Source: an uncultured Candidatus Saccharibacteria bacterium (GTDB taxonomy: Bacteria > Patescibacteriota > Minisyncoccia > Phycocordibacterales > EsbW-18). Taken from it: DNA of 64,000 nucleotides. The translations under genes were made by a program, and so were the position numbers. The notes beneath the pieces are model-generated. The model searched no databases. It was given only the letters and a program-made list of their open reading frames with translations, and was not told the DNA's origin. The DNA lies in contig CAYUSN010000001.1 in NCBI GenBank assembly GCA_964447415.1, forward strand, positions 185,727 to 249,726. The letters run 5' to 3'. Positions 1 to 64,000 of this stretch are shown piece after piece; positions within the stretch are counted from its first letter, which is position 1; each line of letters starts with the position of its first letter.

Positions 1-10
1 ACACCGTCGC

Positions 11-418
11 TTGCACTTGCATAACTTTTCTATGGACCAACCATCACAATTAAAAATTCTCATGGTCGACGATGACCAGTTTCTTATCTCGCTGTACAAG
101 AAAAAAGGGGAGACGAGCGGTATTGAATTGCGGACCGCAACGTCGGGACAGGAGGCACTCGATATTCTGAAAAGCGGATTTGCACCTGATGTGGTGGCGC
201 TTGATATCACGATGGCGGGGATGAGCGGTATTGATGTGCTCAAGTACATGCGTTCAAACAAACTCGCGCCGGAGGCAAGCGTGGCCATTCTTTCCAACAC
301 CGCCGACGAGACCGTGATGAACGAGGCGAAGTCGCTCGGTGCGGACAAATTTATCTTCAAGGCGTCACTTCTGCCGTCGCAGGTGTTTGACGAACTGCTC
401 TCGATTGTGAAGAAATAA
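11..418 (+). CDS. Response regulator receiver-domain protein (stand-alone CheY-like)
   Basis: ORF track translation with LIMVDDD...DVVALDITMAGMSGIDVLKYMR receiver motifs (phospho-acceptor Asp context); followed by a hairpin terminator. Confidence 0.8.
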   Translation: MHLHNFSMDQPSQLKILMVDDDQFLISLYKKKGETSGIELRTATSGQEALDILKSGFAPDVVALDITMAGMSGIDVLKYMRSNKLAPEASVAILSNTADETVMNEAKSLGADKFIFKASLLPSQVFDELLSIVKK

Positions 419-440
419 CAACTGCTTGGAAAAAAGAAAC

Positions 441-476
441 GCCCCGCACGCAAATGCCGTGCGGGGCGTTTCGCGT
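441..476. terminator. GC-rich hairpin (cccgcacg...cgtgcgggg), likely bidirectional terminator between convergent genes
   Basis: Inverted repeat seen directly after the receiver gene stop and the convergent desaturase gene stop. Confidence 0.5.
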
Positions 477-487
477 GCGGGGCGGGG

Positions 488-1330
488 TCATTGCGCAACA
501 CTGCTCTTCGGTCGCCGTTTCTTGGCGCGAAGGGCGAGCTCGTCGAGCCACCCGATGAAGCGGGGCGTCGGCGGCGTAAACGTCGTCGGGATGGCAACGC
601 TTCCGTGCGGGTAGAGCGTCTCGGAGCGTACGTACGTGCCGAAGACCCAGTCGGGAATCGGCAGTCCGAAGAATCCGGAGACGGACTCATTGGACAGCAC
701 ATTGGCGTGGTGACGGAGATGAAATCCGTACACCTGCTTCCAGAACGCGCCGTACTTCGGGTGTTCCAGCAGCGGCAGCCACTTCTCAAGCGGTTTGTGC
801 TCGAGCATGTGGAAGATCTCGTACATGAGCATGTTGCAGGTGATTCCCACGATGCCCCCGAGGAACACGGGAGCCGACGGCAGGAGCCACTGCACCAGCG
901 CGTACACCGGAGAAAGTACGCCGGTGAGCACCACGAGTGTGTACCACGGGAAGAACGATGCTTCGTGCTGCGGATCCTCGAGGATGGGGTAGATGTTTTC
1001 CACCCGTCCTGCCTCCGTGGAGGAGACCACACGCTTCATGCGCACGCGCGTGAGCGCGTGGTGGAGCGTGTGCTGCCGATAGAAGTACGACAGGAAGGGG
1101 ACGAGCGGCGCGTGGAGCACGTAGCGGTGGAAGAAGAACTCCACGAAGGCGTTTGCGAAGACCGCGACGCATACCGCCGCAAGCTGCGCCCACCACACTG
1201 CTTCAAGCTGTGTGCGCCAGAAGTCCGGTGCGGCAAATGCCAGGAGCGTCAGCAGGAAAGCGAGTGAGAGCGTGTTGATGATGACAAAGATCGGCAGGGA
1301 AAATTTCCTGCCTGTGTATTCGCGAGGCAT
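488..1330 (-). CDS. Fatty acid hydroxylase / sterol desaturase superfamily membrane protein (His-box di-iron enzyme)
   Basis: His-box motifs HRYVLHAP, HxxHH (QHTLHH), HMLEHK/HLRHH in translation. Start moved to MPREYTG (codon counting from ORF 488..1513) with GGGAGG SD and upstream terminator hairpin. Confidence 0.6.
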   Translation of the reverse strand: MPREYTGRKFSLPIFVIINTLSLAFLLTLLAFAAPDFWRTQLEAVWWAQLAAVCVAVFANAFVEFFFHRYVLHAPLVPFLSYFYRQHTLHHALTRVRMKRVVSSTEAGRVENIYPILEDPQHEASFFPWYTLVVLTGVLSPVYALVQWLLPSAPVFLGGIVGITCNMLMYEIFHMLEHKPLEKWLPLLEHPKYGAFWKQVYGFHLRHHANVLSNESVSGFFGLPIPDWVFGTYVRSETLYPHGSVAIPTTFTPPTPRFIGWLDELALRAKKRRPKSSVAQ

Positions 1331-1439
1331 GGGAAACCTCCCTTTTTTCGCGAGCGCACTGTATGTGTGCAGGCGGGTCTGTATAGAGTGTACCACCAAG
1401 AAATACGAAACCCCGCACGCGAGAAGCCGTGCGGGGCAG

Positions 1440-1655
1440 CTACCAGACGTTGAGGATAATTCGTCCTTCGATGGTGACCTCTCTGGTTGCAAATGTCGCC
1501 GTTTCCTCCCCATTCTCTACCGTCCACGTCCCGTCGGATTCTCCGCGCAGTATTCCGAAGAATCGTGCACCAACGTGACCGGTGTCGTCGCAATTGAGGA
1601 CCTTGTAGAGAACCCGTTTCCCCACAAGGTCGGCAAGCATCTTCTCAATGTCCAT
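1440..1655 (-). CDS. Small protein with Sm-like (LSm/Hfq-like) sequence pattern, function unknown
   Basis: 71-aa ORF; N-terminal helix then beta-rich pattern (KRVLYKVLN...GARFFGIL...TWTVENGE...TREVTIEGRII) reminiscent of the Sm fold; followed by hairpin near 1408-1438. Confidence 0.35.
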   Translation of the reverse strand: MDIEKMLADLVGKRVLYKVLNCDDTGHVGARFFGILRGESDGTWTVENGEETATFATREVTIEGRIILNVW

Positions 1656-1759
1656 ACGGCCTCCGTTCTGTGGGTGCGTGTGTCTGAGTGCATCCTCTCA
1701 TATGGGGCACATAAAAGCGAATTCACGAATTCGATTGCCCCAAGTGGTATGATGACATC

Positions 1760-2206
1760 ATGGCTCCATTGGTACAGAACAAAAAAGCCCTGCGCGATTA
1801 CGCCGTTCTCGAAACCTTCGAGGCGGGTGTGGTGCTGTCGGGGCAGGAGGTGAAGTCGCTGCGCGGCGGACGCGGGGAGCTTTCGGGTGCGTACGTGGTG
1901 ATTCGCGGGGGCGAGGCGTATCTCGTCGGCGCAACCATTCCTCCGTATCAGCCGAACAACACTCCGAAAGACTACGAACCCGACCGGACGCGTAAACTGC
2001 TCTTATCAAAGAAAGAAATCCTCACACTGCTCAACGAGGGAGAGAAGGTGGGCTTGACAATTGTGCCTTTATCGGTGTATAATAGGAAACACAAGATAAA
2101 GATAGAAATCGCGCTTGTACGCGGAAGGAAAAAACACGACAAACGTGAGGCGCTTAAGAAGCGCGAGGCGCAGAAAGATATCAGACGTACTTTGAAAAGA
2201 GAATAG
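1760..2206 (+). CDS. smpB: SsrA-binding protein SmpB
   Basis: Full-length SmpB-like translation (ALRDYAVLETFEAGVVLSGQEVKSLR...KLLLSKKEI) with typical basic C-terminal tail; tmRNA gene lies immediately downstream. Confidence 0.9.
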   Translation: MAPLVQNKKALRDYAVLETFEAGVVLSGQEVKSLRGGRGELSGAYVVIRGGEAYLVGATIPPYQPNNTPKDYEPDRTRKLLLSKKEILTLLNEGEKVGLTIVPLSVYNRKHKIKIEIALVRGRKKHDKREALKKREAQKDIRRTLKRE

Positions 2207-2218
2207 AAGAGGCATTCG

Positions 2219-2321
2219 CCCAGCACTTATTTTGCTGAATATCGGAAAAAAAATTTTTCGTGCAGGTTTTTCATACTTCTCTGAATTGATACACAGAGAA
2301 AAATGCAAAATAAGTGCTGGG
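2219..2321. promoter_or_regulatory. Palindromic element A: 17-bp inverted arms (cccagcacttattttgc / gcaaaataagtgctggg) flanking ~68 nt; member of the CCAGCAC hairpin family; right arm abuts the tmRNA 5' end
   Basis: Perfect inverted repeat read directly; fills the smpB-ssrA spacer. Confidence 0.5.
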
Positions 2322-2704
2322 GGGATGCCTCGTTTCGACAATGTGATGACTGTGGTACGTGCGTTATGGAAGGGTGTCGCCTTCCTTAAAACGACACACA
2401 CATAACTGCAAAATCAGCAGTACAAAGTCCGTACTTTACAGCACGTGACTTCGCGTTCGCTCTTGCATAAAGACGCCTCGCGACATCTCGTTCGTCCCTG
2501 ATTGAGGGGCGGATGACGGTGTAAACCATTCAATCTTACGAACAGCGGACTGACTCCGACGCGGTTCGGACACTAAGCGGATCTGGCGCGCTTTCGTTTC
2601 GCACATCTTTTAGTGAGCGCGTGAGACTTCAAGATGACGCTAGATAACGTAGATTCGTACAACATCGCATATTGGACGTGGTTTCAACACCACCATCTCC
2701 ACCA
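2321..2704 (+). ncRNA. ssrA: tmRNA (transfer-messenger RNA, SsrA)
   Basis: 5' GGGGATG pairs with 3' CATCTCC followed by A-CCA (encoded CCA), including G3:U identity pair for Ala charging; T-arm-like GGTTTCAACACC before acceptor 3' strand; internal tag ORF GCA AAA ... CTT GCA TAA (predicted tag AKSAVQSPYFTARDFAFALA) ~87 nt from 5' end; adjacent to smpB; followed by intrinsic terminator. Confidence 0.8.
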
Positions 2705-2715
2705 TAAACAGAAAA

Positions 2716-2737
2716 AACCGCCTTCGGGCGGTTTTTT
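2716..2737 (+). terminator. Rho-independent terminator (accgccttcgggcggtttttt) after tmRNA
   Basis: GC stem with UUCG-like loop followed by T-run. Confidence 0.75.
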
Positions 2738-2799
2738 CGTTGACTTTTGGCGAACCAGGGACTAGAGTCTCACGCAGGTAACTTCCCAGAGGAGGGAGC

Positions 2800-3060
2800 A
2801 TGTTCCAAACCATCCTGTTGTGGGTAGGTGGGCTCGGCATCGGCATCTTCGCGTGGCTTCTGATGGAGCTGTACACCCCAGACTGGGTTTCCGACCGTGT
2901 GCTCGCAATCATCGCGGTCATCGTCTGGGTCGTGGTGGTGTGGTTCCAGCAGACCTCGGGAGCTCCACTCGGCGGATTCCTCGTGGTCTCCGGCATCTGC
3001 TGGTTCCTCGACCTGCTCGCGGGACTTTCGATATTTGTCATCGTCGGGGGCGATGACTAA
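2800..3060 (+). CDS. Small integral membrane protein (2-3 TM), hypothetical
   Basis: 86-aa ORF, GGAGGGA SD 6 nt upstream of ATG, hydrophobic segments; followed by hairpin terminator 3078-3113. Confidence 0.45.
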   Translation: MFQTILLWVGGLGIGIFAWLLMELYTPDWVSDRVLAIIAVIVWVVVVWFQQTSGAPLGGFLVVSGICWFLDLLAGLSIFVIVGGDD

Positions 3061-3158
3061 CCAGCGCAGTCCGCGTGCCGCGCCCGCCTTCGTACGAAGG
3101 CGGGCGCGTTTCATTTTCTCTTTATTCTTTTCGGTGCTCCCTATATACTGTACGGACT

Positions 3159-5069
3159 ATGACGGATTCTCCCCGCAAAAGAGGGCCCGGACAGGGCATG
3201 CCGAAAATACCGCTTACGCCGAAGCGTTCATTTTGGACGAATGTCGGCTTCACTATTCTTCTGTTTTTACTTCTGTCGCTTCTGTACTCGGGCTTTTCAG
3301 ATATACAAAAGTCGGAAGAAATTCCCGTGTCACGCCTTGCCGCTGATGTGGTTGCGGGTACGGTGACGACAATTACCGTGCGCGGAGACAAGCTTGAAGT
3401 TACGTATACCGATGAGACGGTAAAACTTTCACAGAAAGAAACAGACGTATCGCTTGCCGAGACGCTTGCTTCATACGGTGTGACGCAGGAACAACTCGCA
3501 AGCACGTCTATTGCGATACAAAGCGAATCAGGGTTCTGGTATTGGATGCTTAATCTCGCGCCGATTATTATTCCGGTGCTGTTTATTGTATTTCTCATCT
3601 GGATGCTCTCACGGCAGGTAAAAGGTGCGGGTATGCAGGCGCTGAACTTCGGACAGTCGCGTGCGCGGTTCTTTGACCCGAAGGATAAACAAAAAGTGAC
3701 GTTCAAAGACGTTGCGGGTGTCAAAGAAGCGAAAGAAGAACTGCTTGAAATCGTGGACTTCCTCAAAAATCCGAAAAAGTTTCTCAAAATCGGCGCGCAG
3801 ATTCCGAAGGGCGTGCTGTTGATGGGTTCTCCGGGGACGGGGAAGACCCTGTTGGCGCGCGCGGTTGCAGGCGAAGCCAATGTGCCGTTTTTCTCCATCT
3901 CAGGTTCTGAGTTTGTGGAGATGTTTGTCGGTGTGGGCGCGTCGCGCGTGCGCGACTTGTTTCAGACGGTCAAAAAGGCCGCGCCCGCCATCATTTTTAT
4001 AGACGAGATTGACGCGGTCGGTCGCGTGCGCGGTGCGGGACTGGGAGGCGGCAACGACGAGCGCGAACAGACACTCAACCAGATTCTTGTGGAGATGGAC
4101 GGGTTTGAACCGCATCAGGAAGTCATTGTGATGGCGGCGACAAACCGTCCCGATGTGCTGGACCCGGCGCTGTTGCGCCCCGGACGCTTTGACCGGCGCG
4201 TACGCTTGGATTTGCCCGACCGCGCGGACCGCGAGGCGATTCTTGCCGTGCACTCAAAAGAAAAACCGCTCGCCGAAGACGTGAATCTCAAAGTGGTTGC
4301 GGAGCGTACGCCCGGATTCTCAGGGGCTGACCTGCAGTCGCTTACCAATGAAGCGGCGATTTTGGCGGCACGCGAAAACCGCAGTAAGGTGTCGCAATTT
4401 GATTTGGTGCGCTCCATTGAAAAAGTAATGCTCGGACCGGAACGCAGAAGCCACATTCTCTCTGAACGCGAGAAAAAAATCACTGCATACCACGAAGCGG
4501 GACATGCACTCGTTGCATCCGTCCTGCCGAATGCCGACCCGATACATAAAGTATCCATCATCGCGCGCGGCCACGCCGGCGGCTACACGCTCTCGTTGCC
4601 GCTTGAAGAGAAGCGTCTGCTTTCCAAAAAAGAATTCGTCGATCGTTTGGCGATGATTCTTGGCGGATACGCTGCTGAGCAGGAAATTTTCGGCGATGTG
4701 ACAACGGGTCCGTCCAATGATTTACAGGTAGCAAGTGCTCTTGCGCGCGACATGGTTGCTCGCTACGGCATGTCGAAAAAAGTCGGGCCGGTGGCGTTCC
4801 ATGATGACGAAGTACACGCGGCTGCAGGCGGTATGATTGTAGAGGGCAAGGAGTACTCGGAGAAAGTCGCGGCTCTTATTGACGAAGAGGTCCGTGAGTT
4901 TGTGGACACCGCGCTTTCGGAGGCGACGGCAGTTCTCAAAAAACACCGTCCGGCGCTCGAGGCGATTGTGGCGCACTTGCTTGAGAAAGAAACCATCGAG
5001 CAAATCGAGTTTGAGGCGCTTTTGCGCGCGCACGGGATTGCCGTGAAAAGCGTGGAGAAGAAGGTATAA
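3159..5069 (+). CDS. ftsH: ATP-dependent zinc metalloprotease FtsH
   Basis: N-terminal TM helices, AAA+ Walker A GSPGTGKT, Walker [12 protein letters not shown], zinc motif HEAGHAL; start moved to MTDSPRKRG (ORF-track start overlaps upstream terminator hairpin). Confidence 0.9.
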
Positions 5070-5103
5070 TAAGTCTCATATTATTTCATAACCTAAATAC
5101 CCT

Positions 5104-5454
5104 ATGTTTGAAATCTTTAAAAGACGAAGTGATGAAGGAATTACCGCAAAAGATGTAGTACCCGAAATTGCAACACCGCAGGAGCCGGTACGGGCAGAAG
5201 GCGAACGTTTCGGACGCATTAAGGCGGGTATAGAAAAAATTATGGAAGACGGGCCCGGTTTTTCAGTGCAAGACATGCTCGGGCGCCAGGACTTTTTTGC
5301 GGAGAAGCTTGTTGAAAACAAAATACTTTCTCCGCAAGATATCGGATTCCCCGGAATTATGAATGAAATTGTAGAAGCTGCCCGTGAAGTTTCTAAAGGG
5401 GGTGTTGAAAGTGTTGGCCGTGACCCGAACTGGAAAAAGGAAAAATCCGCGTAG
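5104..5454 (+). CDS. Hypothetical protein
   Basis: 116-aa ORF directly after ftsH; no recognisable motifs. Confidence 0.4.
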   Translation: MFEIFKRRSDEGITAKDVVPEIATPQEPVRAEGERFGRIKAGIEKIMEDGPGFSVQDMLGRQDFFAEKLVENKILSPQDIGFPGIMNEIVEAAREVSKGGVESVGRDPNWKKEKSA

Positions 5455-5525
5455 TTATTGACTTTTTTGGAACAATCTGGTACATTTGCAACCAGTAGCG
5501 GTACCTTACCCTCATGAGGTGAACT

Positions 5526-5789
5526 ATGGCTCTCGGTGCCAAATCGGACCGTCGTGGCCTTCACCTTGTGAAGGCCGGCAGTTTCCTGCTCCAAAACCCG
5601 TTGTCGCCGGATGCCCAGAAGGTTCGAAGGGCACTCAACCGGTTCGGCGTTACCACGGAGGACATGCGCCAAGCATATCTCGTTCTTCTCGAACTGGATT
5701 GCCTGCCGGACGGATCGGCGGAACGGTTCCTTTTCGGAGGTCTTCGCGAACTCGAAGAGAGAGCCGGTGGCCACATCGTGGAGCTCTGA
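5526..5789 (+). CDS. Hypothetical protein (GC-rich ORFan)
   Basis: 87-aa ORF with GAGGTGA SD; high GC3 codon usage distinct from flanking genes; preferred over overlapping Arg/Ser-rich 5486..5809 frame. Confidence 0.35.
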   Translation: MALGAKSDRRGLHLVKAGSFLLQNPLSPDAQKVRRALNRFGVTTEDMRQAYLVLLELDCLPDGSAERFLFGGLRELEERAGGHIVEL

Positions 5790-5842
5790 GGAGCTCCGAC
5801 ACGCAGTAAAGCAGGCGATTCCATCGCCTGCTGCATCATTTC

Positions 5843-6157
5843 ATGACCACCCCTAAAAAATTTCAACGCACAAAGGAGGACTTCACCTGCGGAGAGTGCG
5901 GTTTTTTTGTACACGGAAACGGATACACCAACCACTGCCCGAAATGTCTCTGGAGCAAACATGTGGACGTGCGTCCCGGTGATCGGCGTGCAACATGCCA
6001 CGGACTTATGGAACCCGTCAGTGTGGAACTCCGCGGAGGAGACCATGTGATTGTACACCGATGTGTCCGCTGCGGTTTTGAAAAACGAAACAAGACGGAA
6101 AAGGGTGATGATTTCAACGTCATCGTGCAGCTTTCAAGCAACCCGACAAAACACTAA
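5843..6157 (+). CDS. RNHCP-domain zinc-ribbon protein
   Basis: CGECG...NHCPKC...CVRCG Cys clusters matching the RNHCP domain signature. Confidence 0.6.
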   Translation: MTTPKKFQRTKEDFTCGECGFFVHGNGYTNHCPKCLWSKHVDVRPGDRRATCHGLMEPVSVELRGGDHVIVHRCVRCGFEKRNKTEKGDDFNVIVQLSSNPTKH

Positions 6158-6159
6158 TA

Positions 6160-7347
6160 CTAGTGTGCCTCCGCTTGTATGATGCGGTCCAGTGCTACAA
6201 GCGCGGAGATGTTGTGCTGTACGTAGTCAATGCGGATGTCGTACTCATCAAGACTTTCGTGAAATCCGCCGAAGCCCGCGCGCGCGGCGTTTAGCTCACG
6301 GAGTTTTTGTCCGGTGAACTGCGTCTTTATTTGAAATACAGCGGCACTTTCCATGGCAAAGCGCGCGGCGGCGGCGTAGAGGTCGTCGCCGTTTCTTTTG
6401 AAAATATAATATGCGGCGCCGAGTCCTTCCGCGCGCGTGGCGGTCGGTGTGGAGCGCGGAGGATTGTAAAATCCGCCGTTCCAGTCACGTTGATCACCCG
6501 TTTTTCCCGAGTGCTGGGTCGAGAGGATAGATTCGGCGGTCCGTTTTGCGTGCGTGAAATAGAGGTCTTCCGGCTGATGCGCGTACAGTTCATTGAGTGC
6601 GTAGAGAAGCCAGTGGTCGTGGATGAGATCTTTCGTCGGCACGTCTTTGTCGCGCACTTCAATGAGCCAATGTGCGCCGAGATGCGCCGCGTCAATCCAC
6701 TGTTCGTCGCCGTCCACCGCATAGAGGCGCGCAAGCGCGAACAGCGCCTCGCCCGGATAGTATTCCGATTCAAAATCGGTGCGCGCGCCGGTGTCCGCGG
6801 TGATTTTATGCACCGAAAACTCGCCGTTGTGTGTTTGTACGTTCGTCAGGAATGTCGCAAGTTTTTGTGCAAGCGATACGTACTCCGATGCGGCATCCGG
6901 CGCGCCGAGAGCGCGCATCAGCGCGGCGTACTTGGAGAGCGCAAGCACCGCAAGCGCATTACCGCCGAGTTTTATTTCATTGTCTTCTTCAACGCACAGC
7001 GCGTCGGACATGCCGGGACACTCAACCACATGGTCGGTGAGAAATACCAACGCGCGCTCCGCCGCCCGCAGATACTTTTGTTTACCGGTCGCTTCGTAGA
7101 GTTCAAGAAGCGCGTAGGTCGTGCCCGCGTGACGAAGGATGTTGTATGAAGAGGAAGTTTTTCCGGTGACGGGATTGTACTGATACACAAACGAACCGTC
7201 AGTATTCGTGTGGCGTACGAGATAGTCGCCACCGAGTTGTGCTGATCTCAAGTAGGTACTCTCACGCGCGGAAAACCACCACACACCTGCAGAAAGCAGG
7301 AGAACGCCGACAACAATCAGTGCTATACCACGCTGTTTTTTCATCAT
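6160..7347 (-). CDS. Membrane-anchored prenyltransferase/squalene-cyclase-like alpha/alpha-toroid repeat protein
   Basis: N-terminal TM anchor (IALIVVGVLLLSAGVWWF); repeated TDGSF / HNGEF / GDQRDWNGGF motifs typical of terpene cyclase/prenyltransferase repeats; start moved to MMKKQ so as not to overlap the adjacent tRNA. Confidence 0.55.
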   Translation of the reverse strand: MMKKQRGIALIVVGVLLLSAGVWWFSARESTYLRSAQLGGDYLVRHTNTDGSFVYQYNPVTGKTSSSYNILRHAGTTYALLELYEATGKQKYLRAAERALVFLTDHVVECPGMSDALCVEEDNEIKLGGNALAVLALSKYAALMRALGAPDAASEYVSLAQKLATFLTNVQTHNGEFSVHKITADTGARTDFESEYYPGEALFALARLYAVDGDEQWIDAAHLGAHWLIEVRDKDVPTKDLIHDHWLLYALNELYAHQPEDLYFTHAKRTAESILSTQHSGKTGDQRDWNGGFYNPPRSTPTATRAEGLGAAYYIFKRNGDDLYAAAARFAMESAAVFQIKTQFTGQKLRELNAARAGFGGFHESLDEYDIRIDYVQHNISALVALDRIIQAEAH

Positions 7348-7352
7348 ATATG

Positions 7353-7424
7353 TGGGCATGCTAGGATTCGAACCTAGAACCGGCCGTGTATAAGACGGCT
7401 GCTCTACCGTTGAGCTACATGCCC
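7353..7424 (-). tRNA. tRNA with anticodon UAU (AUA-decoding isoleucine-type tRNA)
   Basis: Manual fold of reverse strand: acceptor GGGCATG/CATGCCC, D-arm GCTC-AACGGTA-GAGC, anticodon stem GCCGT/ACGGC with loop CTTATAC (U33-UAU-A37), T-arm CTAGG-TTCGAAT-CCTAG, discriminator A; CCA not encoded. Confidence 0.65.
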
Positions 7425-7480
7425 GAAGATACCTACGTCATTGTGATATCGCCGGCACTTAATTGCAACTTGAGAGGCGC

Positions 7481-7508
7481 AAAAAATCCCCAGGTATCGG
7501 GGATTTTT
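7481..7508. terminator. Bidirectional intrinsic terminator (aaaaatccccaggtatcggggatttttt)
   Basis: Stem flanked by A-run and T-run. Confidence 0.6.
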
Positions 7509-7511
7509 TGT

Positions 7512-7634
7512 GCTACATTTTCTTGTTCTTCTGAATCCAAACCCAGAGTGCGTAGCCGACAAGCGCGAGGTCGACGAACACAAGTAGCTGCATGAGCCAC
7601 ATGAACCCGTAGCTGCCCCCAAAGTATCCCATCA
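7512..7634 (-). CDS. Putative 40-aa hydrophobic micro-protein (MMGYFGGSYGFMWLMQLLVFVDLALVGYALWVWIQKNKKM)
   Basis: Below ORF-track cutoff; found by manual translation of minus strand between terminator and hairpin B; single TM-like helix; no SD. Confidence 0.25.
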
Positions 7635-7661
7635 TAGGTAGTGTGTGTTAAAAGGGGTAAA

Positions 7662-7684
7662 CCCAGCACTTTAACAAAGTGCTG
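7662..7684. promoter_or_regulatory. Palindromic element B (ccagcacttt-aac-aaagtgctgg) upstream of the ECF sigma factor gene
   Basis: Perfect 10-bp inverted repeat with CCAGCAC core, 64 nt before the sigma-factor ATG. Confidence 0.45.
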
Positions 7685-7747
7685 GACACGCGACCTTTCT
7701 GTTCCCATTCTAGCGTAACCTTTGTACAATAGGAACACATTCTCCAT

Positions 7748-8290
7748 ATGAACGTTCCATTACAATGGCAAAAAGGACTCCGGGACGCCCTCGTCCGAGC
7801 CGGGCAGGGAGATGAAGGCGCGTATCGTGCGGTGTATGACCACCTCATTGACCGCGTGTTTACCTTTGTCCGAGCCCGAGCCCGTTCACGTGAGGAAGCA
7901 ATCGACATCGTTCAAGATGTGTTTGTTGACCTCTGGGGGGCACTGCCGAATTTCCGGTATATGTCAGATGCGCATTTTTACAGTTTCGTTTTTACTATTG
8001 CGAAACGAAAGCTCATCCGGCACTACAACACGCGTACGCACGATTCACTCGATGATATCGATATACACGTTCATCCGAGTGTTGATGCGGACGTGCGCGA
8101 CCCGGACGGCGTGCGTGTGCTAGTAGCACAACTGCCTGAAAAATACCGCGACGTGGTGGAATTGCGTTACTGGTCAGGTCTCTCGTTTGCCGAAATCGGG
8201 CAACAGTTGGGACTTACCGAGAACAACGCGAAGGTTCGCCATCACCGTGCTATGAAGGAATTGGAACGTCTTATACACAACCATGCGTAA
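7748..8290 (+). CDS. ECF-type RNA polymerase sigma factor (sigma-70 regions 2 and 4)
   Basis: Region 2 (IDIVQDVFVDLW) and region 4 HTH (LSFAEIGQQLGLTENNAKVRHHRAMKEL); stop overlaps start of downstream membrane protein. Confidence 0.8.
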   Translation: MNVPLQWQKGLRDALVRAGQGDEGAYRAVYDHLIDRVFTFVRARARSREEAIDIVQDVFVDLWGALPNFRYMSDAHFYSFVFTIAKRKLIRHYNTRTHDSLDDIDIHVHPSVDADVRDPDGVRVLVAQLPEKYRDVVELRYWSGLSFAEIGQQLGLTENNAKVRHHRAMKELERLIHNHA

Positions 8291-9653
8291 CGAACGCACC
8301 ACAGCAGAAAACAGTCTCGAAAAAATCTCCGTAGAACGTCTCTCCGGAGAAGAGCGGGAGCACCTGTGGAGCTCCGTTACAACGGCGCACGCGCGTACCC
8401 CGCGCGTCATCCCATCCCCGTACAGCGGATGGATTATCAGCAGAGTTACTCATTCATATTCTATGATTACAGCAGCAATTGCACTTATGCTCGCGCTTTC
8501 AGCGGGAGCAACCGTAGTCGCCGCGGACGATTCCCGTCCCGGTGACGCATTATTCGCTATCGACCGCGCAACGGAAAATATTCGTATTGTGTTTGCGGGC
8601 GACGACAAAAAAGATGAACTCCGTGTCCGTTTTGCAGAAGAACGGGCGGCGGAAGTTGAATCCATTATTGATGAAGAAGGGGAGCGCGTGCGGCTCTCCA
8701 TGGAGGTTCGGGCAAAATCCTCCGGTGATGCTGCGCCCGAAGCGGCGCTGATGGCGGTTTCCTCAGATGACAGCGATGATACATCTGGCGACAATGATGA
8801 TCGCGACGACTCAGATGACGATGGCGATTCAGATGATGACGGCAACGAGCGCATTGCAAACGGTCTCTCGGTTGCAATCGGCTATCTCACGGAAGTATCA
8901 GCGGAGCTTGAAGCAAAAGGAAACATACAGGCAAAAGAGTCGGTTGACGCGGTTATTGCGCGCCTGAACTCAAAAATCGGTGAGATACCGGAAGAACTCC
9001 GTGTTCGTCTGCGGCTCGACAACGACGGTGATGACGACAAGATTCGTGTTCGCGTACGCACCGAAGGAGAAGGTGATGATGACGACGACGTCGAGGTTCG
9101 CGGAGACGGCGTACGGACGAAGGTGGAGTTCAGGAACGGTGAAATCAGAATTGAAAGCAGGATGGATGACGATTCAGACGATGACTCAGATGATGACGAT
9201 TCCTCAAGTGCCGAACTTGAAATTGAAGCGGACGTGTTCACCGACAAGACAATCGTCAAAGTTGAACGCAACGGTATTAAAGAACTCTTTACCACGACGG
9301 CAAAAACTCGCGCAGAGGTTGTGGCGGCAATTGCCGTGAAGTTCGGTATGACCGAAGCAGAAGTTGATGCGGTGCTTGATTTTGAAATTGAAAATCGCGC
9401 AAGTGTCCAAAATGATCTGTTCTTCTCCGGTTCAAGCGAAAGCGGTTCCGACGACAACAATACCGATGATTCTGAGGGAAGCAAGAGCGGCTCGGGGAGC
9501 GGACTTGGAGGCGGTCTTCTCGGAGGATTGCTCGGTGATGATTCAGATGACGATTCGGATGACGATGACGACTCAGATGATGATTCCGACGATGATGATG
9601 ACGATGATGACGATTTGGATGACGACGATGATGATGAAGAAGACGACGACTAA
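8283..9653 (+). CDS. Anti-sigma-factor-like single-pass membrane protein with extremely acidic poly-Asp/Ser extracytoplasmic domain
   Basis: Translationally coupled to the ECF sigma gene (ATGCGTAA overlap). Charged N-terminus, TM helix ITAAIALMLALSAGATVVAA, then repeated DDSDDD tracts and C-terminal run DDDSDDDDDDDDDLDDDDDDEEDDD. Confidence 0.5.
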   Translation: MRNERTTAENSLEKISVERLSGEEREHLWSSVTTAHARTPRVIPSPYSGWIISRVTHSYSMITAAIALMLALSAGATVVAADDSRPGDALFAIDRATENIRIVFAGDDKKDELRVRFAEERAAEVESIIDEEGERVRLSMEVRAKSSGDAAPEAALMAVSSDDSDDTSGDNDDRDDSDDDGDSDDDGNERIANGLSVAIGYLTEVSAELEAKGNIQAKESVDAVIARLNSKIGEIPEELRVRLRLDNDGDDDKIRVRVRTEGEGDDDDDVEVRGDGVRTKVEFRNGEIRIESRMDDDSDDDSDDDDSSSAELEIEADVFTDKTIVKVERNGIKELFTTTAKTRAEVVAAIAVKFGMTEAEVDAVLDFEIENRASVQNDLFFSGSSESGSDDNNTDDSEGSKSGSGSGLGGGLLGGLLGDDSDDDSDDDDDSDDDSDDDDDDDDDLDDDDDDEEDDD

Positions 9654-9667
9654 TTATTAAAAACTGA

Positions 9668-9709
9668 AAAAACCCTCTCTAGTTCGCGCGAATTAGAGAG
9701 GGTTTTTAT
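9668..9709. terminator. Bidirectional intrinsic terminator (aaaccctctctagttcgcgcgaattagagagggttttt)
   Basis: 11-bp stem between convergent genes with flanking A/T runs. Confidence 0.65.
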
Positions 9710-9781
9710 GTTAAAAGTAAAAACAAAACCGCGTCTACCCATGCGGGCGGACGCGGCGGTGGAAAAAGCCGGGGGTTCAGC

Positions 9782-10270
9782 TTAGCAGGGAAGCGGCGCC
9801 GTGGATGCGGCCGCTCGCTCCTTCGCGCGGCGAATCTGACGCAGCGCGTCCACGTCTTCCTGTACGACGGAATTGCAGAGCCGTCGCACGAAAGACCGCA
9901 CGTCGTCCTCCGGGATGTCGCTGCCGGCGACGTCGCCGACGAAGAGGTCCTCGAGCTCCCCGATGGAAAGCTTGTCGCGGGTACGGTGGCGCACGCGCGC
10001 ACAGAGCACCTGCAGCGAGATCTCCTCCTGCGACTTCTGTGGGATGCGGGACAGCATCCGCGTACGCTGGTCTTCTTCGGGTTCGAGAATTGCCGCGAGG
10101 AACTGCTCGACGGGCTCGGTAACGAGCCCCATCCGCGCCATGAGGCGCCAGATGGCTTCCCGAAACGCGGGCGACGTGCGGGTGAGCCCGCAGCGGTCAC
10201 ACTGGTCGACCTTCCCGGCAACGATTGCCGAGAAAATCTGCAACGCCATGGCGCCGTCCTTTTTGGTCAT
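9782..10270 (-). CDS. Hypothetical protein (GC-rich ORFan, 162 aa)
   Basis: Start moved to MTKKDG with AAAGGAGGGG SD; high GC3 codon usage; downstream of recG on same strand. Confidence 0.4.
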   Translation of the reverse strand: MTKKDGAMALQIFSAIVAGKVDQCDRCGLTRTSPAFREAIWRLMARMGLVTEPVEQFLAAILEPEEDQRTRMLSRIPQKSQEEISLQVLCARVRHRTRDKLSIGELEDLFVGDVAGSDIPEDDVRSFVRRLCNSVVQEDVDALRQIRRAKERAAASTAPLPC

Positions 10271-10371
10271 CGTATCCCCTCCTTTGAATGCGGCAGTTAC
10301 CATAACTGTCGCGGTGCATCTATTCGGTACGGTACGCTGTTGGTTAAAAAAAGTCAAAGTTTTCCCAATCT

Positions 10372-12570
10372 TTATTCAAAGTGAACTGATGCACGCGAAC
10401 GCACCGCTTCCGCAAGGAGCGGTGTGTTTGTCAATTCAGGGTCTTTCTCGATGAGTGTTCGTGCTTCAGTGCGCGCCGCTTCAACCATTTTGAGATTTTT
10501 GAGCGCTTCCATGCCGACGTCGGTGATGCCCCACTGACGTCCGCCGTACAACTCGCCTGAACCGCGCAGTTCCAAATCTTTTTCTGCGAGTTCAAACCCG
10601 TTTGCCGACGCGGCAAGCGCCTTCAGACGGTCAAGTGTTCCTGCACCGTGTGCTTCGGTGAAGAGGTAGCAGTATGCCTGATGACTTGAGCGCAGGACGC
10701 GGCCGCGGAGCTGGTGGAGCTGGGCGAGTCCGAACCGGTCGGCGCCTTCAATAATGATTGCGGTTGCGTTCGGGACATTCACGCCGACTTCAATCACCGA
10801 TGTGGCGACCAAAATATCAATATCTCCGTCAGCAAACACTTTCATCACGTCTTCTTTTTCGGCAGGTTTCATTTTTCCGTGCACCATGCCGATGCGTGCT
10901 TTAGGAAACACGTCTTTTTTGAGACGCCGCGCTTCTTCCACCACTGATTTCGCGCGCAAGGCGGTTTCTTTTTTCGGGTCCGGCTCATCAATGCGCGGAC
11001 ATACCACAAATACCTGCCGTCCTTCGTCTATGAGTGTCTGGATGTGTGCGTATGTTTTTGCGCGCCCTGATGGGGTAACAATCTCCGTTTTAATTTCTTT
11101 GCGTCCCTTCGGCTGTTCGTCCAACAACGTGAGGTCAAGGTCGCCGTACACGGTGAGCGCGAGCGTTCTCGGGATAGGTGTTGCGGTCATGGAGAGCAAG
11201 TGAGGCATACGCCAAGTGCTGGTGTCGGGTACGTCCGTTTTTTTTGCGAGTCCGGCGCGCTGATTGGTGCCGAAGCGATGTTGTTCATCGATAATCACGT
11301 ATGCGAGGTGTTTGAATTTCACGGTTTTCTGGATGAGCGCGTGTGTGCCGATGAGAATCGGAATCTCTCCGTTTGCAACCCATTTAAGCAACTGTGGGCG
11401 GGAAATATCGGTCCATCCGTTGCGGTTTACTTTTGACGGAAACTTTTTGCATCCCGATGAGGTGATGAGACCGATTTGAATCGGTAAATCTTTAAAGAAT
11501 TCTATGAATGACTCAAAGTGTTGCTGTGCAAGAATCTCGGTGGGTGCCATGTACGCAACCTGCAAATTGCCGAAATCCTGTGTTTTTCCCTCTGCATTTT
11601 TCGGACGGCTCGTCACCACACAATATGCAGTTGCTGCGGCGACGAATGTCTTTCCCGAACCGACGTCTCCTTCAAGGAGGCGCGACATCGCATGCGGCGA
11701 AGCAAAGTTTTCAAGAATATGTTCTATAGCGCGTGTTTGCGCACCGGTCGGTGTAAACGGAAAGCGTTTAATAAAGGCAGAGAGCTCTTTTTTTGATACC
11801 GCGATATCCCATGTCGGCAGGGCATCGGCCTCCGCGCGCTCCTGCTGTTTTTGAAGCTGGATGAAAAATACCTCTTCAAATGCGAACCGTTTGCGTGCGG
11901 CGACCGCATCCGTTTCGGTTTTCGGTGTGTGCATCCACACCAGTGCGGTGGCGAGTGCAGGTAAATTGTATTTTTTCAAGATGTCTTTCGGAATCGGATC
12001 GGAGAGTGTTTCCAGTAATTCTTTCGTGAGTATTTTTTGTATTGCATAGAAAAACCAGCGTGAGGTCACCCCGCGGCTTTCATGGTATACGGGCAGAAAC
12101 GGTAAGTCAGGATATTCTTCCGTTTGTGAAGTAAACAGCGGGCTTCCTGCGAGCGCCTTGTTTCTGTCAGCGTGCGTAATCTCAGGGTTAATCATTGAAC
12201 GCTTGCCGTCTTTTTCTTTTATTTTTCCGGCGACCACAACCAGCGACCCCTCAGGAAACATTTTTGAAATGTAGGGCTGGTGGAGCCACAAGAGATGCAA
12301 ACTGCCTGACTCGTCTTTGAGTGTCGCTTCCGTCATCGGGATTTTACTTTTCCACGCCTTACGCGCCTTTGTTTTTGAAATAACACCGACGACGGACACC
12401 ATGTCTCCGGATGCGGCGGTTTGAATCACGCCCTCATTGGAAGATGAGATGTAACGTGCGGGGAAGTGATAGAGTAAATCACGTAACGTGACCACGCCGA
12501 GTTTCTTGAGCGCTTTTACTTGAAAGTCGGAAAGGCGAAAGCGTTTTGTAACGGGCTGACTGAGTTCCAT
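10372..12570 (-). CDS. recG: ATP-dependent DNA helicase RecG
   Basis: Wedge/OB N-domain followed by superfamily-2 helicase motifs (GDVGSGKT, DEQHRFG, TATPIPRT, helicase C-terminal QLHQLRGRV); start moved to MELSQPV by codon counting. Confidence 0.85.
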   Translation of the reverse strand: MELSQPVTKRFRLSDFQVKALKKLGVVTLRDLLYHFPARYISSSNEGVIQTAASGDMVSVVGVISKTKARKAWKSKIPMTEATLKDESGSLHLLWLHQPYISKMFPEGSLVVVAGKIKEKDGKRSMINPEITHADRNKALAGSPLFTSQTEEYPDLPFLPVYHESRGVTSRWFFYAIQKILTKELLETLSDPIPKDILKKYNLPALATALVWMHTPKTETDAVAARKRFAFEEVFFIQLQKQQERAEADALPTWDIAVSKKELSAFIKRFPFTPTGAQTRAIEHILENFASPHAMSRLLEGDVGSGKTFVAAATAYCVVTSRPKNAEGKTQDFGNLQVAYMAPTEILAQQHFESFIEFFKDLPIQIGLITSSGCKKFPSKVNRNGWTDISRPQLLKWVANGEIPILIGTHALIQKTVKFKHLAYVIIDEQHRFGTNQRAGLAKKTDVPDTSTWRMPHLLSMTATPIPRTLALTVYGDLDLTLLDEQPKGRKEIKTEIVTPSGRAKTYAHIQTLIDEGRQVFVVCPRIDEPDPKKETALRAKSVVEEARRLKKDVFPKARIGMVHGKMKPAEKEDVMKVFADGDIDILVATSVIEVGVNVPNATAIIIEGADRFGLAQLHQLRGRVLRSSHQAYCYLFTEAHGAGTLDRLKALAASANGFELAEKDLELRGSGELYGGRQWGITDVGMEALKNLKMVEAARTEARTLIEKDPELTNTPLLAEAVRSRASVHFE

Positions 12571-12672
12571 ACGTCCATTGTACCTCAGGGGTGTGAAGTA
12601 TTTCTTGTTTGACGAACCGTTTATCAGAGCGTACCCTCGTTTTTGGAGATGTACCTGACAAGGAGGATTCTT

Positions 12673-12780
12673 ATGCAACAACTGCTTCAGGCAAGTGCTG
12701 TGTTCGGCATCATTGCGCTCATCATCTGGGGGATGTGGAGGGTCACATTCCTCGGTTTCCGAGAAGGAGGACAACGATGA
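12673..12780 (+). CDS. Putative 35-aa membrane peptide (MQQLLQASAVFGIIALIIWGMWRVTFLGFREGGQR)
   Basis: Manual translation; AAGGAGGA SD 7 nt upstream; stop overlaps downstream ATG (ATGA); GC-rich codon usage. Confidence 0.3.
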   Translation: MQQLLQASAVFGIIALIIWGMWRVTFLGFREGGQR

Positions 12781-13007
12781 GGGTTTATGAAGAGAAGGGG
12801 GTGCGTCTCACGTACGTGCCGATGGCGGTCGCGGCAGCGACGCTCATCGCCGCCGGATGGGTCGGATTTCTCGTGCTGCGTAAGACGAGATTCCGCCGTG
12901 CCGCCCGCGTCGCACGGAAAGTGGAGGTCGCGGGCCAGAGAGTGCTCAACCTCGCGGAGCACCCTGATGTGCGGCCGATGTTCTCCGAGGACGAGACCGC
13001 CGCGTGA
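12777..13007 (+). CDS. Small single-TM protein (76 aa), hypothetical
   Basis: AGGAGGA SD; start MRVYEEKG within ORF 12609..13007; TM segment AVAAATLIAAGWVGFLVL; coupled to upstream micro-ORF. Confidence 0.35.
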   Translation: MRVYEEKGVRLTYVPMAVAAATLIAAGWVGFLVLRKTRFRRAARVARKVEVAGQRVLNLAEHPDVRPMFSEDETAA

Positions 13008-13236
13008 CGCCTCGCTCCGCCGTTTTCCCGCCGGGGGCCTTGTGCCGCCGGCGGTGCTTTATATATTGGCGTTTTTGCTGTCCACCGACTTTCCCCAACG
13101 GCGCAGAAACGGCTTGACAGAGGCGTTTTCACGAATATAATGAGTGCTCCTACAGTGATCAGCAACCCCGTTCCGGTTTTGCTGGGACGGGGTAAAAAAT
13201 TGCGGTAGGGGATGCACGTTGATAATCACATAATTC

Positions 13237-13331
13237 ATCCAGCACTCAATTTGGCACTGTTGTCATGTCGAACGAATGACGCACAACAGTGAATCTACAA
13301 CGAAGAGATAGTGCCAAATTGAGTGCTGGAT
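13237..13331. promoter_or_regulatory. Palindromic element C: 21-bp perfect inverted arms (atccagcactcaatttggcac / gtgccaaattgagtgctggat) flanking 53 nt, upstream of the 16S rRNA gene
   Basis: Read directly; followed by three further strong hairpins (13345-13460) in the rRNA leader region. Confidence 0.5.
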
Positions 13332-13543
13332 AAAAAAGTCGTGCGATGGCCACCGCTGTCGCACGCACAATCAGAGTTAACCGGATAGCAGCCGGAGCAC
13401 TCTGATTAACCCGTCTATGAGAGACAGACCGTAGTACAGTCTGTCTCATCCAAGACAAAATTAAGAACGGAGAAAAAAGCTAATCACATTTTTTCTTTTG
13501 TTCTGCTCAACTAAGTGAAGCATTTATGTTTCACTTTATATGT

Positions 13544-15196
<1,653 letters not shown>

Positions 15197-15365
15197 AGTC
15201 AAATGACAATCGGTATTTGTCTCTCAAGGACAATACTCTAGGCGGTCGATATCGTGCACTGCAATTGAGTGCATGATGGATGCGGCACAGCATCCTTAAA
15301 ACCGTGCCGGGCATCCGGGAAAGACCGGAAAAATGAGCAGAACAAAAGAAAGAACGTGATATAAA

Positions 15366-15398
15366 AACCGCCCCGCGCCTAACGCGCGGGGCGGTTTT
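15366..15398. terminator. Bidirectional intrinsic terminator (aaaaaccgccccgcgcctaacgcgcggggcggtttt)
   Basis: Perfect GC-rich stem flanked by A-run and T-run between 16S and the convergent gene. Confidence 0.7.
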
Positions 15399-15406
15399 GC
15401 GTTCTC

Positions 15407-16573
15407 TTAGAGTTCGTCGAGCGCGTCTTCGGCAAGTTCCTCCGCCTCTTGTGCCAGGTCAATCGCTTCGTCGTAATCTTCATCGTCGAACGCATCCCAC
15501 GCGTCGGCAACCAAGTCCTCCGCCTCATCAAGCAGGTCTTCAGCGTCGGATGTGTCGCCGTTTGTGTCATCAACCTCATCCCAGGCATCATCAATTGCGT
15601 CTTCCGCGTCGGCAATTGCGTCTTCCGCGTCTCCCTCATCCCCCCTTCGGTGGCTTCTCGGATTTATTTCATCAACGGCCTCGTCCGCGAGATCCTGTGC
15701 TTCTTCCGCAAGATCAATCGCATCGTCATAGTTGCCGTCATCAAACTCATCCCATGCTTCATCAAGCAGATCTTGTGCTTCATCAAGTAGATCCTGTGCG
15801 TCATCAACATCATCACCGTCATCTTCCGCGTCGTCTATTTCATCTTGCGCATCATCAATCGCATCTTCTGCTTCGTCCAGCGCATCCTCTGCCTCTTCAT
15901 CGCCACCGCCGAGATCATCGATAATATCCTGTGCGTCATCAAGCGCACGCTCTCCCTTTTTGAGTGCCTCTTCGTAATCCTCTTCGATAAACGCGTACAG
16001 AGCGTCGAGCAGACGTTCTTTGGCGTCATCAAGGTCATTCTCAAAGCTTGAGGTGGTTTCACCGTTGTCTTGTGCGTCTTCTATCTCGTCCTCCGCATCA
16101 TCGATTGCATTAATTGCATCTTGCAGAATATTCCGTGCGTCCTCTTCATCGGATGAGTTATTGTCATCATCGTCATCATCACTGTCATCATCATCAGAAT
16201 CCGTCTGCGGCGGAGCAATTACCGGTGTAGGCGCCGCGCCGCTCATGAGTTCAAGATATTTTCTCTGTGATACGGGTCCGAAATATCCTGTCGCCGGCAT
16301 AATGCCGTTCACGGTCTGCCATGCCGCAACCGCAATTTGTGTTTTTTCACGGAAGAGCGATGTTTCTTGCCCCGGCGCGCCGGGACCATCCTGTGCAATC
16401 GTGATGCCCGCTGAGTTGAGGTACCTCTGCAGACAACGGATGTCTTCTCCTTGCATGCCGAGCTCCAAGTCGCGGTCAAAGGTGCACGAAACGACCGCCT
16501 GTGCAGACGGAGCAAATGACAAAAACGCTGCAGTGATAATACCCGCTAGCAATAGTGTTGTGTGTGTGCGCAT
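15407..16573 (-). CDS. Secreted peptidoglycan-binding-domain protein with long acidic Asp/Glu/Ala repeat C-terminal region
   Basis: Signal peptide MRTHTTLLLAGIITAAFLSFAPSAQA; PG_binding_1-like segment (LELGMQGEDIRCLQRYLNSAG...TGYFGPVSQRKYLEL); ~250 aa of repeats such as DDAQDLLDEAEDLVADAWDEFDD; start moved to MRTHTT. Confidence 0.6.
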   Translation of the reverse strand: MRTHTTLLLAGIITAAFLSFAPSAQAVVSCTFDRDLELGMQGEDIRCLQRYLNSAGITIAQDGPGAPGQETSLFREKTQIAVAAWQTVNGIMPATGYFGPVSQRKYLELMSGAAPTPVIAPPQTDSDDDDSDDDDDDNNSSDEEDARNILQDAINAIDDAEDEIEDAQDNGETTSSFENDLDDAKERLLDALYAFIEEDYEEALKKGERALDDAQDIIDDLGGGDEEAEDALDEAEDAIDDAQDEIDDAEDDGDDVDDAQDLLDEAQDLLDEAWDEFDDGNYDDAIDLAEEAQDLADEAVDEINPRSHRRGDEGDAEDAIADAEDAIDDAWDEVDDTNGDTSDAEDLLDEAEDLVADAWDAFDDEDYDEAIDLAQEAEELAEDALDEL

Positions 16574-16772
16574 AGCAAAAAAGTTATGTGGTAAATGACC
16601 TGATTGTTCCTGCACAAAGAGGAATGTAATCGGTGCTTACAGTATATCAAGTGGCTCGTCATGCTGAGGTGCCGGGCGGGGGATAATGAGCGCCCGCAAA
16701 GGTATTGGAAACCACATTCTTGACAAATTCATATAATATGATGTATACTGTACATCAGAAAAGGAGGTTGCC

Positions 16773-17024
16773 ATGAAGGCCACGGTGTCGAACTATGGTC
16801 TGATGTACAGTCCGACGGTGATGGGTGGGCTCGTCTCACTCGAACCGTTCGAGGTCATCGCCAAGGCGGTCGGACCGTGCAACTGCGGGTTCGAGGAACC
16901 CGACAGTCCGCGGATGGGGCACGCATCAAGCTGTCCAACGCAGTACGCGATGATCGAGGTGCAGGGGCACACGATCGTGGTGTACCTGCCCAACATCGAA
17001 ATCATGGAGGAGGTGACCGCATGA
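16773..17024 (+). CDS. Hypothetical small protein (83 aa, Cys/His-containing), GC-rich ORFan
   Basis: Strong AAAAGGAGG SD; stop overlaps downstream ATG (ATGA). Confidence 0.4.
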   Translation: MKATVSNYGLMYSPTVMGGLVSLEPFEVIAKAVGPCNCGFEEPDSPRMGHASSCPTQYAMIEVQGHTIVVYLPNIEIMEEVTA

Positions 17025-17272
17025 CTCGACAGTACTACCGCCCGCAGGAGCTGCCGCGGCAGAAGGTCGTGCAGCGCGAGAGGAACCAGATGAACACGGC
17101 TTCGGTGGTGTGCGCGGTTCTTGCACTCATCTTCACGATGGGCGCGGCGTCCGAATACACCACCACCGTCGCGGCGGTCGCTTGCGTTCTCCTGGCCCTG
17201 GTCTTCGGGGTCGGGGCGTGGCTTCTCTCCACCCGTTGCGGATTTCGCATCCGCATCGAGCGCGACCGCTGA
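17021..17272 (+). CDS. Small 2-TM membrane protein (83 aa), hypothetical
   Basis: Start at ATG overlapping upstream stop; two hydrophobic helices (VVCAVLALIFTMGAA, VACVLLALVFGVGAWLL). Confidence 0.4.
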   Translation: MTRQYYRPQELPRQKVVQRERNQMNTASVVCAVLALIFTMGAASEYTTTVAAVACVLLALVFGVGAWLLSTRCGFRIRIERDR

Positions 17273-17381
17273 CAGTGCTTCGCCGGTTCAAGCCCGGCAA
17301 CGACAGTCGTTTCCTTCGGGGGGCGGCTGTTTTTCTTTATTGAGAAAAACCGGCAATTTTGGTATAGTCCACGTTGCAAAC

Positions 17382-17455
17382 GCGCGTGTAGCTCAGCTGG
17401 TTAGAGCACGTCACTGATAATGACGAGGCCGAAGGTTCGAGTCCTTCCACGCGCA
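17382..17455 (+). tRNA. tRNA-Ile (anticodon GAU)
   Basis: Cloverleaf: GCGCGTG/CACGCGC acceptor, D-arm GCTC-AGCTGGTTA-GAGC, anticodon loop CTGATAA, T-arm GAAGG-TTCGAGT-CCTTC, discriminator A. Confidence 0.85.
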
Positions 17456-17479
17456 CAAAACGAAGTTTGAGTATAAGAA

Positions 17480-17510
17480 AACGGGCGACCTTTTGAGGGG
17501 TCGCCCGTGA
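17480..17510. terminator. Bidirectional intrinsic terminator (aaaacgggcgaccttttgaggggtcgcccgtgaaa)
   Basis: 8-bp GC stem with flanking A/T runs between tRNA-Ile and convergent gene. Confidence 0.6.
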
Positions 17511-17530
17511 AATCAACTGCGATTCACTGC

Positions 17531-18790
17531 TTACGGAGCCGTTGCGCTCCAGATGCCGGTGTCTCCGAGTTCGAAGCCGTCGGCGAAGATGCGTCCGATG
17601 CCGTGGATGTACCCGGCACCTGCATCGACCCCGTCGATATCCGAGTAAGGGGCGCCGCCGGCGAAGTTGCCACCGTAGGCTGCCGACGACCAACCGTTGC
17701 GGTAGTCGGTGTCAACGTCGGCAGGAATGATTTCCTGCGCGAACGACCACGGGTTCGTGGCTTCCTGCAGGAAAAGCATCCATCTGCCGGCGTTGTTCGT
17801 GCCGGGGATGTCGCGCCACGCCTCACCAACGAGTGCCTGGTGGGCATTGAGCGCGACGGACCATCCAAACTGCGCCCCTGCCTGCGGCACGGGTGCGGCG
17901 AGTGCTTGTTCCAGCGTCCAGCCGTTGCCATCCTGATGGATGACAACGCTGTAGGCGGCACCTCGACTGTCGTCGGGTTGCAATCCGGATTCTCCCGGGG
18001 CGCCGAGCAGGACACGTCGTCCGCTCGCGGAGACAGCGAAGCCGAGTTTGTAGGCGCCGTTGATGACGCCTTTGAAGCTCTGCCCCCACTGGTTCGTTCC
18101 TCCCAAGTTCTGCTTGAAGAGGAAGAACGAACCCATCCATGAGATGTTGCCGCTGTAGTCCAACGGAGCAGTGGCGACGAGCCACTGGTTTCCGATGAAC
18201 GCGAGACCGAAGCCCGCATACGAATCGGCCGGGTTAGCGATGTTGAGGAAGGTAAGCTTCTTACCTTCCCAGCCGCCGGCGGTGTCCCAGTAAACGTTCA
18301 CCTTCCCGTGCGGGAAGGCGCCACAGGCGGCGCTGGTGCCGCTCTTGGAGACCGCGACCGACTGGCCGCTTTCGTCACCTGCGACGGCGTGCGCATCTTC
18401 CAGTGCGGCATCGAAGGTGTAGTCTCCGTCGCTGCCGTTGAAGACGTAGCACCGGCCGGCGTTCGCGCCGAGCGTGTCGTCGTAGGGCGCGCCCACGATG
18501 AGGCGCGCGCAATCCGGAGACACGGCGAGCGCTTCGCCGAAGCGAGCACCGCCTTGGGCACCCGGATAGAAGACCTCGTCGATGAGGTCCGTGCCACGGT
18601 ATACCGCGACGGAACCGGAGGCGGCGTCGTACGGACGACCGACGAAGGACAGACCGTCGCACTTCGCGACGGACTTCCCGAAGTTCTCGCCCGGGAAGGG
18701 CGAGGGGTGCGGGAGCGCGGTGGGTTCCACCGCGCTCAGGGGCGCCGCGAGAATCGCGAGCGCCATGAAGGTCCAGCGGGCGATTCTCAT
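17531..18790 (-). CDS. Secreted FG-GAP repeat (integrin-alpha-like beta-propeller) protein
   Basis: Signal peptide MRIARWTFMALAILAAPLSA; repeated FG...SVA...G...D(L)IVGAP...G motifs (ENFGKSVA, ARFGEALAVSPDCARLIVGAPYDD, AQFGWSVAL...LVGEAWRD); start moved to MRIARW; high GC3. Confidence 0.6.
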   Translation of the reverse strand: MRIARWTFMALAILAAPLSAVEPTALPHPSPFPGENFGKSVAKCDGLSFVGRPYDAASGSVAVYRGTDLIDEVFYPGAQGGARFGEALAVSPDCARLIVGAPYDDTLGANAGRCYVFNGSDGDYTFDAALEDAHAVAGDESGQSVAVSKSGTSAACGAFPHGKVNVYWDTAGGWEGKKLTFLNIANPADSYAGFGLAFIGNQWLVATAPLDYSGNISWMGSFFLFKQNLGGTNQWGQSFKGVINGAYKLGFAVSASGRRVLLGAPGESGLQPDDSRGAAYSVVIHQDGNGWTLEQALAAPVPQAGAQFGWSVALNAHQALVGEAWRDIPGTNNAGRWMLFLQEATNPWSFAQEIIPADVDTDYRNGWSSAAYGGNFAGGAPYSDIDGVDAGAGYIHGIGRIFADGFELGDTGIWSATAP

Positions 18791-18965
18791 GGCGACTAAC
18801 TTCCTTTCTCCGTCTATCGACGGTGCCTGCATGAATCGTTATGAATCGTTGTTGATTGTAAATCTGCGTCTGGTAACATCCTATCAGAATAAACATGAAT
18901 TGTCAAGAGTTCTGAGCGGGAAAAAGGTACGTTTTTTAGGGCATATTTGGTACTATGCTCTTGTC

Positions 18966-19047
18966 GGGCACGTGGCGGAATTGGTATACGCGTACGCTTC
19001 AGGAGCGTATGTCGCAAGACTTGAGGGTTCGAGTCCCTCCGTGCCCA
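18966..19047 (+). tRNA. tRNA-Leu (anticodon CAG), type II with long variable arm
   Basis: GGGCACG/CGTGCCC acceptor, anticodon stem TACGC/GCGTA with loop TTCAGGA, 13-nt variable arm, T-arm GAGGG-TTCGAGT-CCCTC, discriminator A. Confidence 0.8.
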
Positions 19048-19048
19048 C

Positions 19049-20176
19049 ATGAGATCCCTTTTTCGATTTCTTCGCGCCAAACGCTTTGCCTACGAGCCGC
19101 TGGTAACGGTTGAGGTTTCACGCAAAAACATTCTAAAAAACCTTGAGATGTTTCTTGAGCATGTCTCGCCGTGGGGTGTTGCGCCGGTGCTGAAGGCAAA
19201 TGCATACGGACACGGACTTATTGAAGTCGCGCGTATTGTTGATGCACACGCACATGTGCCGTTTGTGGTGGTTGATTCGTACTATGAAGCACTCCGGCTT
19301 CGTAACGAGCACGTCACGTCGCCGATTCTCGTCATCGGACACACGCTCTCACACAACATCAAAAAAAACACGATGCATGGCATTTCGTTTTCCGTCGGAT
19401 CGCTGCACCAATTGAAAGAAATCGCGGAGACGAACGCGCCGGTGTCCGTACATCTGAAGTTTGACACCGGTATGCATCGGCAGGGAATTATGCCGAAAGA
19501 ACTTTCACGTGCGGTTGAAATTGTCGCGTCACACCCGCATCTGCATGTGGAAGGCATCTGCTCGCACCTTGCGGACGCCGACGGTGATGATGAGATACTG
19601 ACGACGGCGCAAATAAAACTCTGGAATGATATCGCATCGAAGTGGCGGAAGGCGTTTTCACAGACGAAGTATTTTCATCTGTCGGCGACCGCGGGCGTTC
19701 GACTTGCCGGAAAGATTGACGCGAATGTGGGAAGGCTCGGCATCGGACTGTACGGCATTTCAGATGTGATTCCCGGTCTTGCCCCCGCACTTTCTATGAA
19801 AACCTCCGTCACAGGATTGCGAACCATACAGAAGGGGGAGCGTGTCGGGTACGGTTTTTCATGGACGGCGGCGCGCGACACACGTGTGGCAACAATCCCT
19901 GTCGGCTACTACGAAGGTATTGACCGCCGGCTTTCAAACAAAGGGTTCGTGCGCGTGCGCGGAAAAGAGTGTCCGATTATCGGACGAGTATCGATGAACA
20001 TGACAACTGTTGATGTCACGGACGTACCCGATGTAAAAGAAGGAGACGGAGTGGAAGTCATAAGTACGAAATTCGAAGCACGAAATTCGATTACATACAT
20101 GGCGGAGCTGTGCGACACAATCCCGTACGATATTTTGGTGCACATTCCGTCTGCACTTCGACGCACGGTCATCTGA
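19049..20176 (+). CDS. alr: Alanine racemase
   Basis: PLP-lysine motif VLKANAYGHG near N-terminus and overall alanine racemase architecture (N-terminal TIM barrel, C-terminal beta domain with YxxG...M). Confidence 0.85.
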   Translation: MRSLFRFLRAKRFAYEPLVTVEVSRKNILKNLEMFLEHVSPWGVAPVLKANAYGHGLIEVARIVDAHAHVPFVVVDSYYEALRLRNEHVTSPILVIGHTLSHNIKKNTMHGISFSVGSLHQLKEIAETNAPVSVHLKFDTGMHRQGIMPKELSRAVEIVASHPHLHVEGICSHLADADGDDEILTTAQIKLWNDIASKWRKAFSQTKYFHLSATAGVRLAGKIDANVGRLGIGLYGISDVIPGLAPALSMKTSVTGLRTIQKGERVGYGFSWTAARDTRVATIPVGYYEGIDRRLSNKGFVRVRGKECPIIGRVSMNMTTVDVTDVPDVKEGDGVEVISTKFEARNSITYMAELCDTIPYDILVHIPSALRRTVI

Positions 20177-20279
20177 AATGCCAAGGAGTTGACAAACCAT
20201 TTTAAACTGATATAATACCCACCAGGAAATAGCGCATCGGTCGGATTCAACCGCCGATGAACAAGAGAGGGAGGTCAGT

Positions 20280-20657
20280 ATGACCGTCAAAAAGCAGGCT
20301 CCCGAAGAGACCCCCGCCACGCCCCAGACGGCGCCCGACGACAACAAGCGTTTCGAGATGTGCGGGTGCAACGGCAAGCCGCACGGGTACTACGTGCGGA
20401 GCAACGGGGAGAAGTTCCCGGCCGTCATCGTGTCGGTGCGCGCCGGCAAGTTCGTCCTCGACGGACCGGTCGAGGAGGGCGGCGGGCTCGTCAAGACCGA
20501 GGACAAGGCGCGCGCAGTCGCCCAGATGGAGGCCTCCGGTCTCCCGGCAGAGCGCGAGGACGACATCGAGGTGGCCGCGCAGAGCGCCGTCCATGCGCTG
20601 GCCTCCGAGGTGTTCCTGCTGGAGATCCTGGCGCAGGCGATGACCCGCAACAAGTAG
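20280..20657 (+). CDS. Hypothetical protein (GC-rich ORFan, 125 aa)
   Basis: GAGGGAGG SD; very high GC3 (aag/gag/gac/ggc codons); followed by intrinsic terminator ~20686-20720. Confidence 0.4.
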   Translation: MTVKKQAPEETPATPQTAPDDNKRFEMCGCNGKPHGYYVRSNGEKFPAVIVSVRAGKFVLDGPVEEGGGLVKTEDKARAVAQMEASGLPAEREDDIEVAAQSAVHALASEVFLLEILAQAMTRNK

Positions 20658-20755
20658 AACGCGCCGATAGACGTCCATCTGTCACCAAGCCCCCACGCGA
20701 AAGCGCGGGGGCTTCAATATTATATGGAAACAAAAAACACACGGAGTTGTCGTGA

Positions 20756-20802
20756 TATAACCCGCACTTACTTTTGGTACAAAAGTAAGTGCGGGTTATA
20801 GT
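20756..20802 (+). promoter_or_regulatory. Palindromic element F (tataacccgcacttactttt-ggtac-aaaagtaagtgcgggttata) embedded in sigma70-like promoter: -35 TTGGTA, 17-nt spacer = 3' arm, -10 TATAGT
   Basis: Perfect 20-bp inverted repeat; -10 ends ~9 nt before the murC ATG, implying a (near-)leaderless transcript. Confidence 0.5.
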
Positions 20803-20810
20803 TGGTATGT

Positions 20811-22097
20811 ATGGGAACACTCGACTTTGCACGGCACATTCACTTCATCGGCATCGGCGGAATCGGTGTCTCCGCGCTTGCCCGTTTGATGAAACACCAC
20901 GGGAAACATGTTTCCGGTTCCGACCGAGACATGACGCGGTTGACGCGTGAGCTTGAACGAGAAGGTATCCGTGTGCGTCCCGGACATGACGAACACCACG
21001 TGCCGCTGTTTGCTGATTTTATTGTGCATTCACCGGCGATTCCGTCTGATAATCCTGAACTGATGAAGGCGCGCGAACTCGGAATTCCCTCAATGTCGTA
21101 TCCCGAAGCGCTCGGCGCGGTGACACGTGACACGTTTACGGTTGCTGTATCGGGCACGCATGGAAAGACCACAACGACAGCAATGCTCGCTGAAGTTCTC
21201 AAGGAAAGTGTCAATCCGACGGTTATCGTGGGTTCACTGCTTTCCGGAGGCCGCAGTAACTTTGTCGCGGGTCATCCGAAGCGTTTTGTGGTGGAGGCGT
21301 GCGAATACAAACGCTCATTCCTCAACTTGCATCCTGACATTCTCGTCATCACCAATATTGATGAGGATCACCTCGACTACTACCGCGACTTGGAGGACAT
21401 CAAGAGCGCCTTTCGTGAGATGGTGCAAAAGGTTCCCGTATACGGCGCCGTTGTGTGTGACCTCTCCGACCCGAATATTGCAGATGTTGTGTCTGAGAGC
21501 CGCGCACCCATCATCAACTACATGGCGTTTTATGACGATGCGCGCAAACTCTCGGTATTTGGCGAGCACAATTTGCGCAACGCGGCCGCGGCGCACGCGG
21601 TTGCCGACTATTTCAATATTCCGGAGACAGAGGTAAACCGTGCACTCTTGAAATTTACCGGCACATGGCGCCGGAGTGAGTACAAAGGACGTACAACGCG
21701 TGGTGCAGACGTGTATGACGACTACGCGCATCACCCGAGAGAGATCCGCACGACACTCTCAGGTTTCAGAAAGCGATATCCCGATAAAAACCTGGTCGTC
21801 GCGTTTCAACCGCACCTCTATTCGCGCACAAAGACGCTCTTTGATGATTTTATCGACAGTTTTCACAACGCCGACCGGCTACTGCTCGCCCCGATTTACG
21901 CGGCACGCGAAGCGTATGACCCGACCATCTCGCACCACCAACTCGGTGATGCGATACGAGAGTATGGCGGCCGCGTTGAATCGTACGAAACACTGCACGC
22001 GCTGTCACACGAGCTCGCGCGCGGACTCACCCAGGATGACATTGTCATCACGATGGGTGCGGGTGATATCTACACAGTCGGCGAGAAACTTTTGTAA
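20811..22097 (+). CDS. murC: UDP-N-acetylmuramate--L-alanine ligase MurC
   Basis: IHFIGIGGIGVSALA N-terminal Rossmann motif, GTHGKTTTTAML P-loop, Mur ligase middle/C domains; ORF-track start at 20802 is TTG, first in-frame ATG (MGTLDF) used. Confidence 0.85.
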   Translation: MGTLDFARHIHFIGIGGIGVSALARLMKHHGKHVSGSDRDMTRLTRELEREGIRVRPGHDEHHVPLFADFIVHSPAIPSDNPELMKARELGIPSMSYPEALGAVTRDTFTVAVSGTHGKTTTTAMLAEVLKESVNPTVIVGSLLSGGRSNFVAGHPKRFVVEACEYKRSFLNLHPDILVITNIDEDHLDYYRDLEDIKSAFREMVQKVPVYGAVVCDLSDPNIADVVSESRAPIINYMAFYDDARKLSVFGEHNLRNAAAAHAVADYFNIPETEVNRALLKFTGTWRRSEYKGRTTRGADVYDDYAHHPREIRTTLSGFRKRYPDKNLVVAFQPHLYSRTKTLFDDFIDSFHNADRLLLAPIYAAREAYDPTISHHQLGDAIREYGGRVESYETLHALSHELARGLTQDDIVITMGAGDIYTVGEKLL

Positions 22098-22187
22098 ACG
22101 TATTGCAGGAAATACTTGACACCTCCTATTTTTTGGAGTATTTTCCTGACAGAGCTTGGTCTTCAAACAACGAAACGGAGGCAACAA

Positions 22188-22871
22188 ATGTTCGAGCATC
22201 TCCCGTCGTTCTACAGCGATTTGCATTGGAAGCGGACCGGTTTCTTCTCGAAGCTCCTGCTTTTCATCATGGCGGTTCTGAAGTTCGTGCCGGAGGCATT
22301 GCTCTTCGGCGCCATCTCGGCTCTCGTGTCGTTCTCGAGCACGACGTACAGCATCGCGGGGACGATGGACGCGAAGTTCAAGGAAGTGGGCGAGAGTGGT
22401 GGTATCCCGGCTTTCTCGGTGTGGTTCTGGGGTCCACTCATGATTGTGTGCGGGATTCTCGCATTCGTCTCTGCACTTGTTGTAGTGATTTTCAAGTCAT
22501 TCCTGACCGCGAATCAGTGCGACGTCGTATCGCGGATTCTGCAGAAGAGTCGGTTGCGCGCCCTTGCGACACTTGTTGTCCAGGAAGGCATCTGGCGAAA
22601 CCCACAGGAACACACGGAAGCGTTTCTACGCATCCGTGCCATCGTGATGAATTCCTACAAGGAAGCGGCGCTTCCTGCGCTTTATGAAATCGAAGCCAAG
22701 GCCAAGGATTTTTCCGACAGGAAGCAGATGGTTCGCGTCTACAAGCAGCTCGCCGAAGCGTACACCTCATACGGCGATGAGAGGAGCGCCCGTAGGACTC
22801 TCGGGTATGCGCGTGCTCTCGGTGAGGAGTTGGATCTCGATGATCAGTTGCTCAAGACATACGTCGTCTAA
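22188..22871 (+). CDS. Hypothetical membrane protein (2-3 TM) with C-terminal helical/TPR-like soluble region
   Basis: ACGGAGG SD before MFEHLPS; hydrophobic helices; high GC3; followed by terminator hairpin ~22885-22915. Confidence 0.45.
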   Translation: MFEHLPSFYSDLHWKRTGFFSKLLLFIMAVLKFVPEALLFGAISALVSFSSTTYSIAGTMDAKFKEVGESGGIPAFSVWFWGPLMIVCGILAFVSALVVVIFKSFLTANQCDVVSRILQKSRLRALATLVVQEGIWRNPQEHTEAFLRIRAIVMNSYKEAALPALYEIEAKAKDFSDRKQMVRVYKQLAEAYTSYGDERSARRTLGYARALGEELDLDDQLLKTYVV

Positions 22872-22938
22872 CCTCCGTTCGTTTCGCGCCCCGCGAGGAT
22901 TCCTCGCGGGGCGTTTCGGTTTCATGTATAGTGCCCGT

Positions 22939-23634
22939 ATGACAAGTGAAATACTCGGAACGCTTTACGTGGTGGGAACGCCGATAGGCAACTTGGAAGA
23001 CGTGACGCTCCGCGCGTTGCGCATTTTGAAAGAGGCGGACGTTATTTTCTGCGAAGACACGCGCGTAACGAAGCGCCTGCTGGATAAGTACGACATTCAC
23101 ACACGCACGACATCTTTGAATGCGCGCACCGAACACGCAAAAATCGGCTCAGTGATGGGAGCACTAACTGAGGGGAAGAAGGTTGCGCTCGTCTCTGATG
23201 CAGGAACGCCGGGCGTATCGGACCCGGGCGGGCTCGTGGTGTCAGTCGTTCGGGAGAAAATGCCGGATGTTCGCATTGAAGTTATTCCCGGTCCTTCGGC
23301 GCTCACTGCAGCGCTCTCCATTGCAAGCGTGCCCGTTGCGGATTTTGTGTTCTTAGGGTTTTTGCCGCACAAAAAAGGACGCCAAACACTCTTCAAAGAG
23401 ATTGCGGAGAGTAAGCGCGCGATGATTTTCTATGAATCACCGCACCGCATTATGAAGACACTCGCCTCGCTTAGAGATGTGTTAGAAGACGACAGAATCG
23501 TCGGTATCGCACGCGAACTAACGAAAATTTACGAAGAAATCGTCCGCGGCAGCGCCACAGAGGTGCTTTCATACTTCGAAACGAACAAGGAAAAACAGAA
23601 GGGGGAGTTTGTGGTGATTGTCTCCGGAAAATAA
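22939..23634 (+). CDS. rsmI: 16S rRNA (cytidine1402-2'-O)-methyltransferase RsmI (tetrapyrrole methylase fold)
   Basis: GTLYVVGTPIGNLEDVTLRALRIL...DVIFCEDTR...ESPHR motifs; start at MTSEILG (alternative MYSARM at 22924). Confidence 0.8.
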   Translation: MTSEILGTLYVVGTPIGNLEDVTLRALRILKEADVIFCEDTRVTKRLLDKYDIHTRTTSLNARTEHAKIGSVMGALTEGKKVALVSDAGTPGVSDPGGLVVSVVREKMPDVRIEVIPGPSALTAALSIASVPVADFVFLGFLPHKKGRQTLFKEIAESKRAMIFYESPHRIMKTLASLRDVLEDDRIVGIARELTKIYEEIVRGSATEVLSYFETNKEKQKGEFVVIVSGK

Positions 23635-23702
23635 AGAGAGGCAGGCTTTTTTGCCCTGTTTTGCACTACCATGCCCGCATAATTCGTGCGATACTACTGC
23701 GC

Positions 23703-23903
23703 ATGCAGAAGGCACAGACACGCATAATTATCATCACCGGAGCGGCACTCGCACTCTTGCAGGTACTCGGTATTCCGCTGTCATGGAAGTTGTGGCTTTC
23801 TTCTGCAATCGGGTTATTTTTTATCGGATGGGGGCTGTACCTCCGATACGGCCGCAGAACAGCGCATGACCAACCGCATGACGACACACACATCACACAA
23901 TAA
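23703..23903 (+). CDS. Small 2-TM membrane protein, hypothetical
   Basis: Within ORF 23661..23903; hydrophobic helices IIIITGAALALLQVLGI and SSAIGLFFIGWGLYL; start uncertain. Confidence 0.3.
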   Translation: MQKAQTRIIIITGAALALLQVLGIPLSWKLWLSSAIGLFFIGWGLYLRYGRRTAHDQPHDDTHITQ

Positions 23904-25236
23904 AAAACGTTTTTCAATTTCACCTGTTTTTTTATGGGTGTCGTTGGGTGCAGTAGTGGTTTTGTTTCTCGGTTATTTTGTCGGTCCGTCAATTTTTTCC
24001 CACACCTATACGCAGACCGAAGTCACCGCTGAGGTACTCGCCGAAGAAATAGAAGAAGAAGACGTTCCGTCTGTCACACACCTTCCGACACCTGCCGCAG
24101 TTAAGGCAATTTACATGTCGCAGTGCGTCGCGGGGACGCCTTCGTTTCGCGACAAACTTATCACGCTCATTGATGACACGGAATTAAACGCGGTCATCAT
24201 CGACATAAAAGATTTCTCCGGAAAAATCGGATTTACCACCGATAATCCGGCACTTGCGCCGTCGGTGTCGGATGCGTGCGGTGCGCGTGATATGAAGGAA
24301 TTTATAAAACGGCTTCACGACAAAAATATTTACGTTATCGGACGTATCACGGTATTCCAAGATCCGTTTTACTCGAAACTGCACCCTGAATTGGCGGTGA
24401 AAAAAGAAAGCGATACGTCGGTGGTATGGACCGATCACAAAGGACTTTCGTTTATTGATGTCGGGGCGCGGGCGTTTTGGGACTACATCGTGGAACTTTC
24501 CCGCGAATCGTACGCAATCGGATTCGATGAACTCAATTACGATTACGTGCGCTATCCGTCTGACGGCAACATGAAAGACATCGCCTTCACGCTCTCGGAA
24601 GGAAAACCGAAGGACGTCGAGTTGGAAGCATTTTTCTCGTATTTGTACGAGGCGCTTGATACGGGCGAGACGCCGACGTCGGGACTGCGCTCCGTTCGCA
24701 ACATGTTTAAGGGAGGGTCGGCCCGTCCCGTGCTGTCCGTTGATTTATTCGGCTACACCACGACAAATTATGACGATCTCGGCATCGGGCAGCTGCTTGA
24801 ACGCGCGCTTCCGTATTTCGATTACGTCATGCCGATGGTGTATCCGTCGCACTACAACTCGGGATTCATCGGTATCGCCAAACCGGCGACACAACCATAT
24901 GAGGTGGTGAAATATTCCATGGACGCCTCAGTTCGTCGCGTGCGGGCGCTCGCAGATGCAAAAAACTCCACCGCAACCTCAACGGATATGGTGTTTTTGC
25001 GGGAACAGGCAAACAAAGGACACGGCAATATTCACGTACAGCAGATGCGCCCGTGGCTGCAGGATTTTGATTTAGGAGCACAGTACACGCCGGAGATGGT
25101 GCGTGCGCAAATTCAAGCAACATATGACGCAGGGCTCACCTCATGGGCGCTGTGGGATGCAGGTAACACGTACACTCGTGCGGCGCTCGCAAACGAAGAG
25201 GAACCGCTTTCTTCTTTGACACCGGTTTCGCGATAG
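23866..25236 (+). CDS. Membrane-anchored putative glycoside hydrolase (TIM-barrel, DUF4015-like family)
   Basis: N-terminal TM anchor; conserved blocks NAVIIDIKD, IYVIGRITVFQDP, FDELNYDYVRYP, VMPMVYPSHY typical of the uncharacterised GH-like family. Confidence 0.5.
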   Translation: MTNRMTTHTSHNKKRFSISPVFLWVSLGAVVVLFLGYFVGPSIFSHTYTQTEVTAEVLAEEIEEEDVPSVTHLPTPAAVKAIYMSQCVAGTPSFRDKLITLIDDTELNAVIIDIKDFSGKIGFTTDNPALAPSVSDACGARDMKEFIKRLHDKNIYVIGRITVFQDPFYSKLHPELAVKKESDTSVVWTDHKGLSFIDVGARAFWDYIVELSRESYAIGFDELNYDYVRYPSDGNMKDIAFTLSEGKPKDVELEAFFSYLYEALDTGETPTSGLRSVRNMFKGGSARPVLSVDLFGYTTTNYDDLGIGQLLERALPYFDYVMPMVYPSHYNSGFIGIAKPATQPYEVVKYSMDASVRRVRALADAKNSTATSTDMVFLREQANKGHGNIHVQQMRPWLQDFDLGAQYTPEMVRAQIQATYDAGLTSWALWDAGNTYTRAALANEEEPLSSLTPVSR

Positions 25237-25296
25237 GGCACTGTGGTGTCAGATCATACAAAACCGTAGTTCAAACCGATGAGATCGGAGGAAACA

Positions 25297-25557
25297 ATGA
25301 TCGTCGTTTCGATTGAGCAGTACCGTGACTGTCAGAACAACCGTGCGTACGCACTCTCGTTACTGGAGGATCCCATCAGGATCTCCTTGTTGACGACGGG
25401 TTCCTGGGAGTCTCCGGCGGGATTGCCTGCCGACGTGCTCAGTTTCATCGCCGCTTCATATCGAGAGCGGGGGTGGAAGGTGACGTGGAAGAACGGCTCC
25501 AAGCGCATCCGCATCTGGCACCAGGAGAAGGTGTGCGTTACGCGCGCGAAGCGCTAA
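25297..25557 (+). CDS. Hypothetical small protein (86 aa), GC-rich ORFan
   Basis: GGAGGA SD 6 nt before ATG (MIVVSIEQ); within ORF 25279..25557. Confidence 0.35.
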   Translation: MIVVSIEQYRDCQNNRAYALSLLEDPIRISLLTTGSWESPAGLPADVLSFIAASYRERGWKVTWKNGSKRIRIWHQEKVCVTRAKR

Positions 25558-25766
25558 GGGTCGCGCTGAGCGGCGCGGGGTTTCTGTTTGCGCCGCTGCT
25601 GATCGTCACCGTCGCATGGTTTCTGTACGCACTATCCGTTGCGCTCGTCGCCGGTCTTACCGACACATCAGCAATGCTCTGGAAAGAGGCGCTTGGTCTC
25701 AAGGTTGTCTGGGTTATTGTCGCAGTGCGCGGACACCACAGGCTCAGGGCCGGGTGCCAAGAGTGA
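25473..25766 (+). CDS. Small 2-TM membrane protein, hypothetical (start uncertain; may begin at GTG ~25532)
   Basis: Overlaps 3' end of upstream gene in another frame; hydrophobic helices FLFAPLLIVTVAWFLYALSVALVAGL and VVWVIVAV. Confidence 0.3.
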   Translation: MEGDVEERLQAHPHLAPGEGVRYAREALRVALSGAGFLFAPLLIVTVAWFLYALSVALVAGLTDTSAMLWKEALGLKVVWVIVAVRGHHRLRAGCQE

Positions 25767-25904
25767 CCCCCGTTCTTTTCCAAGCCGTTCCTTCGGGGGC
25801 GGCTTGTTTATTACACAAACATTGACACCTTGCCTTTTTCGGTTTGAAAGAGTAAGGTGTTTTCCGGACAGGGTCTTTTTATATCTATACACGGAAAGGG
25901 GGTG

Positions 25905-26366
25905 ATGCCTCTGTCTGCTGTGCTGGTCACCAAACATGCCGTCGAGCGGTATGAGTACTGGCGCGACCTGCGGCATGAATACCTCGGCGAACAGCCGATT
26001 TCCTCCGTTCTGTCGTCAGAGGAGCAGATCGCTCTCATGACACTGCTCGCAGAGGAGTCGTCGGACATACCCGACCATGTCGTTCGCTGCCGGAAAGATC
26101 GGCACAATGGTGTGGATGTTCTGTATCTTGAGAACGACACGTACCGCATCGTGTGCCACTCAAACGGTTCTGTAGTGACTGTGTTTACGGTAGAACCGAA
26201 CACAGCGCACCACGACCCGCGTAGGTGGGCCGGTGTACCGCCGGCGCTAGCGCACACGGTGACCCATACGTGGCCGATCTACGTGCTGACGGGCGGCATC
26301 ATCAAAGTCGGGCGCAGGAGGCGTCCGACAAATGGAGCGCAACCCAAGGAGGAGGCACGGTGTTAG
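25905..26366 (+). CDS. Hypothetical protein (153 aa), GC-rich ORFan
   Basis: AAAGGGGG SD before MPLSAVL; within ORF 25857..26366. Confidence 0.4.
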   Translation: MPLSAVLVTKHAVERYEYWRDLRHEYLGEQPISSVLSSEEQIALMTLLAEESSDIPDHVVRCRKDRHNGVDVLYLENDTYRIVCHSNGSVVTVFTVEPNTAHHDPRRWAGVPPALAHTVTHTWPIYVLTGGIIKVGRRRRPTNGAQPKEEARC

Positions 26367-26668
26367 ACACCGACAACAAGTTTGCCGCAGTAGAGAAGGG
26401 TGATGTCGTGTTCCTGCAGGTAAGTCACAAGGACGGTAATGTGACCGCCTGCATGGAGCGCAACGGTTCGGTGCTGTACTGGGCGCACGAAACACCGGTA
26501 AGCATCGTGCGCACGGGCACAGAGACGTTCAAGGGCATCATGTGCCCGGAGGAGCTCAAGCGGGCGCTGATGTTCGTCGCACGTGCGTTCAACCTGCGCG
26601 GCGTCGAACCTCACGAGCCACCCGAAGCATTCAAGAAGACGGGGTGGGTCGCATTCCGGTTCGTCTGA
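26360..26668 (+). CDS. Hypothetical protein (102 aa), GC-rich ORFan, GTG start
   Basis: AGGAGGAGG SD then GTG overlapping upstream stop; followed by strong terminator (gcgccgggcaggtctgtag-ttt-acagaccggcccggcgcttttt, ~26690-26735). Confidence 0.4.
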   Translation: MLDTDNKFAAVEKGDVVFLQVSHKDGNVTACMERNGSVLYWAHETPVSIVRTGTETFKGIMCPEELKRALMFVARAFNLRGVEPHEPPEAFKKTGWVAFRFV

Positions 26669-26810
26669 GACGGCGCATCCGACAGAAGTCCGCGCCGGGC
26701 AGGTCTGTAGTTTACAGACCGGCCCGGCGCTTTTTCTTTTTTGTTTCTGTTTTATACTACACACAGCGCACCTGCATCTGTGCAGGTCATCAGTCTTTGA
26801 AATACAACCC

Positions 26811-28616
26811 ATGTCTCTTTACGATCCAAATCGCATCACGTACATCGGCGAGACCGATTACCGCAATAAGCGCGTGAAATTCGGCATCAAGGCGAAGGAT
26901 CGTCCGCGCCACATCTACGCCATCGGAAAGACCGGAACCGGTAAGTCAACGCTCTTGGAGAATATGGCGGTGCAGGATATTCAAAATGGCGAAGGGTTTG
27001 CATTTATCGACCCGCACGGAAAGTCGGCAGATTTGCTTCTCGACTACATTCCCAAAGAACGCGTTGACGACGTACTCTATTTTGCGCCGTTTGATCTGGC
27101 AAACCCGGTGTCGTTTAACGTTATGGAAGACGTCGGTCCTGATAAACGACATCTTGTTGCCGCAGGACTTATGTCGGCGTTCAAAAAAATCTGGGTGGAC
27201 GCGTGGAGCGCCCGCATGGAATACATCCTCAACAACACCATCCTTGCACTTCTTGAATATCCCGACTCCACCCTCTTGGGCGTGAACCGCATGCTTGTGG
27301 ACAAGGAGTACCGCAAAGATGTCGTTGCGCACGTCACCGATCCGGGCGTGAAAGCCTTCTGGGAGGGAGAGTTTGCCAACTACACAGACCGATTTGCGCA
27401 GGACGCGACGCCGGCGATTCAAAACAAGGTTGGGCAATTCACCGCAAACCCCGTTATCCGCAACATCATCGGACAGCCGAAGTCCACGTTCAACATCCGT
27501 GAAATCATGGACCAGAAAAAGATTCTCATCATCAACCTCTCAAAAGGGCAGGTGGGGGAAGATAGCGCCAACCTTTTGGGTTCCATGCTTATCACAAAAA
27601 TTTATCTGGCGGCAATGTCACGCGCCGACTTGCGCGAACAGGAACTCGGCAAGCTGCCGAACTTCTATCTCTATGTGGACGAATTTCAGTCATTCGCGAA
27701 CGAATCGTTTGCCGACATTTTGTCTGAAGCGCGAAAATACAAACTGAATCTCACGATTGCGCACCAATACATCGAGCAGATGAGCGATGAAGTGCGCGCG
27801 GCGGTGTTCGGCAACGTCGGCACGATGGTGTCGTACCGCGTCGGCGCCATTGACGCGGAGTATTTGGAAAAAGAATTTGCGCCGGCGTTTACCGCCGAAG
27901 ATCTCGTGAACATCGGCGCCTTTAAGATGTACCTGAAACTTATGATAGACGGCATGGCGTCAGCGCCGTTTTCTGCAAGCGGACTGCCGCCGATTAAACC
28001 GCCTTCGGTTTCGTACCGCGACGTGGTCATTGCCCATTCTCGCGCTCAGTTTTCCCGACCGCGCGCCGTGGTCGAAAATGAAATTCTTAAATGGCACCAG
28101 AAAGAATTCGGCAAAGGAGGCGGCGGGCGCAGCGACGAGTCGGAGCGCGCACGTCACGGGGGCCGCAGGGAAGATGCGCCGAGAGGCGAGCGGCCACGCG
28201 AGCAGAGGTCGGAACCTCGAAAAGATGATCGAAGAGCGGGCCAGAGGAACGATCGGAGAGAGGAAAAGCCTGCAGTTGACCGCGAGACACAACTTCGTCA
28301 GGCGGTGTCGCTTTCAAGTCTTAGACACAGCGATACCCCCCACAAACACAGACATAAAAGCGTGAAAAAAGACAAAGGACCGTCGCAGGCGCACCTTTCG
28401 GATTTGCGCTCGGCGCTTTCGGCGGTGTTGGGCGATGTGGCACAGACGGTTCCGATGCCGGAACCTCAAAAAACAGCTCCCGCGCCGCAGCAAAAACAGG
28501 AGCCGAAGAACGCACCGCAGGCAACCCAGGAACCGCAGGCAAAAAAACAGCACAAAGAAGTTCCCGAGCACGTACTCAAAGAACTCTTCAAACGCGAGGA
28601 AAAAAACGAAGGGTAA
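26811..28616 (+). CDS. FtsK/HerA/TraG-VirD4-superfamily P-loop ATPase (type-IV coupling-protein-like) with long basic disordered C-terminal tail
   Basis: Walker A AIGKTGTGKST, Walker B LYVDEFQSF, no N-terminal TM; C-terminal ~170 aa rich in R/E/K/Q/P; start moved to MSLYDPN (ORF-track start overlaps upstream terminator). Confidence 0.55.
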   Translation: MSLYDPNRITYIGETDYRNKRVKFGIKAKDRPRHIYAIGKTGTGKSTLLENMAVQDIQNGEGFAFIDPHGKSADLLLDYIPKERVDDVLYFAPFDLANPVSFNVMEDVGPDKRHLVAAGLMSAFKKIWVDAWSARMEYILNNTILALLEYPDSTLLGVNRMLVDKEYRKDVVAHVTDPGVKAFWEGEFANYTDRFAQDATPAIQNKVGQFTANPVIRNIIGQPKSTFNIREIMDQKKILIINLSKGQVGEDSANLLGSMLITKIYLAAMSRADLREQELGKLPNFYLYVDEFQSFANESFADILSEARKYKLNLTIAHQYIEQMSDEVRAAVFGNVGTMVSYRVGAIDAEYLEKEFAPAFTAEDLVNIGAFKMYLKLMIDGMASAPFSASGLPPIKPPSVSYRDVVIAHSRAQFSRPRAVVENEILKWHQKEFGKGGGGRSDESERARHGGRREDAPRGERPREQRSEPRKDDRRAGQRNDRREEKPAVDRETQLRQAVSLSSLRHSDTPHKHRHKSVKKDKGPSQAHLSDLRSALSAVLGDVAQTVPMPEPQKTAPAPQQKQEPKNAPQATQEPQAKKQHKEVPEHVLKELFKREEKNEG

Positions 28617-28658
28617 TTTTATCTTTCTTTCATAGAAGGTTTCGTACAGTGTGCGCAT

Positions 28659-29804
28659 ATGAGATACGCACTGTTTTTTATTTGTACCGCTGCGTGTACG
28701 CCGTTGTTTGCGCATGCGTCGGTTGTTATCAACGAGGTCGCATGGATGGGAACGGCGGTATCTGCAAACGACGAATGGATTGAGTTGTACAACGACGGCG
28801 CTGAGACAGTAGTGCTTGACGGGTGGGTGCTGAAAGGGGAGGACGGCACACCGAATATTGCGCTGTCCGGAACCGTCAACAGCGGTGACTATTTTTTATT
28901 GGAACGCACTGACGATGAAACAGTACCGAGTATTCCCGCGGACGTCATATATTCGGGAGCGCTCGGAAATGAAACCGAAAACCTTTCGCTTGTTGATGCT
29001 GGAGGCGCAATAATCGATTCGATACAGAGCGGAGAGAACTGGTCACTCGGCGGGGACAACACAACGAAACATACTGCACAACGGCAGGCAGACGGGTCGT
29101 GGATTACGGGAGTGCCGTCACCGCGCGCGGCAAACAGCACGGAAAACACGAAAACGGCGGAAACGCCAGGAGGGGAAGTTGCGGGAACAAGCACGAGCAA
29201 AAAAACTTCCGCAAAAACAACGGGTGGGTATACGCAAAAAGTGCATGCATATGCAGGTCAGGATTTTGAAACGGTCGCGGGGGCGTACGCGTTTTTTGAA
29301 GGGTACGGTGTTGATGAGAAGAGCGAACGTCTTGGTTTTGTGCGCTACACGTGGACGTTCGGTGACGGAGCCACGGGGCGCGGAGAAAGCATGCGTCATA
29401 TCTACCATTTTCCCGGCACGTACACCGCGGTGCTGTCGGTATCGGGAGAAAATCAAAAATCACGCGATAAGGTGATGGTTTCTGTTACGGAACCGCTTGT
29501 GGCGATACCGCATGTGGTGTACGGAGCGCGCGGCTATATCGCGGTGCGCAATGAAAGCGCACGTGAGCTTGATCTCTCGGGTTGGCGGTTGCGCCTCAAA
29601 TCCGAAACCAAAGACAGCGCGACATTTACCTTCCCGCACGCGACTTTGATTGCACCCCATACCACAATTCCGTTTCCGTCGGCGGTAACCGATATAAAGC
29701 CGAAAGATTCCGATAGAATTTCACTGATATTGCCCAATGGAAAAACAATCGCAAAATACGTGGGGTCCGCGTATGTTGCGCCCGATATTGAGAAAGAAAA
29801 ATAA
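28659..29804 (+). CDS. Secreted protein with N-terminal lamin-tail domain, central PKD domain and C-terminal LTD-like domain
   Basis: Signal peptide MRYALFFICTAACTPLFAHA; LTD motifs VVINEVAWMGT...NDEWIELYNDG...GWVLKG; PKD-like YTWTFGDGATG...GTYTAVLSVSG; second YIAVRNESARELDLSGWRLRL. Confidence 0.7.
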   Translation: MRYALFFICTAACTPLFAHASVVINEVAWMGTAVSANDEWIELYNDGAETVVLDGWVLKGEDGTPNIALSGTVNSGDYFLLERTDDETVPSIPADVIYSGALGNETENLSLVDAGGAIIDSIQSGENWSLGGDNTTKHTAQRQADGSWITGVPSPRAANSTENTKTAETPGGEVAGTSTSKKTSAKTTGGYTQKVHAYAGQDFETVAGAYAFFEGYGVDEKSERLGFVRYTWTFGDGATGRGESMRHIYHFPGTYTAVLSVSGENQKSRDKVMVSVTEPLVAIPHVVYGARGYIAVRNESARELDLSGWRLRLKSETKDSATFTFPHATLIAPHTTIPFPSAVTDIKPKDSDRISLILPNGKTIAKYVGSAYVAPDIEKEK

Positions 29805-29805
29805 T

Positions 29806-29946
29806 ATGCTGTGGGTGATTGCAATCGGGGTGCTTGGCGGTGTCTGTTTGGTACGTGCGGTGCACTATTTTGAAGCGCTCGAAAAAACACACGAGCCGTC
29901 GCTCTCCGACGGCATCGAAATCATAGAAGAGGATGTGTTAGGATGA
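29806..29946 (+). CDS. Putative 46-aa single-TM micro-protein
   Basis: ATG 1 nt after upstream stop; hydrophobic MLWVIAIGVLGGVCLV; low confidence. Confidence 0.25.
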   Translation: MLWVIAIGVLGGVCLVRAVHYFEALEKTHEPSLSDGIEIIEEDVLG

Positions 29947-29950
29947 AAGG

Positions 29951-31144
29951 GTGGAACCCAAACGAATCCTTATTTTTTCCCTTTTTTACGGTCCTTTTTG
30001 GGGCGGGGCGGAGCTTGCGGTGAAAGAAATCACCAACCGGATTGCACCTGAAGACATGGAATTTGACATGGTGACGCTCCGTGCGGACGCGAGTCTACCT
30101 GCAGTTGAAAAAGTCGGAAATATTACCGTGTATCGTATCGGTCCTTCAAAACACGGCATGACACACGAAGCACTGAAGCGTTTTCCGTGGTACTTCATCA
30201 AAGTGCTGTTTCCGGTGCTGGCTGCGCTTAAGGCAAAAAAACTTTCCAAAAAAAATACGTACAGCGCCATGTGGAGTCTTATGACGTACATGGGATTTCC
30301 CGCGGTTCTTGCTCGAATGTTCGGTTTTCGCGTGCCGTATGTGTTGACGTTGCAGGACGGGGACACGGTCGGGCATATCACCGACCGTGCGCGCATCAGG
30401 TTTGTGTTTCCGCTTCTGAAAAAAGTGTTCCGTGACGCGGCGCGCGTGCAGGTCATTTCAAACTACCTCGGCGTATTTGCAAAACACATGGGGTGTCGTG
30501 CGGATCCGGTGCTTATTCCCAACGGCGTAGATATCGCGCGGTTTACGAACGTTGACCGCGGTGACGTTGAAAAGGTTACCGCCGAACTTCACAAAAAAGA
30601 AGGCGAGTTGTTTCTGGTGACGACATCGCGTCTTGTTGAAAAAAACGGCATTGCCGACGTTATAGACGCACTCCACGATATTTCCGGCGTGCGGTTTCTT
30701 ATACTCGGTGACGGTCATCTGCGCGCGGCGCTGGAACAACGCGCGCGCGAGAAAAATGTCTCGGATAAGGTCGTTTTTCTCGGGCACATATCACCGGACA
30801 AAATCCCCACATATCTTCATGCGTCAGATATTTTTATCAGGGCCTCGCTTTCCGAAGGGTTGGGAAGCAGTTTTCTGGAAGCGATGTGTGCGGGACTACC
30901 GGTAATTGCAACGCCCGTCGGCGGTATCCCCGATTTTTTGTTTGACATAGAAGAGTACGGAGAAAAAGCAACAGGTGTCTTTTGTGAACCGAATAATCCC
31001 GAAAGTGTTGCGTTTGCGGTAAAACGATTAGTGCAGGACGCAGGCATGCGGCAAAGAATCTCAAAAAATGCTCGGAACATGGTACTTTCGTCGTACGATT
31101 GGGACGATATTGCCGTCCGGATGCGCGACGTGCTTACCGCTTGA
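29951..31144 (+). CDS. Glycosyltransferase family 4 (GT-B fold)
   Basis: C-terminal GT4 signature EGLGSSFLEAMCAGLPVIATPVGG. Confidence 0.8.
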   Translation: MEPKRILIFSLFYGPFWGGAELAVKEITNRIAPEDMEFDMVTLRADASLPAVEKVGNITVYRIGPSKHGMTHEALKRFPWYFIKVLFPVLAALKAKKLSKKNTYSAMWSLMTYMGFPAVLARMFGFRVPYVLTLQDGDTVGHITDRARIRFVFPLLKKVFRDAARVQVISNYLGVFAKHMGCRADPVLIPNGVDIARFTNVDRGDVEKVTAELHKKEGELFLVTTSRLVEKNGIADVIDALHDISGVRFLILGDGHLRAALEQRAREKNVSDKVVFLGHISPDKIPTYLHASDIFIRASLSEGLGSSFLEAMCAGLPVIATPVGGIPDFLFDIEEYGEKATGVFCEPNNPESVAFAVKRLVQDAGMRQRISKNARNMVLSSYDWDDIAVRMRDVLTA

Positions 31145-31149
31145 TTTTT

Positions 31150-31362
31150 TTGTCACCCTCACGTACTGTGGCGGTGCCCTCCGTGGTCGCTTGTGACGGA
31201 TCTCGGTTGCGTCGAAGCTGTGGTTCCCCCGGTCGAAACTCCGTCGGCCGCACGTTGCGCGGGAACGCAGCACCCCCCTCCGCCGTCTCCTTTCAGGGGA
31301 TATAGGCGGATGGCGCGGACGCATCCGACCCTCGCACTCGATGCACGGAGGGTCTTTTTTTG
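31150..31362 (+). promoter_or_regulatory. GC-rich ~200-nt structured non-coding region ending in an intrinsic terminator (gaccctcgcactcgatgcacggagggtcttttttt), upstream of a glycosyltransferase gene
   Basis: No credible ORF (only an Arg/Ser-rich frame); multiple G/C runs and a canonical terminator at ~31327-31362 just 15 nt before the next gene start. Confidence 0.3.
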
Positions 31363-31376
31363 TGTACTATAGGACT

Positions 31377-32396
31377 ATGCGCATCTTGATTGCCACAGGT
31401 ATTTATCCTCCGCAGGCAGGAGGGCCGTCGTACTACTCAAAGAGTCTCAAAGAAGCCCTTGAAAAACTGGGGCATAAGGTTTCGGTGCGAACCTTTACCG
31501 TTGAACGGCATCTTCCGACGGGGGTACGCCATGTGGTGTATTTTCTTAAAACACTTCCCGCATACTGGTGGGCGGATGCGGCAATTGTGATGGACACCTT
31601 TTCGGTTGCGGTGCCGGTTGCACTCATGAAAAAGTGGTTTGGAGGAAAAATGATTATCCGCACCGGCGGTGATTTTTTATGGGAACAGTTTGTGGAGCGG
31701 ACCGGACAGAAGGTGTTGTTCTCGGAGTTTTACACAGGGCACCGCTACCTTACAAAAAAAGAACAGATGATTCTGCGCCTGACCCGCTGGGCGCTCTCGT
31801 TTGCCGACCACATCGTATTTAACTCGGAATACCAGCGTCGGGTGTGGAAAGAACCGTACAATCTCGCATCCAAACACACCTCGGTCATCGAAAATGCGTT
31901 TAACCCGGAGGTGGGACAGTCGCAGTTGCCGACTGTTAAGAATTTTGTGTGTGTGTCGCGGCGGATAAAACTAAAAAACATCGAGGCGCTTGAAGAGGCG
32001 TTTCGTCAGGCGCAAAAAAAAGCACCCGGCATTCGTTTGGATGTGTACTATGATATTCCGCACAAAGAAGCGATGGAAAAACTGGCTGCATGCTACTGCG
32101 CAGTGCTGGTTTCTTTAAGCGACATTGCTCCGAATTTTGCCCTGGAGGCACTCACGCTCGGCAAGCCGATCATTCTTACCAAAGAAAACGGACTCTCTGA
32201 GCGTATCGGAAACGCAGCGCTGTACGTAAACCCTTTGAATATCGCAGAAATCACGGATGCCATCGTACAGATGGCAAATGACACTATATATGCCACATAT
32301 CTACAGCGTGTGGAGGAGTTTTCGCACGAGCGTTCGTATCAAAATATTGCACGTGAGTTTATCCACGTACTGACGAAAAAAGAGGGGACCGTCTAA
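31377..32396 (+). CDS. Glycosyltransferase (GT-B, GT4-like)
   Basis: N-terminal MRILIATGIYPPQAGGPSYY typical of GT4 N-domain; start moved from ORF-track 31341. Confidence 0.7.
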   Translation: MRILIATGIYPPQAGGPSYYSKSLKEALEKLGHKVSVRTFTVERHLPTGVRHVVYFLKTLPAYWWADAAIVMDTFSVAVPVALMKKWFGGKMIIRTGGDFLWEQFVERTGQKVLFSEFYTGHRYLTKKEQMILRLTRWALSFADHIVFNSEYQRRVWKEPYNLASKHTSVIENAFNPEVGQSQLPTVKNFVCVSRRIKLKNIEALEEAFRQAQKKAPGIRLDVYYDIPHKEAMEKLAACYCAVLVSLSDIAPNFALEALTLGKPIILTKENGLSERIGNAALYVNPLNIAEITDAIVQMANDTIYATYLQRVEEFSHERSYQNIAREFIHVLTKKEGTV

Positions 32397-33298
32397 AGAG
32401 ACAAGGTTTTCATCCACTCGTATGTTGCCGCAAGGCCCTGGTCCCACGGCGTTGCCGCTTTCCAACCGAGCAGGTGTTCGGCCTTCGACGCGTCAACATC
32501 TTCCAGGATAGTTTGATTCTTACGTTGTGGAATAAAAGTGATTTCTGAAGATGAACCAGTGAGTGCTTTTATGTCGGTTGCCATCTTAATTGCTGAAACA
32601 CGCTCGGTTGTCGAAAGGTTAAAAATTTGTCCCAAGGAGACTTCTTTGTGTGAGAGTGGAGCTACCGTTCCTTCAACAAGATCGTCAACAAACGTGAGTG
32701 TTCTTTCCTGTTTGCCGTCGCCATGTACGGTGATGGGCTCTTTTTTCATTGCTTGTTTGAAGAACACAAACACCCCGAGCGCTTCGCGCATACCTTCGCC
32801 GTAGATGGTGGCGTATCGCAAAATTGTCCACGGCATACCGTAGTTGAGACCATATCCCCGCACAATCCATTCACCCGCATACTTACTGCACGCATACAAT
32901 TCAGACGGGTTCGGTAGCGTCACGTCTTCTTTTTCCGGGTGGTCTTTAACGTTACCGTAGACACAACACGTTGAGGTGTAGATGAGCCACTTGCCGTGTT
33001 TCGCGCAGGCGTATGCGACGTTGTGGGTGCCGTCGACATTAACCACAGTGCCCTTGAAACTGCCGGTCAAATCAACCATGCGCGTCATGTCAGCCTCCGC
33101 TGCGACATGAAGCACCGCATCGACACCCTCCACGGCTTTTTCCACCGCGTCGCGGTCCAAAAGATCAAAACCATCCAATATGTCAAACCCGACGACCTCA
33201 TGGCCGAGCTCTTTGAGTCGCTGTTCCACTTTGCGGGCGATGAATCCGCGATTACCGGTAAGGAGTATTCTAAGTTTGTCTTTTTTCAAAAAATCCAT
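32393..33298 (-). CDS. NAD-dependent epimerase/dehydratase (SDR family)
   Basis: N-terminal Rossmann ILLTGNRGFIARKV; catalytic YxxxK (YACSKYAGE); start moved to MDFLKK (ORF-track N-extension is a hydrophobic read-through). Confidence 0.85.
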   Translation of the reverse strand: MDFLKKDKLRILLTGNRGFIARKVEQRLKELGHEVVGFDILDGFDLLDRDAVEKAVEGVDAVLHVAAEADMTRMVDLTGSFKGTVVNVDGTHNVAYACAKHGKWLIYTSTCCVYGNVKDHPEKEDVTLPNPSELYACSKYAGEWIVRGYGLNYGMPWTILRYATIYGEGMREALGVFVFFKQAMKKEPITVHGDGKQERTLTFVDDLVEGTVAPLSHKEVSLGQIFNLSTTERVSAIKMATDIKALTGSSSEITFIPQRKNQTILEDVDASKAEHLLGWKAATPWDQGLAATYEWMKTLSL

Positions 33299-33414
33299 AT
33301 AAATCGCATCATAATTAAACTTGTATATAAACCACCGTAGAGAGTACCACCACCAATGCACAATGAGAAGAAGCGTAGAGTATACTGGTGGTATCCTTGC
33401 AGTAATACACATGT

Positions 33415-34512
33415 ATGACCTTGAACATTCTTTCTATCGGCTCGGATAAGAACCTGTTAGTACCGGGAAGCGCTGTGCGTGAGCGCATGGCGCTGTACGG
33501 TCAGGCATGTGACGAACTGCACATCATTATTCCCGGACTCGGAGGGACGGAAAAAATTTCCGACAATGTGTTTGTGCATCCGACAGGCACTGTAAATCCG
33601 CTCAAGCGGATGTCCGCTGCAGTTGCCGCAGGAAAAAAAATCGGGAACGTTGATTTGATTACCGCGCAGGATCCGTTTGAATACGGATTTGCGGCGCTGA
33701 AGCTGGGTAGAAAACTCGGTGTTCCGGTGGAGTTGCAGGTGCACACTGATATCAGCAGTCCGTATTTTAAAAAAGATCTCAAAAACAAGACGCGCATGGT
33801 GAATATCAAGAGGCGTCTGGCGCGTGCGGCGAGCGTCCGCGTGGTGTCCGAACGGGTTGCGCATGCGGTTGAGAAACTCGCCGTGCCGCGCGGGCGCATT
33901 TCGGTACTCCCCGTATTTGTGGATGCAAAGAAATTTATTGCTGTGTCACACATACCTTCTGAGAAGGAAAAAATTATTCTCATGGCGGGTCGATTAGAGA
34001 AAGAAAAAGAGTATCCGTCGGCACTCAAGGCGTTTGCCCGTGTGCACGCGCACATTTCTGAGGCGCGTTTGCATATTGCCGGCGACGGAGCGCTCAAAGT
34101 ACCGCTTGTCGCTCAGGCGCGGATGCTCGGAGTTGCCGGCGCGGTCGTGTTTCTCGGCGCGGTGAAAGAAGTGACCACACATTTGGCGCAGGCGCATGTG
34201 TTTTTGCACACGTCGCAATATGAAGGCTTCGGCGCGGTATTGGCGGAGGCGGCGCTCGCGGGTGTGCCGATTGTCTCAACCGACGTCGGTATTGCCGGAA
34301 CACTCTTGAAAGACGGAGAACATGCGCGAGTTGTTCCGGTCGGCGATATTGATACACTGACGGGCGCACTGCTTGAAACAATTACCCGACCACACAAAGC
34401 GCACGAACGGGCGCTTGCCGCGTCTGCGTGGATGCACAAAAATCTGCTGTCGCCGGATGAGTATGTTGCAAAATTGAAATCAATTTGGCAGAAAACTGCG
34501 GAAAAGAAATAG
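33415..34512 (+). CDS. Glycosyltransferase family 4
   Basis: EGFGAVLAEAALAGVPIVSTDVG motif. Confidence 0.8.
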   Translation: MTLNILSIGSDKNLLVPGSAVRERMALYGQACDELHIIIPGLGGTEKISDNVFVHPTGTVNPLKRMSAAVAAGKKIGNVDLITAQDPFEYGFAALKLGRKLGVPVELQVHTDISSPYFKKDLKNKTRMVNIKRRLARAASVRVVSERVAHAVEKLAVPRGRISVLPVFVDAKKFIAVSHIPSEKEKIILMAGRLEKEKEYPSALKAFARVHAHISEARLHIAGDGALKVPLVAQARMLGVAGAVVFLGAVKEVTTHLAQAHVFLHTSQYEGFGAVLAEAALAGVPIVSTDVGIAGTLLKDGEHARVVPVGDIDTLTGALLETITRPHKAHERALAASAWMHKNLLSPDEYVAKLKSIWQKTAEKK

Positions 34513-34540
34513 GTACGCGTCCCGTTAGAGTTCAAAAAGT

Positions 34541-34804
34541 ATGTTTTACGTCTACATAATCAGAAGCAGTACAACGGGTCGTTTGTATACCGGAAGCACA
34601 GGAGACCTACGGAAACGCTTGTATGAGCACAACACTGCGAACAAGCGATCGTGGACAAAAGGTGGCCGTCCGTGGAAAGTCATCTATTATGAAGCATGTT
34701 TAAATGAAGATGACGCGCAGTCGAGAGAAAAATACCTTAAATCTGGACCTGGCAAACGTTTTATCAAAAATCGCATCAAGCGTTTCCTAACTCTAACGGG
34801 ATGA
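34541..34804 (+). CDS. GIY-YIG nuclease-family small protein (UPF0213/YhbQ-like)
   Basis: FYVYIIRSSTTGRLYTGSTGDLRKRLYEH...REKYLKSG matches GIY-YIG catalytic motifs. Confidence 0.75.
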   Translation: MFYVYIIRSSTTGRLYTGSTGDLRKRLYEHNTANKRSWTKGGRPWKVIYYEACLNEDDAQSREKYLKSGPGKRFIKNRIKRFLTLTG

Positions 34805-35847
34805 GGCTTCTTATCATCACACAAGTTGTTGACTCCACGCATCCTATCTTGGGTTTTTTTCATCGGTGGCTTGAAGAATTTGCACAGCATTGCAAAGGGG
34901 TCATTGTGATTTGTCTGTACGAGGGCACGCATGACCTGCCGAAAAACGTGCGGGTGTTGTCGCTCGGAAAGGAGAGCGGTGTGTCGCGGTTGAAATACCT
35001 CAAACGATTTTTTGCGTATATTTGGAACGAGCGAAAAAATTATGATGCGGTGTTTGTCCACATGAATCAAATCTACGTGCTGCTCGGCGGTTTGTTGTGG
35101 CGGCTTTTAGGTAAGCGCGTTGCGCTGTGGTATGCGCACGGCTCCGTTCCTTTTTCACTTCTCCTTTCAATTCCGCTTGTGCATACCGTTTTTACTTCGA
35201 CAAGACACGGATTTCGCGTTGCCACCCGAAAGCGACGGATTGTAGGTCAGGGTATAGACCTCTCGGAGTTCCCATACCATGAACACAACGGCGCCGATGC
35301 ATTTCGTCTCATTACTGTCGGTAGGATTTCTCCGGTAAAGCATCTTGAAATTCTTATTGATGCCGTGGCGCTCATGCACAGCAGGGAAGCGCCATGTGTC
35401 TTTACCATTGTCGGTGATGCCGACGGCGCGCGTGCGCGCGCATACAAATATAAACTTATTGAGCAGGTGCGCGGACGTGATTTAGAGAGTGCGGTGACGT
35501 GGAAGGGCTCACAGCCGCACGACACCATTGCGTCGCTTGTCGGCGCGCACGACGTGTTTTTGCATGCGAGTCGCACGGGAAGTCTGGACAAATCGGTGCT
35601 CGAGGCGCTTGCGGTAGGTACCTTGCCGGTGACCTGCGATGCGACACTTGCACGTGAATTACCTGATGCTTTGAAAGCATTGTGTGTGGTGTCAGGACAC
35701 GATGTGAAATCGTATGTCCGCGCGCTCATGAATATCCGCGCACTCTCTGATTCAGAAAGTGACCGTCTTCGCGCAATGGGCCGTGAATATGTGGCAAAAA
35801 ATCACTCAATTAACCGTCTTGTTCCGCGAATAATGTCTTCTTTGTAG
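34801..35847 (+). CDS. Glycosyltransferase (GT-B fold)
   Basis: C-terminal GT-B nucleotide-binding pattern (HDVFLHASRTGSLDKSVLEALAVGTLPV). Confidence 0.65.
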   Translation: MRLLIITQVVDSTHPILGFFHRWLEEFAQHCKGVIVICLYEGTHDLPKNVRVLSLGKESGVSRLKYLKRFFAYIWNERKNYDAVFVHMNQIYVLLGGLLWRLLGKRVALWYAHGSVPFSLLLSIPLVHTVFTSTRHGFRVATRKRRIVGQGIDLSEFPYHEHNGADAFRLITVGRISPVKHLEILIDAVALMHSREAPCVFTIVGDADGARARAYKYKLIEQVRGRDLESAVTWKGSQPHDTIASLVGAHDVFLHASRTGSLDKSVLEALAVGTLPVTCDATLARELPDALKALCVVSGHDVKSYVRALMNIRALSDSESDRLRAMGREYVAKNHSINRLVPRIMSSL

Positions 35848-35876
35848 TGTAAAAAACGCCGACACGGCGTGGTATA

Positions 35877-36518
35877 GTGCTCTCTATGGATGCGCAAAAA
35901 TTTGAGAATGCACGCTGGCGTTCAGGAGACCAAAAACGGCAGTTTCGTCATCTCGCATGTGTCGGTTTAATCGACGGCGGAAGTGTGCTTGATGTCGGCT
36001 GTGGTGACGGGCTCCTGCTCTCAATGTTGCGTGAAAAAGGGGTAACCGGCGAAGGTGTCGATTTTTCAGACGAAGCAATTAAAAAGTGCACCGAAAAAAA
36101 TATCAAAGCAACACAGCATGATCTTTCTGAGAGGTTTCCGTTTGCGGACGGCTCATTTGACTGCGTGATTGCGCTTGACGTACTGGAACACCAGTTTAAT
36201 CCGCTTGCGGTTCTTCGTGAAATGACGCGTGTATCACGGAAAAACATTATCGTCGGGGTACCGAATTTTTCATCGCTTCCGGCGCGGCTGCAGATGCTGT
36301 TTGGGGGGGTTCCCGAAAACAACAAGCCAAACAAGGGTCATGTGTACTGGTTTAACTACCATGTATTGAAAAACCTTACCGACCAATCAGGGTTGACGGT
36401 GAAGGCATATCGGGCAAATACATTCAGACCGCTGTCTTTCTTCGGGAACTTTTTCCAGAATACTTTTCCAAACTCCTGCGCGCTGTCATTTGTCGTTCAT
36501 TTTGTTAAAAAAACATGA
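35877..36518 (+). CDS. Class I SAM-dependent methyltransferase
   Basis: Motif I VLDVGCGDG; motif post-I/II present. Confidence 0.75.
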   Translation: MLSMDAQKFENARWRSGDQKRQFRHLACVGLIDGGSVLDVGCGDGLLLSMLREKGVTGEGVDFSDEAIKKCTEKNIKATQHDLSERFPFADGSFDCVIALDVLEHQFNPLAVLREMTRVSRKNIIVGVPNFSSLPARLQMLFGGVPENNKPNKGHVYWFNYHVLKNLTDQSGLTVKAYRANTFRPLSFFGNFFQNTFPNSCALSFVVHFVKKT

Positions 36519-37120
36519 ACCCGAAACAACTCTCACTATCTATTTTTACCCGCACAGGTTTTCCGAAAGAGAACCCGTTTCCCGGAAAACGCATCCTGCA
36601 CATCGGGTGCGGGCACGATAAACTTCCCGGCGCGGTCGGTATGGACATGCTCTCGCTTCCGGAAGTAGACACCGTACACAACCTTGATATCGTTCCGTGG
36701 CCGCTGAAAGACGCCTCATTTGATGTGATTTTCGGTCATAGTGTGTTGGAGCACGTAACGGACATTGTGGGGTTCATGGATGAGGCGTGGCGCGTGCTTG
36801 CTCCGGGCGGACGGCTTATTGTTGCCGTTCCGTATTTCCGTTCAACGGACAGTTTTACCGACATCACACACAAACATTTTTTCACCTCTGAGTCGATGGA
36901 ATATTTTTTTGAAAACAACTCATCAAAATCAAAATTCGATTACAGCCGGTATAAATGGAAAAAAATAGGTTTTTGGTACGGATGGCCCGCATCTTCAAAA
37001 AATATACTTACACGTCTGTTCAAAAGCTTTATTCAGAGACACCCGTTATGGTATGACCGCACGCTCTCAATTTTTGTTCCGGTGAAGAACCTTGTGTGGG
37101 AAGCGGAGCCGAAGAAGTAA
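36515..37120 (+). CDS. Class I SAM-dependent methyltransferase
   Basis: ILHIGCGHD motif I; VLEHV; overlaps upstream stop. Confidence 0.75.
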   Translation: MNPKQLSLSIFTRTGFPKENPFPGKRILHIGCGHDKLPGAVGMDMLSLPEVDTVHNLDIVPWPLKDASFDVIFGHSVLEHVTDIVGFMDEAWRVLAPGGRLIVAVPYFRSTDSFTDITHKHFFTSESMEYFFENNSSKSKFDYSRYKWKKIGFWYGWPASSKNILTRLFKSFIQRHPLWYDRTLSIFVPVKNLVWEAEPKK

Positions 37121-38239
37121 ATGGAGAAATACGTACGACATGTCGGGATTATCGTTGAACCCTACGAGACCGCCGAACCGTCGGGGCTTGCGTACGTGAC
37201 CGTCGAATATACCCGCGGACTTGTTGCGCTTAACAGTGACGCGCGGATGACGGTGTACTCAAAACAACCGTTCAACCTTTTTCCTCTTCCTGTGCATGTC
37301 CGCAACGTGATTGTGCCGAAGTCGCTTCTCGGAAAGAACTGGTATTTTTTGAAACGGTATCTGTGTGCGCGGCACGAACTGCCCGATGTGCTGGTATTCA
37401 ACATGCCGCTTCTGCCGTTTTTCCTCCCGAAAGCGCTGAAGACGGTCATTTTTTGTCATGAGGTGCTCTTTGAATCAGATATCTCGAATCTGTTCTCGCG
37501 CGTACGGAATGTGATATGGCGCCTGCTCGCACACCGAACCGTCTCCGCCGCCGCGGTGGTATGCACCGCAACACACGCGACCGCAAAAGAGGTGAGTGAA
37601 ACATACGGCATTCCTGAAGCGAACATCCGCGTTATTCCGCACGGTATCCGCACACTTCCGAAAGACATTGCGTCAAAAAAGGACTTCGGCGTTCCGTACT
37701 TTATATTTACCGGCAGGACGAAATACAAGAAAAATATGCACGGTATCATCGAAGGTTTTCTGCGCTTTAAAGAAAGAACGGGAAGTCCGCACGTGCTGTG
37801 TCTTGCGGGGAGAACGAAAGACACGCCGTATCTCATGCACTGGCTCTCTGAGGCGCAGCGTCGCGGATACGGAGATGTGATTGTGCGAACAGGGTATCTT
37901 CCCGAACCCGAACTGCTTTCTGCTATAAAAGGAGCCGATGCACTGGTATTTTGCAGTTTAGCCGAGGGTTTCGGACTTCCGGTTGCCGAGGCGATGAGTA
38001 TGGGGGTTCCTGTTATTACCTCTACGATTCCCGTGCTCGCAGAGGTCGCCGGTGACGCCGCACTACTCGTTGATCCGAAAGACCCTGACGCAATCGCACG
38101 TGCAATGACGGCGATTGCCGGTGACTCCTCACTTCGCGAGGAACTGTCACGCAAAGGACGTATACAGGCAGCGCAATTTACATGGCTCAACGCGCAGCGT
38201 GGGCTGCAGGATGCGGTAAATAGTGCCTATACGGTATGA
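37121..38239 (+). CDS. Glycosyltransferase family 4
   Basis: EGFGLPVAEAMSMGVPVITS motif. Confidence 0.8.
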   Translation: MEKYVRHVGIIVEPYETAEPSGLAYVTVEYTRGLVALNSDARMTVYSKQPFNLFPLPVHVRNVIVPKSLLGKNWYFLKRYLCARHELPDVLVFNMPLLPFFLPKALKTVIFCHEVLFESDISNLFSRVRNVIWRLLAHRTVSAAAVVCTATHATAKEVSETYGIPEANIRVIPHGIRTLPKDIASKKDFGVPYFIFTGRTKYKKNMHGIIEGFLRFKERTGSPHVLCLAGRTKDTPYLMHWLSEAQRRGYGDVIVRTGYLPEPELLSAIKGADALVFCSLAEGFGLPVAEAMSMGVPVITSTIPVLAEVAGDAALLVDPKDPDAIARAMTAIAGDSSLREELSRKGRIQAAQFTWLNAQRGLQDAVNSAYTV

Positions 38240-39303
38240 CAAAACTCATCTTGTACATCGATCCGAAACTGAAAGATTTGGCGCTTCGCGCGTCTCCGCT
38301 CGTGTATCCTCTCTGGGAGAGACGCGCGTACGATACTGTATCGTTCGGAGGCGCATTCACCCGGCATCCGTTTGACGTTGCACATTATCAAAGCACGGGC
38401 GATCCTGATGCCTGCGACGTGCATTTCTGGCCGTTCAACTACTGGGCGACGCTAAAGAGCGGACACAAAGAAAAAGTAGATGCGGCGTATGCATTTGCCC
38501 GCACGCACGGAAAAAAACTTCTCATTGATGCGTTTGGTGACACGATGGATACGGTTCCATATGAAGACGCTACTGTACTTCGATTTGCGCAGTATCGCCG
38601 TTATCTGAAAGAAAACGACATCATTATTCCGGCATACATCGAGGATTTACTCGAGACATATCGCGAAGGAAGTCTTTCAATACGGAAAAAAAACAAGAAG
38701 CCGTCCGTCGGGTTTGCAGGGTGGGGCCGTCTGCCGTTTTGGAAACATGTGCGCTCGTATATTAAGGAGGCGCCGGTTTTCCTTTGGTCGTTTATTTTCC
38801 GTCGGGACGGCGTGTTTCGCAAAGGAGTGTTTCTCCGCGCGCAGGCGCTTTCAGTACTTTCCCGTTCTTCGCGCGTTGAGACAAATTTTCTTATCCGAAA
38901 ATCATATTCAGGAAACGTGCGAACAGCCGAAAAAAGTACCGAGGAGCTGCGGCGCGAATTTGTGGACAACATAGACCATACCGACTGCACACTCTGCCAG
39001 AAAGGGGACGCCAATCAGTCTACCCGCGTGTTTGAGGTGTTCTCAATGGGGAGGATTCCGTTGATTATCGACACCGAATGCGTATTTCCTCTTGAGAATA
39101 AGATTTCATACAAAGATTTTTGCATATTCGTCAACAATACCGATATTCAAAAAACGGCAGACATCCTTGCCGATACATACGCGCACATAACGGAAGAGCA
39201 GTTTGAGTATATGCAGAGAAAAGCCCGCGAAACGTATGAGAAGTATCTCCGTATCGATTCCTTCACCCCGTTCCTTATGGAGGAAATACGAAGACGGCTC
39301 TAG
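38236..39303 (+). CDS. Hypothetical protein, possibly exostosin-like/GT-associated
   Basis: 355-aa ORF inside the glycan locus; C-terminal FEVFSMGRIPLIID reminiscent of exostosin-type GT; weak. Confidence 0.4.
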   Translation: MTKLILYIDPKLKDLALRASPLVYPLWERRAYDTVSFGGAFTRHPFDVAHYQSTGDPDACDVHFWPFNYWATLKSGHKEKVDAAYAFARTHGKKLLIDAFGDTMDTVPYEDATVLRFAQYRRYLKENDIIIPAYIEDLLETYREGSLSIRKKNKKPSVGFAGWGRLPFWKHVRSYIKEAPVFLWSFIFRRDGVFRKGVFLRAQALSVLSRSSRVETNFLIRKSYSGNVRTAEKSTEELRREFVDNIDHTDCTLCQKGDANQSTRVFEVFSMGRIPLIIDTECVFPLENKISYKDFCIFVNNTDIQKTADILADTYAHITEEQFEYMQRKARETYEKYLRIDSFTPFLMEEIRRRL

Positions 39304-39431
39304 TCCAGCACCTAGTTTGCCGACACCTTTTGTTGTGTTTGTTTCTGCTTAAAAACAAACTACCAGAAACGGTGTCTCTGGAACTTTTGCCAGTTACATA
39401 GTGTAGAAACCTCGGCAAACTAAGTGCTGGA
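39304..39431. promoter_or_regulatory. Palindromic element D: 20-bp arms (tccagcacctagtttgccga / tcggcaaactaagtgctgga, 1 mismatch) flanking ~88 nt; ends 22 nt before next ATG
   Basis: Read directly; GTGCTGG recurs once more at ~39446 just before the ATG. Confidence 0.5.
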
Positions 39432-39453
39432 TGAAATGCTATGATGTGCTGGT

Positions 39454-40263
39454 ATGAAAGAAATTTCAGGGGATAGGCCGCTCTCTCGGGTTCAAAAACT
39501 GCGCTATTTGGCTGTTAACTTCGTACGGAATCTGTGTGGCATACGTTTTCCCGGAAAAACTGTTTTTCGGTACTTCACCGTTGGTTCCAAGGCCCCCGAA
39601 AGTCCTGCGCGGGAATACCTTGATGCGTTCATGCGAGAGATGATGCCGTCTGTTCTTCCAACCGGCACAATTTCAGTGTGTGACATCGGATGCGGAACCG
39701 CGTACATGCGCTCAATTCTTTCTGGTGCGGGATATGCGGGAGAATATGTCGGGATTGATATTGTTCGTGAGCCGAAACTCGATGAGAAGTCTGTCCCGTC
39801 ATTTTCAATGACGTTTGTGCAAAACGATATATGTACGTACCGGTCACCGCGCCGGTTTGATCTTGTGCTTTCAAACACATCACTCGAACATATCCCCGAT
39901 GATTTTGCCGCTGTACAGAAGGCTTATGAGTTGTGCGCGGAAAACGGTGTAGAGGTGCATATTGTGCCGAGTCACTGGGCGCTGCCGCTGTATTTGTGGC
40001 ACGGGTACCGGCAATATACGCCGGCGCGTCTGAGGCGGATGTTTTCAGGGACACCACACACCATATATCGGCTCGGCGGTTTTGTGTCATGGTGTGTACA
40101 TTTCTTTTGTATTACCGTACCGGAACGGATATTCGGGGTATCTTCGTTCCGAAGGGGGGCGCTTTACCCAAAAGTAAAGAGGTGGGCAAACAAAGCAGAT
40201 CGTTTTTTGCCATTTTGGTCAGTACTATATGCTGTCGTCGTGTTTCATGGAAATCGCACCTAA
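39454..40263 (+). CDS. Class I SAM-dependent methyltransferase
   Basis: VCDIGCGTAYM motif I. Confidence 0.7.
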   Translation: MKEISGDRPLSRVQKLRYLAVNFVRNLCGIRFPGKTVFRYFTVGSKAPESPAREYLDAFMREMMPSVLPTGTISVCDIGCGTAYMRSILSGAGYAGEYVGIDIVREPKLDEKSVPSFSMTFVQNDICTYRSPRRFDLVLSNTSLEHIPDDFAAVQKAYELCAENGVEVHIVPSHWALPLYLWHGYRQYTPARLRRMFSGTPHTIYRLGGFVSWCVHFFCITVPERIFGVSSFRRGALYPKVKRWANKADRFLPFWSVLYAVVVFHGNRT

Positions 40264-40276
40264 AAAAACACACGTG

Positions 40277-41386
40277 ATGTTTGTGCTGCCGAGTCTGCTT
40301 CCCGGCGGTATTGAGAAGCACACGCTGAAATTACTCAGACACTTTAATCGAGAAAAACTTTCTTTTTCACTCGTCACACTTTTTGACCGACCGAACAGAC
40401 CTGATTTGTTTGGTGAGGTGCCGGGTGATGTGGTGGTTTACCGTCTCGCATTTGGAACGGGAATAGATATTTCAGGGTGGGGGAAGCTGTACACGCTCTT
40501 AAAAAAAGAGAGACCGGATATCGTGGTGTCGAGTATGTTCTCCGCCAATACAATTGCTCGACTGCTTAAACCGCTTCTCGGATATCACGTGGTTACACGT
40601 GAACACAATATATACGGCGAAAAAAACATCTTCCAGCGGTTTATTGACATGACGCTTTCACCGCTATCGGACGTTATCGTCGCAGTTTCTTCGTCCGTTG
40701 CAGACTTTTTTTCCAAACAAGCATGGGTAAATCGTAAAAAAATCACCGTGATTCATAACGGGGTGGATATTGAGGCAATTAACGCATTTCTTCAGGAGAA
40801 AGGAGAGAGTGAGATACAGCGTGTGCGTCAGGAACTTGGACTGGAAGCAGAGGAAAAAATAATTCTGAACGTCGCACGTCTGAAGCCGCAAAAAAATCAT
40901 GAGCTGCTTATCGCAGCATTCCAACTGTTTGTGAAAGAAAACCCTTCATATCATCTTGTGATACTTGGTGATGGGGCAGAAAAAGGTCGTCTGCTGCAGC
41001 TGATAGCGGACCGCGGACTGAAAGATGTTGTTCATCTGCTCGGATACCGCGACGACGTGTTCTCGTGGTATGTGGCATCTGATTTTTTTGTGTTGACGTC
41101 AAAACATGAAGGGTTTCCGAATGTGGGGGTGGAGGCGATGGCATTCGGTGTGCCGCTTGTCTCAACGAGCGTACCCGGGGTAGATGAGTTTTTGGATAGC
41201 GGTAAGAACGGACAGCTCGTAAAAGATCAGCCCAAGGAAGTGCTTGCGGGCATGGTGAGCCTCTCCAGTTTGTCGTCTGAAGAGAAACAACAGCATCGCG
41301 ACGCGTGTCGCACGACCGCTATGAGATTCGATATCCGACGTATTACAGAAGAATATGAAAATATTTTTGAACAGATTTCTGAATAG
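40277..41386 (+). CDS. Glycosyltransferase family 4 (start uncertain, 40247 or 40277)
   Basis: EGFPNVGVEAMAFGVPLVSTSVPG motif. Confidence 0.75.
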   Translation: MFVLPSLLPGGIEKHTLKLLRHFNREKLSFSLVTLFDRPNRPDLFGEVPGDVVVYRLAFGTGIDISGWGKLYTLLKKERPDIVVSSMFSANTIARLLKPLLGYHVVTREHNIYGEKNIFQRFIDMTLSPLSDVIVAVSSSVADFFSKQAWVNRKKITVIHNGVDIEAINAFLQEKGESEIQRVRQELGLEAEEKIILNVARLKPQKNHELLIAAFQLFVKENPSYHLVILGDGAEKGRLLQLIADRGLKDVVHLLGYRDDVFSWYVASDFFVLTSKHEGFPNVGVEAMAFGVPLVSTSVPGVDEFLDSGKNGQLVKDQPKEVLAGMVSLSSLSSEEKQQHRDACRTTAMRFDIRRITEEYENIFEQISE

Positions 41387-42161
41387 GTTGCGTGAAAGCC
41401 TCATGCTTGCCTCGCTTGGTGATGGGTGGTTGTATCGCGGAGTTTTGTTTTTAAAACTTTTTTTTAGATTCGGGTTTCATCCTATTTCGATGCATCTCCG
41501 TGCGAACGGTGTTTCATTCTTACTTTCTGTTCGTTCCCACGAAGAGCTGATGCTCTTGTACGAAATTTTCTGCCGTCGAATATACGACTTTTCCCTCGCG
41601 TCTGATGCGGAGTATGTGGTCGACTGCGGGGCAAACTGCGGCATATCCTCACTGTTTCTGTACACGTTGTATCCGAGCGCGCGTATTCTTGCCGTAGAAC
41701 CGAACCCCGCGCTTTTCCCGCGTCTCCAAGAAACGGTCCGGCCGTACAAAAACATACTACCCGTACAGTGTGCGGTCGGCGCCGTCGACGGAGAGGCTTC
41801 CTTCTTCGTCTCTCCGCATGCGACCACCGCGTCATCTCTTTTACAGCGTTCCTCCGAGGACAAAGAGTACAGAGTTCCGGTTAAAACACTTAAGACAATC
41901 CTAACTGAGCACGGATTTCCCCGTGTGGATGTGCTTAAGTTTGATATCGAGGGCGCTGAGGAACACCTGTTTACCGACTCTAATACGAAAGATAAGATAC
42001 GGTTTTGTGTGGGTGAGGTGCACGAAGATCTTATGGGTGTATCTTTACAAGAATTTTTGTCTACAGTGCAATCGGGTTTTAGTGTGTCTTTAGTGCCGAC
42101 AAAAAAACAAAAACGGTTTATTATGTCAGCACATACTATCGCAGAAAAAAGTAATCCATGA
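41355..42161 (+). CDS. FkbM-family methyltransferase
   Basis: VVDCGANCGISSLF motif characteristic of FkbM MTases; start may be internal (~41403). Confidence 0.65.
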   Translation: MKIFLNRFLNRLRESLMLASLGDGWLYRGVLFLKLFFRFGFHPISMHLRANGVSFLLSVRSHEELMLLYEIFCRRIYDFSLASDAEYVVDCGANCGISSLFLYTLYPSARILAVEPNPALFPRLQETVRPYKNILPVQCAVGAVDGEASFFVSPHATTASSLLQRSSEDKEYRVPVKTLKTILTEHGFPRVDVLKFDIEGAEEHLFTDSNTKDKIRFCVGEVHEDLMGVSLQEFLSTVQSGFSVSLVPTKKQKRFIMSAHTIAEKSNP

Positions 42162-43054
42162 TTTCCGTAGTAATCGCAACATATAATCGAGCGCACACGA
42201 TAGCGCGATCACTTGAAAGCGTGCTGCGACAGACGCATCGCGACATCGAAGTATTGGTGATAGATGACGGCTCAATGGATGGAACTGATGAGGTAATAAG
42301 AAAAATTACTGACTCGCGCGTGCGATGTGTTAAATTGGAAAAAAATCAGGGGGCTTCTGTGGCACGCAACCGCGGGATTAAGGAGGCGAATGGGGACTAT
42401 ATTCTCATATGGGACAGCGATGATGTGCTGTACCCTAATGCATTGGAAAAAATTCTGGACGTTTTTAAAAAACACCCTGAATATTCCGTCGTGTCTGCTC
42501 CTGCACATGTGATGTCTGACGGCAGGGAGGTAAAATATCCGGAATTTTCTCAAGGGGAGGTTGTACTCGCTGATATTTTGCTCAAAAGACTTCCGAGCAA
42601 CGAGAAGATTCGTATCGCGAAAACATCCGTGATGAAACAGGTATCATACAAAGCCCGCAACATCGATTTTTTGGTAAACGTGGAACTAATTGAACAGGGC
42701 AGATGGTTCCATTTTCAGGAATATCTCGGAGAGGTATATAACGACTCAAAAAAAGGCTCGCTTACATCGCTTCGAAAAAAAAGAAGCGCACAGCGTTCCG
42801 TTGAACGCGCACCGTACCTTGCGCACTTTCTGGAAAAACACGGTGAATATCTCAAAAAAATAAGCCCGACACGATATGCCGACCACTGTTATGGTGCGGC
42901 GACGGGGTTTTTACTGATCGGTGACACATCGCGCGCGCGTCGGTATGCAAGAGACGCAGCAAAAAATCACCCGGTGTATATCTCATACTGGCTTCTATAC
43001 ACTCTGGCGTATCTGCCGGGTGGCTGGGTGGTCCTAAGGCTTTTTTACCGGTGA
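42158..43054 (+). CDS. Glycosyltransferase family 2
   Basis: ISVVIATYNR...VLVIDDGSMDGT...DSDD motifs. Confidence 0.85.
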   Translation: MISVVIATYNRAHTIARSLESVLRQTHRDIEVLVIDDGSMDGTDEVIRKITDSRVRCVKLEKNQGASVARNRGIKEANGDYILIWDSDDVLYPNALEKILDVFKKHPEYSVVSAPAHVMSDGREVKYPEFSQGEVVLADILLKRLPSNEKIRIAKTSVMKQVSYKARNIDFLVNVELIEQGRWFHFQEYLGEVYNDSKKGSLTSLRKKRSAQRSVERAPYLAHFLEKHGEYLKKISPTRYADHCYGAATGFLLIGDTSRARRYARDAAKNHPVYISYWLLYTLAYLPGGWVVLRLFYR

Positions 43055-43086
43055 CAGGTCGAAGGGTGGTCAGAAGGATTATGCGA

Positions 43087-44358
43087 CTAAACAATATCTC
43101 TGATGTGTCTGTATGCTAAAAATTTGAACATACTCACAATAGTAATCATACGAAACACCTCCATTCCCAGAATTGCATACAGTGCACCGAGAATTCCATA
43201 CAGCGGAAGTAAAATAAAAAGAAGGACAATTTTTACCAAAGGAACAACTGTTTGGAGGACATACAAAGATCGCTGTTTCATCTGTCCGACGAGAAATTGC
43301 TGAAAAAGCGTTGCGGGGAAAAATAATATGACCAGTGAAAATATCTGCGAGTACCTGACAGCTTCCATATAGTCGGGAAAAAAGAGTTTAAAAAAAAGTG
43401 GTGCGACAAGTATATAAAAAATAACAATTACAATCGATACGAGAAACACCAGAAAAGCTTTGCGCGGTATTGATCTGTATAGATCAGATGTATTGGTACC
43501 GCTGAATTTCGGCAATGCCATCTGTGCGAGTAGCTTACTACCGAACCGAAGTTGTTGGGGAACGGCAAGTGCGATGACGTATAATGCCATTTGAAGAGCG
43601 CCGAGATAGTGGAATACCAACAGGCGGTCCATTTGGGTGGAGATCATCCCCAAAACATTCATGAGACTCAGATGTTTTCCGTACGAAAGCGTTTGGGCAC
43701 TGTGGGATTCTTGGGGTTTGAATTTTTTAATGACACCTATATATAAAAACATCGTGACGACAACACTTGTTCCAAAGAAAGCCAGTACCAAAAAAGGTGT
43801 TATCTCAGTGAGGAGTGCGGTAACACCTACGGCGAACATTGGTGCAATCGTTGCGATGATACCGTATTGTGTCTCGCGTCGGAAATCTTTTTTTCCAATC
43901 AAAAACGAGCTATAGAACCCTCCGCCTGAAAAGGGAAGAACAGCGCCAATAATAAAAAGGGACCAACCGAGCATCACATTGCCGTTTAAAAAGTAATAGA
44001 TGGAGATTCCCCATGCGACAATGGTCATAAGTACGCCCCACCGCATGAATGTCTTAAACCCGCCGATGAGTGCTCCTTCATTGCCTCGGGCGACTGCTTG
44101 TATGACAGCCGTTCCCATACCGGTGAGAGAGAATGCAGTTACAATACCCGCGAGTGATTGGACGAACTTGTACGTACCGAACGCTTCTTTTGAGATAACA
44201 TTAGCGAGTATAAGTGTCAGCAGAAAACCCGACCCCGCGCTGACCATGCGGCCGATGGTAATCCAAAAACCGCCTTTGGCGAGGTATACCATGTCAGTGC
44301 GGGTGTATTTTTCGCTCCACCGCAACGCATTTAACACCACCTCTTTTAGTGGATTCAT
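43087..44358 (-). CDS. Polysaccharide biosynthesis protein / oligosaccharide flippase (Wzx, MOP superfamily)
   Basis: ~12 predicted TM helices, 423 aa, typical Wzx length and hydrophobicity pattern. Confidence 0.75.
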   Translation of the reverse strand: MNPLKEVVLNALRWSEKYTRTDMVYLAKGGFWITIGRMVSAGSGFLLTLILANVISKEAFGTYKFVQSLAGIVTAFSLTGMGTAVIQAVARGNEGALIGGFKTFMRWGVLMTIVAWGISIYYFLNGNVMLGWSLFIIGAVLPFSGGGFYSSFLIGKKDFRRETQYGIIATIAPMFAVGVTALLTEITPFLVLAFFGTSVVVTMFLYIGVIKKFKPQESHSAQTLSYGKHLSLMNVLGMISTQMDRLLVFHYLGALQMALYVIALAVPQQLRFGSKLLAQMALPKFSGTNTSDLYRSIPRKAFLVFLVSIVIVIFYILVAPLFFKLFFPDYMEAVRYSQIFSLVILFFPATLFQQFLVGQMKQRSLYVLQTVVPLVKIVLLFILLPLYGILGALYAILGMEVFRMITIVSMFKFLAYRHIRDIV

Positions 44359-44461
44359 ATGAGTCGTAGTGTAACGTACACTGTTCCTTTTGTCCCTATT
44401 TCCAGTTCTTCTTGTGTGCTACCATCTCATTTGAAAATAAAGATAAAACGGTTGGATTTTT

Positions 44462-45193
44462 TTGGTGCCTATGGAAAAAATATTTGATAGCAAGTACGGT
44501 AGATTTACATTTGATGTAAACACCAACATAAGAATGGCGCGTATTTTTGAAAAGACCGGTTTTTTTTATTCTGAAAATATCGACATAATGTTGAAACACG
44601 TCTCTTCCGACAGTGTTGTCTTCGATATAGGGGCACATGTGGGCACAACTGTTGTTCCTTTAGCCAAGGCCTCACGTAAGGTACATGCTTTTGAGCCGGT
44701 TCCGGAAAACAGGAAGTATCTCTATAAAAATATAGAGCAAAACAAAATAACCAATGTTGAGGTTCACGAATGTGCACTGGGGGCAAAAGAGGGAACGGTG
44801 ACCATGGTAACTCCCGAACCTACAAACACCGGCGCGTTCGAAATTAAGGAGGGGGGCACTGTGCCACTTAAAACATTGGATAGTCTTAATTTGGGTTATG
44901 TGGACTTTATTAAGATTGATGTAGAGGGGCACGAACCCGAAGTATTCGAAGGGGCAAAAAACACAATTGAACAGTACAAGCCCCTCATTTTTTTTGAGTT
45001 TTTTTTGCCGGGTCTGAGGAAAAACTACAAACACCCACTTACAAAAATTCGCAACGCCCTCAAAGGTTACAAATTTTATGTTAAAGGACACAGGTTCCTT
45101 TACTTATGGATGATTGTTTTTTGGTACGAACCAAGGCTGTTTTTAACCAACCGTGGGGGAATCGTACTTGACGTGCTCGCTGTCCCTCGTTGA
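44462..45193 (+). CDS. FkbM-family methyltransferase
   Basis: VFDIGAHVGTTVVPLAK motif. Confidence 0.7.
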   Translation: MVPMEKIFDSKYGRFTFDVNTNIRMARIFEKTGFFYSENIDIMLKHVSSDSVVFDIGAHVGTTVVPLAKASRKVHAFEPVPENRKYLYKNIEQNKITNVEVHECALGAKEGTVTMVTPEPTNTGAFEIKEGGTVPLKTLDSLNLGYVDFIKIDVEGHEPEVFEGAKNTIEQYKPLIFFEFFLPGLRKNYKHPLTKIRNALKGYKFYVKGHRFLYLWMIVFWYEPRLFLTNRGGIVLDVLAVPR

Positions 45194-45254
45194 AAAGTGT
45201 GAATAGCATCATTCCAAGAATATTTCTCGCCAAGGGTTTCCAACTGGGCATATA

Positions 45255-45983
45255 ATGTATTGTATGAATCCGAAAGAATTTTTTATTGCACATATTGCGC
45301 AGGAACTGGGGGTGGGGCAGGCGACGCGAATCGTGGATTTAGGCAGCGGACAGTCACGCAACTTCCTACCGCTTCTAAAACGATTCCCGAAACTCTTATA
45401 TGTCGGCGTGGAACCGCGAAAGGAAGATGCCGATGCCGCACAGGCGCTTCTTTCGCATTTTCCTAATGCGCGTATCTATAACCAACTTGCGTATGAACCG
45501 CTTCCTGATGAGGCGCCGTTTGATATCTGTGTATCCCTTAGCGTACTTGAACACGTGAAGCACCTTGAGTGGTTTTTAAAAAACAGCGTCCGGCTGACAA
45601 AAAACGGCGGACATATCATTCATCGCTACGATCTCGGTCACGCGCTTTCTCCGTCATCACTGAAGGAACGTCTGCAGGTTTTTTTGGGAAATAACCTTCC
45701 GTTTCTTTTGTCTGAGAAAAAATACGTGTGTTATCTTGACCCTGAAAAAGTCGGACACATTCTTGAACGAGAAGGGGCACACGTGACGCATACAACGTAT
45801 CACCAGATGCCAAATCATAAACGTTTCCTCCAAACGTTCGTTGCCGACTCGGAAGAAAAGAAGGCACTTACCGAGAGAATTCTTCAATGGGAACTTGATG
45901 TGTCACCCCACCTCTCGGGCATGTCTAAAACTGAGCGTGAGGCGCTGTTTCCTGCCATCGCGCTATGGGCGCAGAAGCGGTAA
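45255..45983 (+). CDS. Class I SAM-dependent methyltransferase
   Basis: IVDLGSGQS motif I, LSVLEHV. Confidence 0.7.
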   Translation: MYCMNPKEFFIAHIAQELGVGQATRIVDLGSGQSRNFLPLLKRFPKLLYVGVEPRKEDADAAQALLSHFPNARIYNQLAYEPLPDEAPFDICVSLSVLEHVKHLEWFLKNSVRLTKNGGHIIHRYDLGHALSPSSLKERLQVFLGNNLPFLLSEKKYVCYLDPEKVGHILEREGAHVTHTTYHQMPNHKRFLQTFVADSEEKKALTERILQWELDVSPHLSGMSKTEREALFPAIALWAQKR

Positions 45984-46155
45984 CCCTATTTTCGGCGGAG
46001 TCTCTACCTGTGGTATAGTGTTTTCCGTATGCATCCCGTTAGAGATTACTCACGTATGTTCGTGTCTAATATTCAAAAAATGTCGACATATTGTTCGTGT
46101 GCACACGAGGGTGTGATAACGATGGAAACGCACCGCGTTTCTTATCTCTAACGGG

Positions 46156-48411
46156 ATGAAAAAAACACTTGAACGGGGAATCCTTTTTCTTCTGTTTTTG
46201 ATTCCGTTTGTTCCGTTTGTTGTTGCGCGGTCAATGTATTTCCCGTTTATCACGGGAAAGGCGTTCGCGTTCCGTGTTTTGGTCGGTATCGCACTTGCGC
46301 TCTGGCTTGCGCTTATGGTGTATGACCGGTCGTATGTTCCGAAGAAAAGCCCGGTGTTCTGGTCGGTGCTGCTGTTTTTCGGTGTGGTGGCTCTTGCGGA
46401 TATTTTCGGGGTAAATTTTGAGCGAAGTCTGTGGAGTAATTTTGAGCGCATGGAAGGACTCGTAACGTTTCTATATCTCTGTGCGTTTTTCCTGATGAGC
46501 TCTACGGTGTTAACAAAGACAAATAAGTGGCCGGCATTTTGGAATACGTCAATTGTTGCATCCGTCGGACTCGCATTCTTCGCACTTTTTCAGGTGATGG
46601 GATTTATCGGGATTTCTCAGGGCGGTGCGCGTGTGGATGCAACGCTTGGTAACTCCATCTATCTGGCGGTGTACATGCTCTTTCATATCTTCCTGACGCT
46701 CTGGTTGTTGTATGAAAAGCGCACATCACGTTCGCTCTCGATTTTTTACGCCGTGGCGGTGGTGCTGCAGACAGCGGCGTTGTACTACACCGGAACCCGC
46801 GGCGCGATGCTCGGACTTCTCGGGGGCCTGGGACTCTCAGCACTTCTCGTTGTGTGGCGTGGAAAAGAACACCCGCGGTTGAGAAAAATATCTCTTGGCG
46901 CGATGGTCGCTATTGTACTCGTGGTCGGTTTGTTTGCTTCCATCAAAAATACGCAGTTTGTGCAGGGAAGCGAAATGCTACGGCGTTTTACGAACATTTC
47001 ATTTACTGATGGAACAGTACAATCGCGCCTTGTGTTGTGGAGCGGTGTGGCGCTTCCCGGTTTTTACGAGCGGCCGATTCTCGGATGGGGGCAGGATAAC
47101 TTTATCGTGGTGTTCGGCAAACATTATGATGCGCGCATGTACAAACAGGAACCGTGGTTTGACCGTGCTCACAACGTGTTCTTCGACTGGCTCATTTCCG
47201 CCGGTATTCTCGGACTGCTGTCGTATCTCTCGCTGTTCGGAGTTGCACTTTTTGTGCTTTGGAAAAAATCAGCACATCTCTCTGTTCCTGAACGAAGCTT
47301 AGGTACGGGACTGCTTGCCGGTTACTTTGTGCACAACATTTTTGTGTTCGATAACCTTATCAGCTACATTTTTTTCCTTCTGTTTCTCGGATTTGTCGCA
47401 TCCGCATATGCACGGGAAGAAGGTGGTGCGGAACACAAGGAGACAAAAACAAGGGGTGCAGAGAGCCTTATCTCTGACCCGACACTTCGCAGAACGGCAG
47501 CTATCGGAACTTCTGTTATTGCGCTCGTTGCAATGTATGCAACTACCGTTCCGCACATTCAAGCGTCACAAAACATCATCAAAAGCATCACAGGACTGCA
47601 GGCGGGTGATTTTACGGGACCGCTTGAGCGTTTTGAAGATGCAATAGACGATCCGGTGGCGGACGAAGAGGCGCGGTTTCAGCTAAGCCGCGTTGCCTTT
47701 ACCGTCGCTGCGGCAACGAACCCAGCCGTGACGGAAGAGATAAAACAACAATACCTCCAAAAAACCTTTGAAGAACTCAAAAAAAGCGTCGCGGAAGACC
47801 CGACAAGTACCCGCCCGAAATATTTCCTTGCAACGTTTCACGCGCGCACGGGTAATTTTCCGGAAGCCATCCGCTTGTTCGGGGAACTACTTTCGGTGAA
47901 CCCTGACCGTCAGATATTTTTGAGCGAATACGGTCTTCTTCTTGAGCTGGTCGGTGATACACAGAAGTCAGAAGAAGTGCTGAAACACTTTCTTGAGATT
48001 TCTCCGGAAAGCGATGAGGCGGCAACACGGTACTCCGCGGTATTGTTTGCACATGGAAAAACAGCCGAGGCAAACGGCGTTCTCACGGAGTATACGGGGG
48101 AGATTCTCGGCGATCGCCCGATAGCACTCTCTGCATACCCGCGTCCTGCAAAATTTGAAGATGCGTTGAAAATCACAAGCTTTGAAGTCATGCGCCTCCA
48201 GCTTCGACGCGAGAATGTCGGGTTCGGCGAATACCTGGTGCGTATTCGTGACCTGGCAAACGGTGGAAATAAGACAGAGGCTTTGATTTTGACGGACGAT
48301 GCGGCTGCGTTCTATCCGGAATATACAGATAAAACCGATGCGTTAAAAACAGCGATTCGTGCAGGTAAAGAGATTGCAATTGAAGATCCGTCTTCCGCTC
48401 CGGCAAACTAA
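46156..48411 (+). CDS. O-antigen ligase/polymerase-like (Wzy_C) membrane domain fused to C-terminal TPR repeats
   Basis: N-terminal ~450 aa polytopic membrane domain with the Wzy_C-type large loop; C-terminal TPR-like helical repeats. Confidence 0.7.
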   Translation: MKKTLERGILFLLFLIPFVPFVVARSMYFPFITGKAFAFRVLVGIALALWLALMVYDRSYVPKKSPVFWSVLLFFGVVALADIFGVNFERSLWSNFERMEGLVTFLYLCAFFLMSSTVLTKTNKWPAFWNTSIVASVGLAFFALFQVMGFIGISQGGARVDATLGNSIYLAVYMLFHIFLTLWLLYEKRTSRSLSIFYAVAVVLQTAALYYTGTRGAMLGLLGGLGLSALLVVWRGKEHPRLRKISLGAMVAIVLVVGLFASIKNTQFVQGSEMLRRFTNISFTDGTVQSRLVLWSGVALPGFYERPILGWGQDNFIVVFGKHYDARMYKQEPWFDRAHNVFFDWLISAGILGLLSYLSLFGVALFVLWKKSAHLSVPERSLGTGLLAGYFVHNIFVFDNLISYIFFLLFLGFVASAYAREEGGAEHKETKTRGAESLISDPTLRRTAAIGTSVIALVAMYATTVPHIQASQNIIKSITGLQAGDFTGPLERFEDAIDDPVADEEARFQLSRVAFTVAAATNPAVTEEIKQQYLQKTFEELKKSVAEDPTSTRPKYFLATFHARTGNFPEAIRLFGELLSVNPDRQIFLSEYGLLLELVGDTQKSEEVLKHFLEISPESDEAATRYSAVLFAHGKTAEANGVLTEYTGEILGDRPIALSAYPRPAKFEDALKITSFEVMRLQLRRENVGFGEYLVRIRDLANGGNKTEALILTDDAAAFYPEYTDKTDALKTAIRAGKEIAIEDPSSAPAN

Positions 48412-48668
48412 ACAGAAAGTGACGTTTCACGGTGTTGCTTTTAAAAACATTTCGTGATATACTGCTCGGCGTGAGTGCAGAAGCATGTTAAGCTTCTTCA
48501 CAGATGTTCTACAAAAGCTCCGCGCTCTGCGCGGGGTTTTTGTATTTTCAACGCTTAATTCACACACGCTTTTGTTGCCGATTACTGTTCGTATATACTG
48601 TGTGTACACAAATATTAGTAACTTTTTACCCGCGCTTCTGTACGGGTATATCTTTAATCTCAATTACT

Positions 48669-49148
48669 ATGCGAAAACCAACAGGACTTTCAATTTTACT
48701 CGGCATTATTCTCGGCGGTCTGTTCGGCGGACTTGTCTGGTACACGTACCGCTCAACGCTTGATACGGACGCGGCGCTTCTGGGCAGCAATACCTATGTC
48801 GCAACATTTCTCGACACAAACCAGGTGTTCTTCGGAAGGGTAACCTCGCTCGGATATGACTACGTGGTGCTCAAAGACGTGTACTATCTCCAGCAAACCG
48901 ATGCGGCAGGTCAGCAGGGATTTGTGCTCCAGAAAAGCGGTTCTGAATTACACGGTCCGCGTGATGAAATGCACATTAACCGGGACCATATCCTGCTTAT
49001 CCAGCCTCTCCGGGCCGATTCTCAGGTAATCGCGACCATAAAACAGTACGAGGAGAACCTTAAGAATGCGGATGCAACGCAACAGGAACAGCAGGCGCAG
49101 CCGACTGCTCCTGAGGTGCCCGAGGTAATGGAAGAAGTAACGGAATAA
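48669..49148 (+). CDS. Membrane-anchored hypothetical protein
   Basis: Start moved to MRKPTG (TM helix LSILLGIILGGLFGGLVWY); within ORF 48504..49148. Confidence 0.4.
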   Translation: MRKPTGLSILLGIILGGLFGGLVWYTYRSTLDTDAALLGSNTYVATFLDTNQVFFGRVTSLGYDYVVLKDVYYLQQTDAAGQQGFVLQKSGSELHGPRDEMHINRDHILLIQPLRADSQVIATIKQYEENLKNADATQQEQQAQPTAPEVPEVMEEVTE

Positions 49149-49270
49149 CGGCAAAAACTTTTGTGCGACGACCCCCATAAATGTATAATGGGGGTCGTTT
49201 CTTTTTGTACACGGCCGGCGGCTGCACTCACATAGAACATCACTTGGAGCTTCGCACCCGCCGGTCATGT

Positions 49271-50281
49271 ATGGACGGAAAAACGAATGTTGTGCTTGCT
49301 CCGTATACCACCTTTCGAGTCGGCGGTCCCGCCGATATTTTTTATGAAGTCATTTCAGTTGAAGAACTGAAGAGTATAGTTCGTCGGCATCGCGGGGAAC
49401 GTATCACCGTGCTCGGCGGCGGTTCAAACGTATTGATATCCGATGCGGGAATACGCGGTGTGGTGATACGCATTGCAATTCCCGGCCGCGCATACGAAGA
49501 GGAAGGAGGAAGTATTCGCGCAGTCGTCGGTGCGGGAGAATCATGGGATGCGTTTGTTGCAGACTCGGTTGTAAAAAAGTATTCAGGACTTGAAAATCTT
49601 TCCGGAATTCCCGGAACCGTCGGCGCGTCGCCGATTCAAAACATCGGCGCCTACGGAACCGAAGTAAAAAATATCGTCGAGCGGGTTGAGGCGCTGAACT
49701 CGGAGACGTGTGAGGTTGAACAAATAAAGTGTGATGCGTGTGTGTTCGGATACCGCGACAGTTTTTTTAAAAAACCGGAGGGTAAAAAATATATCGTGAC
49801 TGGCGTTTCGTTTCGGCTCTCAAAGGAATTCGCACCGAACATCGCCTATAAGGACCTCGCGCTGTTTTTCGGTGATGCCATGCCGAATAATGCGCTGGCC
49901 GTTCGGGAGGCCGTGCTTTCTATAAGGAAAAAGAAATTTCCCGATATGCATGAAATAGGAACCGCCGGATCTTTCTTCAAAAACCCCGTTGTTTCCGAGG
50001 GTGTGTTTGCCTCGCTGCGTGAGCGGTACCCTGAGGTGCAGGGATATCCGTCCGGTGAGGGGCAGGTGAAAGTGTCACTGGCGTGGATACTGGATCACGT
50101 GCTGCATCTCAACGGTGTGGCGATGGGAAATATTTTTTTCAACCGCACACAACCGCTCGTGTTGTGTGCGCACAAGAGCGCGACAGCAGAAGAGATTGAT
50201 GCGGCGGCGAAAAACGTCGAGAGTATGGTGCACGACGCAACCGGCATTACTATTGAGCGTGAAGTACGCGCGCTTTCGTGA
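49271..50281 (+). CDS. murB: UDP-N-acetylenolpyruvoylglucosamine reductase MurB
   Basis: FAD-binding N-domain (APYTTFRVGGPADIF, VLGGGSNVLISDAG) and MurB C-domain; start moved to MDGKTN. Confidence 0.85.
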   Translation: MDGKTNVVLAPYTTFRVGGPADIFYEVISVEELKSIVRRHRGERITVLGGGSNVLISDAGIRGVVIRIAIPGRAYEEEGGSIRAVVGAGESWDAFVADSVVKKYSGLENLSGIPGTVGASPIQNIGAYGTEVKNIVERVEALNSETCEVEQIKCDACVFGYRDSFFKKPEGKKYIVTGVSFRLSKEFAPNIAYKDLALFFGDAMPNNALAVREAVLSIRKKKFPDMHEIGTAGSFFKNPVVSEGVFASLRERYPEVQGYPSGEGQVKVSLAWILDHVLHLNGVAMGNIFFNRTQPLVLCAHKSATAEEIDAAAKNVESMVHDATGITIEREVRALS

Positions 50282-50448
50282 GTGAAGTGCGATGCGTGTG
50301 AAAGGTTATCCACACTTTTCTTCAAAACGCATTGTATTGTGATGTCATATGACCGATACTTTTATGTAGAACATACACACAACAGTTGTGTGTTCGTGTT
50401 GGTCGATGTTTACCAAACACTACTTAGTCGTGGTACCACGACAAACAT

Positions 50449-50529
50449 ATGGCAAAAAAGAAAAAAGCAGCAAAGAAGCGAAAAGTTGCTAAGAAAGCCA
50501 AGAAGACGGCAAAGCGACGCCGCGCGTAA
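50449..50529 (+). CDS. Putative 26-aa highly basic peptide (MAKKKKAAKKRKVAKKAKKTAKRRRA)
   Basis: Manual translation; preceded by palindrome gtcgtggtaccacgac and followed by intrinsic terminator (aagaaatccccttcgggggatttttt, ~50552-50580); no SD. Confidence 0.25.
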   Translation: MAKKKKAAKKRKVAKKAKKTAKRRRA

Positions 50530-50671
50530 GCGCTCCGCTTTGTCCCACATACAAGAAATCCCCTTCGGGGGATTTTTTGTATACACGTATTTTAATATCC
50601 GTCCGTTAAAAGCGGGCATCACCGCCGAAAAGCGGGTTTTGTGGTATTATGTCCTGCATAAGCCTTAAAAT

Positions 50672-53215
50672 ATGAAGCTTTTACAGAGAATTTTCGGGGA
50701 TGAAGCGTCAAAAACAGTTGCCCGGCTGCAGAAAAGAGTCGCCGAAATTAATGCGTTGGAGCCGGTAATTGAGAAACTTTCTGACGGCGATTTGCGTGCA
50801 AAGACAGACGAACTGAAACAACGCCTGAAAGGCGGTGCGACACTCGATGACATTCTTCCCGAAGCGTTTGCGCTTGTCCGCGAAGCGGCGAAACGTACGC
50901 TCAAGCAGCGTCACTACGATGTGCAGCTTGTCGGTGGGATGATTCTCCACGAGCGAGCGATTGCCGAGATGCGCACCGGAGAAGGAAAGACGCTTGTCGC
51001 CACACTTCCCGCATATCTCAACGCGCTTGAAGAACGCGGTGTGCACATCGTGACCGTCAATGATTATCTCGCGCGACGTGATGCGGTGTGGATGGGACAA
51101 GTGTATGCGCTTCTCGGTCTCTCCGTCGGCGTGGTGAACAGTCAGCGTCAATCATTCGTGTACGATCCGTCGCACTCGGATGCCGACTCGGAACGCGACC
51201 GTGTCGGTGCGTTTAAAGTTGTCTACGAATTTTTGCGTCCGTGTGAGAAAAAGGAGGCATATGCAGCTGACATCACCTACGGAACGAACAGTGAATTCGG
51301 ATTTGACTATCTGCGCGACAACACCGTGTATCGAAAAGAGGATCTTTCCCAGCGAGAACCGGAAAAAGGCGGGCACCACTTCGCCATTGTCGACGAAATA
51401 GACTCAATTCTTATTGATGAGGCGCGTACGCCGCTTATTATTTCAATTGCGACGCGGGAAAGCGAGAAGCTGTACACCACCTTTGCCCAGATTGCCGCAC
51501 GGCTTAAGGAGGATGAAGATTATGAGACGGATGAGAAGAAACACGCCGTCCTCTTGACCGATGCGGGCATCGAAAAAGCCCAGAAAATGCTCGGTATTGA
51601 GAACATTTATACCGATGCCGGCATCCGATACGTCCATCTTCTTGAAACAGCGGTCCGTGCGAAGGCGCTGTATCGCCGCGACAAAGAATACATCGTCCGC
51701 GACGGTGAAGTTGTCATCGTGGATGAGTTTACCGGACGGCTGCAGCCGGGCAGGCGGTGGTCTGAAGGATTGCATCAGGCAATTGAAGCAAAAGAAGGCG
51801 CGCGTATTCAGGAAGAATCACGAACGCTTGCCTCTGTCACATACCAGAACTTTTTCCGCATGTACAAAAAACTGTCCGGTATGACCGGAACAGCGATAAC
51901 GAGTGAAGAGGAATTTTACAAAGTGTACGGGTTGACCGTGGTGCCGGTACCGACGCACCGGCCGTCTGCGCGTGTTGATCACAACGACTACGTGTATCAG
52001 ACCGAGAAAGGAAAATTTGAAGCGATTGCAAAACGGGTGAAGGAAGCAAATGAAAAAGGTCAGCCGGTGCTCATCGGTACGGTTTCCGTTGAAAAAAACG
52101 AATTGCTCTCGTTGCATCTGAACAAGGAGGGTATACAACACACGGTGCTTAACGCAAAAAAACATGAACAAGAAGGAGAGGTTATCGCGCAGGCGGGACG
52201 AAAGGGTGCGGTGACGGTTGCGACGAACATGGCCGGCCGCGGTGTCGACATTAAACTCGGCGGTGCCAGCGCGACAAAAGAAGAACACGATGAAATAAAA
52301 AAACTCGGCGGACTGTTTGTGCTCGGCACCGAGCGCCACGAAGCGCGGCGCATTGACGACCAGCTGCGCGGACGTTCCGGCCGTCAGGGAGACCCGGGAG
52401 AAACGCAGTTTTTTGTGTCGCTTGAAGACTCGCTCATGCGCGTGTTTGCATCCGATGCGGTGAAACGCATGATGGGACGCTTCGGTATTCCCGAAGACGT
52501 GCCGATTGAAAACAGGTTTATCAACCGATCGCTTGAGAGTGCGCAGAAAAAAATCGAAGGGCTCAACTTTGACGTTCGCAAACACGTACTTGAGTTCGAC
52601 GATGTCATCAACACACAGCGTACGTCCGTGTATGGCAAACGGCGCACGCTTCTGCTGGGAACGCACGAAGACATTGAACGCGAACTTCTGGAAATAATCG
52701 GTGATGAGGAGGGAATAGAAGCGCGTATCGCTGAGAAAAAAACGTCGCTGGGCGAGGAAGCCTTTTTTGAGGCGGTCCGCCGGCTCATGCTGCAAACGAT
52801 AGACATTATGTGGATTGACCATCTGGATCTTATGGATTACGCCCGCAGCAGCGTCAATTTACGGGCGTACGGGCAGCGCGACCCGCTTGTGGAGTATCAG
52901 AAAGAAGGAATGCGCGCATTTCGCTCCATGCAGGCGGCAATACGTGCCAATATTCTTGCGATGCTGCCGCAAATCGGCGCGGGCGCATTTGCGAAAGAAG
53001 AGGAGCAACTGCGGCGCGAGCGCGCAAAACTGCAGATGATCGGCGGGGACACGTCGGCAGGCGGAGGCGGCGCACCGCAGGCAAAAGCACATGATAAAAT
53101 CGGACGCAACGACATCGTGACCATCACTAACGGAACGGAAACTAAACAGATGAAATTCAAAAAAGCAGAAGATTTGCTTGCTGACGGCACCTGGAAAATT
53201 GTAGCCGCGTCGTAG
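50672..53215 (+). CDS. secA: Preprotein translocase ATPase SecA
   Basis: DEAD-motor Walker A MRTGEGKTLVATL, Walker B DEIDSILIDEARTPLIIS, PPXD, helical scaffold/wing domains; 847 aa. Confidence 0.9.
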   Translation: MKLLQRIFGDEASKTVARLQKRVAEINALEPVIEKLSDGDLRAKTDELKQRLKGGATLDDILPEAFALVREAAKRTLKQRHYDVQLVGGMILHERAIAEMRTGEGKTLVATLPAYLNALEERGVHIVTVNDYLARRDAVWMGQVYALLGLSVGVVNSQRQSFVYDPSHSDADSERDRVGAFKVVYEFLRPCEKKEAYAADITYGTNSEFGFDYLRDNTVYRKEDLSQREPEKGGHHFAIVDEIDSILIDEARTPLIISIATRESEKLYTTFAQIAARLKEDEDYETDEKKHAVLLTDAGIEKAQKMLGIENIYTDAGIRYVHLLETAVRAKALYRRDKEYIVRDGEVVIVDEFTGRLQPGRRWSEGLHQAIEAKEGARIQEESRTLASVTYQNFFRMYKKLSGMTGTAITSEEEFYKVYGLTVVPVPTHRPSARVDHNDYVYQTEKGKFEAIAKRVKEANEKGQPVLIGTVSVEKNELLSLHLNKEGIQHTVLNAKKHEQEGEVIAQAGRKGAVTVATNMAGRGVDIKLGGASATKEEHDEIKKLGGLFVLGTERHEARRIDDQLRGRSGRQGDPGETQFFVSLEDSLMRVFASDAVKRMMGRFGIPEDVPIENRFINRSLESAQKKIEGLNFDVRKHVLEFDDVINTQRTSVYGKRRTLLLGTHEDIERELLEIIGDEEGIEARIAEKKTSLGEEAFFEAVRRLMLQTIDIMWIDHLDLMDYARSSVNLRAYGQRDPLVEYQKEGMRAFRSMQAAIRANILAMLPQIGAGAFAKEEEQLRRERAKLQMIGGDTSAGGGGAPQAKAHDKIGRNDIVTITNGTETKQMKFKKAEDLLADGTWKIVAAS

Positions 53216-53219
53216 TGTC

Positions 53220-53897
53220 ATGATTAACGGGCTTTTTTCTTTCATTCATACCGTGTTTCAGGCGCTCGGCCCGTGGGGTGTGTTTGTGCTCGGATTTGCG
53301 CAGGAAATTATTCCGCCGATTCCTTCAACACTGGTGACGGTGTCGGCCGGATTTGTGTTTCTGGCGGGCGACGCGCTCGGGTGGGCATCGTTTTTAAAAT
53401 TGTTTCTGTATGTCGGATTGCCGATTGCTGCCGGACTGACACTGGGCTCGCTGGTGGTGTACGGTGTTGTCTATTGGGGAGGCAAACCACTTATTGATCG
53501 GTACGGAAAGTACACCGGACTGTCATGGAGTGATGTGGAAAAGATGCAGTCATACATGCGCGGGCATGTGTGGGATGATGTGGTATTTTTTGCGGCGCGG
53601 TCGTTTCCGCTTATGCCGTCGATAGCCATTAACGTATTTTCAGGGTTGGTTCGATGGCCGGTGGGTAAGTTTGTTGCGTATACTTTTTTCGGAACAATCA
53701 TTCGTTCAATGTGGTCGGGATTTATCGGCTGGGAGTTTGCACACGTGTATCAGACGTATGTGCAACAGTACGCGGTGACCGTTGAAAATGTCCAAAACGC
53801 GATCTTTCTTGCGGTTGTCGTTGCAGTCGGTGTCTATTTGTACCGTCGAAAAAAACGAAAAGCAGCCGGGCAGATGCCGCAGGAGAAAGTGCTATAA
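53220..53897 (+). CDS. DedA/SNARE-associated (VTT-domain) family membrane protein
   Basis: Polytopic; conserved IPPIPSTLVTVSAGFVF region typical of DedA family. Confidence 0.55.
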   Translation: MINGLFSFIHTVFQALGPWGVFVLGFAQEIIPPIPSTLVTVSAGFVFLAGDALGWASFLKLFLYVGLPIAAGLTLGSLVVYGVVYWGGKPLIDRYGKYTGLSWSDVEKMQSYMRGHVWDDVVFFAARSFPLMPSIAINVFSGLVRWPVGKFVAYTFFGTIIRSMWSGFIGWEFAHVYQTYVQQYAVTVENVQNAIFLAVVVAVGVYLYRRKKRKAAGQMPQEKVL

Positions 53898-53929
53898 TGT
53901 TTGCGTTATAAGTAGTGTAAAAAATTTCT

Positions 53930-54277
53930 ATGCGTATCATTTTTAAGATTATTCTTACGGCACTTGCGGTACTTGCGGCGTCATACCTGCTCCCGCAGTT
54001 TGTTTCCGTTGAGAGCTTCTATGTTGCCCTTATTGTGGCGGTGGTATTGGCGGTGCTCAACCTTATCGTCAAGCCGATTATCGTGCTTTTGACGCTCCCA
54101 ATTAACCTCGTGACGCTCGGACTTTTCACGCTTGTCATTAATGCGGGACTTTTCTGGCTTGCGTCATATTTCGTCGACGGATTTAACGTCATCGGTTTTG
54201 CGGGCGCGTTCTTAGGTGCCCTGCTTGTATCCGTGGTGGTGTGGGTCGGCCACAAACTGCTTCCTGATAACGACTAA
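53930..54277 (+). CDS. Phage-holin-family 4-TM membrane protein (Phage_holin_4_2-like)
   Basis: 115 aa, four TM helices, pattern ILTALAVLAASYLLP...ALIVAVVLAVLNLIVKPII matching the holin-X/4_2 family. Confidence 0.5.
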   Translation: MRIIFKIILTALAVLAASYLLPQFVSVESFYVALIVAVVLAVLNLIVKPIIVLLTLPINLVTLGLFTLVINAGLFWLASYFVDGFNVIGFAGAFLGALLVSVVVWVGHKLLPDND

Positions 54278-54278
54278 A

Positions 54279-55187
54279 ATGTTTTCAAAAAAGACTCGTA
54301 TTGTGACGCATAGCGGCAAGTTTCATGCCGATGATGTGTTTTCTGTTGCCGCACTCTTCCTTTCACTGGGAGACGGCAATGTTGAGGTGATTCGCACGCG
54401 TGATGACACTATCATTAGCACAGGTGACATTGTTGTGGACGTTGGAAATGTGTATGACGTCAATACCAAACGATTTGACCATCACCAAGAAGAAGGCGCG
54501 GGCAGGCGCGACAACGGTGTCCCATACGCTTCCTTCGGCTTGGTGTGGAAAACACATGGGGAGGAAATTTGTGGAGACGCAGGGGTTGCCGCGGCTGTTG
54601 ATCGCGACCTCGTACAGTCAATCGACGCGAACGATAACGGTGTTGATATTTGCATGCCAGGGGTGCAGGGGGTGTTTCCGTTTGGAATCGGGAGTGTAAT
54701 CGACCTGTTTCGCCCGACACACCTTGAAGGAGAGAATTATGACGAGGCTTTCATGCGTGCTGTGGCGTGGGCGCGTTGGGTGCTCGAGCGATTAATTAAA
54801 ATAACGCGAGACGCGAGCTCAGGAAAAGAACTTGTTAAATCGTGTTATGCCGCCGCAAAAGATAAACGACTTGTTATCTTCGATACGTCGAACGTTCTTG
54901 GTAGAGAACTCACCACCTCATTTCTTATGGAGTATCCGGAGGTGTTGTATGCGATTATTTATCGTAAGGATGTGGACTCGTGGCAGCTCATCGCTATTAA
55001 TGAAACGGAGGGAACATACCGTGTCCGCAAACCACTTCCGGAACACTGGGCAGGGAAGCGCGACGGAGAGTTTGCGAAATTGACCGGTGTTGCTGACGCC
55101 CTATTCTGTCATCGCGGGCTTTTTATGGCTGTCGCAAAATCAAAAGAAGGTGCGATTGCGCTTGCAGAGATTGCGCTCGCACAGTAA
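54279..55187 (+). CDS. MYG1/UPF0160-family metal-dependent hydrolase
   Basis: N-terminal THSGKFHADDVFSVAAL motif; start moved to MFSKKTR. Confidence 0.6.
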   Translation: MFSKKTRIVTHSGKFHADDVFSVAALFLSLGDGNVEVIRTRDDTIISTGDIVVDVGNVYDVNTKRFDHHQEEGAGRRDNGVPYASFGLVWKTHGEEICGDAGVAAAVDRDLVQSIDANDNGVDICMPGVQGVFPFGIGSVIDLFRPTHLEGENYDEAFMRAVAWARWVLERLIKITRDASSGKELVKSCYAAAKDKRLVIFDTSNVLGRELTTSFLMEYPEVLYAIIYRKDVDSWQLIAINETEGTYRVRKPLPEHWAGKRDGEFAKLTGVADALFCHRGLFMAVAKSKEGAIALAEIALAQ

Positions 55188-55199
55188 GCTTGCTCTCCC

Positions 55200-56192
55200 A
55201 TGGCATTCATCGATGAACTACATTTACACCTGAAGGCGGGCCGCGGCGGCAACGGCGTGGTGCGCTGGCTGCATCTTAAAGGAAAAGACCTGTCCGGCGC
55301 TGCAGGAGGAAACGGCGGACGCGGCGGCGACGTGGTGGCTGAAGGTATCCGCGATATCGGCGCGTTGCTGCGGTATCGTGATCAAAACCACTACGCGGCG
55401 GGCGACGGAGCGCCCGGAGGCAGCCGAAGCAAGGAGGGAAGAAACGGCAAAGATTTTGTATTTAAATTTCCGCTCGGCACGGTAATTTCGCGCACACGAC
55501 TCGGCGAGCGCTGGGAGATTCTTGAAGAAGGACAACGCGAAGTGCTGTTGAAAGGCGGCAACGGCGGATACGGAAACGAGCACTTCAAGGGTTCGCGAAA
55601 CGTCACGCCGATGCAGTCGACGAAAGGAAAGCCCGGAGACGAAGATGATTTTGAAATCGAACTGCAGTTGGTTGTTGATGCGGGACTCATCGGTATGCCG
55701 AATGCGGGGAAGTCGAGTCTGCTCAACGCGCTTACCGGCGCGCATGCAAAAGTCGGCGCGTATGAGTTTACGACGCTCAACCCGAACCTCGGGGTTATAT
55801 ACGGATACGTACTTGCCGATATTCCGGGACTTATTGAGGGTGCGGCGGAAGGACGCGGACTCGGGCATAAATTTTTGCGTCACATCAAGCGCACAAAAAT
55901 GCTCGTCCATTGTGTGTCATTTGAAAATGAAGATTTGGCAGGAGCGTACGCAACAGTGAGAAAGGAACTCTCCAAATACTCCGGAGAGTTGGCGGATAAG
56001 AGCGAGATTGTGTTGCTCACAAAATCAGACATTCTACAACCAGACGAAGTTCCTCAAAAAATAAAGGAATTTTCTGCACAAAGTGGTGTTTCTGAAGACA
56101 TGATTTTTACCGTTTCCATATACGACGATGTGTCGCTGAAGGCATTTTCCGACGCTCTGACAAAGAAAATGGGCGAATTAAAGGAGTGCTAG
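55200..56192 (+). CDS. obg: GTPase Obg
   Basis: Glycine-rich Obg fold N-domain (GGNGGRGGDVV), G1 GMPNAGKSSL, G3 DIPG, G4 TKSD. Confidence 0.9.
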   Translation: MAFIDELHLHLKAGRGGNGVVRWLHLKGKDLSGAAGGNGGRGGDVVAEGIRDIGALLRYRDQNHYAAGDGAPGGSRSKEGRNGKDFVFKFPLGTVISRTRLGERWEILEEGQREVLLKGGNGGYGNEHFKGSRNVTPMQSTKGKPGDEDDFEIELQLVVDAGLIGMPNAGKSSLLNALTGAHAKVGAYEFTTLNPNLGVIYGYVLADIPGLIEGAAEGRGLGHKFLRHIKRTKMLVHCVSFENEDLAGAYATVRKELSKYSGELADKSEIVLLTKSDILQPDEVPQKIKEFSAQSGVSEDMIFTVSIYDDVSLKAFSDALTKKMGELKEC

Positions 56193-56391
56193 TACACGGG
56201 TGTTAGCACGTGGGGTCTGACCCAACACTATACTATTGACACATCACATAAAAAGGTGTATTATATGCATGAAAGTTCTTTGAAAGTTCAGTTGCAAATT
56301 TGACCGTGGTTTTGAGCGCCTTTCAGGCCTTCAAAACCACGGTCAACGAAGACCGATGGTTACTCCGGGCAACAAAGCCCAAGGAGGTAAC

Positions 56392-57006
56392 ATGAGTTTC
56401 TCATTTCTGCTTTTCCTGTTTCTGATCCTGTTGTTGGTGGGAGTGGTCGGGACGACTTTCCTCATTTATTGTGGGGGGTCCAGCGAGCAATCCAAACAGC
56501 AGGATGAGACCTTCAAGGAGTTCACGGTGTCCAATGCCGCCACAACCAAGGAGGACTTCTTCGTCGCGTTCCCCTCGTTGAGAAGGTATCGGCACAAACC
56601 AGAATACGACAACCTAGAATTTTATCTCTGCGATTTATCGAAAGTGAGTCCCTTTATCAGTTTTAATGGAATTTCTCCCAGAGATGCTAAGGGGTTGGTT
56701 GAGCAGAAGGGATTCAGGAACGCAACACCAGAAGAATTCGTCTACTATGTCAAGAAACAAGCCCTTCTTGGGGAGAAGGGGGAGAGCTTCGGTTCTAGCG
56801 TGGTTGCGTTGGGGAAGTATGCCAATCGCACTACGGACTACCACGACACGGGGATTCTCATCTACAGCTGCTTCTATCCAGGAAGATGCTTTATCCAGAA
56901 CTGGGGCTGTAGCATGAATTTCATCCTTTACGGAGGTTTTTCCGTAGACAACACCTTTTTTCTTGGTGTGCGGGAAAAGAAGTCTAAGGAGGAATCATGT
57001 TCCTGA
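56392..57006 (+). CDS. Membrane-anchored hypothetical protein (GC-rich ORFan)
   Basis: AAGGAGG SD; N-terminal TM FLLFLFLILLLVGVVGTTFLIY; start at M13 of ORF 56356..57006. Confidence 0.4.
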   Translation: MSFSFLLFLFLILLLVGVVGTTFLIYCGGSSEQSKQQDETFKEFTVSNAATTKEDFFVAFPSLRRYRHKPEYDNLEFYLCDLSKVSPFISFNGISPRDAKGLVEQKGFRNATPEEFVYYVKKQALLGEKGESFGSSVVALGKYANRTTDYHDTGILIYSCFYPGRCFIQNWGCSMNFILYGGFSVDNTFFLGVREKKSKEESCS

Positions 57007-57563
57007 TCAAGGACGTTCCCGTCGGTCGCCTCAACGCGCTGGTCAAGAAGATCGGCGGGTTGCAGGTGATGGATGGCATTCTCGACGGCACGCTGAAGCT
57101 CACCGTCGAAAAGATCGTCGAGCCCACACCAGCCGACCTCGCTGTTTTCTTCACTACTCGGCCTGGCCTCTTGGTCACCGACGGGTTCTGGCAGCAGATT
57201 CTTGCTCTGGCGCTTGCGATGCCCGAGACGGCACCGGCCTCAGTCGGAGAGCCGTACGACCTTCGGAAGGACATGTACGATACCGAGATTCGTCAGAAAC
57301 TCGGTGAGAACCACATCTTCGAGAATGCCCGCGCGTTTTGTCGCTACCTCCAGAGGGCTCTCTCCGCGCAGTTGGGAGGTACCGAGGGGGACCTGCGCAC
57401 CTTTGGCCACGAGAACATCTTCTATGTTCGTGGCGGGGACGGGGCTGTCTTCGTGGTCTCCGTCAAGTGGAATGCCAATGGCCGAAATTGGTCCATCAGC
57501 GCCGATCATCTGCTCGACGCTGACCGGTGGTACCACGGTACTCGGGCTTTCCCTCGCAACTGA
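56997..57563 (+). CDS. Hypothetical protein (GC-rich ORFan, 188 aa)
   Basis: AAGGAGGA SD; overlaps upstream stop; high GC3; followed by terminator (ccccgcgtggcttttattggcacgcgggggcgtttt, ~57620-57655). Confidence 0.4.
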   Translation: MFLIKDVPVGRLNALVKKIGGLQVMDGILDGTLKLTVEKIVEPTPADLAVFFTTRPGLLVTDGFWQQILALALAMPETAPASVGEPYDLRKDMYDTEIRQKLGENHIFENARAFCRYLQRALSAQLGGTEGDLRTFGHENIFYVRGGDGAVFVVSVKWNANGRNWSISADHLLDADRWYHGTRAFPRN

Positions 57564-57734
57564 TCCTTGAACCCCTGGCATCTTGGCGCTTGCGTCTTGA
57601 TACCTTGGAAATCTTTCGCCCCCGCGTGGCTTTTATTGGCACGCGGGGGCGTTTTCGTATCTGACTTTAAATACAATTCAAAAATAAAGGTTCGACAGGT
57701 ATAATGATTTTGGAGGCTCATCCTTCAAAAATAT

Positions 57735-57785
57735 CATGACATCCTACATACCGACAATTGGACTTGAAATTTTCACCCAGCACTA
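57735..57785 (+). pseudogene. Relic/duplicate of the gatB N-terminus (MTSYIPTIGLEIFTQH*), divergent at synonymous sites from the functional start 90 nt downstream
   Basis: Manual translation: MTSYIPTIGLEI vs functional MTEYKPTIGLEI; nucleotide identity low despite peptide conservation; terminates inside hairpin E. Confidence 0.3.
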
Positions 57786-57804
57786 AAGCGAAGCTTAGTG
57801 CTGG
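57775..57804. promoter_or_regulatory. Palindromic element E (cccagcactaaagc-gaa-gcttagtgctggg) 23 nt upstream of gatB
   Basis: Inverted repeat with CCAGCAC core read directly. Confidence 0.45.
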
Positions 57805-57826
57805 GCAGGCGCAGTAAACCATCATC

Positions 57827-59227
57827 ATGACAGAATATAAACCTACAATAGGGCTCGAGATACACGCGGAGTTGAAAACGCAGACGAAAATGTTCTGCGA
57901 CTCTAAGAATGACCCGGACGAGAAGCGTCCGAACTGGAACGTGTGTCCGGTGTGCATGGCGCACCCCGGCACGCTCCCCGTCATCAACCGCGAGGCGGTG
58001 AAGCACGTGCTCAAAGTCGGCGTTGCCGTCGGCGGTACCATTGCCGACTACACGGAATTTGACCGAAAAAACTATTTTTACCCCGACATTCCAAAAGGGT
58101 ACCAAATCAGTCAGTATGCCTTTCCGCTTGTAACAAAAGGAGAGCTACACGGTATTGCACTTACACGCATTCATCTTGAGGAAGATACCGCGCGCTCTCA
58201 GCACGAGGGTGACCACTCGCTCGTTGATTTTAACCGTGCAGGCGTGCCGCTGATGGAATTGGTTACCGAACCGGTTATCAAGAGTGCAAAAGAGGCGGGG
58301 GATTTCGCACGTGAGCTGCAACTTTTATTGCGGTATCTCGGCGTGTCGGATGCGGACATGGAGAAAGGACATTTGCGCGTGGAGGTGAATATCTCTGTTT
58401 CAAAAGACGGCACACTTGGAACAAAGACGGAAATAAAAAATATCAACTCGTTCCGTGCGGCGGAAAAGGCGATTGAATTTGAAACACAACGGCAGACGGA
58501 GGCGCTTGAAGCGGGAGAGAAAATAGTGCAGGAGACACGCGGATGGGATGATGCGAAAGGAGAAACGTTTTCTCAGCGCGAGAAAGAATCGTCGCACGAT
58601 TACCGTTATTTTCCGGAACCCGATTTACCGAAGCTAAAAATCTCAGAGATTCCGGAATTTTCCGCCGAGGCGCTTAAAAAAGAATTACCGGAACTGCCGT
58701 GGCAGAAACGGGAACGGTATCTTGCACTCGGACTGAAAAAAGAGGACGCGAATATGTTTGTGGGCGACCCCGCATACGGAAACTTTTTTGAACAGGTTGC
58801 GGGAGAGTTGGGCGGTGACCCGAAAAAGATTCTCCTTGCGACTAATTATATTGCAGCTGACCTCGCGGGACTTTTGAAAGGAAACGAGATTTCGTTGTCC
58901 GCGAAATATTTTGCCGAACTCATCGGAATGCTTTCAGACGGTAGCGTATCTTCGCGCGGAGGAAAAGATATTCTTGCACTCATGATTAAAAAAGATGCCT
59001 CCCCGAAAAAGATTGCGGAGAAAGAGGGGTTGTTGCAGCAAAGTGACGAAGGTGCCATCGGTACAATTGTTGATGATGTCATCGCGCAAAACGAGAGTGT
59101 AGTTGCAGAATATAAAAAAGGAAAAGAAGCATCACTGCAGTTTCTTGTGGGGCAGGGCATGAAGCTTTCGAAAGGTTCGGCAAATCCGGGGGTGCTTGCA
59201 AAACTCCTCAAAGAAAAACTTTCATAA
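57827..59227 (+). CDS. gatB: Aspartyl/glutamyl-tRNA(Asn/Gln) amidotransferase subunit B
   Basis: N-terminal PTIGLEIHAELKT, GatB catalytic domain and C-terminal GatB/YqeY domain; terminator (cgccgccaaaagtcttggcggcggttt) follows. Confidence 0.9.
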   Translation: MTEYKPTIGLEIHAELKTQTKMFCDSKNDPDEKRPNWNVCPVCMAHPGTLPVINREAVKHVLKVGVAVGGTIADYTEFDRKNYFYPDIPKGYQISQYAFPLVTKGELHGIALTRIHLEEDTARSQHEGDHSLVDFNRAGVPLMELVTEPVIKSAKEAGDFARELQLLLRYLGVSDADMEKGHLRVEVNISVSKDGTLGTKTEIKNINSFRAAEKAIEFETQRQTEALEAGEKIVQETRGWDDAKGETFSQREKESSHDYRYFPEPDLPKLKISEIPEFSAEALKKELPELPWQKRERYLALGLKKEDANMFVGDPAYGNFFEQVAGELGGDPKKILLATNYIAADLAGLLKGNEISLSAKYFAELIGMLSDGSVSSRGGKDILALMIKKDASPKKIAEKEGLLQQSDEGAIGTIVDDVIAQNESVVAEYKKGKEASLQFLVGQGMKLSKGSANPGVLAKLLKEKLS

Positions 59228-59280
59228 AAACGAACGCCGCCAAAAGTCTTGGCGGCGGTTTCACGCACGGTGCGTGACGG

Positions 59281-59562
59281 TCAGGAGAGGCCGATGACCT
59301 CGTCGGGAATTCCCGAGTTCTTGGCAAACCATGCCGTGAACTCGAAAAAGAGCTCGTCGCTCCGGTCACCCAACAGCACGGAATCGCCGTCCAGCGGCAA
59401 CTCCACCGTCTCCGGCGGCAGACCGTTCTCCCTCACGATGGCCTCGTGTACCTTCTGGGCCATCTTGTTGAACTCGGCCTCGAACTCGGGGTTGACCCCG
59501 AAGAGGCCCATGTCCAGGCGCTTCTCGTAGAGGAACCGCCGGACTTCTCTTAACGTTGTCAT
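59281..59562 (-). CDS. Hypothetical protein (93 aa, GC-rich ORFan)
   Basis: Start moved to MTTLREV within ORF 59281..59619; high GC3. Confidence 0.35.
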   Translation of the reverse strand: MTTLREVRRFLYEKRLDMGLFGVNPEFEAEFNKMAQKVHEAIVRENGLPPETVELPLDGDSVLLGDRSDELFFEFTAWFAKNSGIPDEVIGLS

Positions 59563-59641
59563 GTGTCGTCTCCTATGGAATCCTGGGCGATTATACAACA
59601 ATATACTGCAAGGTGTCAATTATTTATTTGGAGCGTGATTT

Positions 59642-59685
59642 ACCCCGCACTCAACTTTGGAGCAACGTTGAGTGCGGGGTATACT
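59642..59685 (+). promoter_or_regulatory. Palindromic element G (accccgcactcaac-tttggagcaac-gttgagtgcggggt) embedded in sigma70-like promoter: -35 TTGGAG, 17-nt spacer = 3' arm, -10 TATACT
   Basis: Read directly; ~40 nt upstream of gap ATG. Confidence 0.5.
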
Positions 59686-59724
59686 TTTTATGCAGGATTA
59701 TTCTTCTCATTTACTCTCATTTGT

Positions 59725-60744
59725 ATGGCTCGCATCGCAATTAACGGTTTCGGACGTATCGGCAGAGCGTTTTTCAAACTCGCACTTAAGTATCCCGAAC
59801 TCGACGTGGTGGTGGTAAACGATCTCGGTGATGCGCACAACCTCGCGTATCTGCTCAAGTTTGATTCGGCATACGGAAAATCAGGTCTTGATGTGGAGTC
59901 AAAAGACGGGACACTGACCGTCAACGGAAAAGATATTGCGTTTCTTCAGGAAAAAGAAGCAAAAAATCTGCCGTGGAAAAAACTCGACATTGATATCGTT
60001 ATTGAAAGTTCAGGACACTACACGAAATACGAGGATGCCAAGCAACATCTTGATGCGGGCGCAAAGCGTGTGGTGATTACCGCACCGGCAAAAGGAGACG
60101 CGGTTCCGGGAATTGAAGTGGGGACGGTATTGATGGGAATTAACGAAGAGAAGTTGAAAACATGCGATATCACTTCTAACGCATCGTGCACGACCAACGC
60201 GGCATCACCGGTGATTCAGGTGATTCATGAGGCGCTTGGTGTGGAGAAAGCGGTGCTTAACACAGTGCACGGATACACGCAGTCACAGGAACTGCAGGAT
60301 GCGCCGAATGCGCGCGGATGGCGTGAAGGACGCGCTGCGGCGGCAAACATCGTGCCGACAACCACCGGTGCGGCAATTGCGGTCACAAAAGCAATTACCG
60401 ATCTCGAAGGAAAGTTTGACGGCATCGCGGTTCGCGTACCCGTGCTGGTCGGTTCAATTGCGGACACTACAATGGTGGTCGGGCGCGATACGACGGCGGA
60501 GGAAGTAAACGATATTCTGAAAAAAGCTGCGGGCGACGACCGTTGGCAGGGGATTCTGAAAGTGTCCGACGACGAGCTTGTTTCGTCAGATATCGTCGGT
60601 GAACCGTACGGTGCGATTGTGGATGCTCAAATGACGCGTGTGGTCGGCGGCAATCTCGTGAAGGTGATGTCGTGGTATGACAACGAGGCGGGATATGCGG
60701 CGACACTGGTGCAGCACGCGCGAAAAATGTCGGCACTTTTGTAA
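59725..60744 (+). CDS. gap: Glyceraldehyde-3-phosphate dehydrogenase (type I)
   Basis: ARIAINGFGRIGR NAD-binding start, catalytic SNASCTTNA; start moved from ORF-track 59563 to MARIAING. Confidence 0.9.
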   Translation: MARIAINGFGRIGRAFFKLALKYPELDVVVVNDLGDAHNLAYLLKFDSAYGKSGLDVESKDGTLTVNGKDIAFLQEKEAKNLPWKKLDIDIVIESSGHYTKYEDAKQHLDAGAKRVVITAPAKGDAVPGIEVGTVLMGINEEKLKTCDITSNASCTTNAASPVIQVIHEALGVEKAVLNTVHGYTQSQELQDAPNARGWREGRAAAANIVPTTTGAAIAVTKAITDLEGKFDGIAVRVPVLVGSIADTTMVVGRDTTAEEVNDILKKAAGDDRWQGILKVSDDELVSSDIVGEPYGAIVDAQMTRVVGGNLVKVMSWYDNEAGYAATLVQHARKMSALL

Positions 60745-60751
60745 GTACGTT

Positions 60752-61054
60752 ATGACCCCCTACAACAAACTCGTTCGAGACAAGATTCCTGAGATTTTGG
60801 ATGCAAAAGGCATCGCGTATAAAGCCCGCACCGCTTCGCCGGAAGAATTTAAAGAGGAACTGATAAAAAAATTGGGCGAAGAGGTGAAAGAATTCAGTCA
60901 AAACAGCAGTGTAGAAGAACTTGCGGATGTGCTTGAAGTTATTGAATCTCCGAAAACTCTTTCAGAGTATGGTGGGGTGGAAAAAACCAGATTGCAAAAA
61001 CGGGAAGAGCGCGGTGGTTTTGATAAACGAATAATCGCACAGGGCGAAAAATAA
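60752..61054 (+). CDS. MazG-like nucleotide pyrophosphohydrolase domain protein (HisE/PRA-PH-like)
   Basis: KLVRDKIPEI...EELGEEVKE...EELADVLEV pattern of all-alpha NTP pyrophosphatases; start moved to MTPYNKL. Confidence 0.5.
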   Translation: MTPYNKLVRDKIPEILDAKGIAYKARTASPEEFKEELIKKLGEEVKEFSQNSSVEELADVLEVIESPKTLSEYGGVEKTRLQKREERGGFDKRIIAQGEK

Positions 61055-61055
61055 T

Positions 61056-61496
61056 ATGAAAATTGCACTCGGAGCAGATCACGCAGGGTTTAAACTTAAG
61101 GAACAGATGAGAGATTTTCTTGTTTCACTCGGACACGAGGTGGTGGACAAGGGCGCGTTTTCTTTTGACCCCGCCGATGATTACCCTGATTTTATTTTTC
61201 CTGTTGCACATGCTGTGGCAGACGGTGAAGTGGAGCGAGGTGTAGTCTTCGGTAAATCAGGACAAGGGGAGGCAATGGCTGCTAACCGCGTGAAAGGTGT
61301 GCGCGCGGCACTGTATCTCGGCGAAGATGTGGAGGTTGCCAAATTATCCCGCGAACACAACGACGCGAACGTGCTTTCACTGGGAACCGATTTTGTAAAT
61401 CAGGATGCGGCACAGGATATTGTTTCGTTGTGGTTGGATACTCCGTTTTCAGAAGAAGAGCGCCATGTACGGCGCATAAAAAAACTGGACGCATGA
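61056..61496 (+). CDS. rpiB: Ribose-5-phosphate isomerase B (RpiB/LacAB family)
   Basis: MKIALGADHAGFKLKE start and RpiB core. Confidence 0.85.
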   Translation: MKIALGADHAGFKLKEQMRDFLVSLGHEVVDKGAFSFDPADDYPDFIFPVAHAVADGEVERGVVFGKSGQGEAMAANRVKGVRAALYLGEDVEVAKLSREHNDANVLSLGTDFVNQDAAQDIVSLWLDTPFSEEERHVRRIKKLDA

Positions 61497-62161
61497 TAGA
61501 CGTCGTTCCCGCAATTCTTCCTTCGTCTTTTGACGAACTCTCCGCAAAAGCGGCGTTGGTTCGCGGACTGGTGCGGCGCGTGCAGCTGGATGTCGCCGAC
61601 GGTTCATATGCGTCGTCAAAAACATGGCCGTATGCCGAAGCAGGCCACTTTGAAAGTCTGTTGGAGGAAAGCGAAGGGTTACCGTTCTGGGACGAAATAG
61701 ACTACGAGGTTGATCTACTCATCAAAGAACCTGAAAAAGAAATTGATAAGTGGATTCAGGCCGGGGTTGCTGCGGCAGTGGTGCATATTGAAAGCACCGA
61801 ACATGTGCACGACATCATCAAAAAATTGCATGAGGTAAATGCGGAGGCGGGACTCGGCATCAAACCGAGTACATCGAACGAAGAATTGTTCAAGCACATT
61901 ACAGACGTGGATTTCGTGCAGTGCATGGGCAACGATCGGATCGGTTATCACGGTGTTGAGCTTGATGAGACCGTATACGAAAAAATCCGTGAGATTCATG
62001 CGCGGTATCCTGAACTGCCTATTGCTGTTGATATAGGTGTCAACGAGGAGACCGCGCCGCTTCTTGTGGATGCGGGCGCAACGAAACTTGTCTCCGGTTC
62101 GGCAATTTTCGGAAGCGATACTGTCAAAGAAACCATACAACACCTCCAGAATCTCGGGTAA
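61493..62161 (+). CDS. rpe: Ribulose-phosphate 3-epimerase
   Basis: TIM-barrel rpe motifs (VQLDVADGSY, MGNDRIGYHG, SGSAIFG); ATGA overlap with rpiB stop. Confidence 0.85.
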   Translation: MIDVVPAILPSSFDELSAKAALVRGLVRRVQLDVADGSYASSKTWPYAEAGHFESLLEESEGLPFWDEIDYEVDLLIKEPEKEIDKWIQAGVAAAVVHIESTEHVHDIIKKLHEVNAEAGLGIKPSTSNEELFKHITDVDFVQCMGNDRIGYHGVELDETVYEKIREIHARYPELPIAVDIGVNEETAPLLVDAGATKLVSGSAIFGSDTVKETIQHLQNLG

Positions 62162-62180
62162 TGTTTGCTATACTCTTTGT

Positions 62181-63044
62181 ATGGCGCATCTCTCTGACGA
62201 CAAGATTAAAGAGCTTGAGTTGAAAGCAAACGAAATTCGCATCTCGCTGATCGATATGCTTGAAGATGCGGGGAGCGGACATACCGCCGGGCCGTTGGAC
62301 ATGGCCGACATTTTTACCGCATTTTATTTTCATATTCTCAAACACGACCCGAAAAATCCCGAATGGGAAGAACGTGACCGGCTCTTTCTTTCAAACGGGC
62401 ACATTACACCGGTGCGGTACTCTGCGATGGCGCACGCGGGATATTTTCCGCTCTCCGAACTGAAGACACTCCGAAAATTCGGGTCACGTTTGCAGGGACA
62501 CCCCGAGCGCGAGCGTTTGCCGGGAGTTGAGACCACTTCAGGACCGCTTGGATCGGGACTTTCACAGGCGGCGGGATATGCATACACTGCGCGCATGGAC
62601 GGAAAAAAGTGGCGCACATACTGTCTGATGTCCGACGGGGAGCTGCAGGCGGGTAATACGTGGGAGGGTGCCATGTTTGCCGGCAACAACAAACTTTCAA
62701 ATCTCACCGCGGTAATTGACCGCAACAATATTCAAATCAGCGGTACGACCGAGCACGTAATGCCGCTAGAACCGTTGGCGGATAAGTGGCGCGCATTCAA
62801 CTGGCATGTCATTGAGGTGGACGGACACAACATTATGGCGTTTTGTGACGCGGTGGATGAGGCGCGCGCGATTTCAGAGCGTCCGACGGTTATTATTGCG
62901 CACACAATCGCCGGCAAGGGAATCAAAGAGATTGAATACGACTACCGTTGGCACGGCAAACCGCCGACAAAAGAAGAGGAAAAAAAGTTTTTGAAAGAAC
63001 TGCGCACACTTAAAGGAAAAATTGAGGCATCACACAATGATTAA
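62181..63044 (+). CDS. tktA: Transketolase, N-terminal (TPP-binding) subunit
   Basis: GSGHTAGPLDMADI, RDRLFLSNGH, TPP-binding GDGE...N motifs; start moved to MAHLSDD. Confidence 0.85.
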   Translation: MAHLSDDKIKELELKANEIRISLIDMLEDAGSGHTAGPLDMADIFTAFYFHILKHDPKNPEWEERDRLFLSNGHITPVRYSAMAHAGYFPLSELKTLRKFGSRLQGHPERERLPGVETTSGPLGSGLSQAAGYAYTARMDGKKWRTYCLMSDGELQAGNTWEGAMFAGNNKLSNLTAVIDRNNIQISGTTEHVMPLEPLADKWRAFNWHVIEVDGHNIMAFCDAVDEARAISERPTVIIAHTIAGKGIKEIEYDYRWHGKPPTKEEEKKFLKELRTLKGKIEASHND

Positions 63045-64000
63045 CGAAGAGCAAAAACTTATTGATGATATTTTCAGCGCGGATATCAAAAAAGTGCCCA
63101 TCCGCGACGGTTTTGGGTATGGATTGGTGGAAGCAGGAAAGAAAGATGAACGTGTTGTGGTGGTGTGCGCCGATTTGGAAGAGTCCACCCGCGCAGAATG
63201 GTTTCACAAAGAATTTCCGGACCGTTTTGTGGAGGTGGGTGTCGCCGAACAAAACCTCGCAACAGTCGCCTCGGGCATGGCCAACTACGGAAAAATTCCG
63301 TTTATCACCTCGTACGCGACGTTTTCTCCCGGACGCAATAATGAGCAGATTCGCACGACGATTGCGCTCAACAATGTGCCGGTAAAAATCGCAGGAAGCC
63401 ACGCAGGTGTCTCGGTCGGTCCTGACGGCGCAACACACCAGGCGCTTGAAGACATCGGACTGATGCGTATGCTGCCGAATATGACGGTGGTGGTGCCTGC
63501 CGATAGTGAGGAGGCCAAGAAAGCGACGATGGCGATTGCGCAGACCACAAGTCCCGCATATATACGTCTCGGGCGGGCGGGGACACCGTCGTTTACGACT
63601 TCGGAAACACCGTTTGCACTCGGCCGCGCGGAGATTTTGTGGCAGTCGGAGAATCCTGCTGTTGCATTGATTGCATGCGGTGCGCTCACGCACAACGCGC
63701 TTATTGCCGCAAAAAAACTACAGGACGCAGGTGTCGGCTCAATTGTAGTGAACAACCACACCATCAAGCCGATGGATGAAAAAACAATTGTGGATGTCGC
63801 AACAAAATGCGGGGCAGTGGTGACAGTTGAAGAACACCAGATTGCCGGAGGTATGGGTTCGGCAGTTGCGGAGATTCTTGCACAACAGCACCTTGTACCA
63901 ATTGAGTTCATTGGTGTGCATGACCAATTCGGACAATCAGGAACACCCGACGAACTTATTGCCCACTACAAAATGGACGCCGACTCGATTGTTGAAGCCG
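63037..64000 (+). CDS. tktB: Transketolase, C-terminal (pyrimidine-binding) subunit; partial, runs off window end
   Basis: Manual translation from ATG overlapping upstream stop: MINEEQKLIDDIFSADIKKVPIRDGFGYGLVEAG...EQNLATVASGMANYGKIPF; not in ORF track because no stop inside window. Confidence 0.85.
   Translation, partial: MINEEQKLIDDIFSADIKKVPIRDGFGYGLVEAGKKDERVVVVCADLEESTRAEWFHKEFPDRFVEVGVAEQNLATVASGMANYGKIPFITSYATFSPGRNNEQIRTTIALNNVPVKIAGSHAGVSVGPDGATHQALEDIGLMRMLPNMTVVVPADSEEAKKATMAIAQTTSPAYIRLGRAGTPSFTTSETPFALGRAEILWQSENPAVALIACGALTHNALIAAKKLQDAGVGSIVVNNHTIKPMDEKTIVDVATKCGAVVTVEEHQIAGGMGSAVAEILAQQHLVPIEFIGVHDQFGQSGTPDELIAHYKMDADSIVEA

Follow-up and report, generated by a model that had tools for sequence, protein, structure and literature searches.

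Short palindromic DNA insertions that are tolerated beside or within genes and RNA genes are known from the Correia elements of Neisseria and the Rickettsia palindromic elements. A Correia end can act as a source of promoter hexamers, and Correia transcripts form hairpins that are cut by RNase III. Copies in both families are near-identical, and the Correia elements have a TA duplication. To our knowledge, neither family is linked to a GIY-YIG gene. The Ssn proteins are single-domain GIY-YIG nucleases that bind a hairpin repeat on single-stranded DNA through the sequence of its stem, tolerating any loop or an added inner stem; copies of this repeat flank their genes, and further copies lie scattered over the genome, almost exclusively in intergenic DNA (Chenal et al. 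2025, PMC11893778). In REP elements, the palindrome bears a GTAG or CGTC tag at one end (PMC3733652). In the CPR bacteria, none of the rRNA insertions with GIY-YIG proteins was found to be a group I or group II intron, and many short gene-less rRNA insertions are uncharacterised (Tsurumaki et al. 2024, PMC11270868). The terms inverted repeat, hairpin and palindrome do not occur in that paper (PMC11270868), which reports no copies outside rRNA genes.

The 64-kb stretch of DNA analysed here (the window) belongs to a Campbellbacteria-like genome of the CPR (Patescibacteria) and contains seven hairpins, H1-H7, whose stems start with CCMGCAC (Table 1). We conclude, with a probability of roughly 0.65, that they are gene-less members (non-autonomous or decayed copies) of a family of tiny inverted-repeat CPR elements with a GIY-YIG gene. 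The initial annotation, which listed the same seven loci, was right about their presence, which is far beyond chance. CCMGCAC occurs 53 times in the window against 16.8 +/- 4.2 in shuffles, the stem-base motif is found in 4 of the 10 longest perfect inverted repeats, and all seven hairpins fold far better than shuffles (z -3.7 to -9.3). All seven lie in intergenic DNA, which makes up 9.2% of the window (P about 6e-8).

Table 1. Positions of the hairpins, related elements and context features in the window.
Feature	Position	Strand	Description
H1	2209-2331	.	gene-less hairpin; extended 27 bp at 93%
H1, perfect part	2219-2321		17-bp perfect arms, 69-nt loop
H1, core	2220-2320		CCAGCACTTATTTTGC ... 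GCAAAATAAGTGCTGG
H2	7663-7685	.	minimal hairpin CCAGCACTTT-AAC-AAAGTGCTGG; 10-bp arms, 3-nt loop
H3	13237-13331	.	gene-less, in 16S leader; 22-bp perfect arms, loop 51
H4	20756-20800	.	21-bp perfect palindrome, 3-nt loop, CCCGCAC type; just 5' of murC
H5	39304-39431	.	gene-less; 20-bp arms with one mismatch, 88-nt loop
H6	57776-57805	.	short; 11 bp perfect, then one-base bulge; 22 nt 5' of gatB
H7	59641-59681	.	35-nt hairpin, CCCGCAC type; 15 perfect bp followed by a mismatch and a further 3 pairs
Promoter (context)	2054-2083	+	perfect consensus, lies in smpB and 5' of H1 and tmRNA; conserved in L169
16S promoter (context)	13114-13141	+	perfect consensus, upstream of H3; conserved in relatives
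Hairpin inside 16S gene	14670-14847	+	178 nt; ends CCCTGCAC / GTGCAGGG, compensated variant of stem base
Full element, second family	34520-34801	+	perfect 13-bp ends TCCCGTTAGAGTT / AACTCTAACGGGA around GIY-YIG gene
GIY-YIG nuclease gene	34541-34804	+	87 aa, single domain
Gene-less copy, second family	46032-46158	.	CATCCCGTTAGAGAT ... 97 nt ... ATCTCTAACGGGATG

Several further statements of the initial annotation had to be narrowed. Four of the inverted repeats, all of which it had called individually perfect, are so, but the other three are only nearly perfect, having a mismatch or a bulge. Every hairpin does lie 5' of a gene start, as it had noted, but the relation is weak, with distances of 0 to 207 nt; H1 also lies 13 nt past the smpB stop codon, and H5 lies 1 nt past that of a glycosyltransferase-like gene and 22 nt 5' of a methyltransferase gene. 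Its view that the inner sequences are unrelated is only partly correct, as five of the seven arms share CCMGCAC-TYA-(N0-2)-TTTG(G/C). In H1, H3, H4, H5 and H7 the resemblance to the end of a gene-carrying element described below (L177; loci in other genomes are given L numbers) continues past the 7-mer (CCAGCACTTAACTTTGC versus CCAGCACTTATTTTGC and CCAGCACTTAGTTTGC). Across 11 elements, outer pairs 1, 2, 4-7 and 10 are invariant, while 8 of the 15 pairs differ on both sides with 96% of the cells still paired. None of 500 shuffles reached the observed pairing or covariation score; the elements were preselected as inverted repeats, so this count describes the pattern and is no proof of selection.

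We also examined the surroundings of the hairpins. The promoter inside smpB places H1 in a transcribed leader, and tmRNA position +1 (2321) adjoins the 3' motif of H1. H2 is flanked by a tRNA gene on the - strand and an ECF sigma gene on the + strand, and H3 begins 96 nt downstream of the 16S promoter. H6 is preceded by both a canonical terminator (57617-57651) and a promoter (57677-57705). Promoter-like hexamers, TTGGTA-17-TATAGT (20774-20802), overlap the loop and 3' arm of H4. H7 has a - strand promoter (59619-59590) on one side and gap (ATG at 59726) on the other, and TTGGAG-17-TATACT (59657-59685, +) overlaps its loop and 3' arm in the same manner. Read from the sequence, the latter is a possible element-borne promoter for gap, with a score of 8 of 12 that is under the threshold of the promoter scan. 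The hairpins are not intrinsic terminators, in agreement with the initial annotation: no T-run follows any of the seven, and H2 and H3 are both situated between divergent genes. Canonical U-tract terminators sit elsewhere in the window (436-472, 9668-9707 and 15364-15398, besides the one preceding H6).

In close relatives, the sites orthologous to those of H1, H2, H3 and H6 lack these hairpins. In L169 and L171, the tmRNA leader has a different, imperfect hairpin at the place of H1, and the spacer orthologous to that of H2 is without it in L171, L172 and L173. The 1.6-kb segment that includes H6 (56192-57827) has no counterpart in relatives, in which obg lies directly next to gatB. The H3 site occurs in three states: it holds H3 in the window, is empty in L174 and L176, and is occupied by a gene-carrying copy in L177. 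The empty sites lie within an otherwise near-identical leader (RecG 89% identical). In L177, which is more distant from the window than the closest relative with its empty H3 site, the same flanks (..attcaT[ ]Ataaaagtcgtgcgatggccacc..) surround a 300-nt element that encloses an 85-aa GIY-YIG gene. This element shares its ends with H3 (ATCCAGCACTTAACTTTGC and its inverse); its 21-bp ends are ATCCAGCACTTAACTTTGCTC.

H7 has an ortholog in L167 (11811-11855) with one compensatory pair change. Both the hexamers of H7 and their spacing are conserved in L167, as are the hexamers overlapping H4. Since a relative with 81% GatB identity retains H7 together with its promoter-like hexamers, some copies may have gained a host function.

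The element of L177 represents the full form, which measures about 290-305 bp and consists of two perfectly complementary arms starting with CCAGCAC(T/C)TAA around an 84-85-aa GIY-YIG gene. Such copies were found in two other places: in a diversity-generating retroelement (DGR), where the copy separates bAvd from the reverse transcriptase (L178-L181; TCCAGCACTTAATTCGGGAT and its inverse), and inside a 23S rRNA gene of Moranbacteria (L182-L191; CCCAGCACCTAACAAGCTTTA and its inverse). The L178 and L182 copies have common CCAGCAC...GTGCTGG ends, whereas their inner arms are different yet perfectly complementary. Three independent genomic settings (L177, L178 and L182) thus connect the CCAGCAC ends with the nuclease gene, which occurs in either orientation; the TRA just inside the terminus is the stop codon of the nuclease in L177 and L178, two of these three full copies. 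The earlier statement that the hairpins are not copies of one mobile element is not supported. Within the 64-kb window there is no gene-carrying CCAGCAC copy, and the inner parts of H1, H3 and H5 have no similarity to one, so that the argument for descent by deletion comes solely from the shared H3 site. We observed no consistent direct repeat as a target-site duplication at H1-H7 or L177; L178 has TAAAG on both sides.

The window itself contains a second family with the same organisation, defined by TCCCGTTAGAG ends. Its full element has an inner stem (34611-34621 / 34777-34787), and the last three bases of its gene-less copy are the start codon of a Wzy_C gene. The same ends also occur as hairpins in L067 (titled Omnitrophota) and L124 (a groundwater metagenome contig), and in L189, the 23S-carrying contig of a Moranbacteria-type GIY-YIG protein. 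The 87-aa protein of the window has 7024 relative clusters and 44% identity to the L177 gene product (tblastn). The Pfam scan was done on this L177 homolog and matched GIY-YIG (PF01541) with E = 9e-14. A profile from the alignment headed by the 87-aa protein matches UPF0213 structures (1ZG2, 3.6e-13; 1YWL, 1.4e-8) and then SLX1. Among 28 homologs that include the window protein, the catalytic residues (Tyr, Tyr, Arg, His and Glu) show little or no variation, and by this measure the nuclease looks active.

Related hairpins are also present inside rRNA genes. The stem of the 178-nt hairpin in the 16S gene of the window has 9 G.U pairs out of 66, and L171 carries another hairpin at the same 16S position (6562-6702; CCCAGCAC / GTGCTGGG). 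These two and the L182 copy have the location and the basal stem of rRNA intervening sequences; H1-H7 lie outside rRNA genes. The L182 copy is a CPR rRNA insertion like those described, in a 23S gene, whereas H1-H7 are located in ordinary intergenic DNA. Rfam gave no intron match.

How do these elements compare with the described systems? They share with Ssn and its NTS/SRM repeats a small single-domain GIY-YIG nuclease (here 84-87 aa) whose gene is bracketed by a dispersed hairpin repeat (L177, L178, L182, and 34520-34801 with 46032-46158). Their conserved stem base and variable interior parallel the recognition of the stem sequence and the free loop in Ssn. They differ in that the arms pair across the gene, whereas the Ssn gene is flanked by two complete hairpins, and in that copies also lie inside rRNA genes. 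The SRM consensus HGTCWYN(0-2)YYVSBRHN(0-5)WNVSBRGN(0-2)RNCYNB had no match in the window (0.15 expected in shuffles). Ssn nucleases are assigned to CDD family cd10448 and cut ssDNA specifically, beside the hairpin. The nearest solved relatives of the nuclease are UPF0213 or SLX1-like, and therefore the mechanistic analogy with Ssn crosses family lines. Like REP/REPIN-RAYT systems, the elements have a single nuclease gene flanked by inverted repeat copies, and gene-less inverted doublets that form long hairpins, are dispersed extragenically (all of H1-H7 being intergenic) and have two arms evolving in concert. Unlike these, the enzyme is a GIY-YIG protein and not an HUH/Y1 transposase, the ends read (TTYAT)CCAGCAC and have neither GTAG nor CGTC as a tag, a single arm does not form a small palindrome of its own, and only about 10-17 nt, not the whole unit, are common to the copies. 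Terminal inverted repeats in common with a gene-carrying element are a feature of MITEs that was found here, around a gene that is not a known transposase. The promoter-like hexamers of H4 and H7 and the leader hairpins H1 and H3 resemble what Correia elements provide; the GIY-YIG link and the non-identical copies set them apart from both the Correia and the Rickettsia families. The shared ends, the three-state H3 site and the second family together make H1-H7 best read as gene-less derivatives comparable to REPINs or MITEs. The suggestion of REP-like elements with a constrained stem base had come close to the evidence.

Could the hairpins instead be RNA elements of the host, that is, hairpins of 5' leaders or rRNA precursors that are cut (e.g. 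by RNase III) or stabilise transcripts, with the stem base as a processing determinant and the GIY-YIG genes lodged in the loops? We consider this improbable. It would agree with the position of H1, H3 and H6 downstream of strong predicted promoters, with the hairpin of different sequence retained in the tmRNA leader of relatives, with a 16S-leader hairpin of L172 whose pairing is retained through G.U (TCAGCATG / CGTGCTGG) and with the G.U pairs of the 16S-internal copy; stems of about 20 bp also suit RNase III. Those of H2 and H6, however, have merely 10-14 bp, and we know of no need of RNase III for a fixed 7-bp sequence. H2 and H7 lie between predicted divergent promoters, H2 upstream of that of the downstream gene and H7 overlapping it, and H4 overlaps one as well, so it is not apparent that these three are transcribed. 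Close relatives lack H1, H2, H3 and H6 at the orthologous sites, and a host RNA element does not explain why the same ends surround nuclease genes of either orientation at unrelated locations. Behaviour as RNA elements may well be a secondary property of the transcribed copies.

The palindromes near promoters could also be operators of a DNA-binding regulator that coordinates the downstream genes, and H4 and H7 are of equal length (35 nt) and overlap hexamers conserved in L167. A CIRCE/HrcA-like variant comes to mind, as the half-site AGCACTC resembles the CIRCE half-site TTAGCACTC. We regard operators as very unlikely, because the conserved halves are 9 to 112 nt apart, beyond the tolerance of any dimeric regulator, and the inner arms, though not conserved, pair perfectly, for which a protein that reads half-sites would have no need. 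The placement relative to the -35 and -10 hexamers varies from copy to copy, and the downstream genes have no common functional theme. CIRCE proper, in which the two 9-bp halves of an inverted repeat are always 9 bp apart and lie upstream of chaperone genes, was rejected: the spacing is variable, no downstream gene encodes a chaperone, and neither the window nor 172 loci contain a CIRCE-spaced site. Neither a regulator binding site nor the proposed lineage-specific, promoter-proximal regulatory or processing site is supported, in view of the variable spacing, the inconsistent promoter positions, the empty sites of relatives and the same ends in other CPR genomes. Paired DNA uptake sequences, like the inverted pairs that form hairpins in Neisseria and Haemophilus, are disfavoured even more and hardly credible. 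AAGTGCGGG resembles the Haemophilus uptake sequence AAGTGCGGT, and reduced CPR organisms presumably rely on DNA uptake and natural transformation. The extended motif, however, is confined to the palindromes, single in-gene CCMGCAC sites have no flanking conservation (the preceding A is found in about 5 of 33, as expected by chance), and the density is far under that of known uptake sequences.

In this reading, the conserved stem base is the terminus of an element of the GIY-YIG family. By analogy with Ssn/NTS and RAYT/REP, this terminus is probably recognised by the nuclease on folded single-stranded DNA: the hairpin would fold, the enzyme would read the invariant outer 7 bp, and the inner stem and loop would be under no such constraint and could even be as large as a gene. 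A cut next to the hairpin could then lead to spread or turnover. Being palindromic, the element folds in RNA too when transcribed (H1, H3, H6 and the rRNA-internal copies), and this folding probably keeps an insertion from doing harm in a leader or an rRNA. The occurrence of the hairpins at gene starts would mostly reflect that only intergenic DNA tolerates the insertions.

More tentatively, and with the odds against it, the data may point to a previously unrecognised mobile element of the CPR, a 'hairpin transposon' of ~300 bp. Its sole gene would encode the 85-aa GIY-YIG nuclease acting on its own folded single-stranded ends, and gene-less copies would be mobilised in trans, seeding leader hairpins, promoter hexamers and rRNA expansion segments. 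The same nuclease may, like Ssn in Neisseria, gate incoming single-stranded DNA in natural transformation.

The GIY-YIG insertions of rRNA genes have a common anatomy: conserved ends with CCAGCAC, arms that vary but pair perfectly, and a further stem inside. One phenomenon would unite these insertions, the rRNA expansion hairpins and the 'regulatory-looking' intergenic palindromes. The principle known from Ssn/NTS, in which a small GIY-YIG nuclease goes together with a hairpin repeat of the genome, would reach a different protein lineage and architecture, and new sequence-specific single-strand nucleases might be obtained as tools. CPR bacteria are a large part of bacterial diversity, and conserved palindromes 5' of genes in their genomes should not be taken as operators in annotation.

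All seven hairpins described in the initial annotation (H1-H7, with the stem base CCMGCAC ... GTGCKGG) were recovered by a sequence check with a repeat finder and our own scan, and all of them fold far more strongly than shuffled controls. CCMGCAC occurs 53 times in the window, against 16.8 ± 4.2 in shuffles; among the ten longest perfect inverted repeats, four have it as their stem base. Intergenic sequence makes up 9.2% of the window, yet holds 7/7 hairpins (P about 6e-8). The arms have more in common than the initial annotation noted: CCMGCAC-TYA-(N0-2)-TTTG(G/C) was found in 5 of the 7. The flanking genes were assigned by Pfam (smpB, ECF sigma factor, recG, murC, methyltransferase, gap) or, for gatB, by the GatB domains listed for its product in the precomputed gene table, and Rfam placed three tRNAs in the window in addition to the tmRNA and 16S genes. 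No known RNA family in Rfam matched the hairpins, whether the gathering or the E-value threshold was applied. Within genes, single GTGCGGG / GTGCTGG sites show a strong bias towards the + strand, whose GC skew is positive throughout the window; base composition or codon use is the probable cause of this bias.

Coordinates of hairpins, genes, promoters and inner stems (window positions unless a comparison locus is named)
Feature	Position	Structure	Setting
H1	2219-2321	arms 17 bp, perfect, loop 69 nt; 27 bp at 93% over 2209-2331	130 nt downstream of smpB-internal promoter 2054-2083; end exactly at tmRNA +1
H2	7663-7685	arms 10 bp, loop 3 nt	17 nt upstream of the -35 of TTCCCA-17-TACAAT; -10 of that promoter kept in relatives
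H3	13237-13331	arms 22 bp, loop 51 nt	96 nt downstream of 16S promoter 13114-13141
H4	20756-20800	arms 21 bp, loop 3 nt	loop TTGG(T/A)(A/G); TATAGT / TATACT directly past 3' arm
H5	39304-39431	arms 20 bp with one mismatch, loop 88 nt	1 nt past a stop codon; 6 nt before TGcTATGAT
H6	57776-57805	11 bp, then one-base bulge	downstream of canonical terminator and of 10/12 promoter 57677-57705
H7	59641-59681	15 bp, one mismatch, 3 further pairs	as H4
Gene-less copy in 16S gene	14670-14847	compensated variant CCCTGCAC / GTGCAGGG, 9 G.U pairs
Gene-less copy in 16S gene	L171 6562-6702	ends CCCAGCAC / GTGCTGGG
tmRNA	2321-2704		Rfam
16S gene, 1668 nt	13537-15204		Rfam; no 23S after it
Perfect 12/12 sigma-70 consensus promoters	2054-2083, 13114-13141, 20189-20216 (+); 59619-59590 (-)
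Inner stem	34611-34621 / 34777-34787
Inner stem	L177 8380-8393 / 8539-8552
Inner stem	L178 3072-3085 / 3228-3241

We weighed several ordinary identities for these hairpins. U-tract terminators of the usual type occur elsewhere in the window (436-472, 9668-9707, 15364-15398, 57617-57651), and the hairpins therefore form a class separate from terminators. The G+C-rich CCCGCACG stems at 436-472 and 1411-1436 were put aside from the family as such terminators; CCCGCAC-containing stems akin to them adjoin response-regulator genes in two comparison loci (L171 and L173). Four perfect 12/12 TTGACA-N16-18-TATAAT sites are present in the 64-kb window and none in shuffles, which argues that consensus promoters are in use here; the one at 2054-2083, within the smpB coding region, is kept in locus L169. 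The place of the hairpin motif relative to the -35/-10 hexamers varies among the copies and its conserved halves lie 9-112 nt apart, which together speak against a promoter element or an operator, while an alternative -10 is ruled out because position 2 of the motif is not conserved. H4 and H7 may have been recruited to form part of promoters. H2 contains GCACTTTAACAA, an 11/12 match to the E. coli boxA. An antitermination role was rejected for H2 because it lies outside the rRNA leaders and the 16S leader probably has its boxA elsewhere (CGTTGATAA). Nor did we find a CIRCE site with correct spacing, or the flanking conservation around single motif copies that would mark a DNA uptake sequence.

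Next, we compared the orthologous sites in relatives. The GatB and RecG relatives of the window belong to Patescibacteria (CPR), with Candidatus Campbellbacteria as the closest named group; two Logan assemblies contain the window's sequence, and locus L082 is identical to it, so that they give no comparative information. The motif hairpins were absent from 160 GatB-anchored loci of GTDB genomes and JGI metagenomes, save for a distant look-alike in L013. This absence had first suggested strict lineage specificity, a view overturned by CCAGCAC-ended elements in other genomes. In closer relatives, retrieved by way of the protein database, H2 is missing from L171, L172 and L173, and H6 belongs to a 1.6-kb stretch that relatives lack, obg adjoining gatB there. 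H7 has an ortholog in L167 (GatB 81%) whose ends are identical; one C-G pair has become T-A by a compensatory change, and two pairs are broken. In place of H1, relatives have another, imperfect hairpin with one A/C-rich and one G/U-rich arm. At the tmRNA locus, GAGGCAT just past the smpB stop codon (2209-2218) pairs with the tmRNA 5' end ATGCCTC (2321-2331), and this pairing covaries in L169 (8795-8905; CAAGGCA / TGCCTTG), which suggests a putative conserved leader-acceptor helix in the tmRNA precursor.

From the alignment of nine 16S leaders, we observed the H3 site in three states: occupied by H3 in the window, empty, or filled with a gene. In L174 and L176 (RecG 89%) the site is empty and reads gttgataactgaat followed by acaaaaaagtcgt, both flanks being nearly identical to those of the window. 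In L177 (RecG 71%) a 300-nt element lies between the same flanks (..attcaT[ ]Ataaaagtcgtgcgatggccaccgctgtcgcacgcac). It has the ends ATCCAGCACTTAACTTTGCTC and their inverse and encloses an 85-aa gene with a Pfam GIY-YIG match (E = 9e-14). The stop codon TAA of this nuclease gene falls within the 3' arm (AGT TAA GTGCTGG), which explains the TRA beside GTGCKGG in H1, H3, H4, H5 and H7. The arms of the window and of L177 differ at several positions while each pair remains perfect, and thus they have changed in concert. The phyletic pattern at this site is odd. The interiors of H1, H3 and H5 show no significant similarity to the nuclease gene, so that their descent from it is not supported.

A search for homologs of the L177 protein yielded two further independent gene-carrying copies. 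One, in L178-L181, lies inside a diversity-generating retroelement, with bAvd on one side and the reverse transcriptase on the other, and has perfect 20-bp ends (TCCAGCACTTAATTCGGGAT and inverse); the other, in the Moranbacteria-type contigs L182-L191, lies within a 23S rRNA gene and has perfect 21-bp ends (CCCAGCACCTAACAAGCTTTA and inverse). In L178 (2646-4683), bAvd takes its final three codons and its stop codon from the 5' arm of the element. In the gene-carrying copies the outer CCAGCAC is constant and the rest of the arm differs between copies, being perfectly paired within each; H1-H7 show precisely this pattern. When 11 elements were aligned, pairs 1, 2, 4-7 and 10 were invariant, 8 of 15 pairs changed on both sides and 96% of the cells were paired. 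The pairing and covariation scores were each unmatched by 500 shuffles; as the set consisted of elements picked for being inverted repeats, the covariation count describes the pattern and is no proof of selection. Target-site duplications consistent across the element copies were not found, a scan of viral contigs gave no full element with CCAGCACTTAA ends, and the 64-kb window has no gene-carrying CCAGCAC copy.

Gene-less copies also reside inside 16S genes, in the window and in L171 (see table). Similar short units (GCACAAA..TCAAA and TTTGA..TTTGTGC) recur in the long arms of these two 16S-internal hairpins and of the tmRNA-leader hairpins of relatives (L169 8820-8900), and in all of them one arm is A/C-rich and the other G/U-rich, with many G.U pairs. 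The 16S gene of the window has an extra 40-nt hairpin (13612-13651) near 16S position 76, closed by GCTCAGCAC / GTGCTGAGC and missing in L171 and L177. The 16S gene of L177 (5719-8063) is 2345 nt long, with a 745-nt insertion near position 736.

A tblastn search with the L177 protein revealed an 87-aa GIY-YIG gene in the window itself, at 34541-34804, bracketed by the perfect 13-bp ends TCCCGTTAGAGTT / AACTCTAACGGGA of a second family (TCCCGTTAGAG). The same ends form a gene-less repeat at 46032-46158 and occur as hairpins in L067, L124 and L189. Full copies of both families have a second inner stem adjoining the outer one, its sequence differing between the families. In this stem, nuclease codons about 24-29 pair with the last codons of the gene, and a single compensated pair sets L177 apart from L178. 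Two more long palindromes of the window are without the motif: 56300-56346, which lies 30 nt past the promoter 56236-56264, and 16747-16811, which starts within the -10 of the promoter 16720-16749. Neither has a copy in other loci, save L081/L082 (the window's own sequence); an arm of the latter has one single-mismatch match in L099. In the unrelated genome of L013, inverted-repeat elements with arms of 20 and 30 bp (6230-6340 and 6937-7053) lie on either side of ssb; because they share the inner block CTCGCCGCCT..GCGGCTCCG, they look like another hairpin-element family.

A profile of 28 nuclease homologs matched best the UPF0213 structures 1ZG2 (3.6e-13) and 1YWL, then SLX1, and the catalytic Tyr, Tyr, Arg, His and Glu are conserved. 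The family comprises 7024 clusters at E <= 1e-3, mostly of 85-130 aa. According to Tsurumaki et al. (PMC11270868), the insertions that carry GIY-YIG proteins in CPR rRNA genes belong to neither the group I nor the group II introns and do not resemble homing elements; inverted repeats and hairpins are nowhere mentioned in that report. The nearest mechanistic precedent is Ssn, a group of single-domain GIY-YIG nucleases whose target is a genomic hairpin repeat (NTS/SRM); they bind it only as ssDNA, cut adjacent to it, accept any loop or added inner stem, and have NTS/SRM repeats flanking their genes (Chenal et al., PMC11893778). None of the hairpins studied here matches the SRM consensus. The REP/REPIN-RAYT system follows the same logic with a different enzyme.

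Taken together, the best explanation for H1-H7 is that they belong, as copies lacking a gene, to a family of inverted-repeat elements associated with GIY-YIG nucleases. The comparisons demonstrate that the ends are shared and tied to the nuclease gene, that insertion is polymorphic, and that the arms change in concert. We propose that the nuclease would recognise folded ssDNA by its invariant stem base, and that this recognition would lead to movement or turnover of the elements. Transcribed copies certainly fold in RNA, and this folding may explain how leaders and rRNA come to tolerate them.

Follow-up and report, generated by a model that had tools for sequence, protein, structure and literature searches.

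The window, that is, the whole 64-kb stretch of DNA that was analysed, holds 66 genes in a hand-curated gene model: 15 lie in the intervals that the original prediction had singled out as islets of high third-position GC (GC3), and 51 are other genes. The islets form 13 autonomous units (A to M), built from a TTGACA/TATAAT-type promoter, a Shine-Dalgarno (SD) sequence, one or two ORFs and an intrinsic terminator. Their products are small soluble and transmembrane (TM) proteins, a FG-GAP surface protein and a member of a DGR-target family. The units and the 16S rRNA gene are listed below.

436-1667, minus strand: unit A, two ORFs, not originally listed
1440-1655, minus strand: 71-aa ORF (A), SD ACGGAGG at 1653-1667, GC3 0.64, terminator 1410-1437
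488-1330, minus strand: 280-aa FA_hydroxylase-like membrane protein (A), SD AAGGGAGG, GC3 0.80, terminator 436-472
2740-3108, plus strand: unit B, not originally listed, promoter TTGACT-17-TAGAGT 2740-2768, terminator 3079-3108
2800-3060, plus strand: 86-aa three-TM ORF (B), SD AGGAGG, GC3 0.79
5458-5789, plus strand: unit C, promoter 5458-5486, 87-aa ORF 5526-5789, SD GAGGTGA, GC3 0.64
9729-10308, minus strand: unit D, 162-aa ORF 9782-10270, SD AAGGAGG, GC3 0.82, terminator 9729-9754
12659-13057, plus strand: unit E, two ORFs, terminator 13042-13057
12673-12780, plus strand: 35-aa ORF (E), SD AAGGAGG, ATGA-coupled to the 76-aa ORF
12777-13007, plus strand: 76-aa one-TM ORF (E), SD AAGGAGG, GC3 0.78
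13537-15213, plus strand: 16S rRNA gene, 3' tail at 15191-15213 reading GGATTTAGTCAAATGACAATCGG
16720-17331, plus strand: unit F, promoter TTGACA-18-TATACT 16720-16749, terminator 17302-17331
16773-17024, plus strand: 83-aa ORF (F), SD AAGGAGGT, GC3 0.81, ATGA-coupled to the second ORF
17021-17272, plus strand: 83-aa two-TM ORF (F), SD AGGAGGTG, GC3 0.83
17481-18906, minus strand: unit G, promoter 18878-18906, terminator 17481-17508
17531-18790, minus strand: FG-GAP repeat protein with signal peptide (G), ORF open to 18832, GC3 0.78, weak SD
20177-20800, plus strand: unit H, perfect promoter TTGACA-16-TATAAT 20189-20216, structured leader, terminator 20689-20712
20280-20657, plus strand: 125-aa ORF (H), SD GGGAGGT, GC3 0.93
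22098-22939, plus strand: unit I, promoter TTGACA-17-TATTTT 22116-22144, terminator 22886-22914
22188-22871, plus strand: 227-aa membrane protein (I), SD CGGAGG, GC3 0.71
25297-25806, plus strand: unit J, two overlapping ORFs, terminator 25781-25806
25297-25557, plus strand: 86-aa ORF (J), SD GGAGG, GC3 0.78
25533-25766, plus strand: 77-aa two-TM ORF (J), SD AGGAG, GC3 0.68
25905-26720, plus strand: unit K, two overlapping ORFs, terminator 26702-26720
25905-26366, plus strand: 153-aa ORF (K), GC3 0.69
26360-26668, plus strand: 102-aa ORF (K), SD AAGGAGGAGG, GC3 0.77
56236-57650, plus strand: unit L, promoter TTGACA-17-TATTAT 56236-56264, terminator 57618-57650
56392-57006, plus strand: 204-aa ORF (L), SD AAGGAGGT, GC3 0.61, overlapping the 188-aa ORF
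56997-57563, plus strand: 188-aa ORF (L), SD TAAGGAGG, GC3 0.75
59235-59619, minus strand: unit M, perfect promoter TTGACA-18-TATAAT 59590-59619, terminator 59235-59257
59281-59562, minus strand: 93-aa ORF (M), SD AGGAG, GC3 0.85

The class comprises ~18 small genes in roughly 13 transcription units. The gene list of the original prediction did show elevated GC3 as a group, but it missed three members (488-1330 and 1440-1655 on the minus strand, 2800-3060 on the plus strand) and several of its intervals hold two or more ORFs, namely two in 16773-17272 and in 56392-57563, four in 25297-26668, and a 35-aa plus a 76-aa ORF in 12673-13007. The listed intervals 9782-10270, 17531-18790 and 59281-59562 are on the minus strand.

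Mean GC3 was 0.76 (range 0.61-0.93) in the 15 listed genes versus 0.54 in the other 51 (Mann-Whitney p=1.7e-8). GC3 is thus not uniform across the window genes, and the predicted excess proved stronger than had been stated. Twelve of the 15 genes stood at z>3.6 relative to the pooled core GC3, and the increase was only mild in the remaining three (5526-5789, 0.64; 56392-57006, 0.61; 25533-25766, 0.68). Genes without a Pfam match also differed from Pfam-matched ones (p=1e-4), a contrast that is for the most part, but not entirely, independent of the original choice of genes since 14 of the 20 no-Pfam genes were on the list. The islets use a codon dialect of their own, with islet versus core fractions of 0.82 versus 0.27 for AAG, 0.79 versus 0.31 for TTC, 0.80 versus 0.34 for ATC and 0.02 versus 0.16 for ATA, and their dinucleotide signature is distinct (delta* 0.114 versus 0.034+/-0.011 among core subsets). 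Their edges are sharp in GC3, and flanking genes show no gradient. Because native genes of the window that are possibly highly expressed do not share this dialect (GC3 of 0.53 for GAPDH and 0.57 for SecA), ordinary translational selection is no obvious driving force.

The islets also differed from the core in their expression signals. As predicted, canonical SDs marked the islets while the core was SD-poor: an SD core of at least 5 nt (mostly AAGGAGG), 3-7 nt before the start, was found in 13/15 listed genes versus 4/51 others. Testing all possible starts within the first 35% of each core ORF still yielded GGAGG or AGGAG in only 6/51 core ORFs, two of which are themselves unlisted members of the class. 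The claim that almost all islet genes show ATGA coupling was overstated, an exact ATGA overlap being present in two of the five coupled pairs. Apart from the rRNA and tmRNA genes, which equal them, no genes of the window match sigma-70 promoters and terminators as well as the islets do: promoters with 11-12 of 12 consensus positions occur only at islets F, H, L and M and at rRNA and tmRNA, and islets are flanked by the strongest terminators. The 16S promoter lies just downstream of unit E. Judging from these SDs, promoters and terminators, the distinct expression class that the original prediction had offered as its alternative is its better-supported half.

These SDs face a 16S rRNA that seems unable to read them. 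The CCUCC anti-SD is absent from the 16S tail at 15191-15213, and CCTCC occurs nowhere in the whole gene, this being the one 16S gene of this genome that lies within the 64-kb window; the anti-SD is also absent from the 16S of the 23 related loci examined. This explains why core genes lack SDs. It also turns the SD-rich islets into a real puzzle, a point the first reading had not noticed: textbook ribosome-binding sites precede ~18 accessory genes in a tiny-genome Parcubacteria bacterium devoid of anti-SD, and in close relatives too. To our knowledge, no mechanism would let an SD work without a CCUCC-bearing rRNA, so the case for a selected expression class is one made from conservation. Published work reports anti-SD loss in part of the Parcubacteria and in tiny genomes (Tsurumaki et al. 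2022, PMC9297842; Nikolaeva et al., bioRxiv 10.1101/755876). The lack of CCUCC in the window and the 23 related loci, with a core devoid of SDs, resembles what these papers describe or imply; in the passages and searches covered, they do not mention an SD-led gene class retained in anti-SD-less genomes.

Comparison with relatives placed the islets in slots of variable content that lie between syntenic core genes; in relatives, some of these slots are empty or hold unrelated cassettes. Islets are thus discrete, compositionally distinct elements that were gained, lost and replaced, as the synteny comparison proposed earlier was meant to reveal. L004 has no unit F at the corresponding position; the slot of unit H is only 24 nt long in L004 and L015; that of unit I is 8 nt in L005 and harbours an unrelated, opposite-strand SD-led cassette in L084; that of unit C holds an SD-led 66-aa ORF in L091. 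Since some cassettes (H, I and F) are clearly recent gains, import does contribute. The slot of unit K is filled by SD-led orthologues in L084, L004 and L005, and unit J has orthologues in L084 that are 59-65% identical, with SDs present.

Between the window and L084, dS was 0.8-1.3 for islets and 0.7-2.2 for core genes, and dN/dS was 0.29-0.39 and 0.06-0.08, respectively. At the protein level, islets evolve 4-6 times faster than the core, still under purifying selection. A dS of ~1 in this comparison is, taken alone, still compatible with partial amelioration. Across 7 loci, GC3 exceeded that of the own core by more than 0.1 in 15/20 SD-led genes versus 6/65 others (Fisher p=3e-8), a partly circular test because the small ORFs of L004 and L005 were picked by an SD scan. 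An SD-like motif was present at 23/23 orthologous starts, in UTRs that are otherwise unalignable. SDs and C/G-ending codons were kept in every relative examined, whatever its base composition: in a 38%-GC relative, with core GC3 down to 0.27, the unit D orthologue is 63% identical, retains AAGGAGG and still has GC3 0.66 next to core genes at 0.23-0.30. The 5' UTR of unit D contains a palindrome (CAGTTATGGTAACTG, 10294-10308) conserved in L091. Because orthologues co-diverged with the core and kept high GC3 and SDs even at a core GC3 of 0.27, these features look maintained rather than like fading relics of import; this equilibrium argument draws chiefly on L004/L091, a more distant genome in which units J and K have weakly supported orthologues (29-31% identity).

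A trivial possibility was that the islet ORFs are spurious, lying in GC-rich DNA that is non-coding or encodes structured RNA, or that the contig is chimeric. GC-rich DNA indeed contains few stop codons, antisense frames are open too (e.g., 20247-20678) and most products have no Pfam match. Yet codon-position periodicity is strong (e.g., 0.68/0.43/0.93), independent gene callers agree on the ORFs, the dN/dS values above come with protein-level orthologues, and the AlphaFold model of one islet product is confident (pLDDT 87). Moreover, four independent Logan assemblies (L001-L003 and L085) are identical or show the same gene order across the islets, which dispels the concern about chimerism raised at the outset, and the same architecture in relatives argues further against an assembly fault. 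We regard an artefact as hardly credible and to a large extent refuted.

We hold to be unlikely the main reading of the original prediction, taken here as recent and repeated acquisitions from a higher-GC, SD-using donor, in which SDs and GC3 are unameliorated and functionless in the recipient. It fits the empty or otherwise filled slots, the foreign-looking codon and dinucleotide signatures, and the scar at unit H, where the islet (20177-20745) is followed by a displaced relic of the alr 3'-end (20746-20760) and the end of alr was replaced by GC-richer sequence. It is also in line with the ~50%-identical members of the FA_hydroxylase-like family of unit A in GC-rich Opitutaceae, and with distant relatives of the unit L DGR-target family on a phage contig. 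However, no donor of the predicted kind, be it phage, plasmid or host, came to light: tblastn of 16 islet proteins against phage and plasmid collections gave no match, PHROG and PADLOC gave none either, leaving the islets with no defence homologue, no close relatives were found on viral contigs, and in searches of 5.8 and 1.8 billion proteins the homologues of most families were confined to the clade (for the FG-GAP protein of unit G, 60, 57 and 43% identity). Neutral relics should have decayed, and the persistence of SDs and GC3 excess speaks against this reading. One may instead envisage a clade-specific mobilome, be it a CPR phage/plasmid pool or intragenomic cassette shuffling, which would evolve in composition and signals as one pool and whose continual re-seeding would keep GC3 and SDs uniform whatever the drift of each genome. 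The H family lies downstream of alr in the window and L094 and upstream of it in L005, unrelated SD-led cassettes swap in the same slots, a VirD4/TraG-like coupling-protein gene directly downstream of unit K is conserved beside units J and K, and palindromes flank islets, such as the perfect one with 21-nt arms beside unit H (20756-20800). Against this, islet dS is close to core dS, contrary to recent exchange; no integrase, transposase, attC-like or common flanking repeat was found; and SDs would be just as useless to a mobilome of anti-SD-less hosts. This scenario strikes us as rather improbable.

We are somewhat inclined, from comparative sequence data, to view the islets as an accessory expression class, moron-like and conserved yet prone to turnover. 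The discrete, variable-slot islets and the expression class of the original prediction would then stand, without its foreign donor of higher GC. The genome belongs to a Parcubacteria lineage (Paceibacteria/Campbellbacteria-like, CPR), and the islets would be its flexible, fast-evolving accessory genes: ~13 moron-like autonomous transcription units inserted in the intergenic slots that separate syntenic housekeeping genes, where cassettes are gained, lost and replaced, and are vertically inherited once present. Selection would keep their SDs and codon usage, which would not be leftovers of a foreign donor, because the cassettes would constitute an expression class apart, with strong transcription signals of their own and translation controlled in a distinct way. 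The cassette families may still have had an external source originally, and some probably did, such as the FA_hydroxylase-like (Opitutaceae) and DGR-target (phage) families.

Several known systems come close. Integron gene cassettes and CALINs are likewise short, mostly ORFan units with high turnover. Integron cassettes are usually promoterless, ended by attC and arranged in tandem arrays, whereas the islets are scattered, have their own promoters and terminators, and lack an attC-like shared repeat or IntI. Genomic islets and acquired ORFans are also small, compositionally atypical, lineage-restricted, near tRNA or rRNA genes and polymorphic in presence. Acquired genes of most bacteria have a higher AT content than the core and ameliorate over time, whereas the islets are GC3-richer, keep this offset and their SDs through long vertical descent, and came with no donor or mobility gene that we could find. 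Phage morons are autonomous extra genes in lambdoid/HK97-like phage genomes. Like the islets, they comprise one or two genes set between their own sigma-70 promoter and a factor-independent terminator of their own, sit between neighbours that are adjacent in relatives, depart from their flanks in base composition and vary in presence among close relatives. In contrast, the islets lie between housekeeping genes of a CPR chromosome with no phage genes nearby, carry SDs apparently unreadable by the host rRNA, and conserve their odd composition among orthologues. No template repeat or reverse transcriptase was found in the 64-kb window, and the comparison with the DGR variable (target) proteins of CPR bacteria concerns a single islet gene, the 188-aa ORF of unit L, whose large family serves as a DGR target in L086.

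Gene-by-gene measurement of GC by codon position, on a gene model of 66 genes, set the islets apart from the housekeeping genes between which they lie. As predicted, the listed genes had a high third-position GC (GC3), with a mean of 0.76 for the 15 genes in the noted intervals as compared with 0.54 for the rest (p=1.7e-8). The top value, 0.93 at 20280-20657, came with a GC2 of 0.43, which indicates coding periodicity beyond GC-rich DNA alone. The strong Shine-Dalgarno (SD) motifs ascribed to the same genes were found as well: a core of at least 5 nt of AAGGAGGT lay 3-7 nt before the start in 13 of the 15, versus 4 of 51 other genes, and trying all alternative starts in core genes did not rescue the SD absence. 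A GGAGG-type motif 4-10 nt ahead of the start codon, the hallmark of SD-dependent initiation, is thus a feature of the islets. Translational coupling of the ATGA type was overstated in the original prediction, since just two of the five coupled pairs showed the exact overlap, and strands and ORF boundaries of its list were corrected. Three members of the class had been missed, at 488-1330 (-), 1440-1655 (-), and 2800-3060 (+). The islets are arranged in the following units.

436-1667 (-), unit A
2740-3108, unit B
5458-5789, unit C
9729-10308 (-), unit D
12659-13057, unit E
16720-17331, unit F
17481-18906 (-), unit G
20177-20800, unit H
22098-22939, unit I
25297-25806, unit J (ORFs J1 and J2)
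25905-26720, unit K (ORFs K1 and K2)
56236-57650, unit L (ORFs L1, 56392-57006, and L2, 56997-57563)
59235-59619 (-), unit M

The GC3 also differed between genes without and with a Pfam match (p=1e-4). Islets used a codon dialect of mostly C-ending codons plus AAG, GAG, and CAG, from which ATA was nearly absent (2% of Ile codons, versus 16% in core genes), and their dinucleotide delta* was 0.114, versus 0.034+/-0.011 among core subsets. Islet edges were sharp, with no leak of GC3 into flanking genes. Regional GC-biased gene conversion was ruled out by the lack of a GC3 gradient toward flanking core genes, and spurious ORFs were ruled out by codon periodicity, dN/dS, and orthologues. A chimeric assembly was excluded likewise, independent assemblies being identical. 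By exact-protein look-ups, the window sequence was found assembled independently in four Logan runs, three of them 100% identical (L001-L003) and one with the same gene order (L085), and a 306.5-kb NCBI contig contains it.

A MurC-based scan with one genome per species placed the window in Candidatus Paceibacterota/Parcubacteria (CPR), and MurC identity was 91% to the related locus L015 (a short contig), 78% to L004, and 74% to L005. Pfam matches identified a housekeeping set (SmpB, FtsH, RecG, Alr, MurC, RsmI, MurB, SecA, Obg, GatB, GAPDH, and RpiB), a glycan locus at ~30-48 kb, and a VirD4/TraG-like coupling protein. Rfam and ARAGORN added a 16S rRNA gene at 13537-15204, one tmRNA, and three tRNAs, namely tRNA-Ile(UAU), tRNA-Ile(GAU), and tRNA-Leu(CAG); no 23S gene was found after the 16S in the window by Rfam. 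The 16S gene is 1668 nt long versus 1533 nt for the model and hence carries insertions. One of these, at 14677-14840, spans 163 nt versus 49 nt in L004, with short TTCGGATTTCGA-like repeats at 14756-14818.

The 16S rRNA of the window ends in ...GCTGGTCGTGGATTTAGTCAAATGACAATCGG. CCUCC was absent after helix 45 and CCTCC from the entire 16S gene, the single one visible in the window, so that this 16S lacks, at its predicted 3′ end, the complementary CCUCC on which SD-dependent initiation relies. A hidden anti-SD was also sought and rejected, as CACCTCCT does not lie near the 16S. The tails of L004 and L005 are the same as that of the window, while 20 other Paceibacteria loci read GGAACATATCCAAT... 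The conserved 3′ trailer of ~130 nt, with covarying hairpins, had no conserved CCUCC; the one flagged instance among related loci was a non-conserved CCCUCC ~20 nt downstream, in L005 only. Loss of the anti-SD has already been published for a subgroup of Parcubacteria (Tsurumaki et al. 2022, PMC9297842). This loss accounts for the SD-less housekeeping genes, and it makes the islets, rather than the core, the anomaly. Within 15191-15360, the trailer (15205-15334) that follows the 16S tail was ~85% conserved in L004 and L005 and had two hairpins with compensatory changes. Beyond the trailer, 15334-15360 forms the 3′ arm of a 27-nt processing stem whose other arm, 13483-13509, precedes the 16S gene.

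Consensus scans and direct reading showed that the islets have their own promoters and downstream intrinsic terminators, as phage-type morons do. Promoters were detected by scan for units B, C, F, G, H, I, L, and M. All matches of 11-12/12 to TTGACA-N16-18-TATAAT in the window belonged to the rRNA promoter (13114), the tmRNA promoter (2054), and islets H, M, F, and L; weaker TTGAC-type promoters preceded B, C, G, and I. Terminators were detected by scan in A, B, E, F, G, I, J, and M and read directly in D, H, K, and L, the strongest intrinsic terminators in the window being those behind A, B, F, G, I, J, and M. A 15-nt palindrome, CAGTTATGGTAACTG, occurs at 10294-10308 (-) within the unit D 5′ UTR and resembles an operator or an RNA hairpin; it is identical upstream of 6001 in L091, from a relative of 38% GC, with the surrounding UTR unalignable. 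Two longer palindromes, unrelated in sequence, were noticed: a perfect one at 20756-20800 (21-nt arms), which interrupts the old alr-murC junction beside unit H, and a near-perfect one at 9668-9707 (20-nt arms, 95% complementary) between convergent genes beside unit D. The unit I promoter spacer contains CACCTCCT (22116-22127). Right after the unit I stop codon lies CCTCCGTT (22869-22881), a perfect complement of its own SD region, AACGGAGG; 5′-3′ pairing that masks the SD may result, or the match may be due to chance.

Core genes were collinear with those of relatives, and the islets occupied variable slots between them. The alr-murC junction measures 620 nt in the window versus 24 nt in L004 and L015, and in the related locus L084 it is filled by an unrelated low-GC3 gene. 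Between murC and rsmI, L005 has 8 nt and L084 an unrelated opposite-strand cassette that is SD-led and GC3-rich. At unit H a scar was visible: the ancestral end of alr, which reads GTCGTGATATAG in relatives, persists as a displaced relic at 20746-20760, and the working alr end at 20159-20176 is built from GC-richer synonymous codons. Taken with the slot differences, this scar indicates that gain and replacement occur. The synteny comparison called for by the original prediction thus revealed patchy presence or a scar for H, I, and F, and conservation for J, K, and D. As in morons, the islets are inserted between genes that neighbour each other in relatives, and their composition departs from that of the flanks. 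Integron-like repeats and target duplications were dismissed, as no flanking repeats were shared and the scar was confined to unit H; Pfam scans of the window found no integrase domain, and the attC sites, tandem array, and IntI of integron cassettes were lacking.

Despite this turnover, many islets are old. Between the window and L084, core identity was 83-90% and orthologues of G, J1, J2, K1, and K2 were 29-65% identical; islet dS (0.8-1.3) matched core dS (0.7-2.2), with dN/dS of 0.29-0.39 for islets versus 0.06-0.08 for core genes. In the L004/L091 relative (38-41% GC, core GC3 0.23-0.32), the unit D orthologue had 63% identity, a GC3 of 0.66, and AAGGAGG, and ORFs of the J/K slot had a GC3 of 0.42-0.65 and AGGAGG. 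An SD-like motif stood at the right spacing in all 23 orthologous starts examined, the remaining UTR being unalignable, and the GC3 offset persisted in orthologues across genomes with a core GC3 of 0.27-0.59. In seven related loci, 15/20 SD-led genes had a GC3 excess >0.1, versus 6/65 others (Fisher p=3e-8), a test that is partly circular because small ORFs of L004 and L005 were chosen by SD scan. The pattern was not seen in more distant Paceibacteria loci and therefore appears specific to this subclade and Campbellbacteria-like relatives. L004, L005, and the window share gene order and 70-78% core protein identity, yet their core GC3 is 0.27, 0.47, and 0.54, respectively.

The original prediction offered import from a high-GC donor, with a distinct expression class as its alternative. 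Import accounts for the turnover and the foreign look, but homology searches yielded no identifiable donor, the homologues of D, G, H, I, K, L1, and M being internal to the clade. For these units, searches of 5.8 and 1.8 billion proteins returned only 1-6 related clusters, and those whose context was fetched (D, G, H, and I) belong to relatives of this clade; a metagenome scan of the unit D family gave a single locus. The FA_hydroxylase-like protein of unit A is ~50% identical to both Parcubacteria and GC-rich Opitutaceae proteins. Import also leaves unexplained the survival of the signals: SD and GC3 have persisted through a long vertical inheritance, under purifying selection and in the face of genome-wide drift in composition. 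The composition, albeit atypical, keeps its offset rather than ameliorating with residence as in recent horizontal genes. Purely recent horizontal transfer is therefore rather unlikely, and we regard a mobilome pool at the level of the clade as improbable. A distinct expression class fits better than import, and we lean towards considering the islets a conserved, turnover-prone accessory class whose signals are kept by selection.

The phage moron is the closest known design, from which the islets differ by sitting in a CPR chromosome: they reside in no phage or prophage, and their neighbours are alr, murC, rsmI, recG, 16S, gatB, and GAPDH. A phage or plasmid origin was rejected, as concatenated tblastn with 16 proteins against phage and plasmid collections, PHROG comparison of the islet proteins, and close-relative viral scans for H and L2 gave no match, and a profile scan returned two distant L2 relatives only. 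Toxin-antitoxin (TA) modules resemble the islets solely in their two-gene overlapping layout. PADLOC gave no defence or TA match among islet proteins, and none of their Pfam matches reached its curated gathering cut-off, the best of TA/defence type (SLATT_1 and EACC1, 17021-17272) having E of at least 0.01 and lying 7-13 bits under it.

On the prevailing view, SD-dependent initiation ends once the anti-SD is lost. Conserved, selected SD-led genes in anti-SD-less genomes contradict this view and imply either that GGAGG is read by a novel route or that these genes are expressed through signals adapted to another translation system. Candidate readers are a second rRNA or other anti-SD-bearing RNA, a GGA-binding regulator, or the ribosomes of a different cell; that the motifs are functional and read by something besides the canonical 16S tail of this organism seems to us very improbable. 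One option would be an undiscovered CCUCC-bearing RNA or a specialized ribosome population in anti-SD-less Parcubacteria. More radically, the ribosomes could be those of another cell, the cassettes being "export-ready", with consensus promoter, SD, terminator, and host-like G/C-ending codons, and expressed in the bacterial host of an episymbiont; they might then be likened to T-DNA genes, which bear eukaryotic signals. Delivery might then involve, as a candidate component, the conserved VirD4/TraG-like coupling protein encoded beside one cluster of cassettes. Whichever reader applies, SD, consensus promoter, terminator, and C/G-ending codons form a signature that picks flexible, probably host-interaction genes of uncultured CPR bacteria, otherwise unannotatable ORFans. 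The islets also offer a natural test case of codon usage decoupled from genome-wide mutational drift, as their GC3 lies well above that of the core in each relative.

The coupling protein (26727-28616, +) rests on weak Pfam matches; it is ~90% conserved in L084 and lies directly downstream of the J/K cassettes in L084, L004, and L005, the relatives examined for this slot. No further T4SS genes were visible in the window. The tRNA-Ile(UAU) gene at 7352-7424 (-) adjoins an ECF-type sigma factor and a DUF5667 gene, a three-gene block missing at the syntenic position of the L004/L091 genome. A UAU anticodon is unusual in bacterial tRNA-Ile, the usual arrangement being CAU plus TilS. In L004 and L015, the gene for tRNA-Ile(GAU) lies in inverted orientation. 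Long Asp/Glu-rich repeat runs made of GAT/GAC-rich units of 9-21 nt are found at the C-terminus of the DUF5667 protein (9536-9650) and within a PG_binding/DUF4398 protein (15414-15942), whose gene (15407-16615) is absent at the syntenic position in L004.

The family of L2 comprises hundreds of clusters. Its two distant relatives on viral contigs (33-34% identity) include one on a genuine phage contig, L100 (IMGVR_UViG_3300020577_003325), where the 33%-identity relative of the 188-aa family at 3986-4468 accompanies NinG, an ERF recombinase, and a DNA methylase. No template repeat (TR) for L2 was found within the window. The 57%-identical homologue of L2 in L086 (Campbellbacteria MAG BTUR01000001.1) is the variable protein of a diversity-generating retroelement, complete at 10001-12518: a 190-aa target with its variable repeat at 10450-10568, a TR at 10903-11021 (91% identity), bAvd, and an RVT_1 reverse transcriptase. 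This target is the only gene of the 20-kb locus with both a clear, well-spaced SD-like motif and a high GC3 (0.80 versus ~0.57).

Follow-up and report, generated by a model that had tools for sequence, protein, structure and literature searches.

A stretch of 64,000 nucleotides of patescibacterial DNA (the window, by which we mean the whole stretch analyzed) harbors, at positions 7353 to 7424 of the minus strand, a genuine tRNA of canonical cloverleaf form whose encoded anticodon is UAU. We consider it likely that the product is a functional minor tRNA-Ile which reads AUA via its encoded U34 and which, in a subclade of the class Paceibacteria, has replaced the pair of the lysidine synthetase TilS and tRNA-Ile2(CAU), on which most bacteria rely for this codon; this reading draws on 64 kb of the host genome and on at most ~20 kb from each relative.

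Results

The tRNA-Ile(UAU) gene

ARAGORN called the gene as tRNA-Ile with anticodon tat (7352-7424, minus strand), and the Rfam tRNA model RF00005 matched 7424-7353 of the minus strand over its full length (model positions 1-71 of 71, 74.4 bits, E = 2e-14, gathering score 29) with zero non-canonical pairs flagged. The gene comprises 72 nt to discriminator A73, with CCA absent from it. In 5' to 3' order on the minus strand, the acceptor strands are GGGCAUG and CAUGCCC, the former followed by UA, the D stem GCUC/GAGC encloses AACGGUA and is followed by a single A, the anticodon stem GCCGU/ACGGC encloses CUUAUAC, the variable stretch is CGGUU, and the T stem CUAGG/CCUAG encloses UUCGAAU. The anticodon loop thus reads C32-U33-U34-A35-U36-A37-C38, and the positions compatible with isoleucine identity are present at A73, A37 (the t6A site), A35 and U36; position 38 is C, where E. 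coli tRNA-Ile has A38. An initial annotation, made from the letters of the window, had described a UAU anticodon in a C-U-UAU-A-C loop within a well-formed cloverleaf, and this description is borne out by ARAGORN, Rfam, the sequence itself and covariation among homologues (see below), with ARAGORN returning the same anticodon and Rfam a full-length match to the tRNA model. That annotation gave no strand; the tRNA lies on the minus strand. Since the minimum-energy fold given by ViennaRNA is an extended alternative and not a cloverleaf (z = -4.4), the structure was rested on the covariance model and the comparative data, and the minimum-energy fold was left unused as evidence.

The region upstream of the tRNA is bounded by a G+C-rich hairpin between A and T runs (7476-7514, both strands), which is terminator-like; the scan reported it as a plus strand site, and that it would also act on the minus strand was read by eye. 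Between the hairpin and the tRNA (7425-7475, minus strand) we recognized, also by eye, weak -35/-10-like hexamers (TTGCAA-17 nt-CACAAT). As these match 8 of 12 positions and fall under the scan threshold, they would represent a putative promoter for the tRNA.

Host and gene neighborhood

In a search of genomes representing one per GTDB species, the best relatives of the window FtsH were about 63-68% identical to it and carried the names Taylorbacteria, Nomurabacteria, Kaiserbacteria, Paceibacterota, Paceibacteria or Minisyncoccia, from which we place the host in the class Paceibacteria (Patescibacteria/CPR). This class is named Minisyncoccia in current NCBI usage. The ftsH gene occupies 3075-5069 of the plus strand, with its true start probably at the ATG at 3159 and with the Pfam domains Peptidase_M41, AAA and FtsH_ext. 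The place upstream of it is filled by smpB (1760-2206, plus strand; Pfam SmpB, E 1.2e-49) and, between smpB and ftsH, by a tmRNA (2321-2704, plus strand; Rfam RF00023, 77.2 bits). On the other side of the tRNA lies recG (10372-12774, minus strand; Pfam RecG_wedge, DEAD and Helicase_C), which in relatives forms the second conserved flank of the tRNA. The window also encodes an ECF sigma factor, cell-wall and glycosyltransferase genes, secA, obg and gatB, and a 16S rRNA gene of 1668 nt with insertions.

Three tRNA genes were found in the 64-kb window by ARAGORN and Rfam, with anticodons UAU, GAU and CAG. The second of these, tRNA-Ile(GAU), is the decoder of AUU and AUC (17382-17455, plus strand; called by both programs) and has a C32...A38 loop. 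It is 60% identical to tRNA-Ile(UAU), a value that rules out the UAU gene as a recent duplicate of it.

Conservation of the tRNA beside ftsH

For comparison we used 80 ftsH loci from GTDB genomes (one per species, up to 10 kb on each side), a set from which the window's own genome is absent. A tRNA-Ile(UAU) was found beside ftsH in 26 of the 80 loci, including all 19 best-ranked ones (FtsH 63-67% identical to that of the window), and in 11 of these 26 it is on the ftsH strand, 58-133 nt past the end of the ftsH match. The window tRNA is located 2.3 kb from ftsH and is inverted relative to it, and the intervening genes are poorly conserved. We also scanned JGI metagenomes with the anticodon arm of the window tRNA, allowing either pyrimidine at position 34 (GGTAGAGCAGCCGTCTYATACACGGCCGG); all 23 matches had T at this position, though C was permitted, and all were called as tRNA-Ile(tat). 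The same pattern gave 0 matches in IMG/VR viral contigs. The order recG - tRNA - ftsH recurs in several of the metagenome loci (e.g., L085 and L100), tblastn on the fetched loci recovered a RecG homologue in 26 and a SmpB homologue in 25, and the SmpB homologue adjoins ftsH in those related loci that were checked.

When 45 distinct homologues were laid on the cloverleaf, 99.6% of the cells were standard-paired, vs. 71.8% after shuffling and 27-45% when the structure was slid; similarly, the covariation score was 0.693 vs. 0.174 for shuffled alignments (0 of 500 reached the observed value) and at most 0.137 for the slid controls. Among these sequences 16 of the 21 stem pairs vary on both sides, and C32, U33, U34, A35, U36 and A37 are invariant. 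The covariation, together with the invariant loop, indicates a working tRNA under selection and rules out a pseudogene. With respect to position 38, the C32/C38 combination is present in 46 of 50 UAU tRNA genes, whereas CAU and GAU tRNAs have C32/A38, including all 12 CAU tRNAs compared.

Meaning and use of AUA

AUA is in common use in the window, as suggested by the frequency of ATA in 42 long ORFs (9.2 per 1000 codons and 16% of Ile codons), a check that the initial annotation had proposed. To read its meaning we set the FtsH genes of the UAU group (n = 27) against 54 outgroup FtsH sequences and compared them by column. The outgroup residues in columns occupied by ATA (n = 242) were I 41%, V 20%, L 15% and M 3%, which resemble those for ATT (n = 609; I 42%, V 19%, L 18%, M 4%) and ATC (n = 360; I 40%, V 18%, L 18%, M 5%) and are unlike those for ATG (n = 406; M 34%, L 18%, V 11%, I 11%). 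From this resemblance we conclude that AUA means isoleucine, and because G34 of tRNA-Ile(GAU) is unable to read AUA, the UAU tRNA is its evident decoder. The median share of ATA among Ile codons was 21.7% in the UAU loci vs. 7.5% in the tilS loci described below, with GC3 differing as well between the two groups; the higher use of AUA in the UAU loci persisted after a crude adjustment for GC3, in a comparison that draws on phylogenetically non-independent loci and on ORFs picked mechanically.

Distribution of tilS and tRNA-Ile2(CAU)

In many bacteria tilS is positioned directly upstream of ftsH. We built a TilS HMM from 7 PP-loop ORFs, 5 of which were scanned with Pfam; all 5 carry PF01171 and one of them also carries the TilS substrate-binding domain. 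This model matched the ORF upstream of ftsH in 12 loci (L024, L031, L033, L038, L043, L053, L061, L062, L071, L075, L079 and L080), with one short ORF separating tilS from ftsH in L053 and L080 and tilS directly upstream in the others. In contrast, it found zero matches in the 26 UAU loci, the window and the 23 metagenome loci (up to 10 kb on each side). None of the 12 tilS loci has a UAU tRNA, none of the UAU loci has a CAU tRNA, and tilS and a UAU tRNA occur together in 0 of the 103 loci examined. The 64-kb window itself comprises no ORF with the SGGxDS (PP-loop) motif and no tRNA(CAU) by ARAGORN or Rfam. Upstream of ftsH, the UAU loci have instead smpB (plus the tmRNA in the window), an S1-domain protein or small unknown genes, and a divergent ~150-aa ORF at this place in L013 proved to be smpB. 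A remnant hpt of a tilS-hpt-ftsH operon was also considered for the UAU loci and rejected, as the ~200-aa upstream ORFs are pilin-like or unknown.

Downstream of ftsH, a CAU tRNA was found in three of the tilS-bearing Patescibacteria loci (L024, L033 and L038). Their respective identities to E. coli tRNA-Ile2 are 79, 72 and 85%, vs. 62-67% to elongator tRNA-Met. The three loci comprise one of Moranbacteria type, one Doudnabacteria and one unclassified Patescibacteria. In a protein database search the TilS of L024 belonged to Candidatus Moranbacteria by NCBI names, the best 120 matches being too close to the L024 type to inform on other Paceibacteria; the Moranbacteria order falls within the class Minisyncoccia. 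For the cultured Minisyncoccus archaeiphilus, the gene table, as covered for ~46% of its genes, holds no entry for K04075 or PF01171. A protein of PMX_810 named 'tRNA(Ile)-lysidine synthase' was rejected as a Prokka mislabel, being a PP-loop protein that resembles N-acetyl-sugar amidotransferases.

The initial annotation had held that a UAU anticodon implies either loss of TilS or a distinct wobble-modification strategy against AUG misreading. The first of these agrees with the local evidence, given that TilS, other PP-loop ORFs and tRNA(CAU) are missing from the 64 kb and that tilS is missing from the place upstream of ftsH that it occupies in tilS-bearing Patescibacteria; from this evidence, which covers 64 kb of the host genome, we regard the loss as likely.

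Origin of the UAU tRNA

In a neighbor-joining tree of FtsH, every UAU locus falls on one side of a single split with the group of L024 and L031 adjacent to it, and the split that groups the UAU loci has a bootstrap value of 50 of 100 in this single-gene tree. Tilting the question toward the tRNA itself, the window-type UAU tRNA is closest to the CAU tRNAs of Patescibacteria (66-70% identity); set beside the 60% identity to its own tRNA-Ile(GAU), these values argue that the window tRNA did not originate from the GAU gene. Comparison of these 72-nt molecules is consistent with the window-type tRNA having arisen through a C-to-T change in a CAU gene. One UAU tRNA, that of L030, has a different appearance, as it is 85% identical to the window tRNA-Ile(GAU) and keeps A38, which leaves room for more than one origin among the UAU tRNAs; at the same length of 72 nt, this similarity hints at a second route like that of the Bacillus subtilis suppressor discussed below.

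No locus has both tilS and a UAU tRNA. As the simplest reading, we surmise an ancestral arrangement tilS-ftsH-tRNA-Ile2(CAU) from which, once the Moranbacteria lineage had diverged, tilS would have disappeared and in which a UAU tRNA would have taken the place of the CAU tRNA or arisen from it by mutation.

Isoleucyl-tRNA synthetase

How the UAU tRNA might be charged depends on the type of IleRS. Scans for the KMSKS and HxGH motifs and of all ORFs of at least 800 aa turned up no ileS, either in the window or among 105 loci. Published gene tables list PF19302 (DUF5915), and no zf-FPG_IleRS, for the IleRS of Minisyncoccus archaeiphilus (MNSC_03180) and of PMX_810, while a domain scan of the E. 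coli type-1 IleRS showed zf-FPG_IleRS present and DUF5915 absent. The comparison of these two class members with E. coli suggests that the IleRS of Paceibacteria is probably of type 2, like that of Bifidobacterium and Neorickettsia. An IleRS of the E. coli type charges UAU tRNA poorly, and the solution in Mycoplasma mobile is Arg865 (PMC3575796); we took as compatible with charging of a UAU tRNA either a type-2 IleRS or a type-1 enzyme with Arg or Lys at the position of E. coli W905.

Discussion

In the mechanism that we propose, the UAU transcript would gain CCA and t6A37 and would be charged by a type-2 (eukaryote/archaeal-like) IleRS tolerating U34. Misreading of AUG may then be limited by the clade-specific C32/C38 loop as a candidate, with ribosomal discrimination as in Mycoplasma mobile, competition by tRNA-Met, or modification of U34 as other candidates. 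The 32-38 pair tunes binding in the A site, and we view the C32/C38 signature as a lead on how U34 avoids AUG.

For the fidelity step only, one may argue that an enzymatic modification of U34 (e.g., pseudouridine) confers discrimination between AUA and AUG, rather than an unmodified U with tuning by the ribosome or loop. Eukaryotic tRNA-Ile(UAU), which has a pseudouridine-containing anticodon and the same type of IleRS, offers a precedent for this scheme, and the strictly conserved loop with its unusual C38 could serve as a recognition element for such an enzyme. We deem the scheme possible but less than probable, considering that a wobble-modification gene is absent from the window and that U34 is unmodified in M. 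mobile, the only bacterial case chemically analyzed (PMC3575796). A bolder reading joins both ideas, namely that the Paceibacteria/Minisyncoccia subclade (all sampled members except those of Moranbacteria type) is without lysidine and reads AUA with the UAU tRNA, with either the C32/C38 loop or a U34 modification recognizing this loop as a new device against AUG. We put this forward as speculation and are rather doubtful of it as a whole; if true, it would define by far the largest known bacterial group without lysidine.

As a second alternative, tilS and tRNA-Ile2(CAU) may have been kept outside of the window, with the UAU tRNA being an extra or transitional decoder of AUA. Such a role has been proposed for the UAU tRNA of Lactobacillus casei, Cyanothece and Ferrimonas, which carry both systems (Taniguchi et al. 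2013, PMC3575796), TilS has been described as near-universal and essential, with some 98% of annotated bacterial genomes said to contain it (PMC12514573), and the evidence from the host spans 64 kb of its genome. Nevertheless, such redundancy appears unlikely to us as judged by: 1) the lack of tilS at the conserved ftsH site in the 26 UAU loci and the window vs. its presence in 12 others that have no UAU tRNA; 2) the count of 0 in 103 loci for tilS together with a UAU tRNA; 3) the fixation of U34 in all 23 close metagenome relatives; 4) the greater use of AUA where the UAU tRNA is present than where tilS is, at comparable GC3.

The initial annotation had also allowed for a pseudo-tRNA, and one might extend this to a phage or mobile-element tRNA without a role in host decoding, since the context in the window is unlike that of most relatives (inverted vs. 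ftsH, with 2.3 kb of poorly conserved genes between); this we find highly improbable in view of the full-length 74-bit match, the compensatory covariation and invariant anticodon loop in 45 distinct homologues, the conserved synteny with ftsH and recG, and the 0 matches in viral contigs. It is equally hard to conceive that AUA has been reassigned or that the tRNA carries some amino acid in place of Ile (e.g., Met, as for AUA in many mitochondria), for we found zero support for it and the ATA columns of FtsH are like those of ATT and ATC (I 41%, M 3%) and unlike those of ATG (M 34%).

Our preferred reading, with the UAU tRNA as the AUA decoder in place of TilS and tRNA-Ile2(CAU), can be set beside several known systems. 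The archaea Nanoarchaeum equitans and Korarchaeum cryptofilum are ultra-small or reduced organisms in which the C34-modifying enzyme has been dropped. Like the loci described here, they have tRNA-Ile(UAU) in place of tRNA-Ile2(CAU) (PMC8450103), but they belong to the Archaea and the enzyme lost is TiaS, not TilS. The canonical system of TilS and lysidine-bearing tRNA-Ile2(CAU), represented among the fetched loci by Moranbacteria-type, Doudnabacteria, Kazan and Peregrinibacteria, shares with the window the same ftsH neighborhood and the same task of decoding AUA, and differs from it in that the window is without a TilS ORF and has U34 for C34 and, in the window and most copies, C38 for A38.

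Among bacteria with an encoded UAU, the tilS-less Bifidobacterium and Neorickettsia have a eukaryote-type IleRS (Taniguchi et al. 2013, PMC3575796; see also PMC8450103). The likeness to our loci extends to the encoded UAU as AUA decoder, the lack of tilS where it is expected and the DUF5915 IleRS in two class members; however, few genera are involved there, whereas here we encountered a very large uncultivated clade, a putatively ancestral tilS-ftsH locus, and C32/C38 in 46 of 50 copies. In Mycoplasma mobile, U34 is unmodified, the IleRS is of type 1 with a Trp-to-Arg change at 865, and the ribosome rejects AUG (PMC3575796). Its tRNA-Ile2(UAU) resembles ours in that U34 with A37 (t6A) reads AUA in a reduced genome, and the origin proposed for it, a C-to-T change in a CAU gene, fits the positional replacement seen here (PMC3575796); in contrast to its type-1 enzyme, the type of IleRS is likely different in our clade. 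Finally, a tilS-deletion suppressor of Bacillus subtilis has a change of G34 to U in tRNA-Ile1 (Fabret et al. 2011, cited in PMC8450103; Kohrer et al., PMC3919564). The L030 tRNA, 85% GAU-like and with A38, has the pattern expected from such recruitment of a GAU tRNA, in contrast to the window tRNA, which is 60% identical to its own GAU and nearer to the CAU tRNAs of Patescibacteria.

It is evident from these systems that tilS-independent decoding of AUA by tRNA-Ile(UAU) is already known; what is new is its breadth, the contrast between the two states of the ftsH locus and the C32/C38 signature. The initial annotation had called a genomic UAU rare. This holds for bacteria in general, where 17-19 genomes of Bifidobacterium, Neorickettsia and a few Mycoplasma have been reported (PMC8450103, PMC4013482) and where a 2026 preprint on IleRS evolution still refers to the bacterial cases as 'rare', but it does not hold within this clade, in which UAU is the rule. 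Within the papers covered, our literature search found no paper linking Patescibacteria/CPR with lysidine, TilS or tRNA-Ile(UAU), and no source for the remark in the initial annotation that UAU occurs in 'some CPR lineages'. If a whole branch of the CPR, itself one of the bacterial groups richest in species, depends on tRNA-Ile(UAU), then lysidine-free decoding of AUA would be far commoner than textbooks say. Because the ftsH locus keeps both states, tilS-ftsH-tRNA(CAU) and ftsH-tRNA(UAU), it provides a natural series for the swap of a decoding system, and as a cultured class member exists in Minisyncoccus archaeiphilus, the avoidance of AUG by U34 and the role of C38 are directly testable. 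In terms of annotation, a missing tilS or Ile2 tRNA should not lower the completeness scores of genomes from this clade.

With regard to the gene that immediately follows the tRNA (6160-7347, also minus strand), its product is a 395-aa membrane-anchored protein resembling an alpha/alpha barrel. The initial annotation had called this neighbor terpene-cyclase-like, a label that we drop, as Pfam and NCBIfam gave zero matches to terpene-cyclase families; the sub-threshold matches were to GH127, GH88, GH76, pectate lyase 2 and C5-epimerase in Pfam and to the LanM cyclase domain and AGE epimerase in NCBIfam, and a PDB sequence search with this product yielded zero matches at E <= 1. A homologue of the gene adjoins the tRNA solely in L100, the single closest relative, and the adjacency is incidental, the conserved partners of the tRNA being ftsH, smpB and recG. 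Since the 3' end of the tRNA extends over the first ATG of this ORF (7359), translation probably begins at 7347 or 7344.

Discussion

Comparison of the tRNA-Ile(UAU) gene that probably decodes AUA (7353-7424, minus strand) with its counterparts in related loci, which were fetched from GTDB ftsH loci and metagenomes and designated L003-L105, revealed that C32/C38 is present in 46 of the 50 gene copies in the window and these loci, with the exceptions at position 38 being A38 in L030, L039 and L046 and U38 in L003. Conversely, C32/A38 was found in all CAU tRNAs and in the tRNA-Ile(GAU) of the window. Among the 45 distinct tRNA-Ile(UAU) sequences aligned on the cloverleaf, we noticed that the first pair, G1-C72, is replaced by C1-G72 in nine (L006-L008, L010-L012, L015, L016 and L018), with the compensating change present every time. 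The tRNA-Ile(UAU) of L030 (11867-11941) displayed 85% identity to the tRNA-Ile(GAU) of the window and has the same anticodon stem; it may have originated from a GAU gene via a G34-to-U change, separately from the main type.

With respect to codon usage in long ORFs across all loci, the median share of ATA among isoleucine codons was 21.7% in loci with the UAU tRNA vs. 7.5% in loci with tilS; at similar GC3, the share was 16% in the window (GC3 0.56) vs. 6% in the related locus L024 (GC3 0.55). As for tilS annotation, PMX_810_sub_00091, from a published Patescibacteria bin, is labelled 'tRNA(Ile)-lysidine synthase'; its PP-loop domains are of the QueC, NAD-synthase and PAPS-reductase types, with an N-acetyl sugar amidotransferase as its top UniRef match (supplement of PMC10936435). 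This label is probably erroneous, and the case illustrates how overcalling of tilS can arise in Patescibacteria.

Downstream of the tRNA-Ile(UAU) lies a gene in the same orientation (6160-7347, minus strand) encoding an alpha/alpha-barrel-like protein, and the two may be co-transcribed. The ATG of its longest ORF, at 7359, overlaps the final 7 nt of the tRNA; the ATG at 7347 or 7344 is the more likely start. Nearby (7748-9653), the stop of an ECF sigma factor gene overlaps the start of the next gene, whose 456-residue product combines a DUF5667 domain with a long tail extremely rich in Asp and may be an anti-sigma partner.

The 16S rRNA gene (13537-15204; 1668 nt) harbors insertions relative to the bacterial model, e.g. 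36 nt near model positions 77-82. Since no 23S was found in the following 49 kb (onward to 64000), and the downstream tRNA-Ile(GAU) is separated from the 16S by 2.2 kb that include an oppositely oriented protein-coding gene, the rRNA genes appear to be unlinked. A tmRNA was detected by Rfam (2321-2704; 77.2 bits), although the ARAGORN tmRNA search made no call there. Between 40000 and 48000, where G+C drops to 0.46-0.47 vs. ~0.53 elsewhere, the one ORF scanned matched Wzy_C (O-antigen ligase-like); this stretch may be acquired DNA.

Among the relatives, ARAGORN also identified tRNA-Ser genes with anticodon ACT in L008 (14145-14232, minus strand) and L014 (14871-14960, plus strand), each close to a tRNA-Ser(GCT); bacteria very rarely encode A34 anticodons of this type (PMC4013482).
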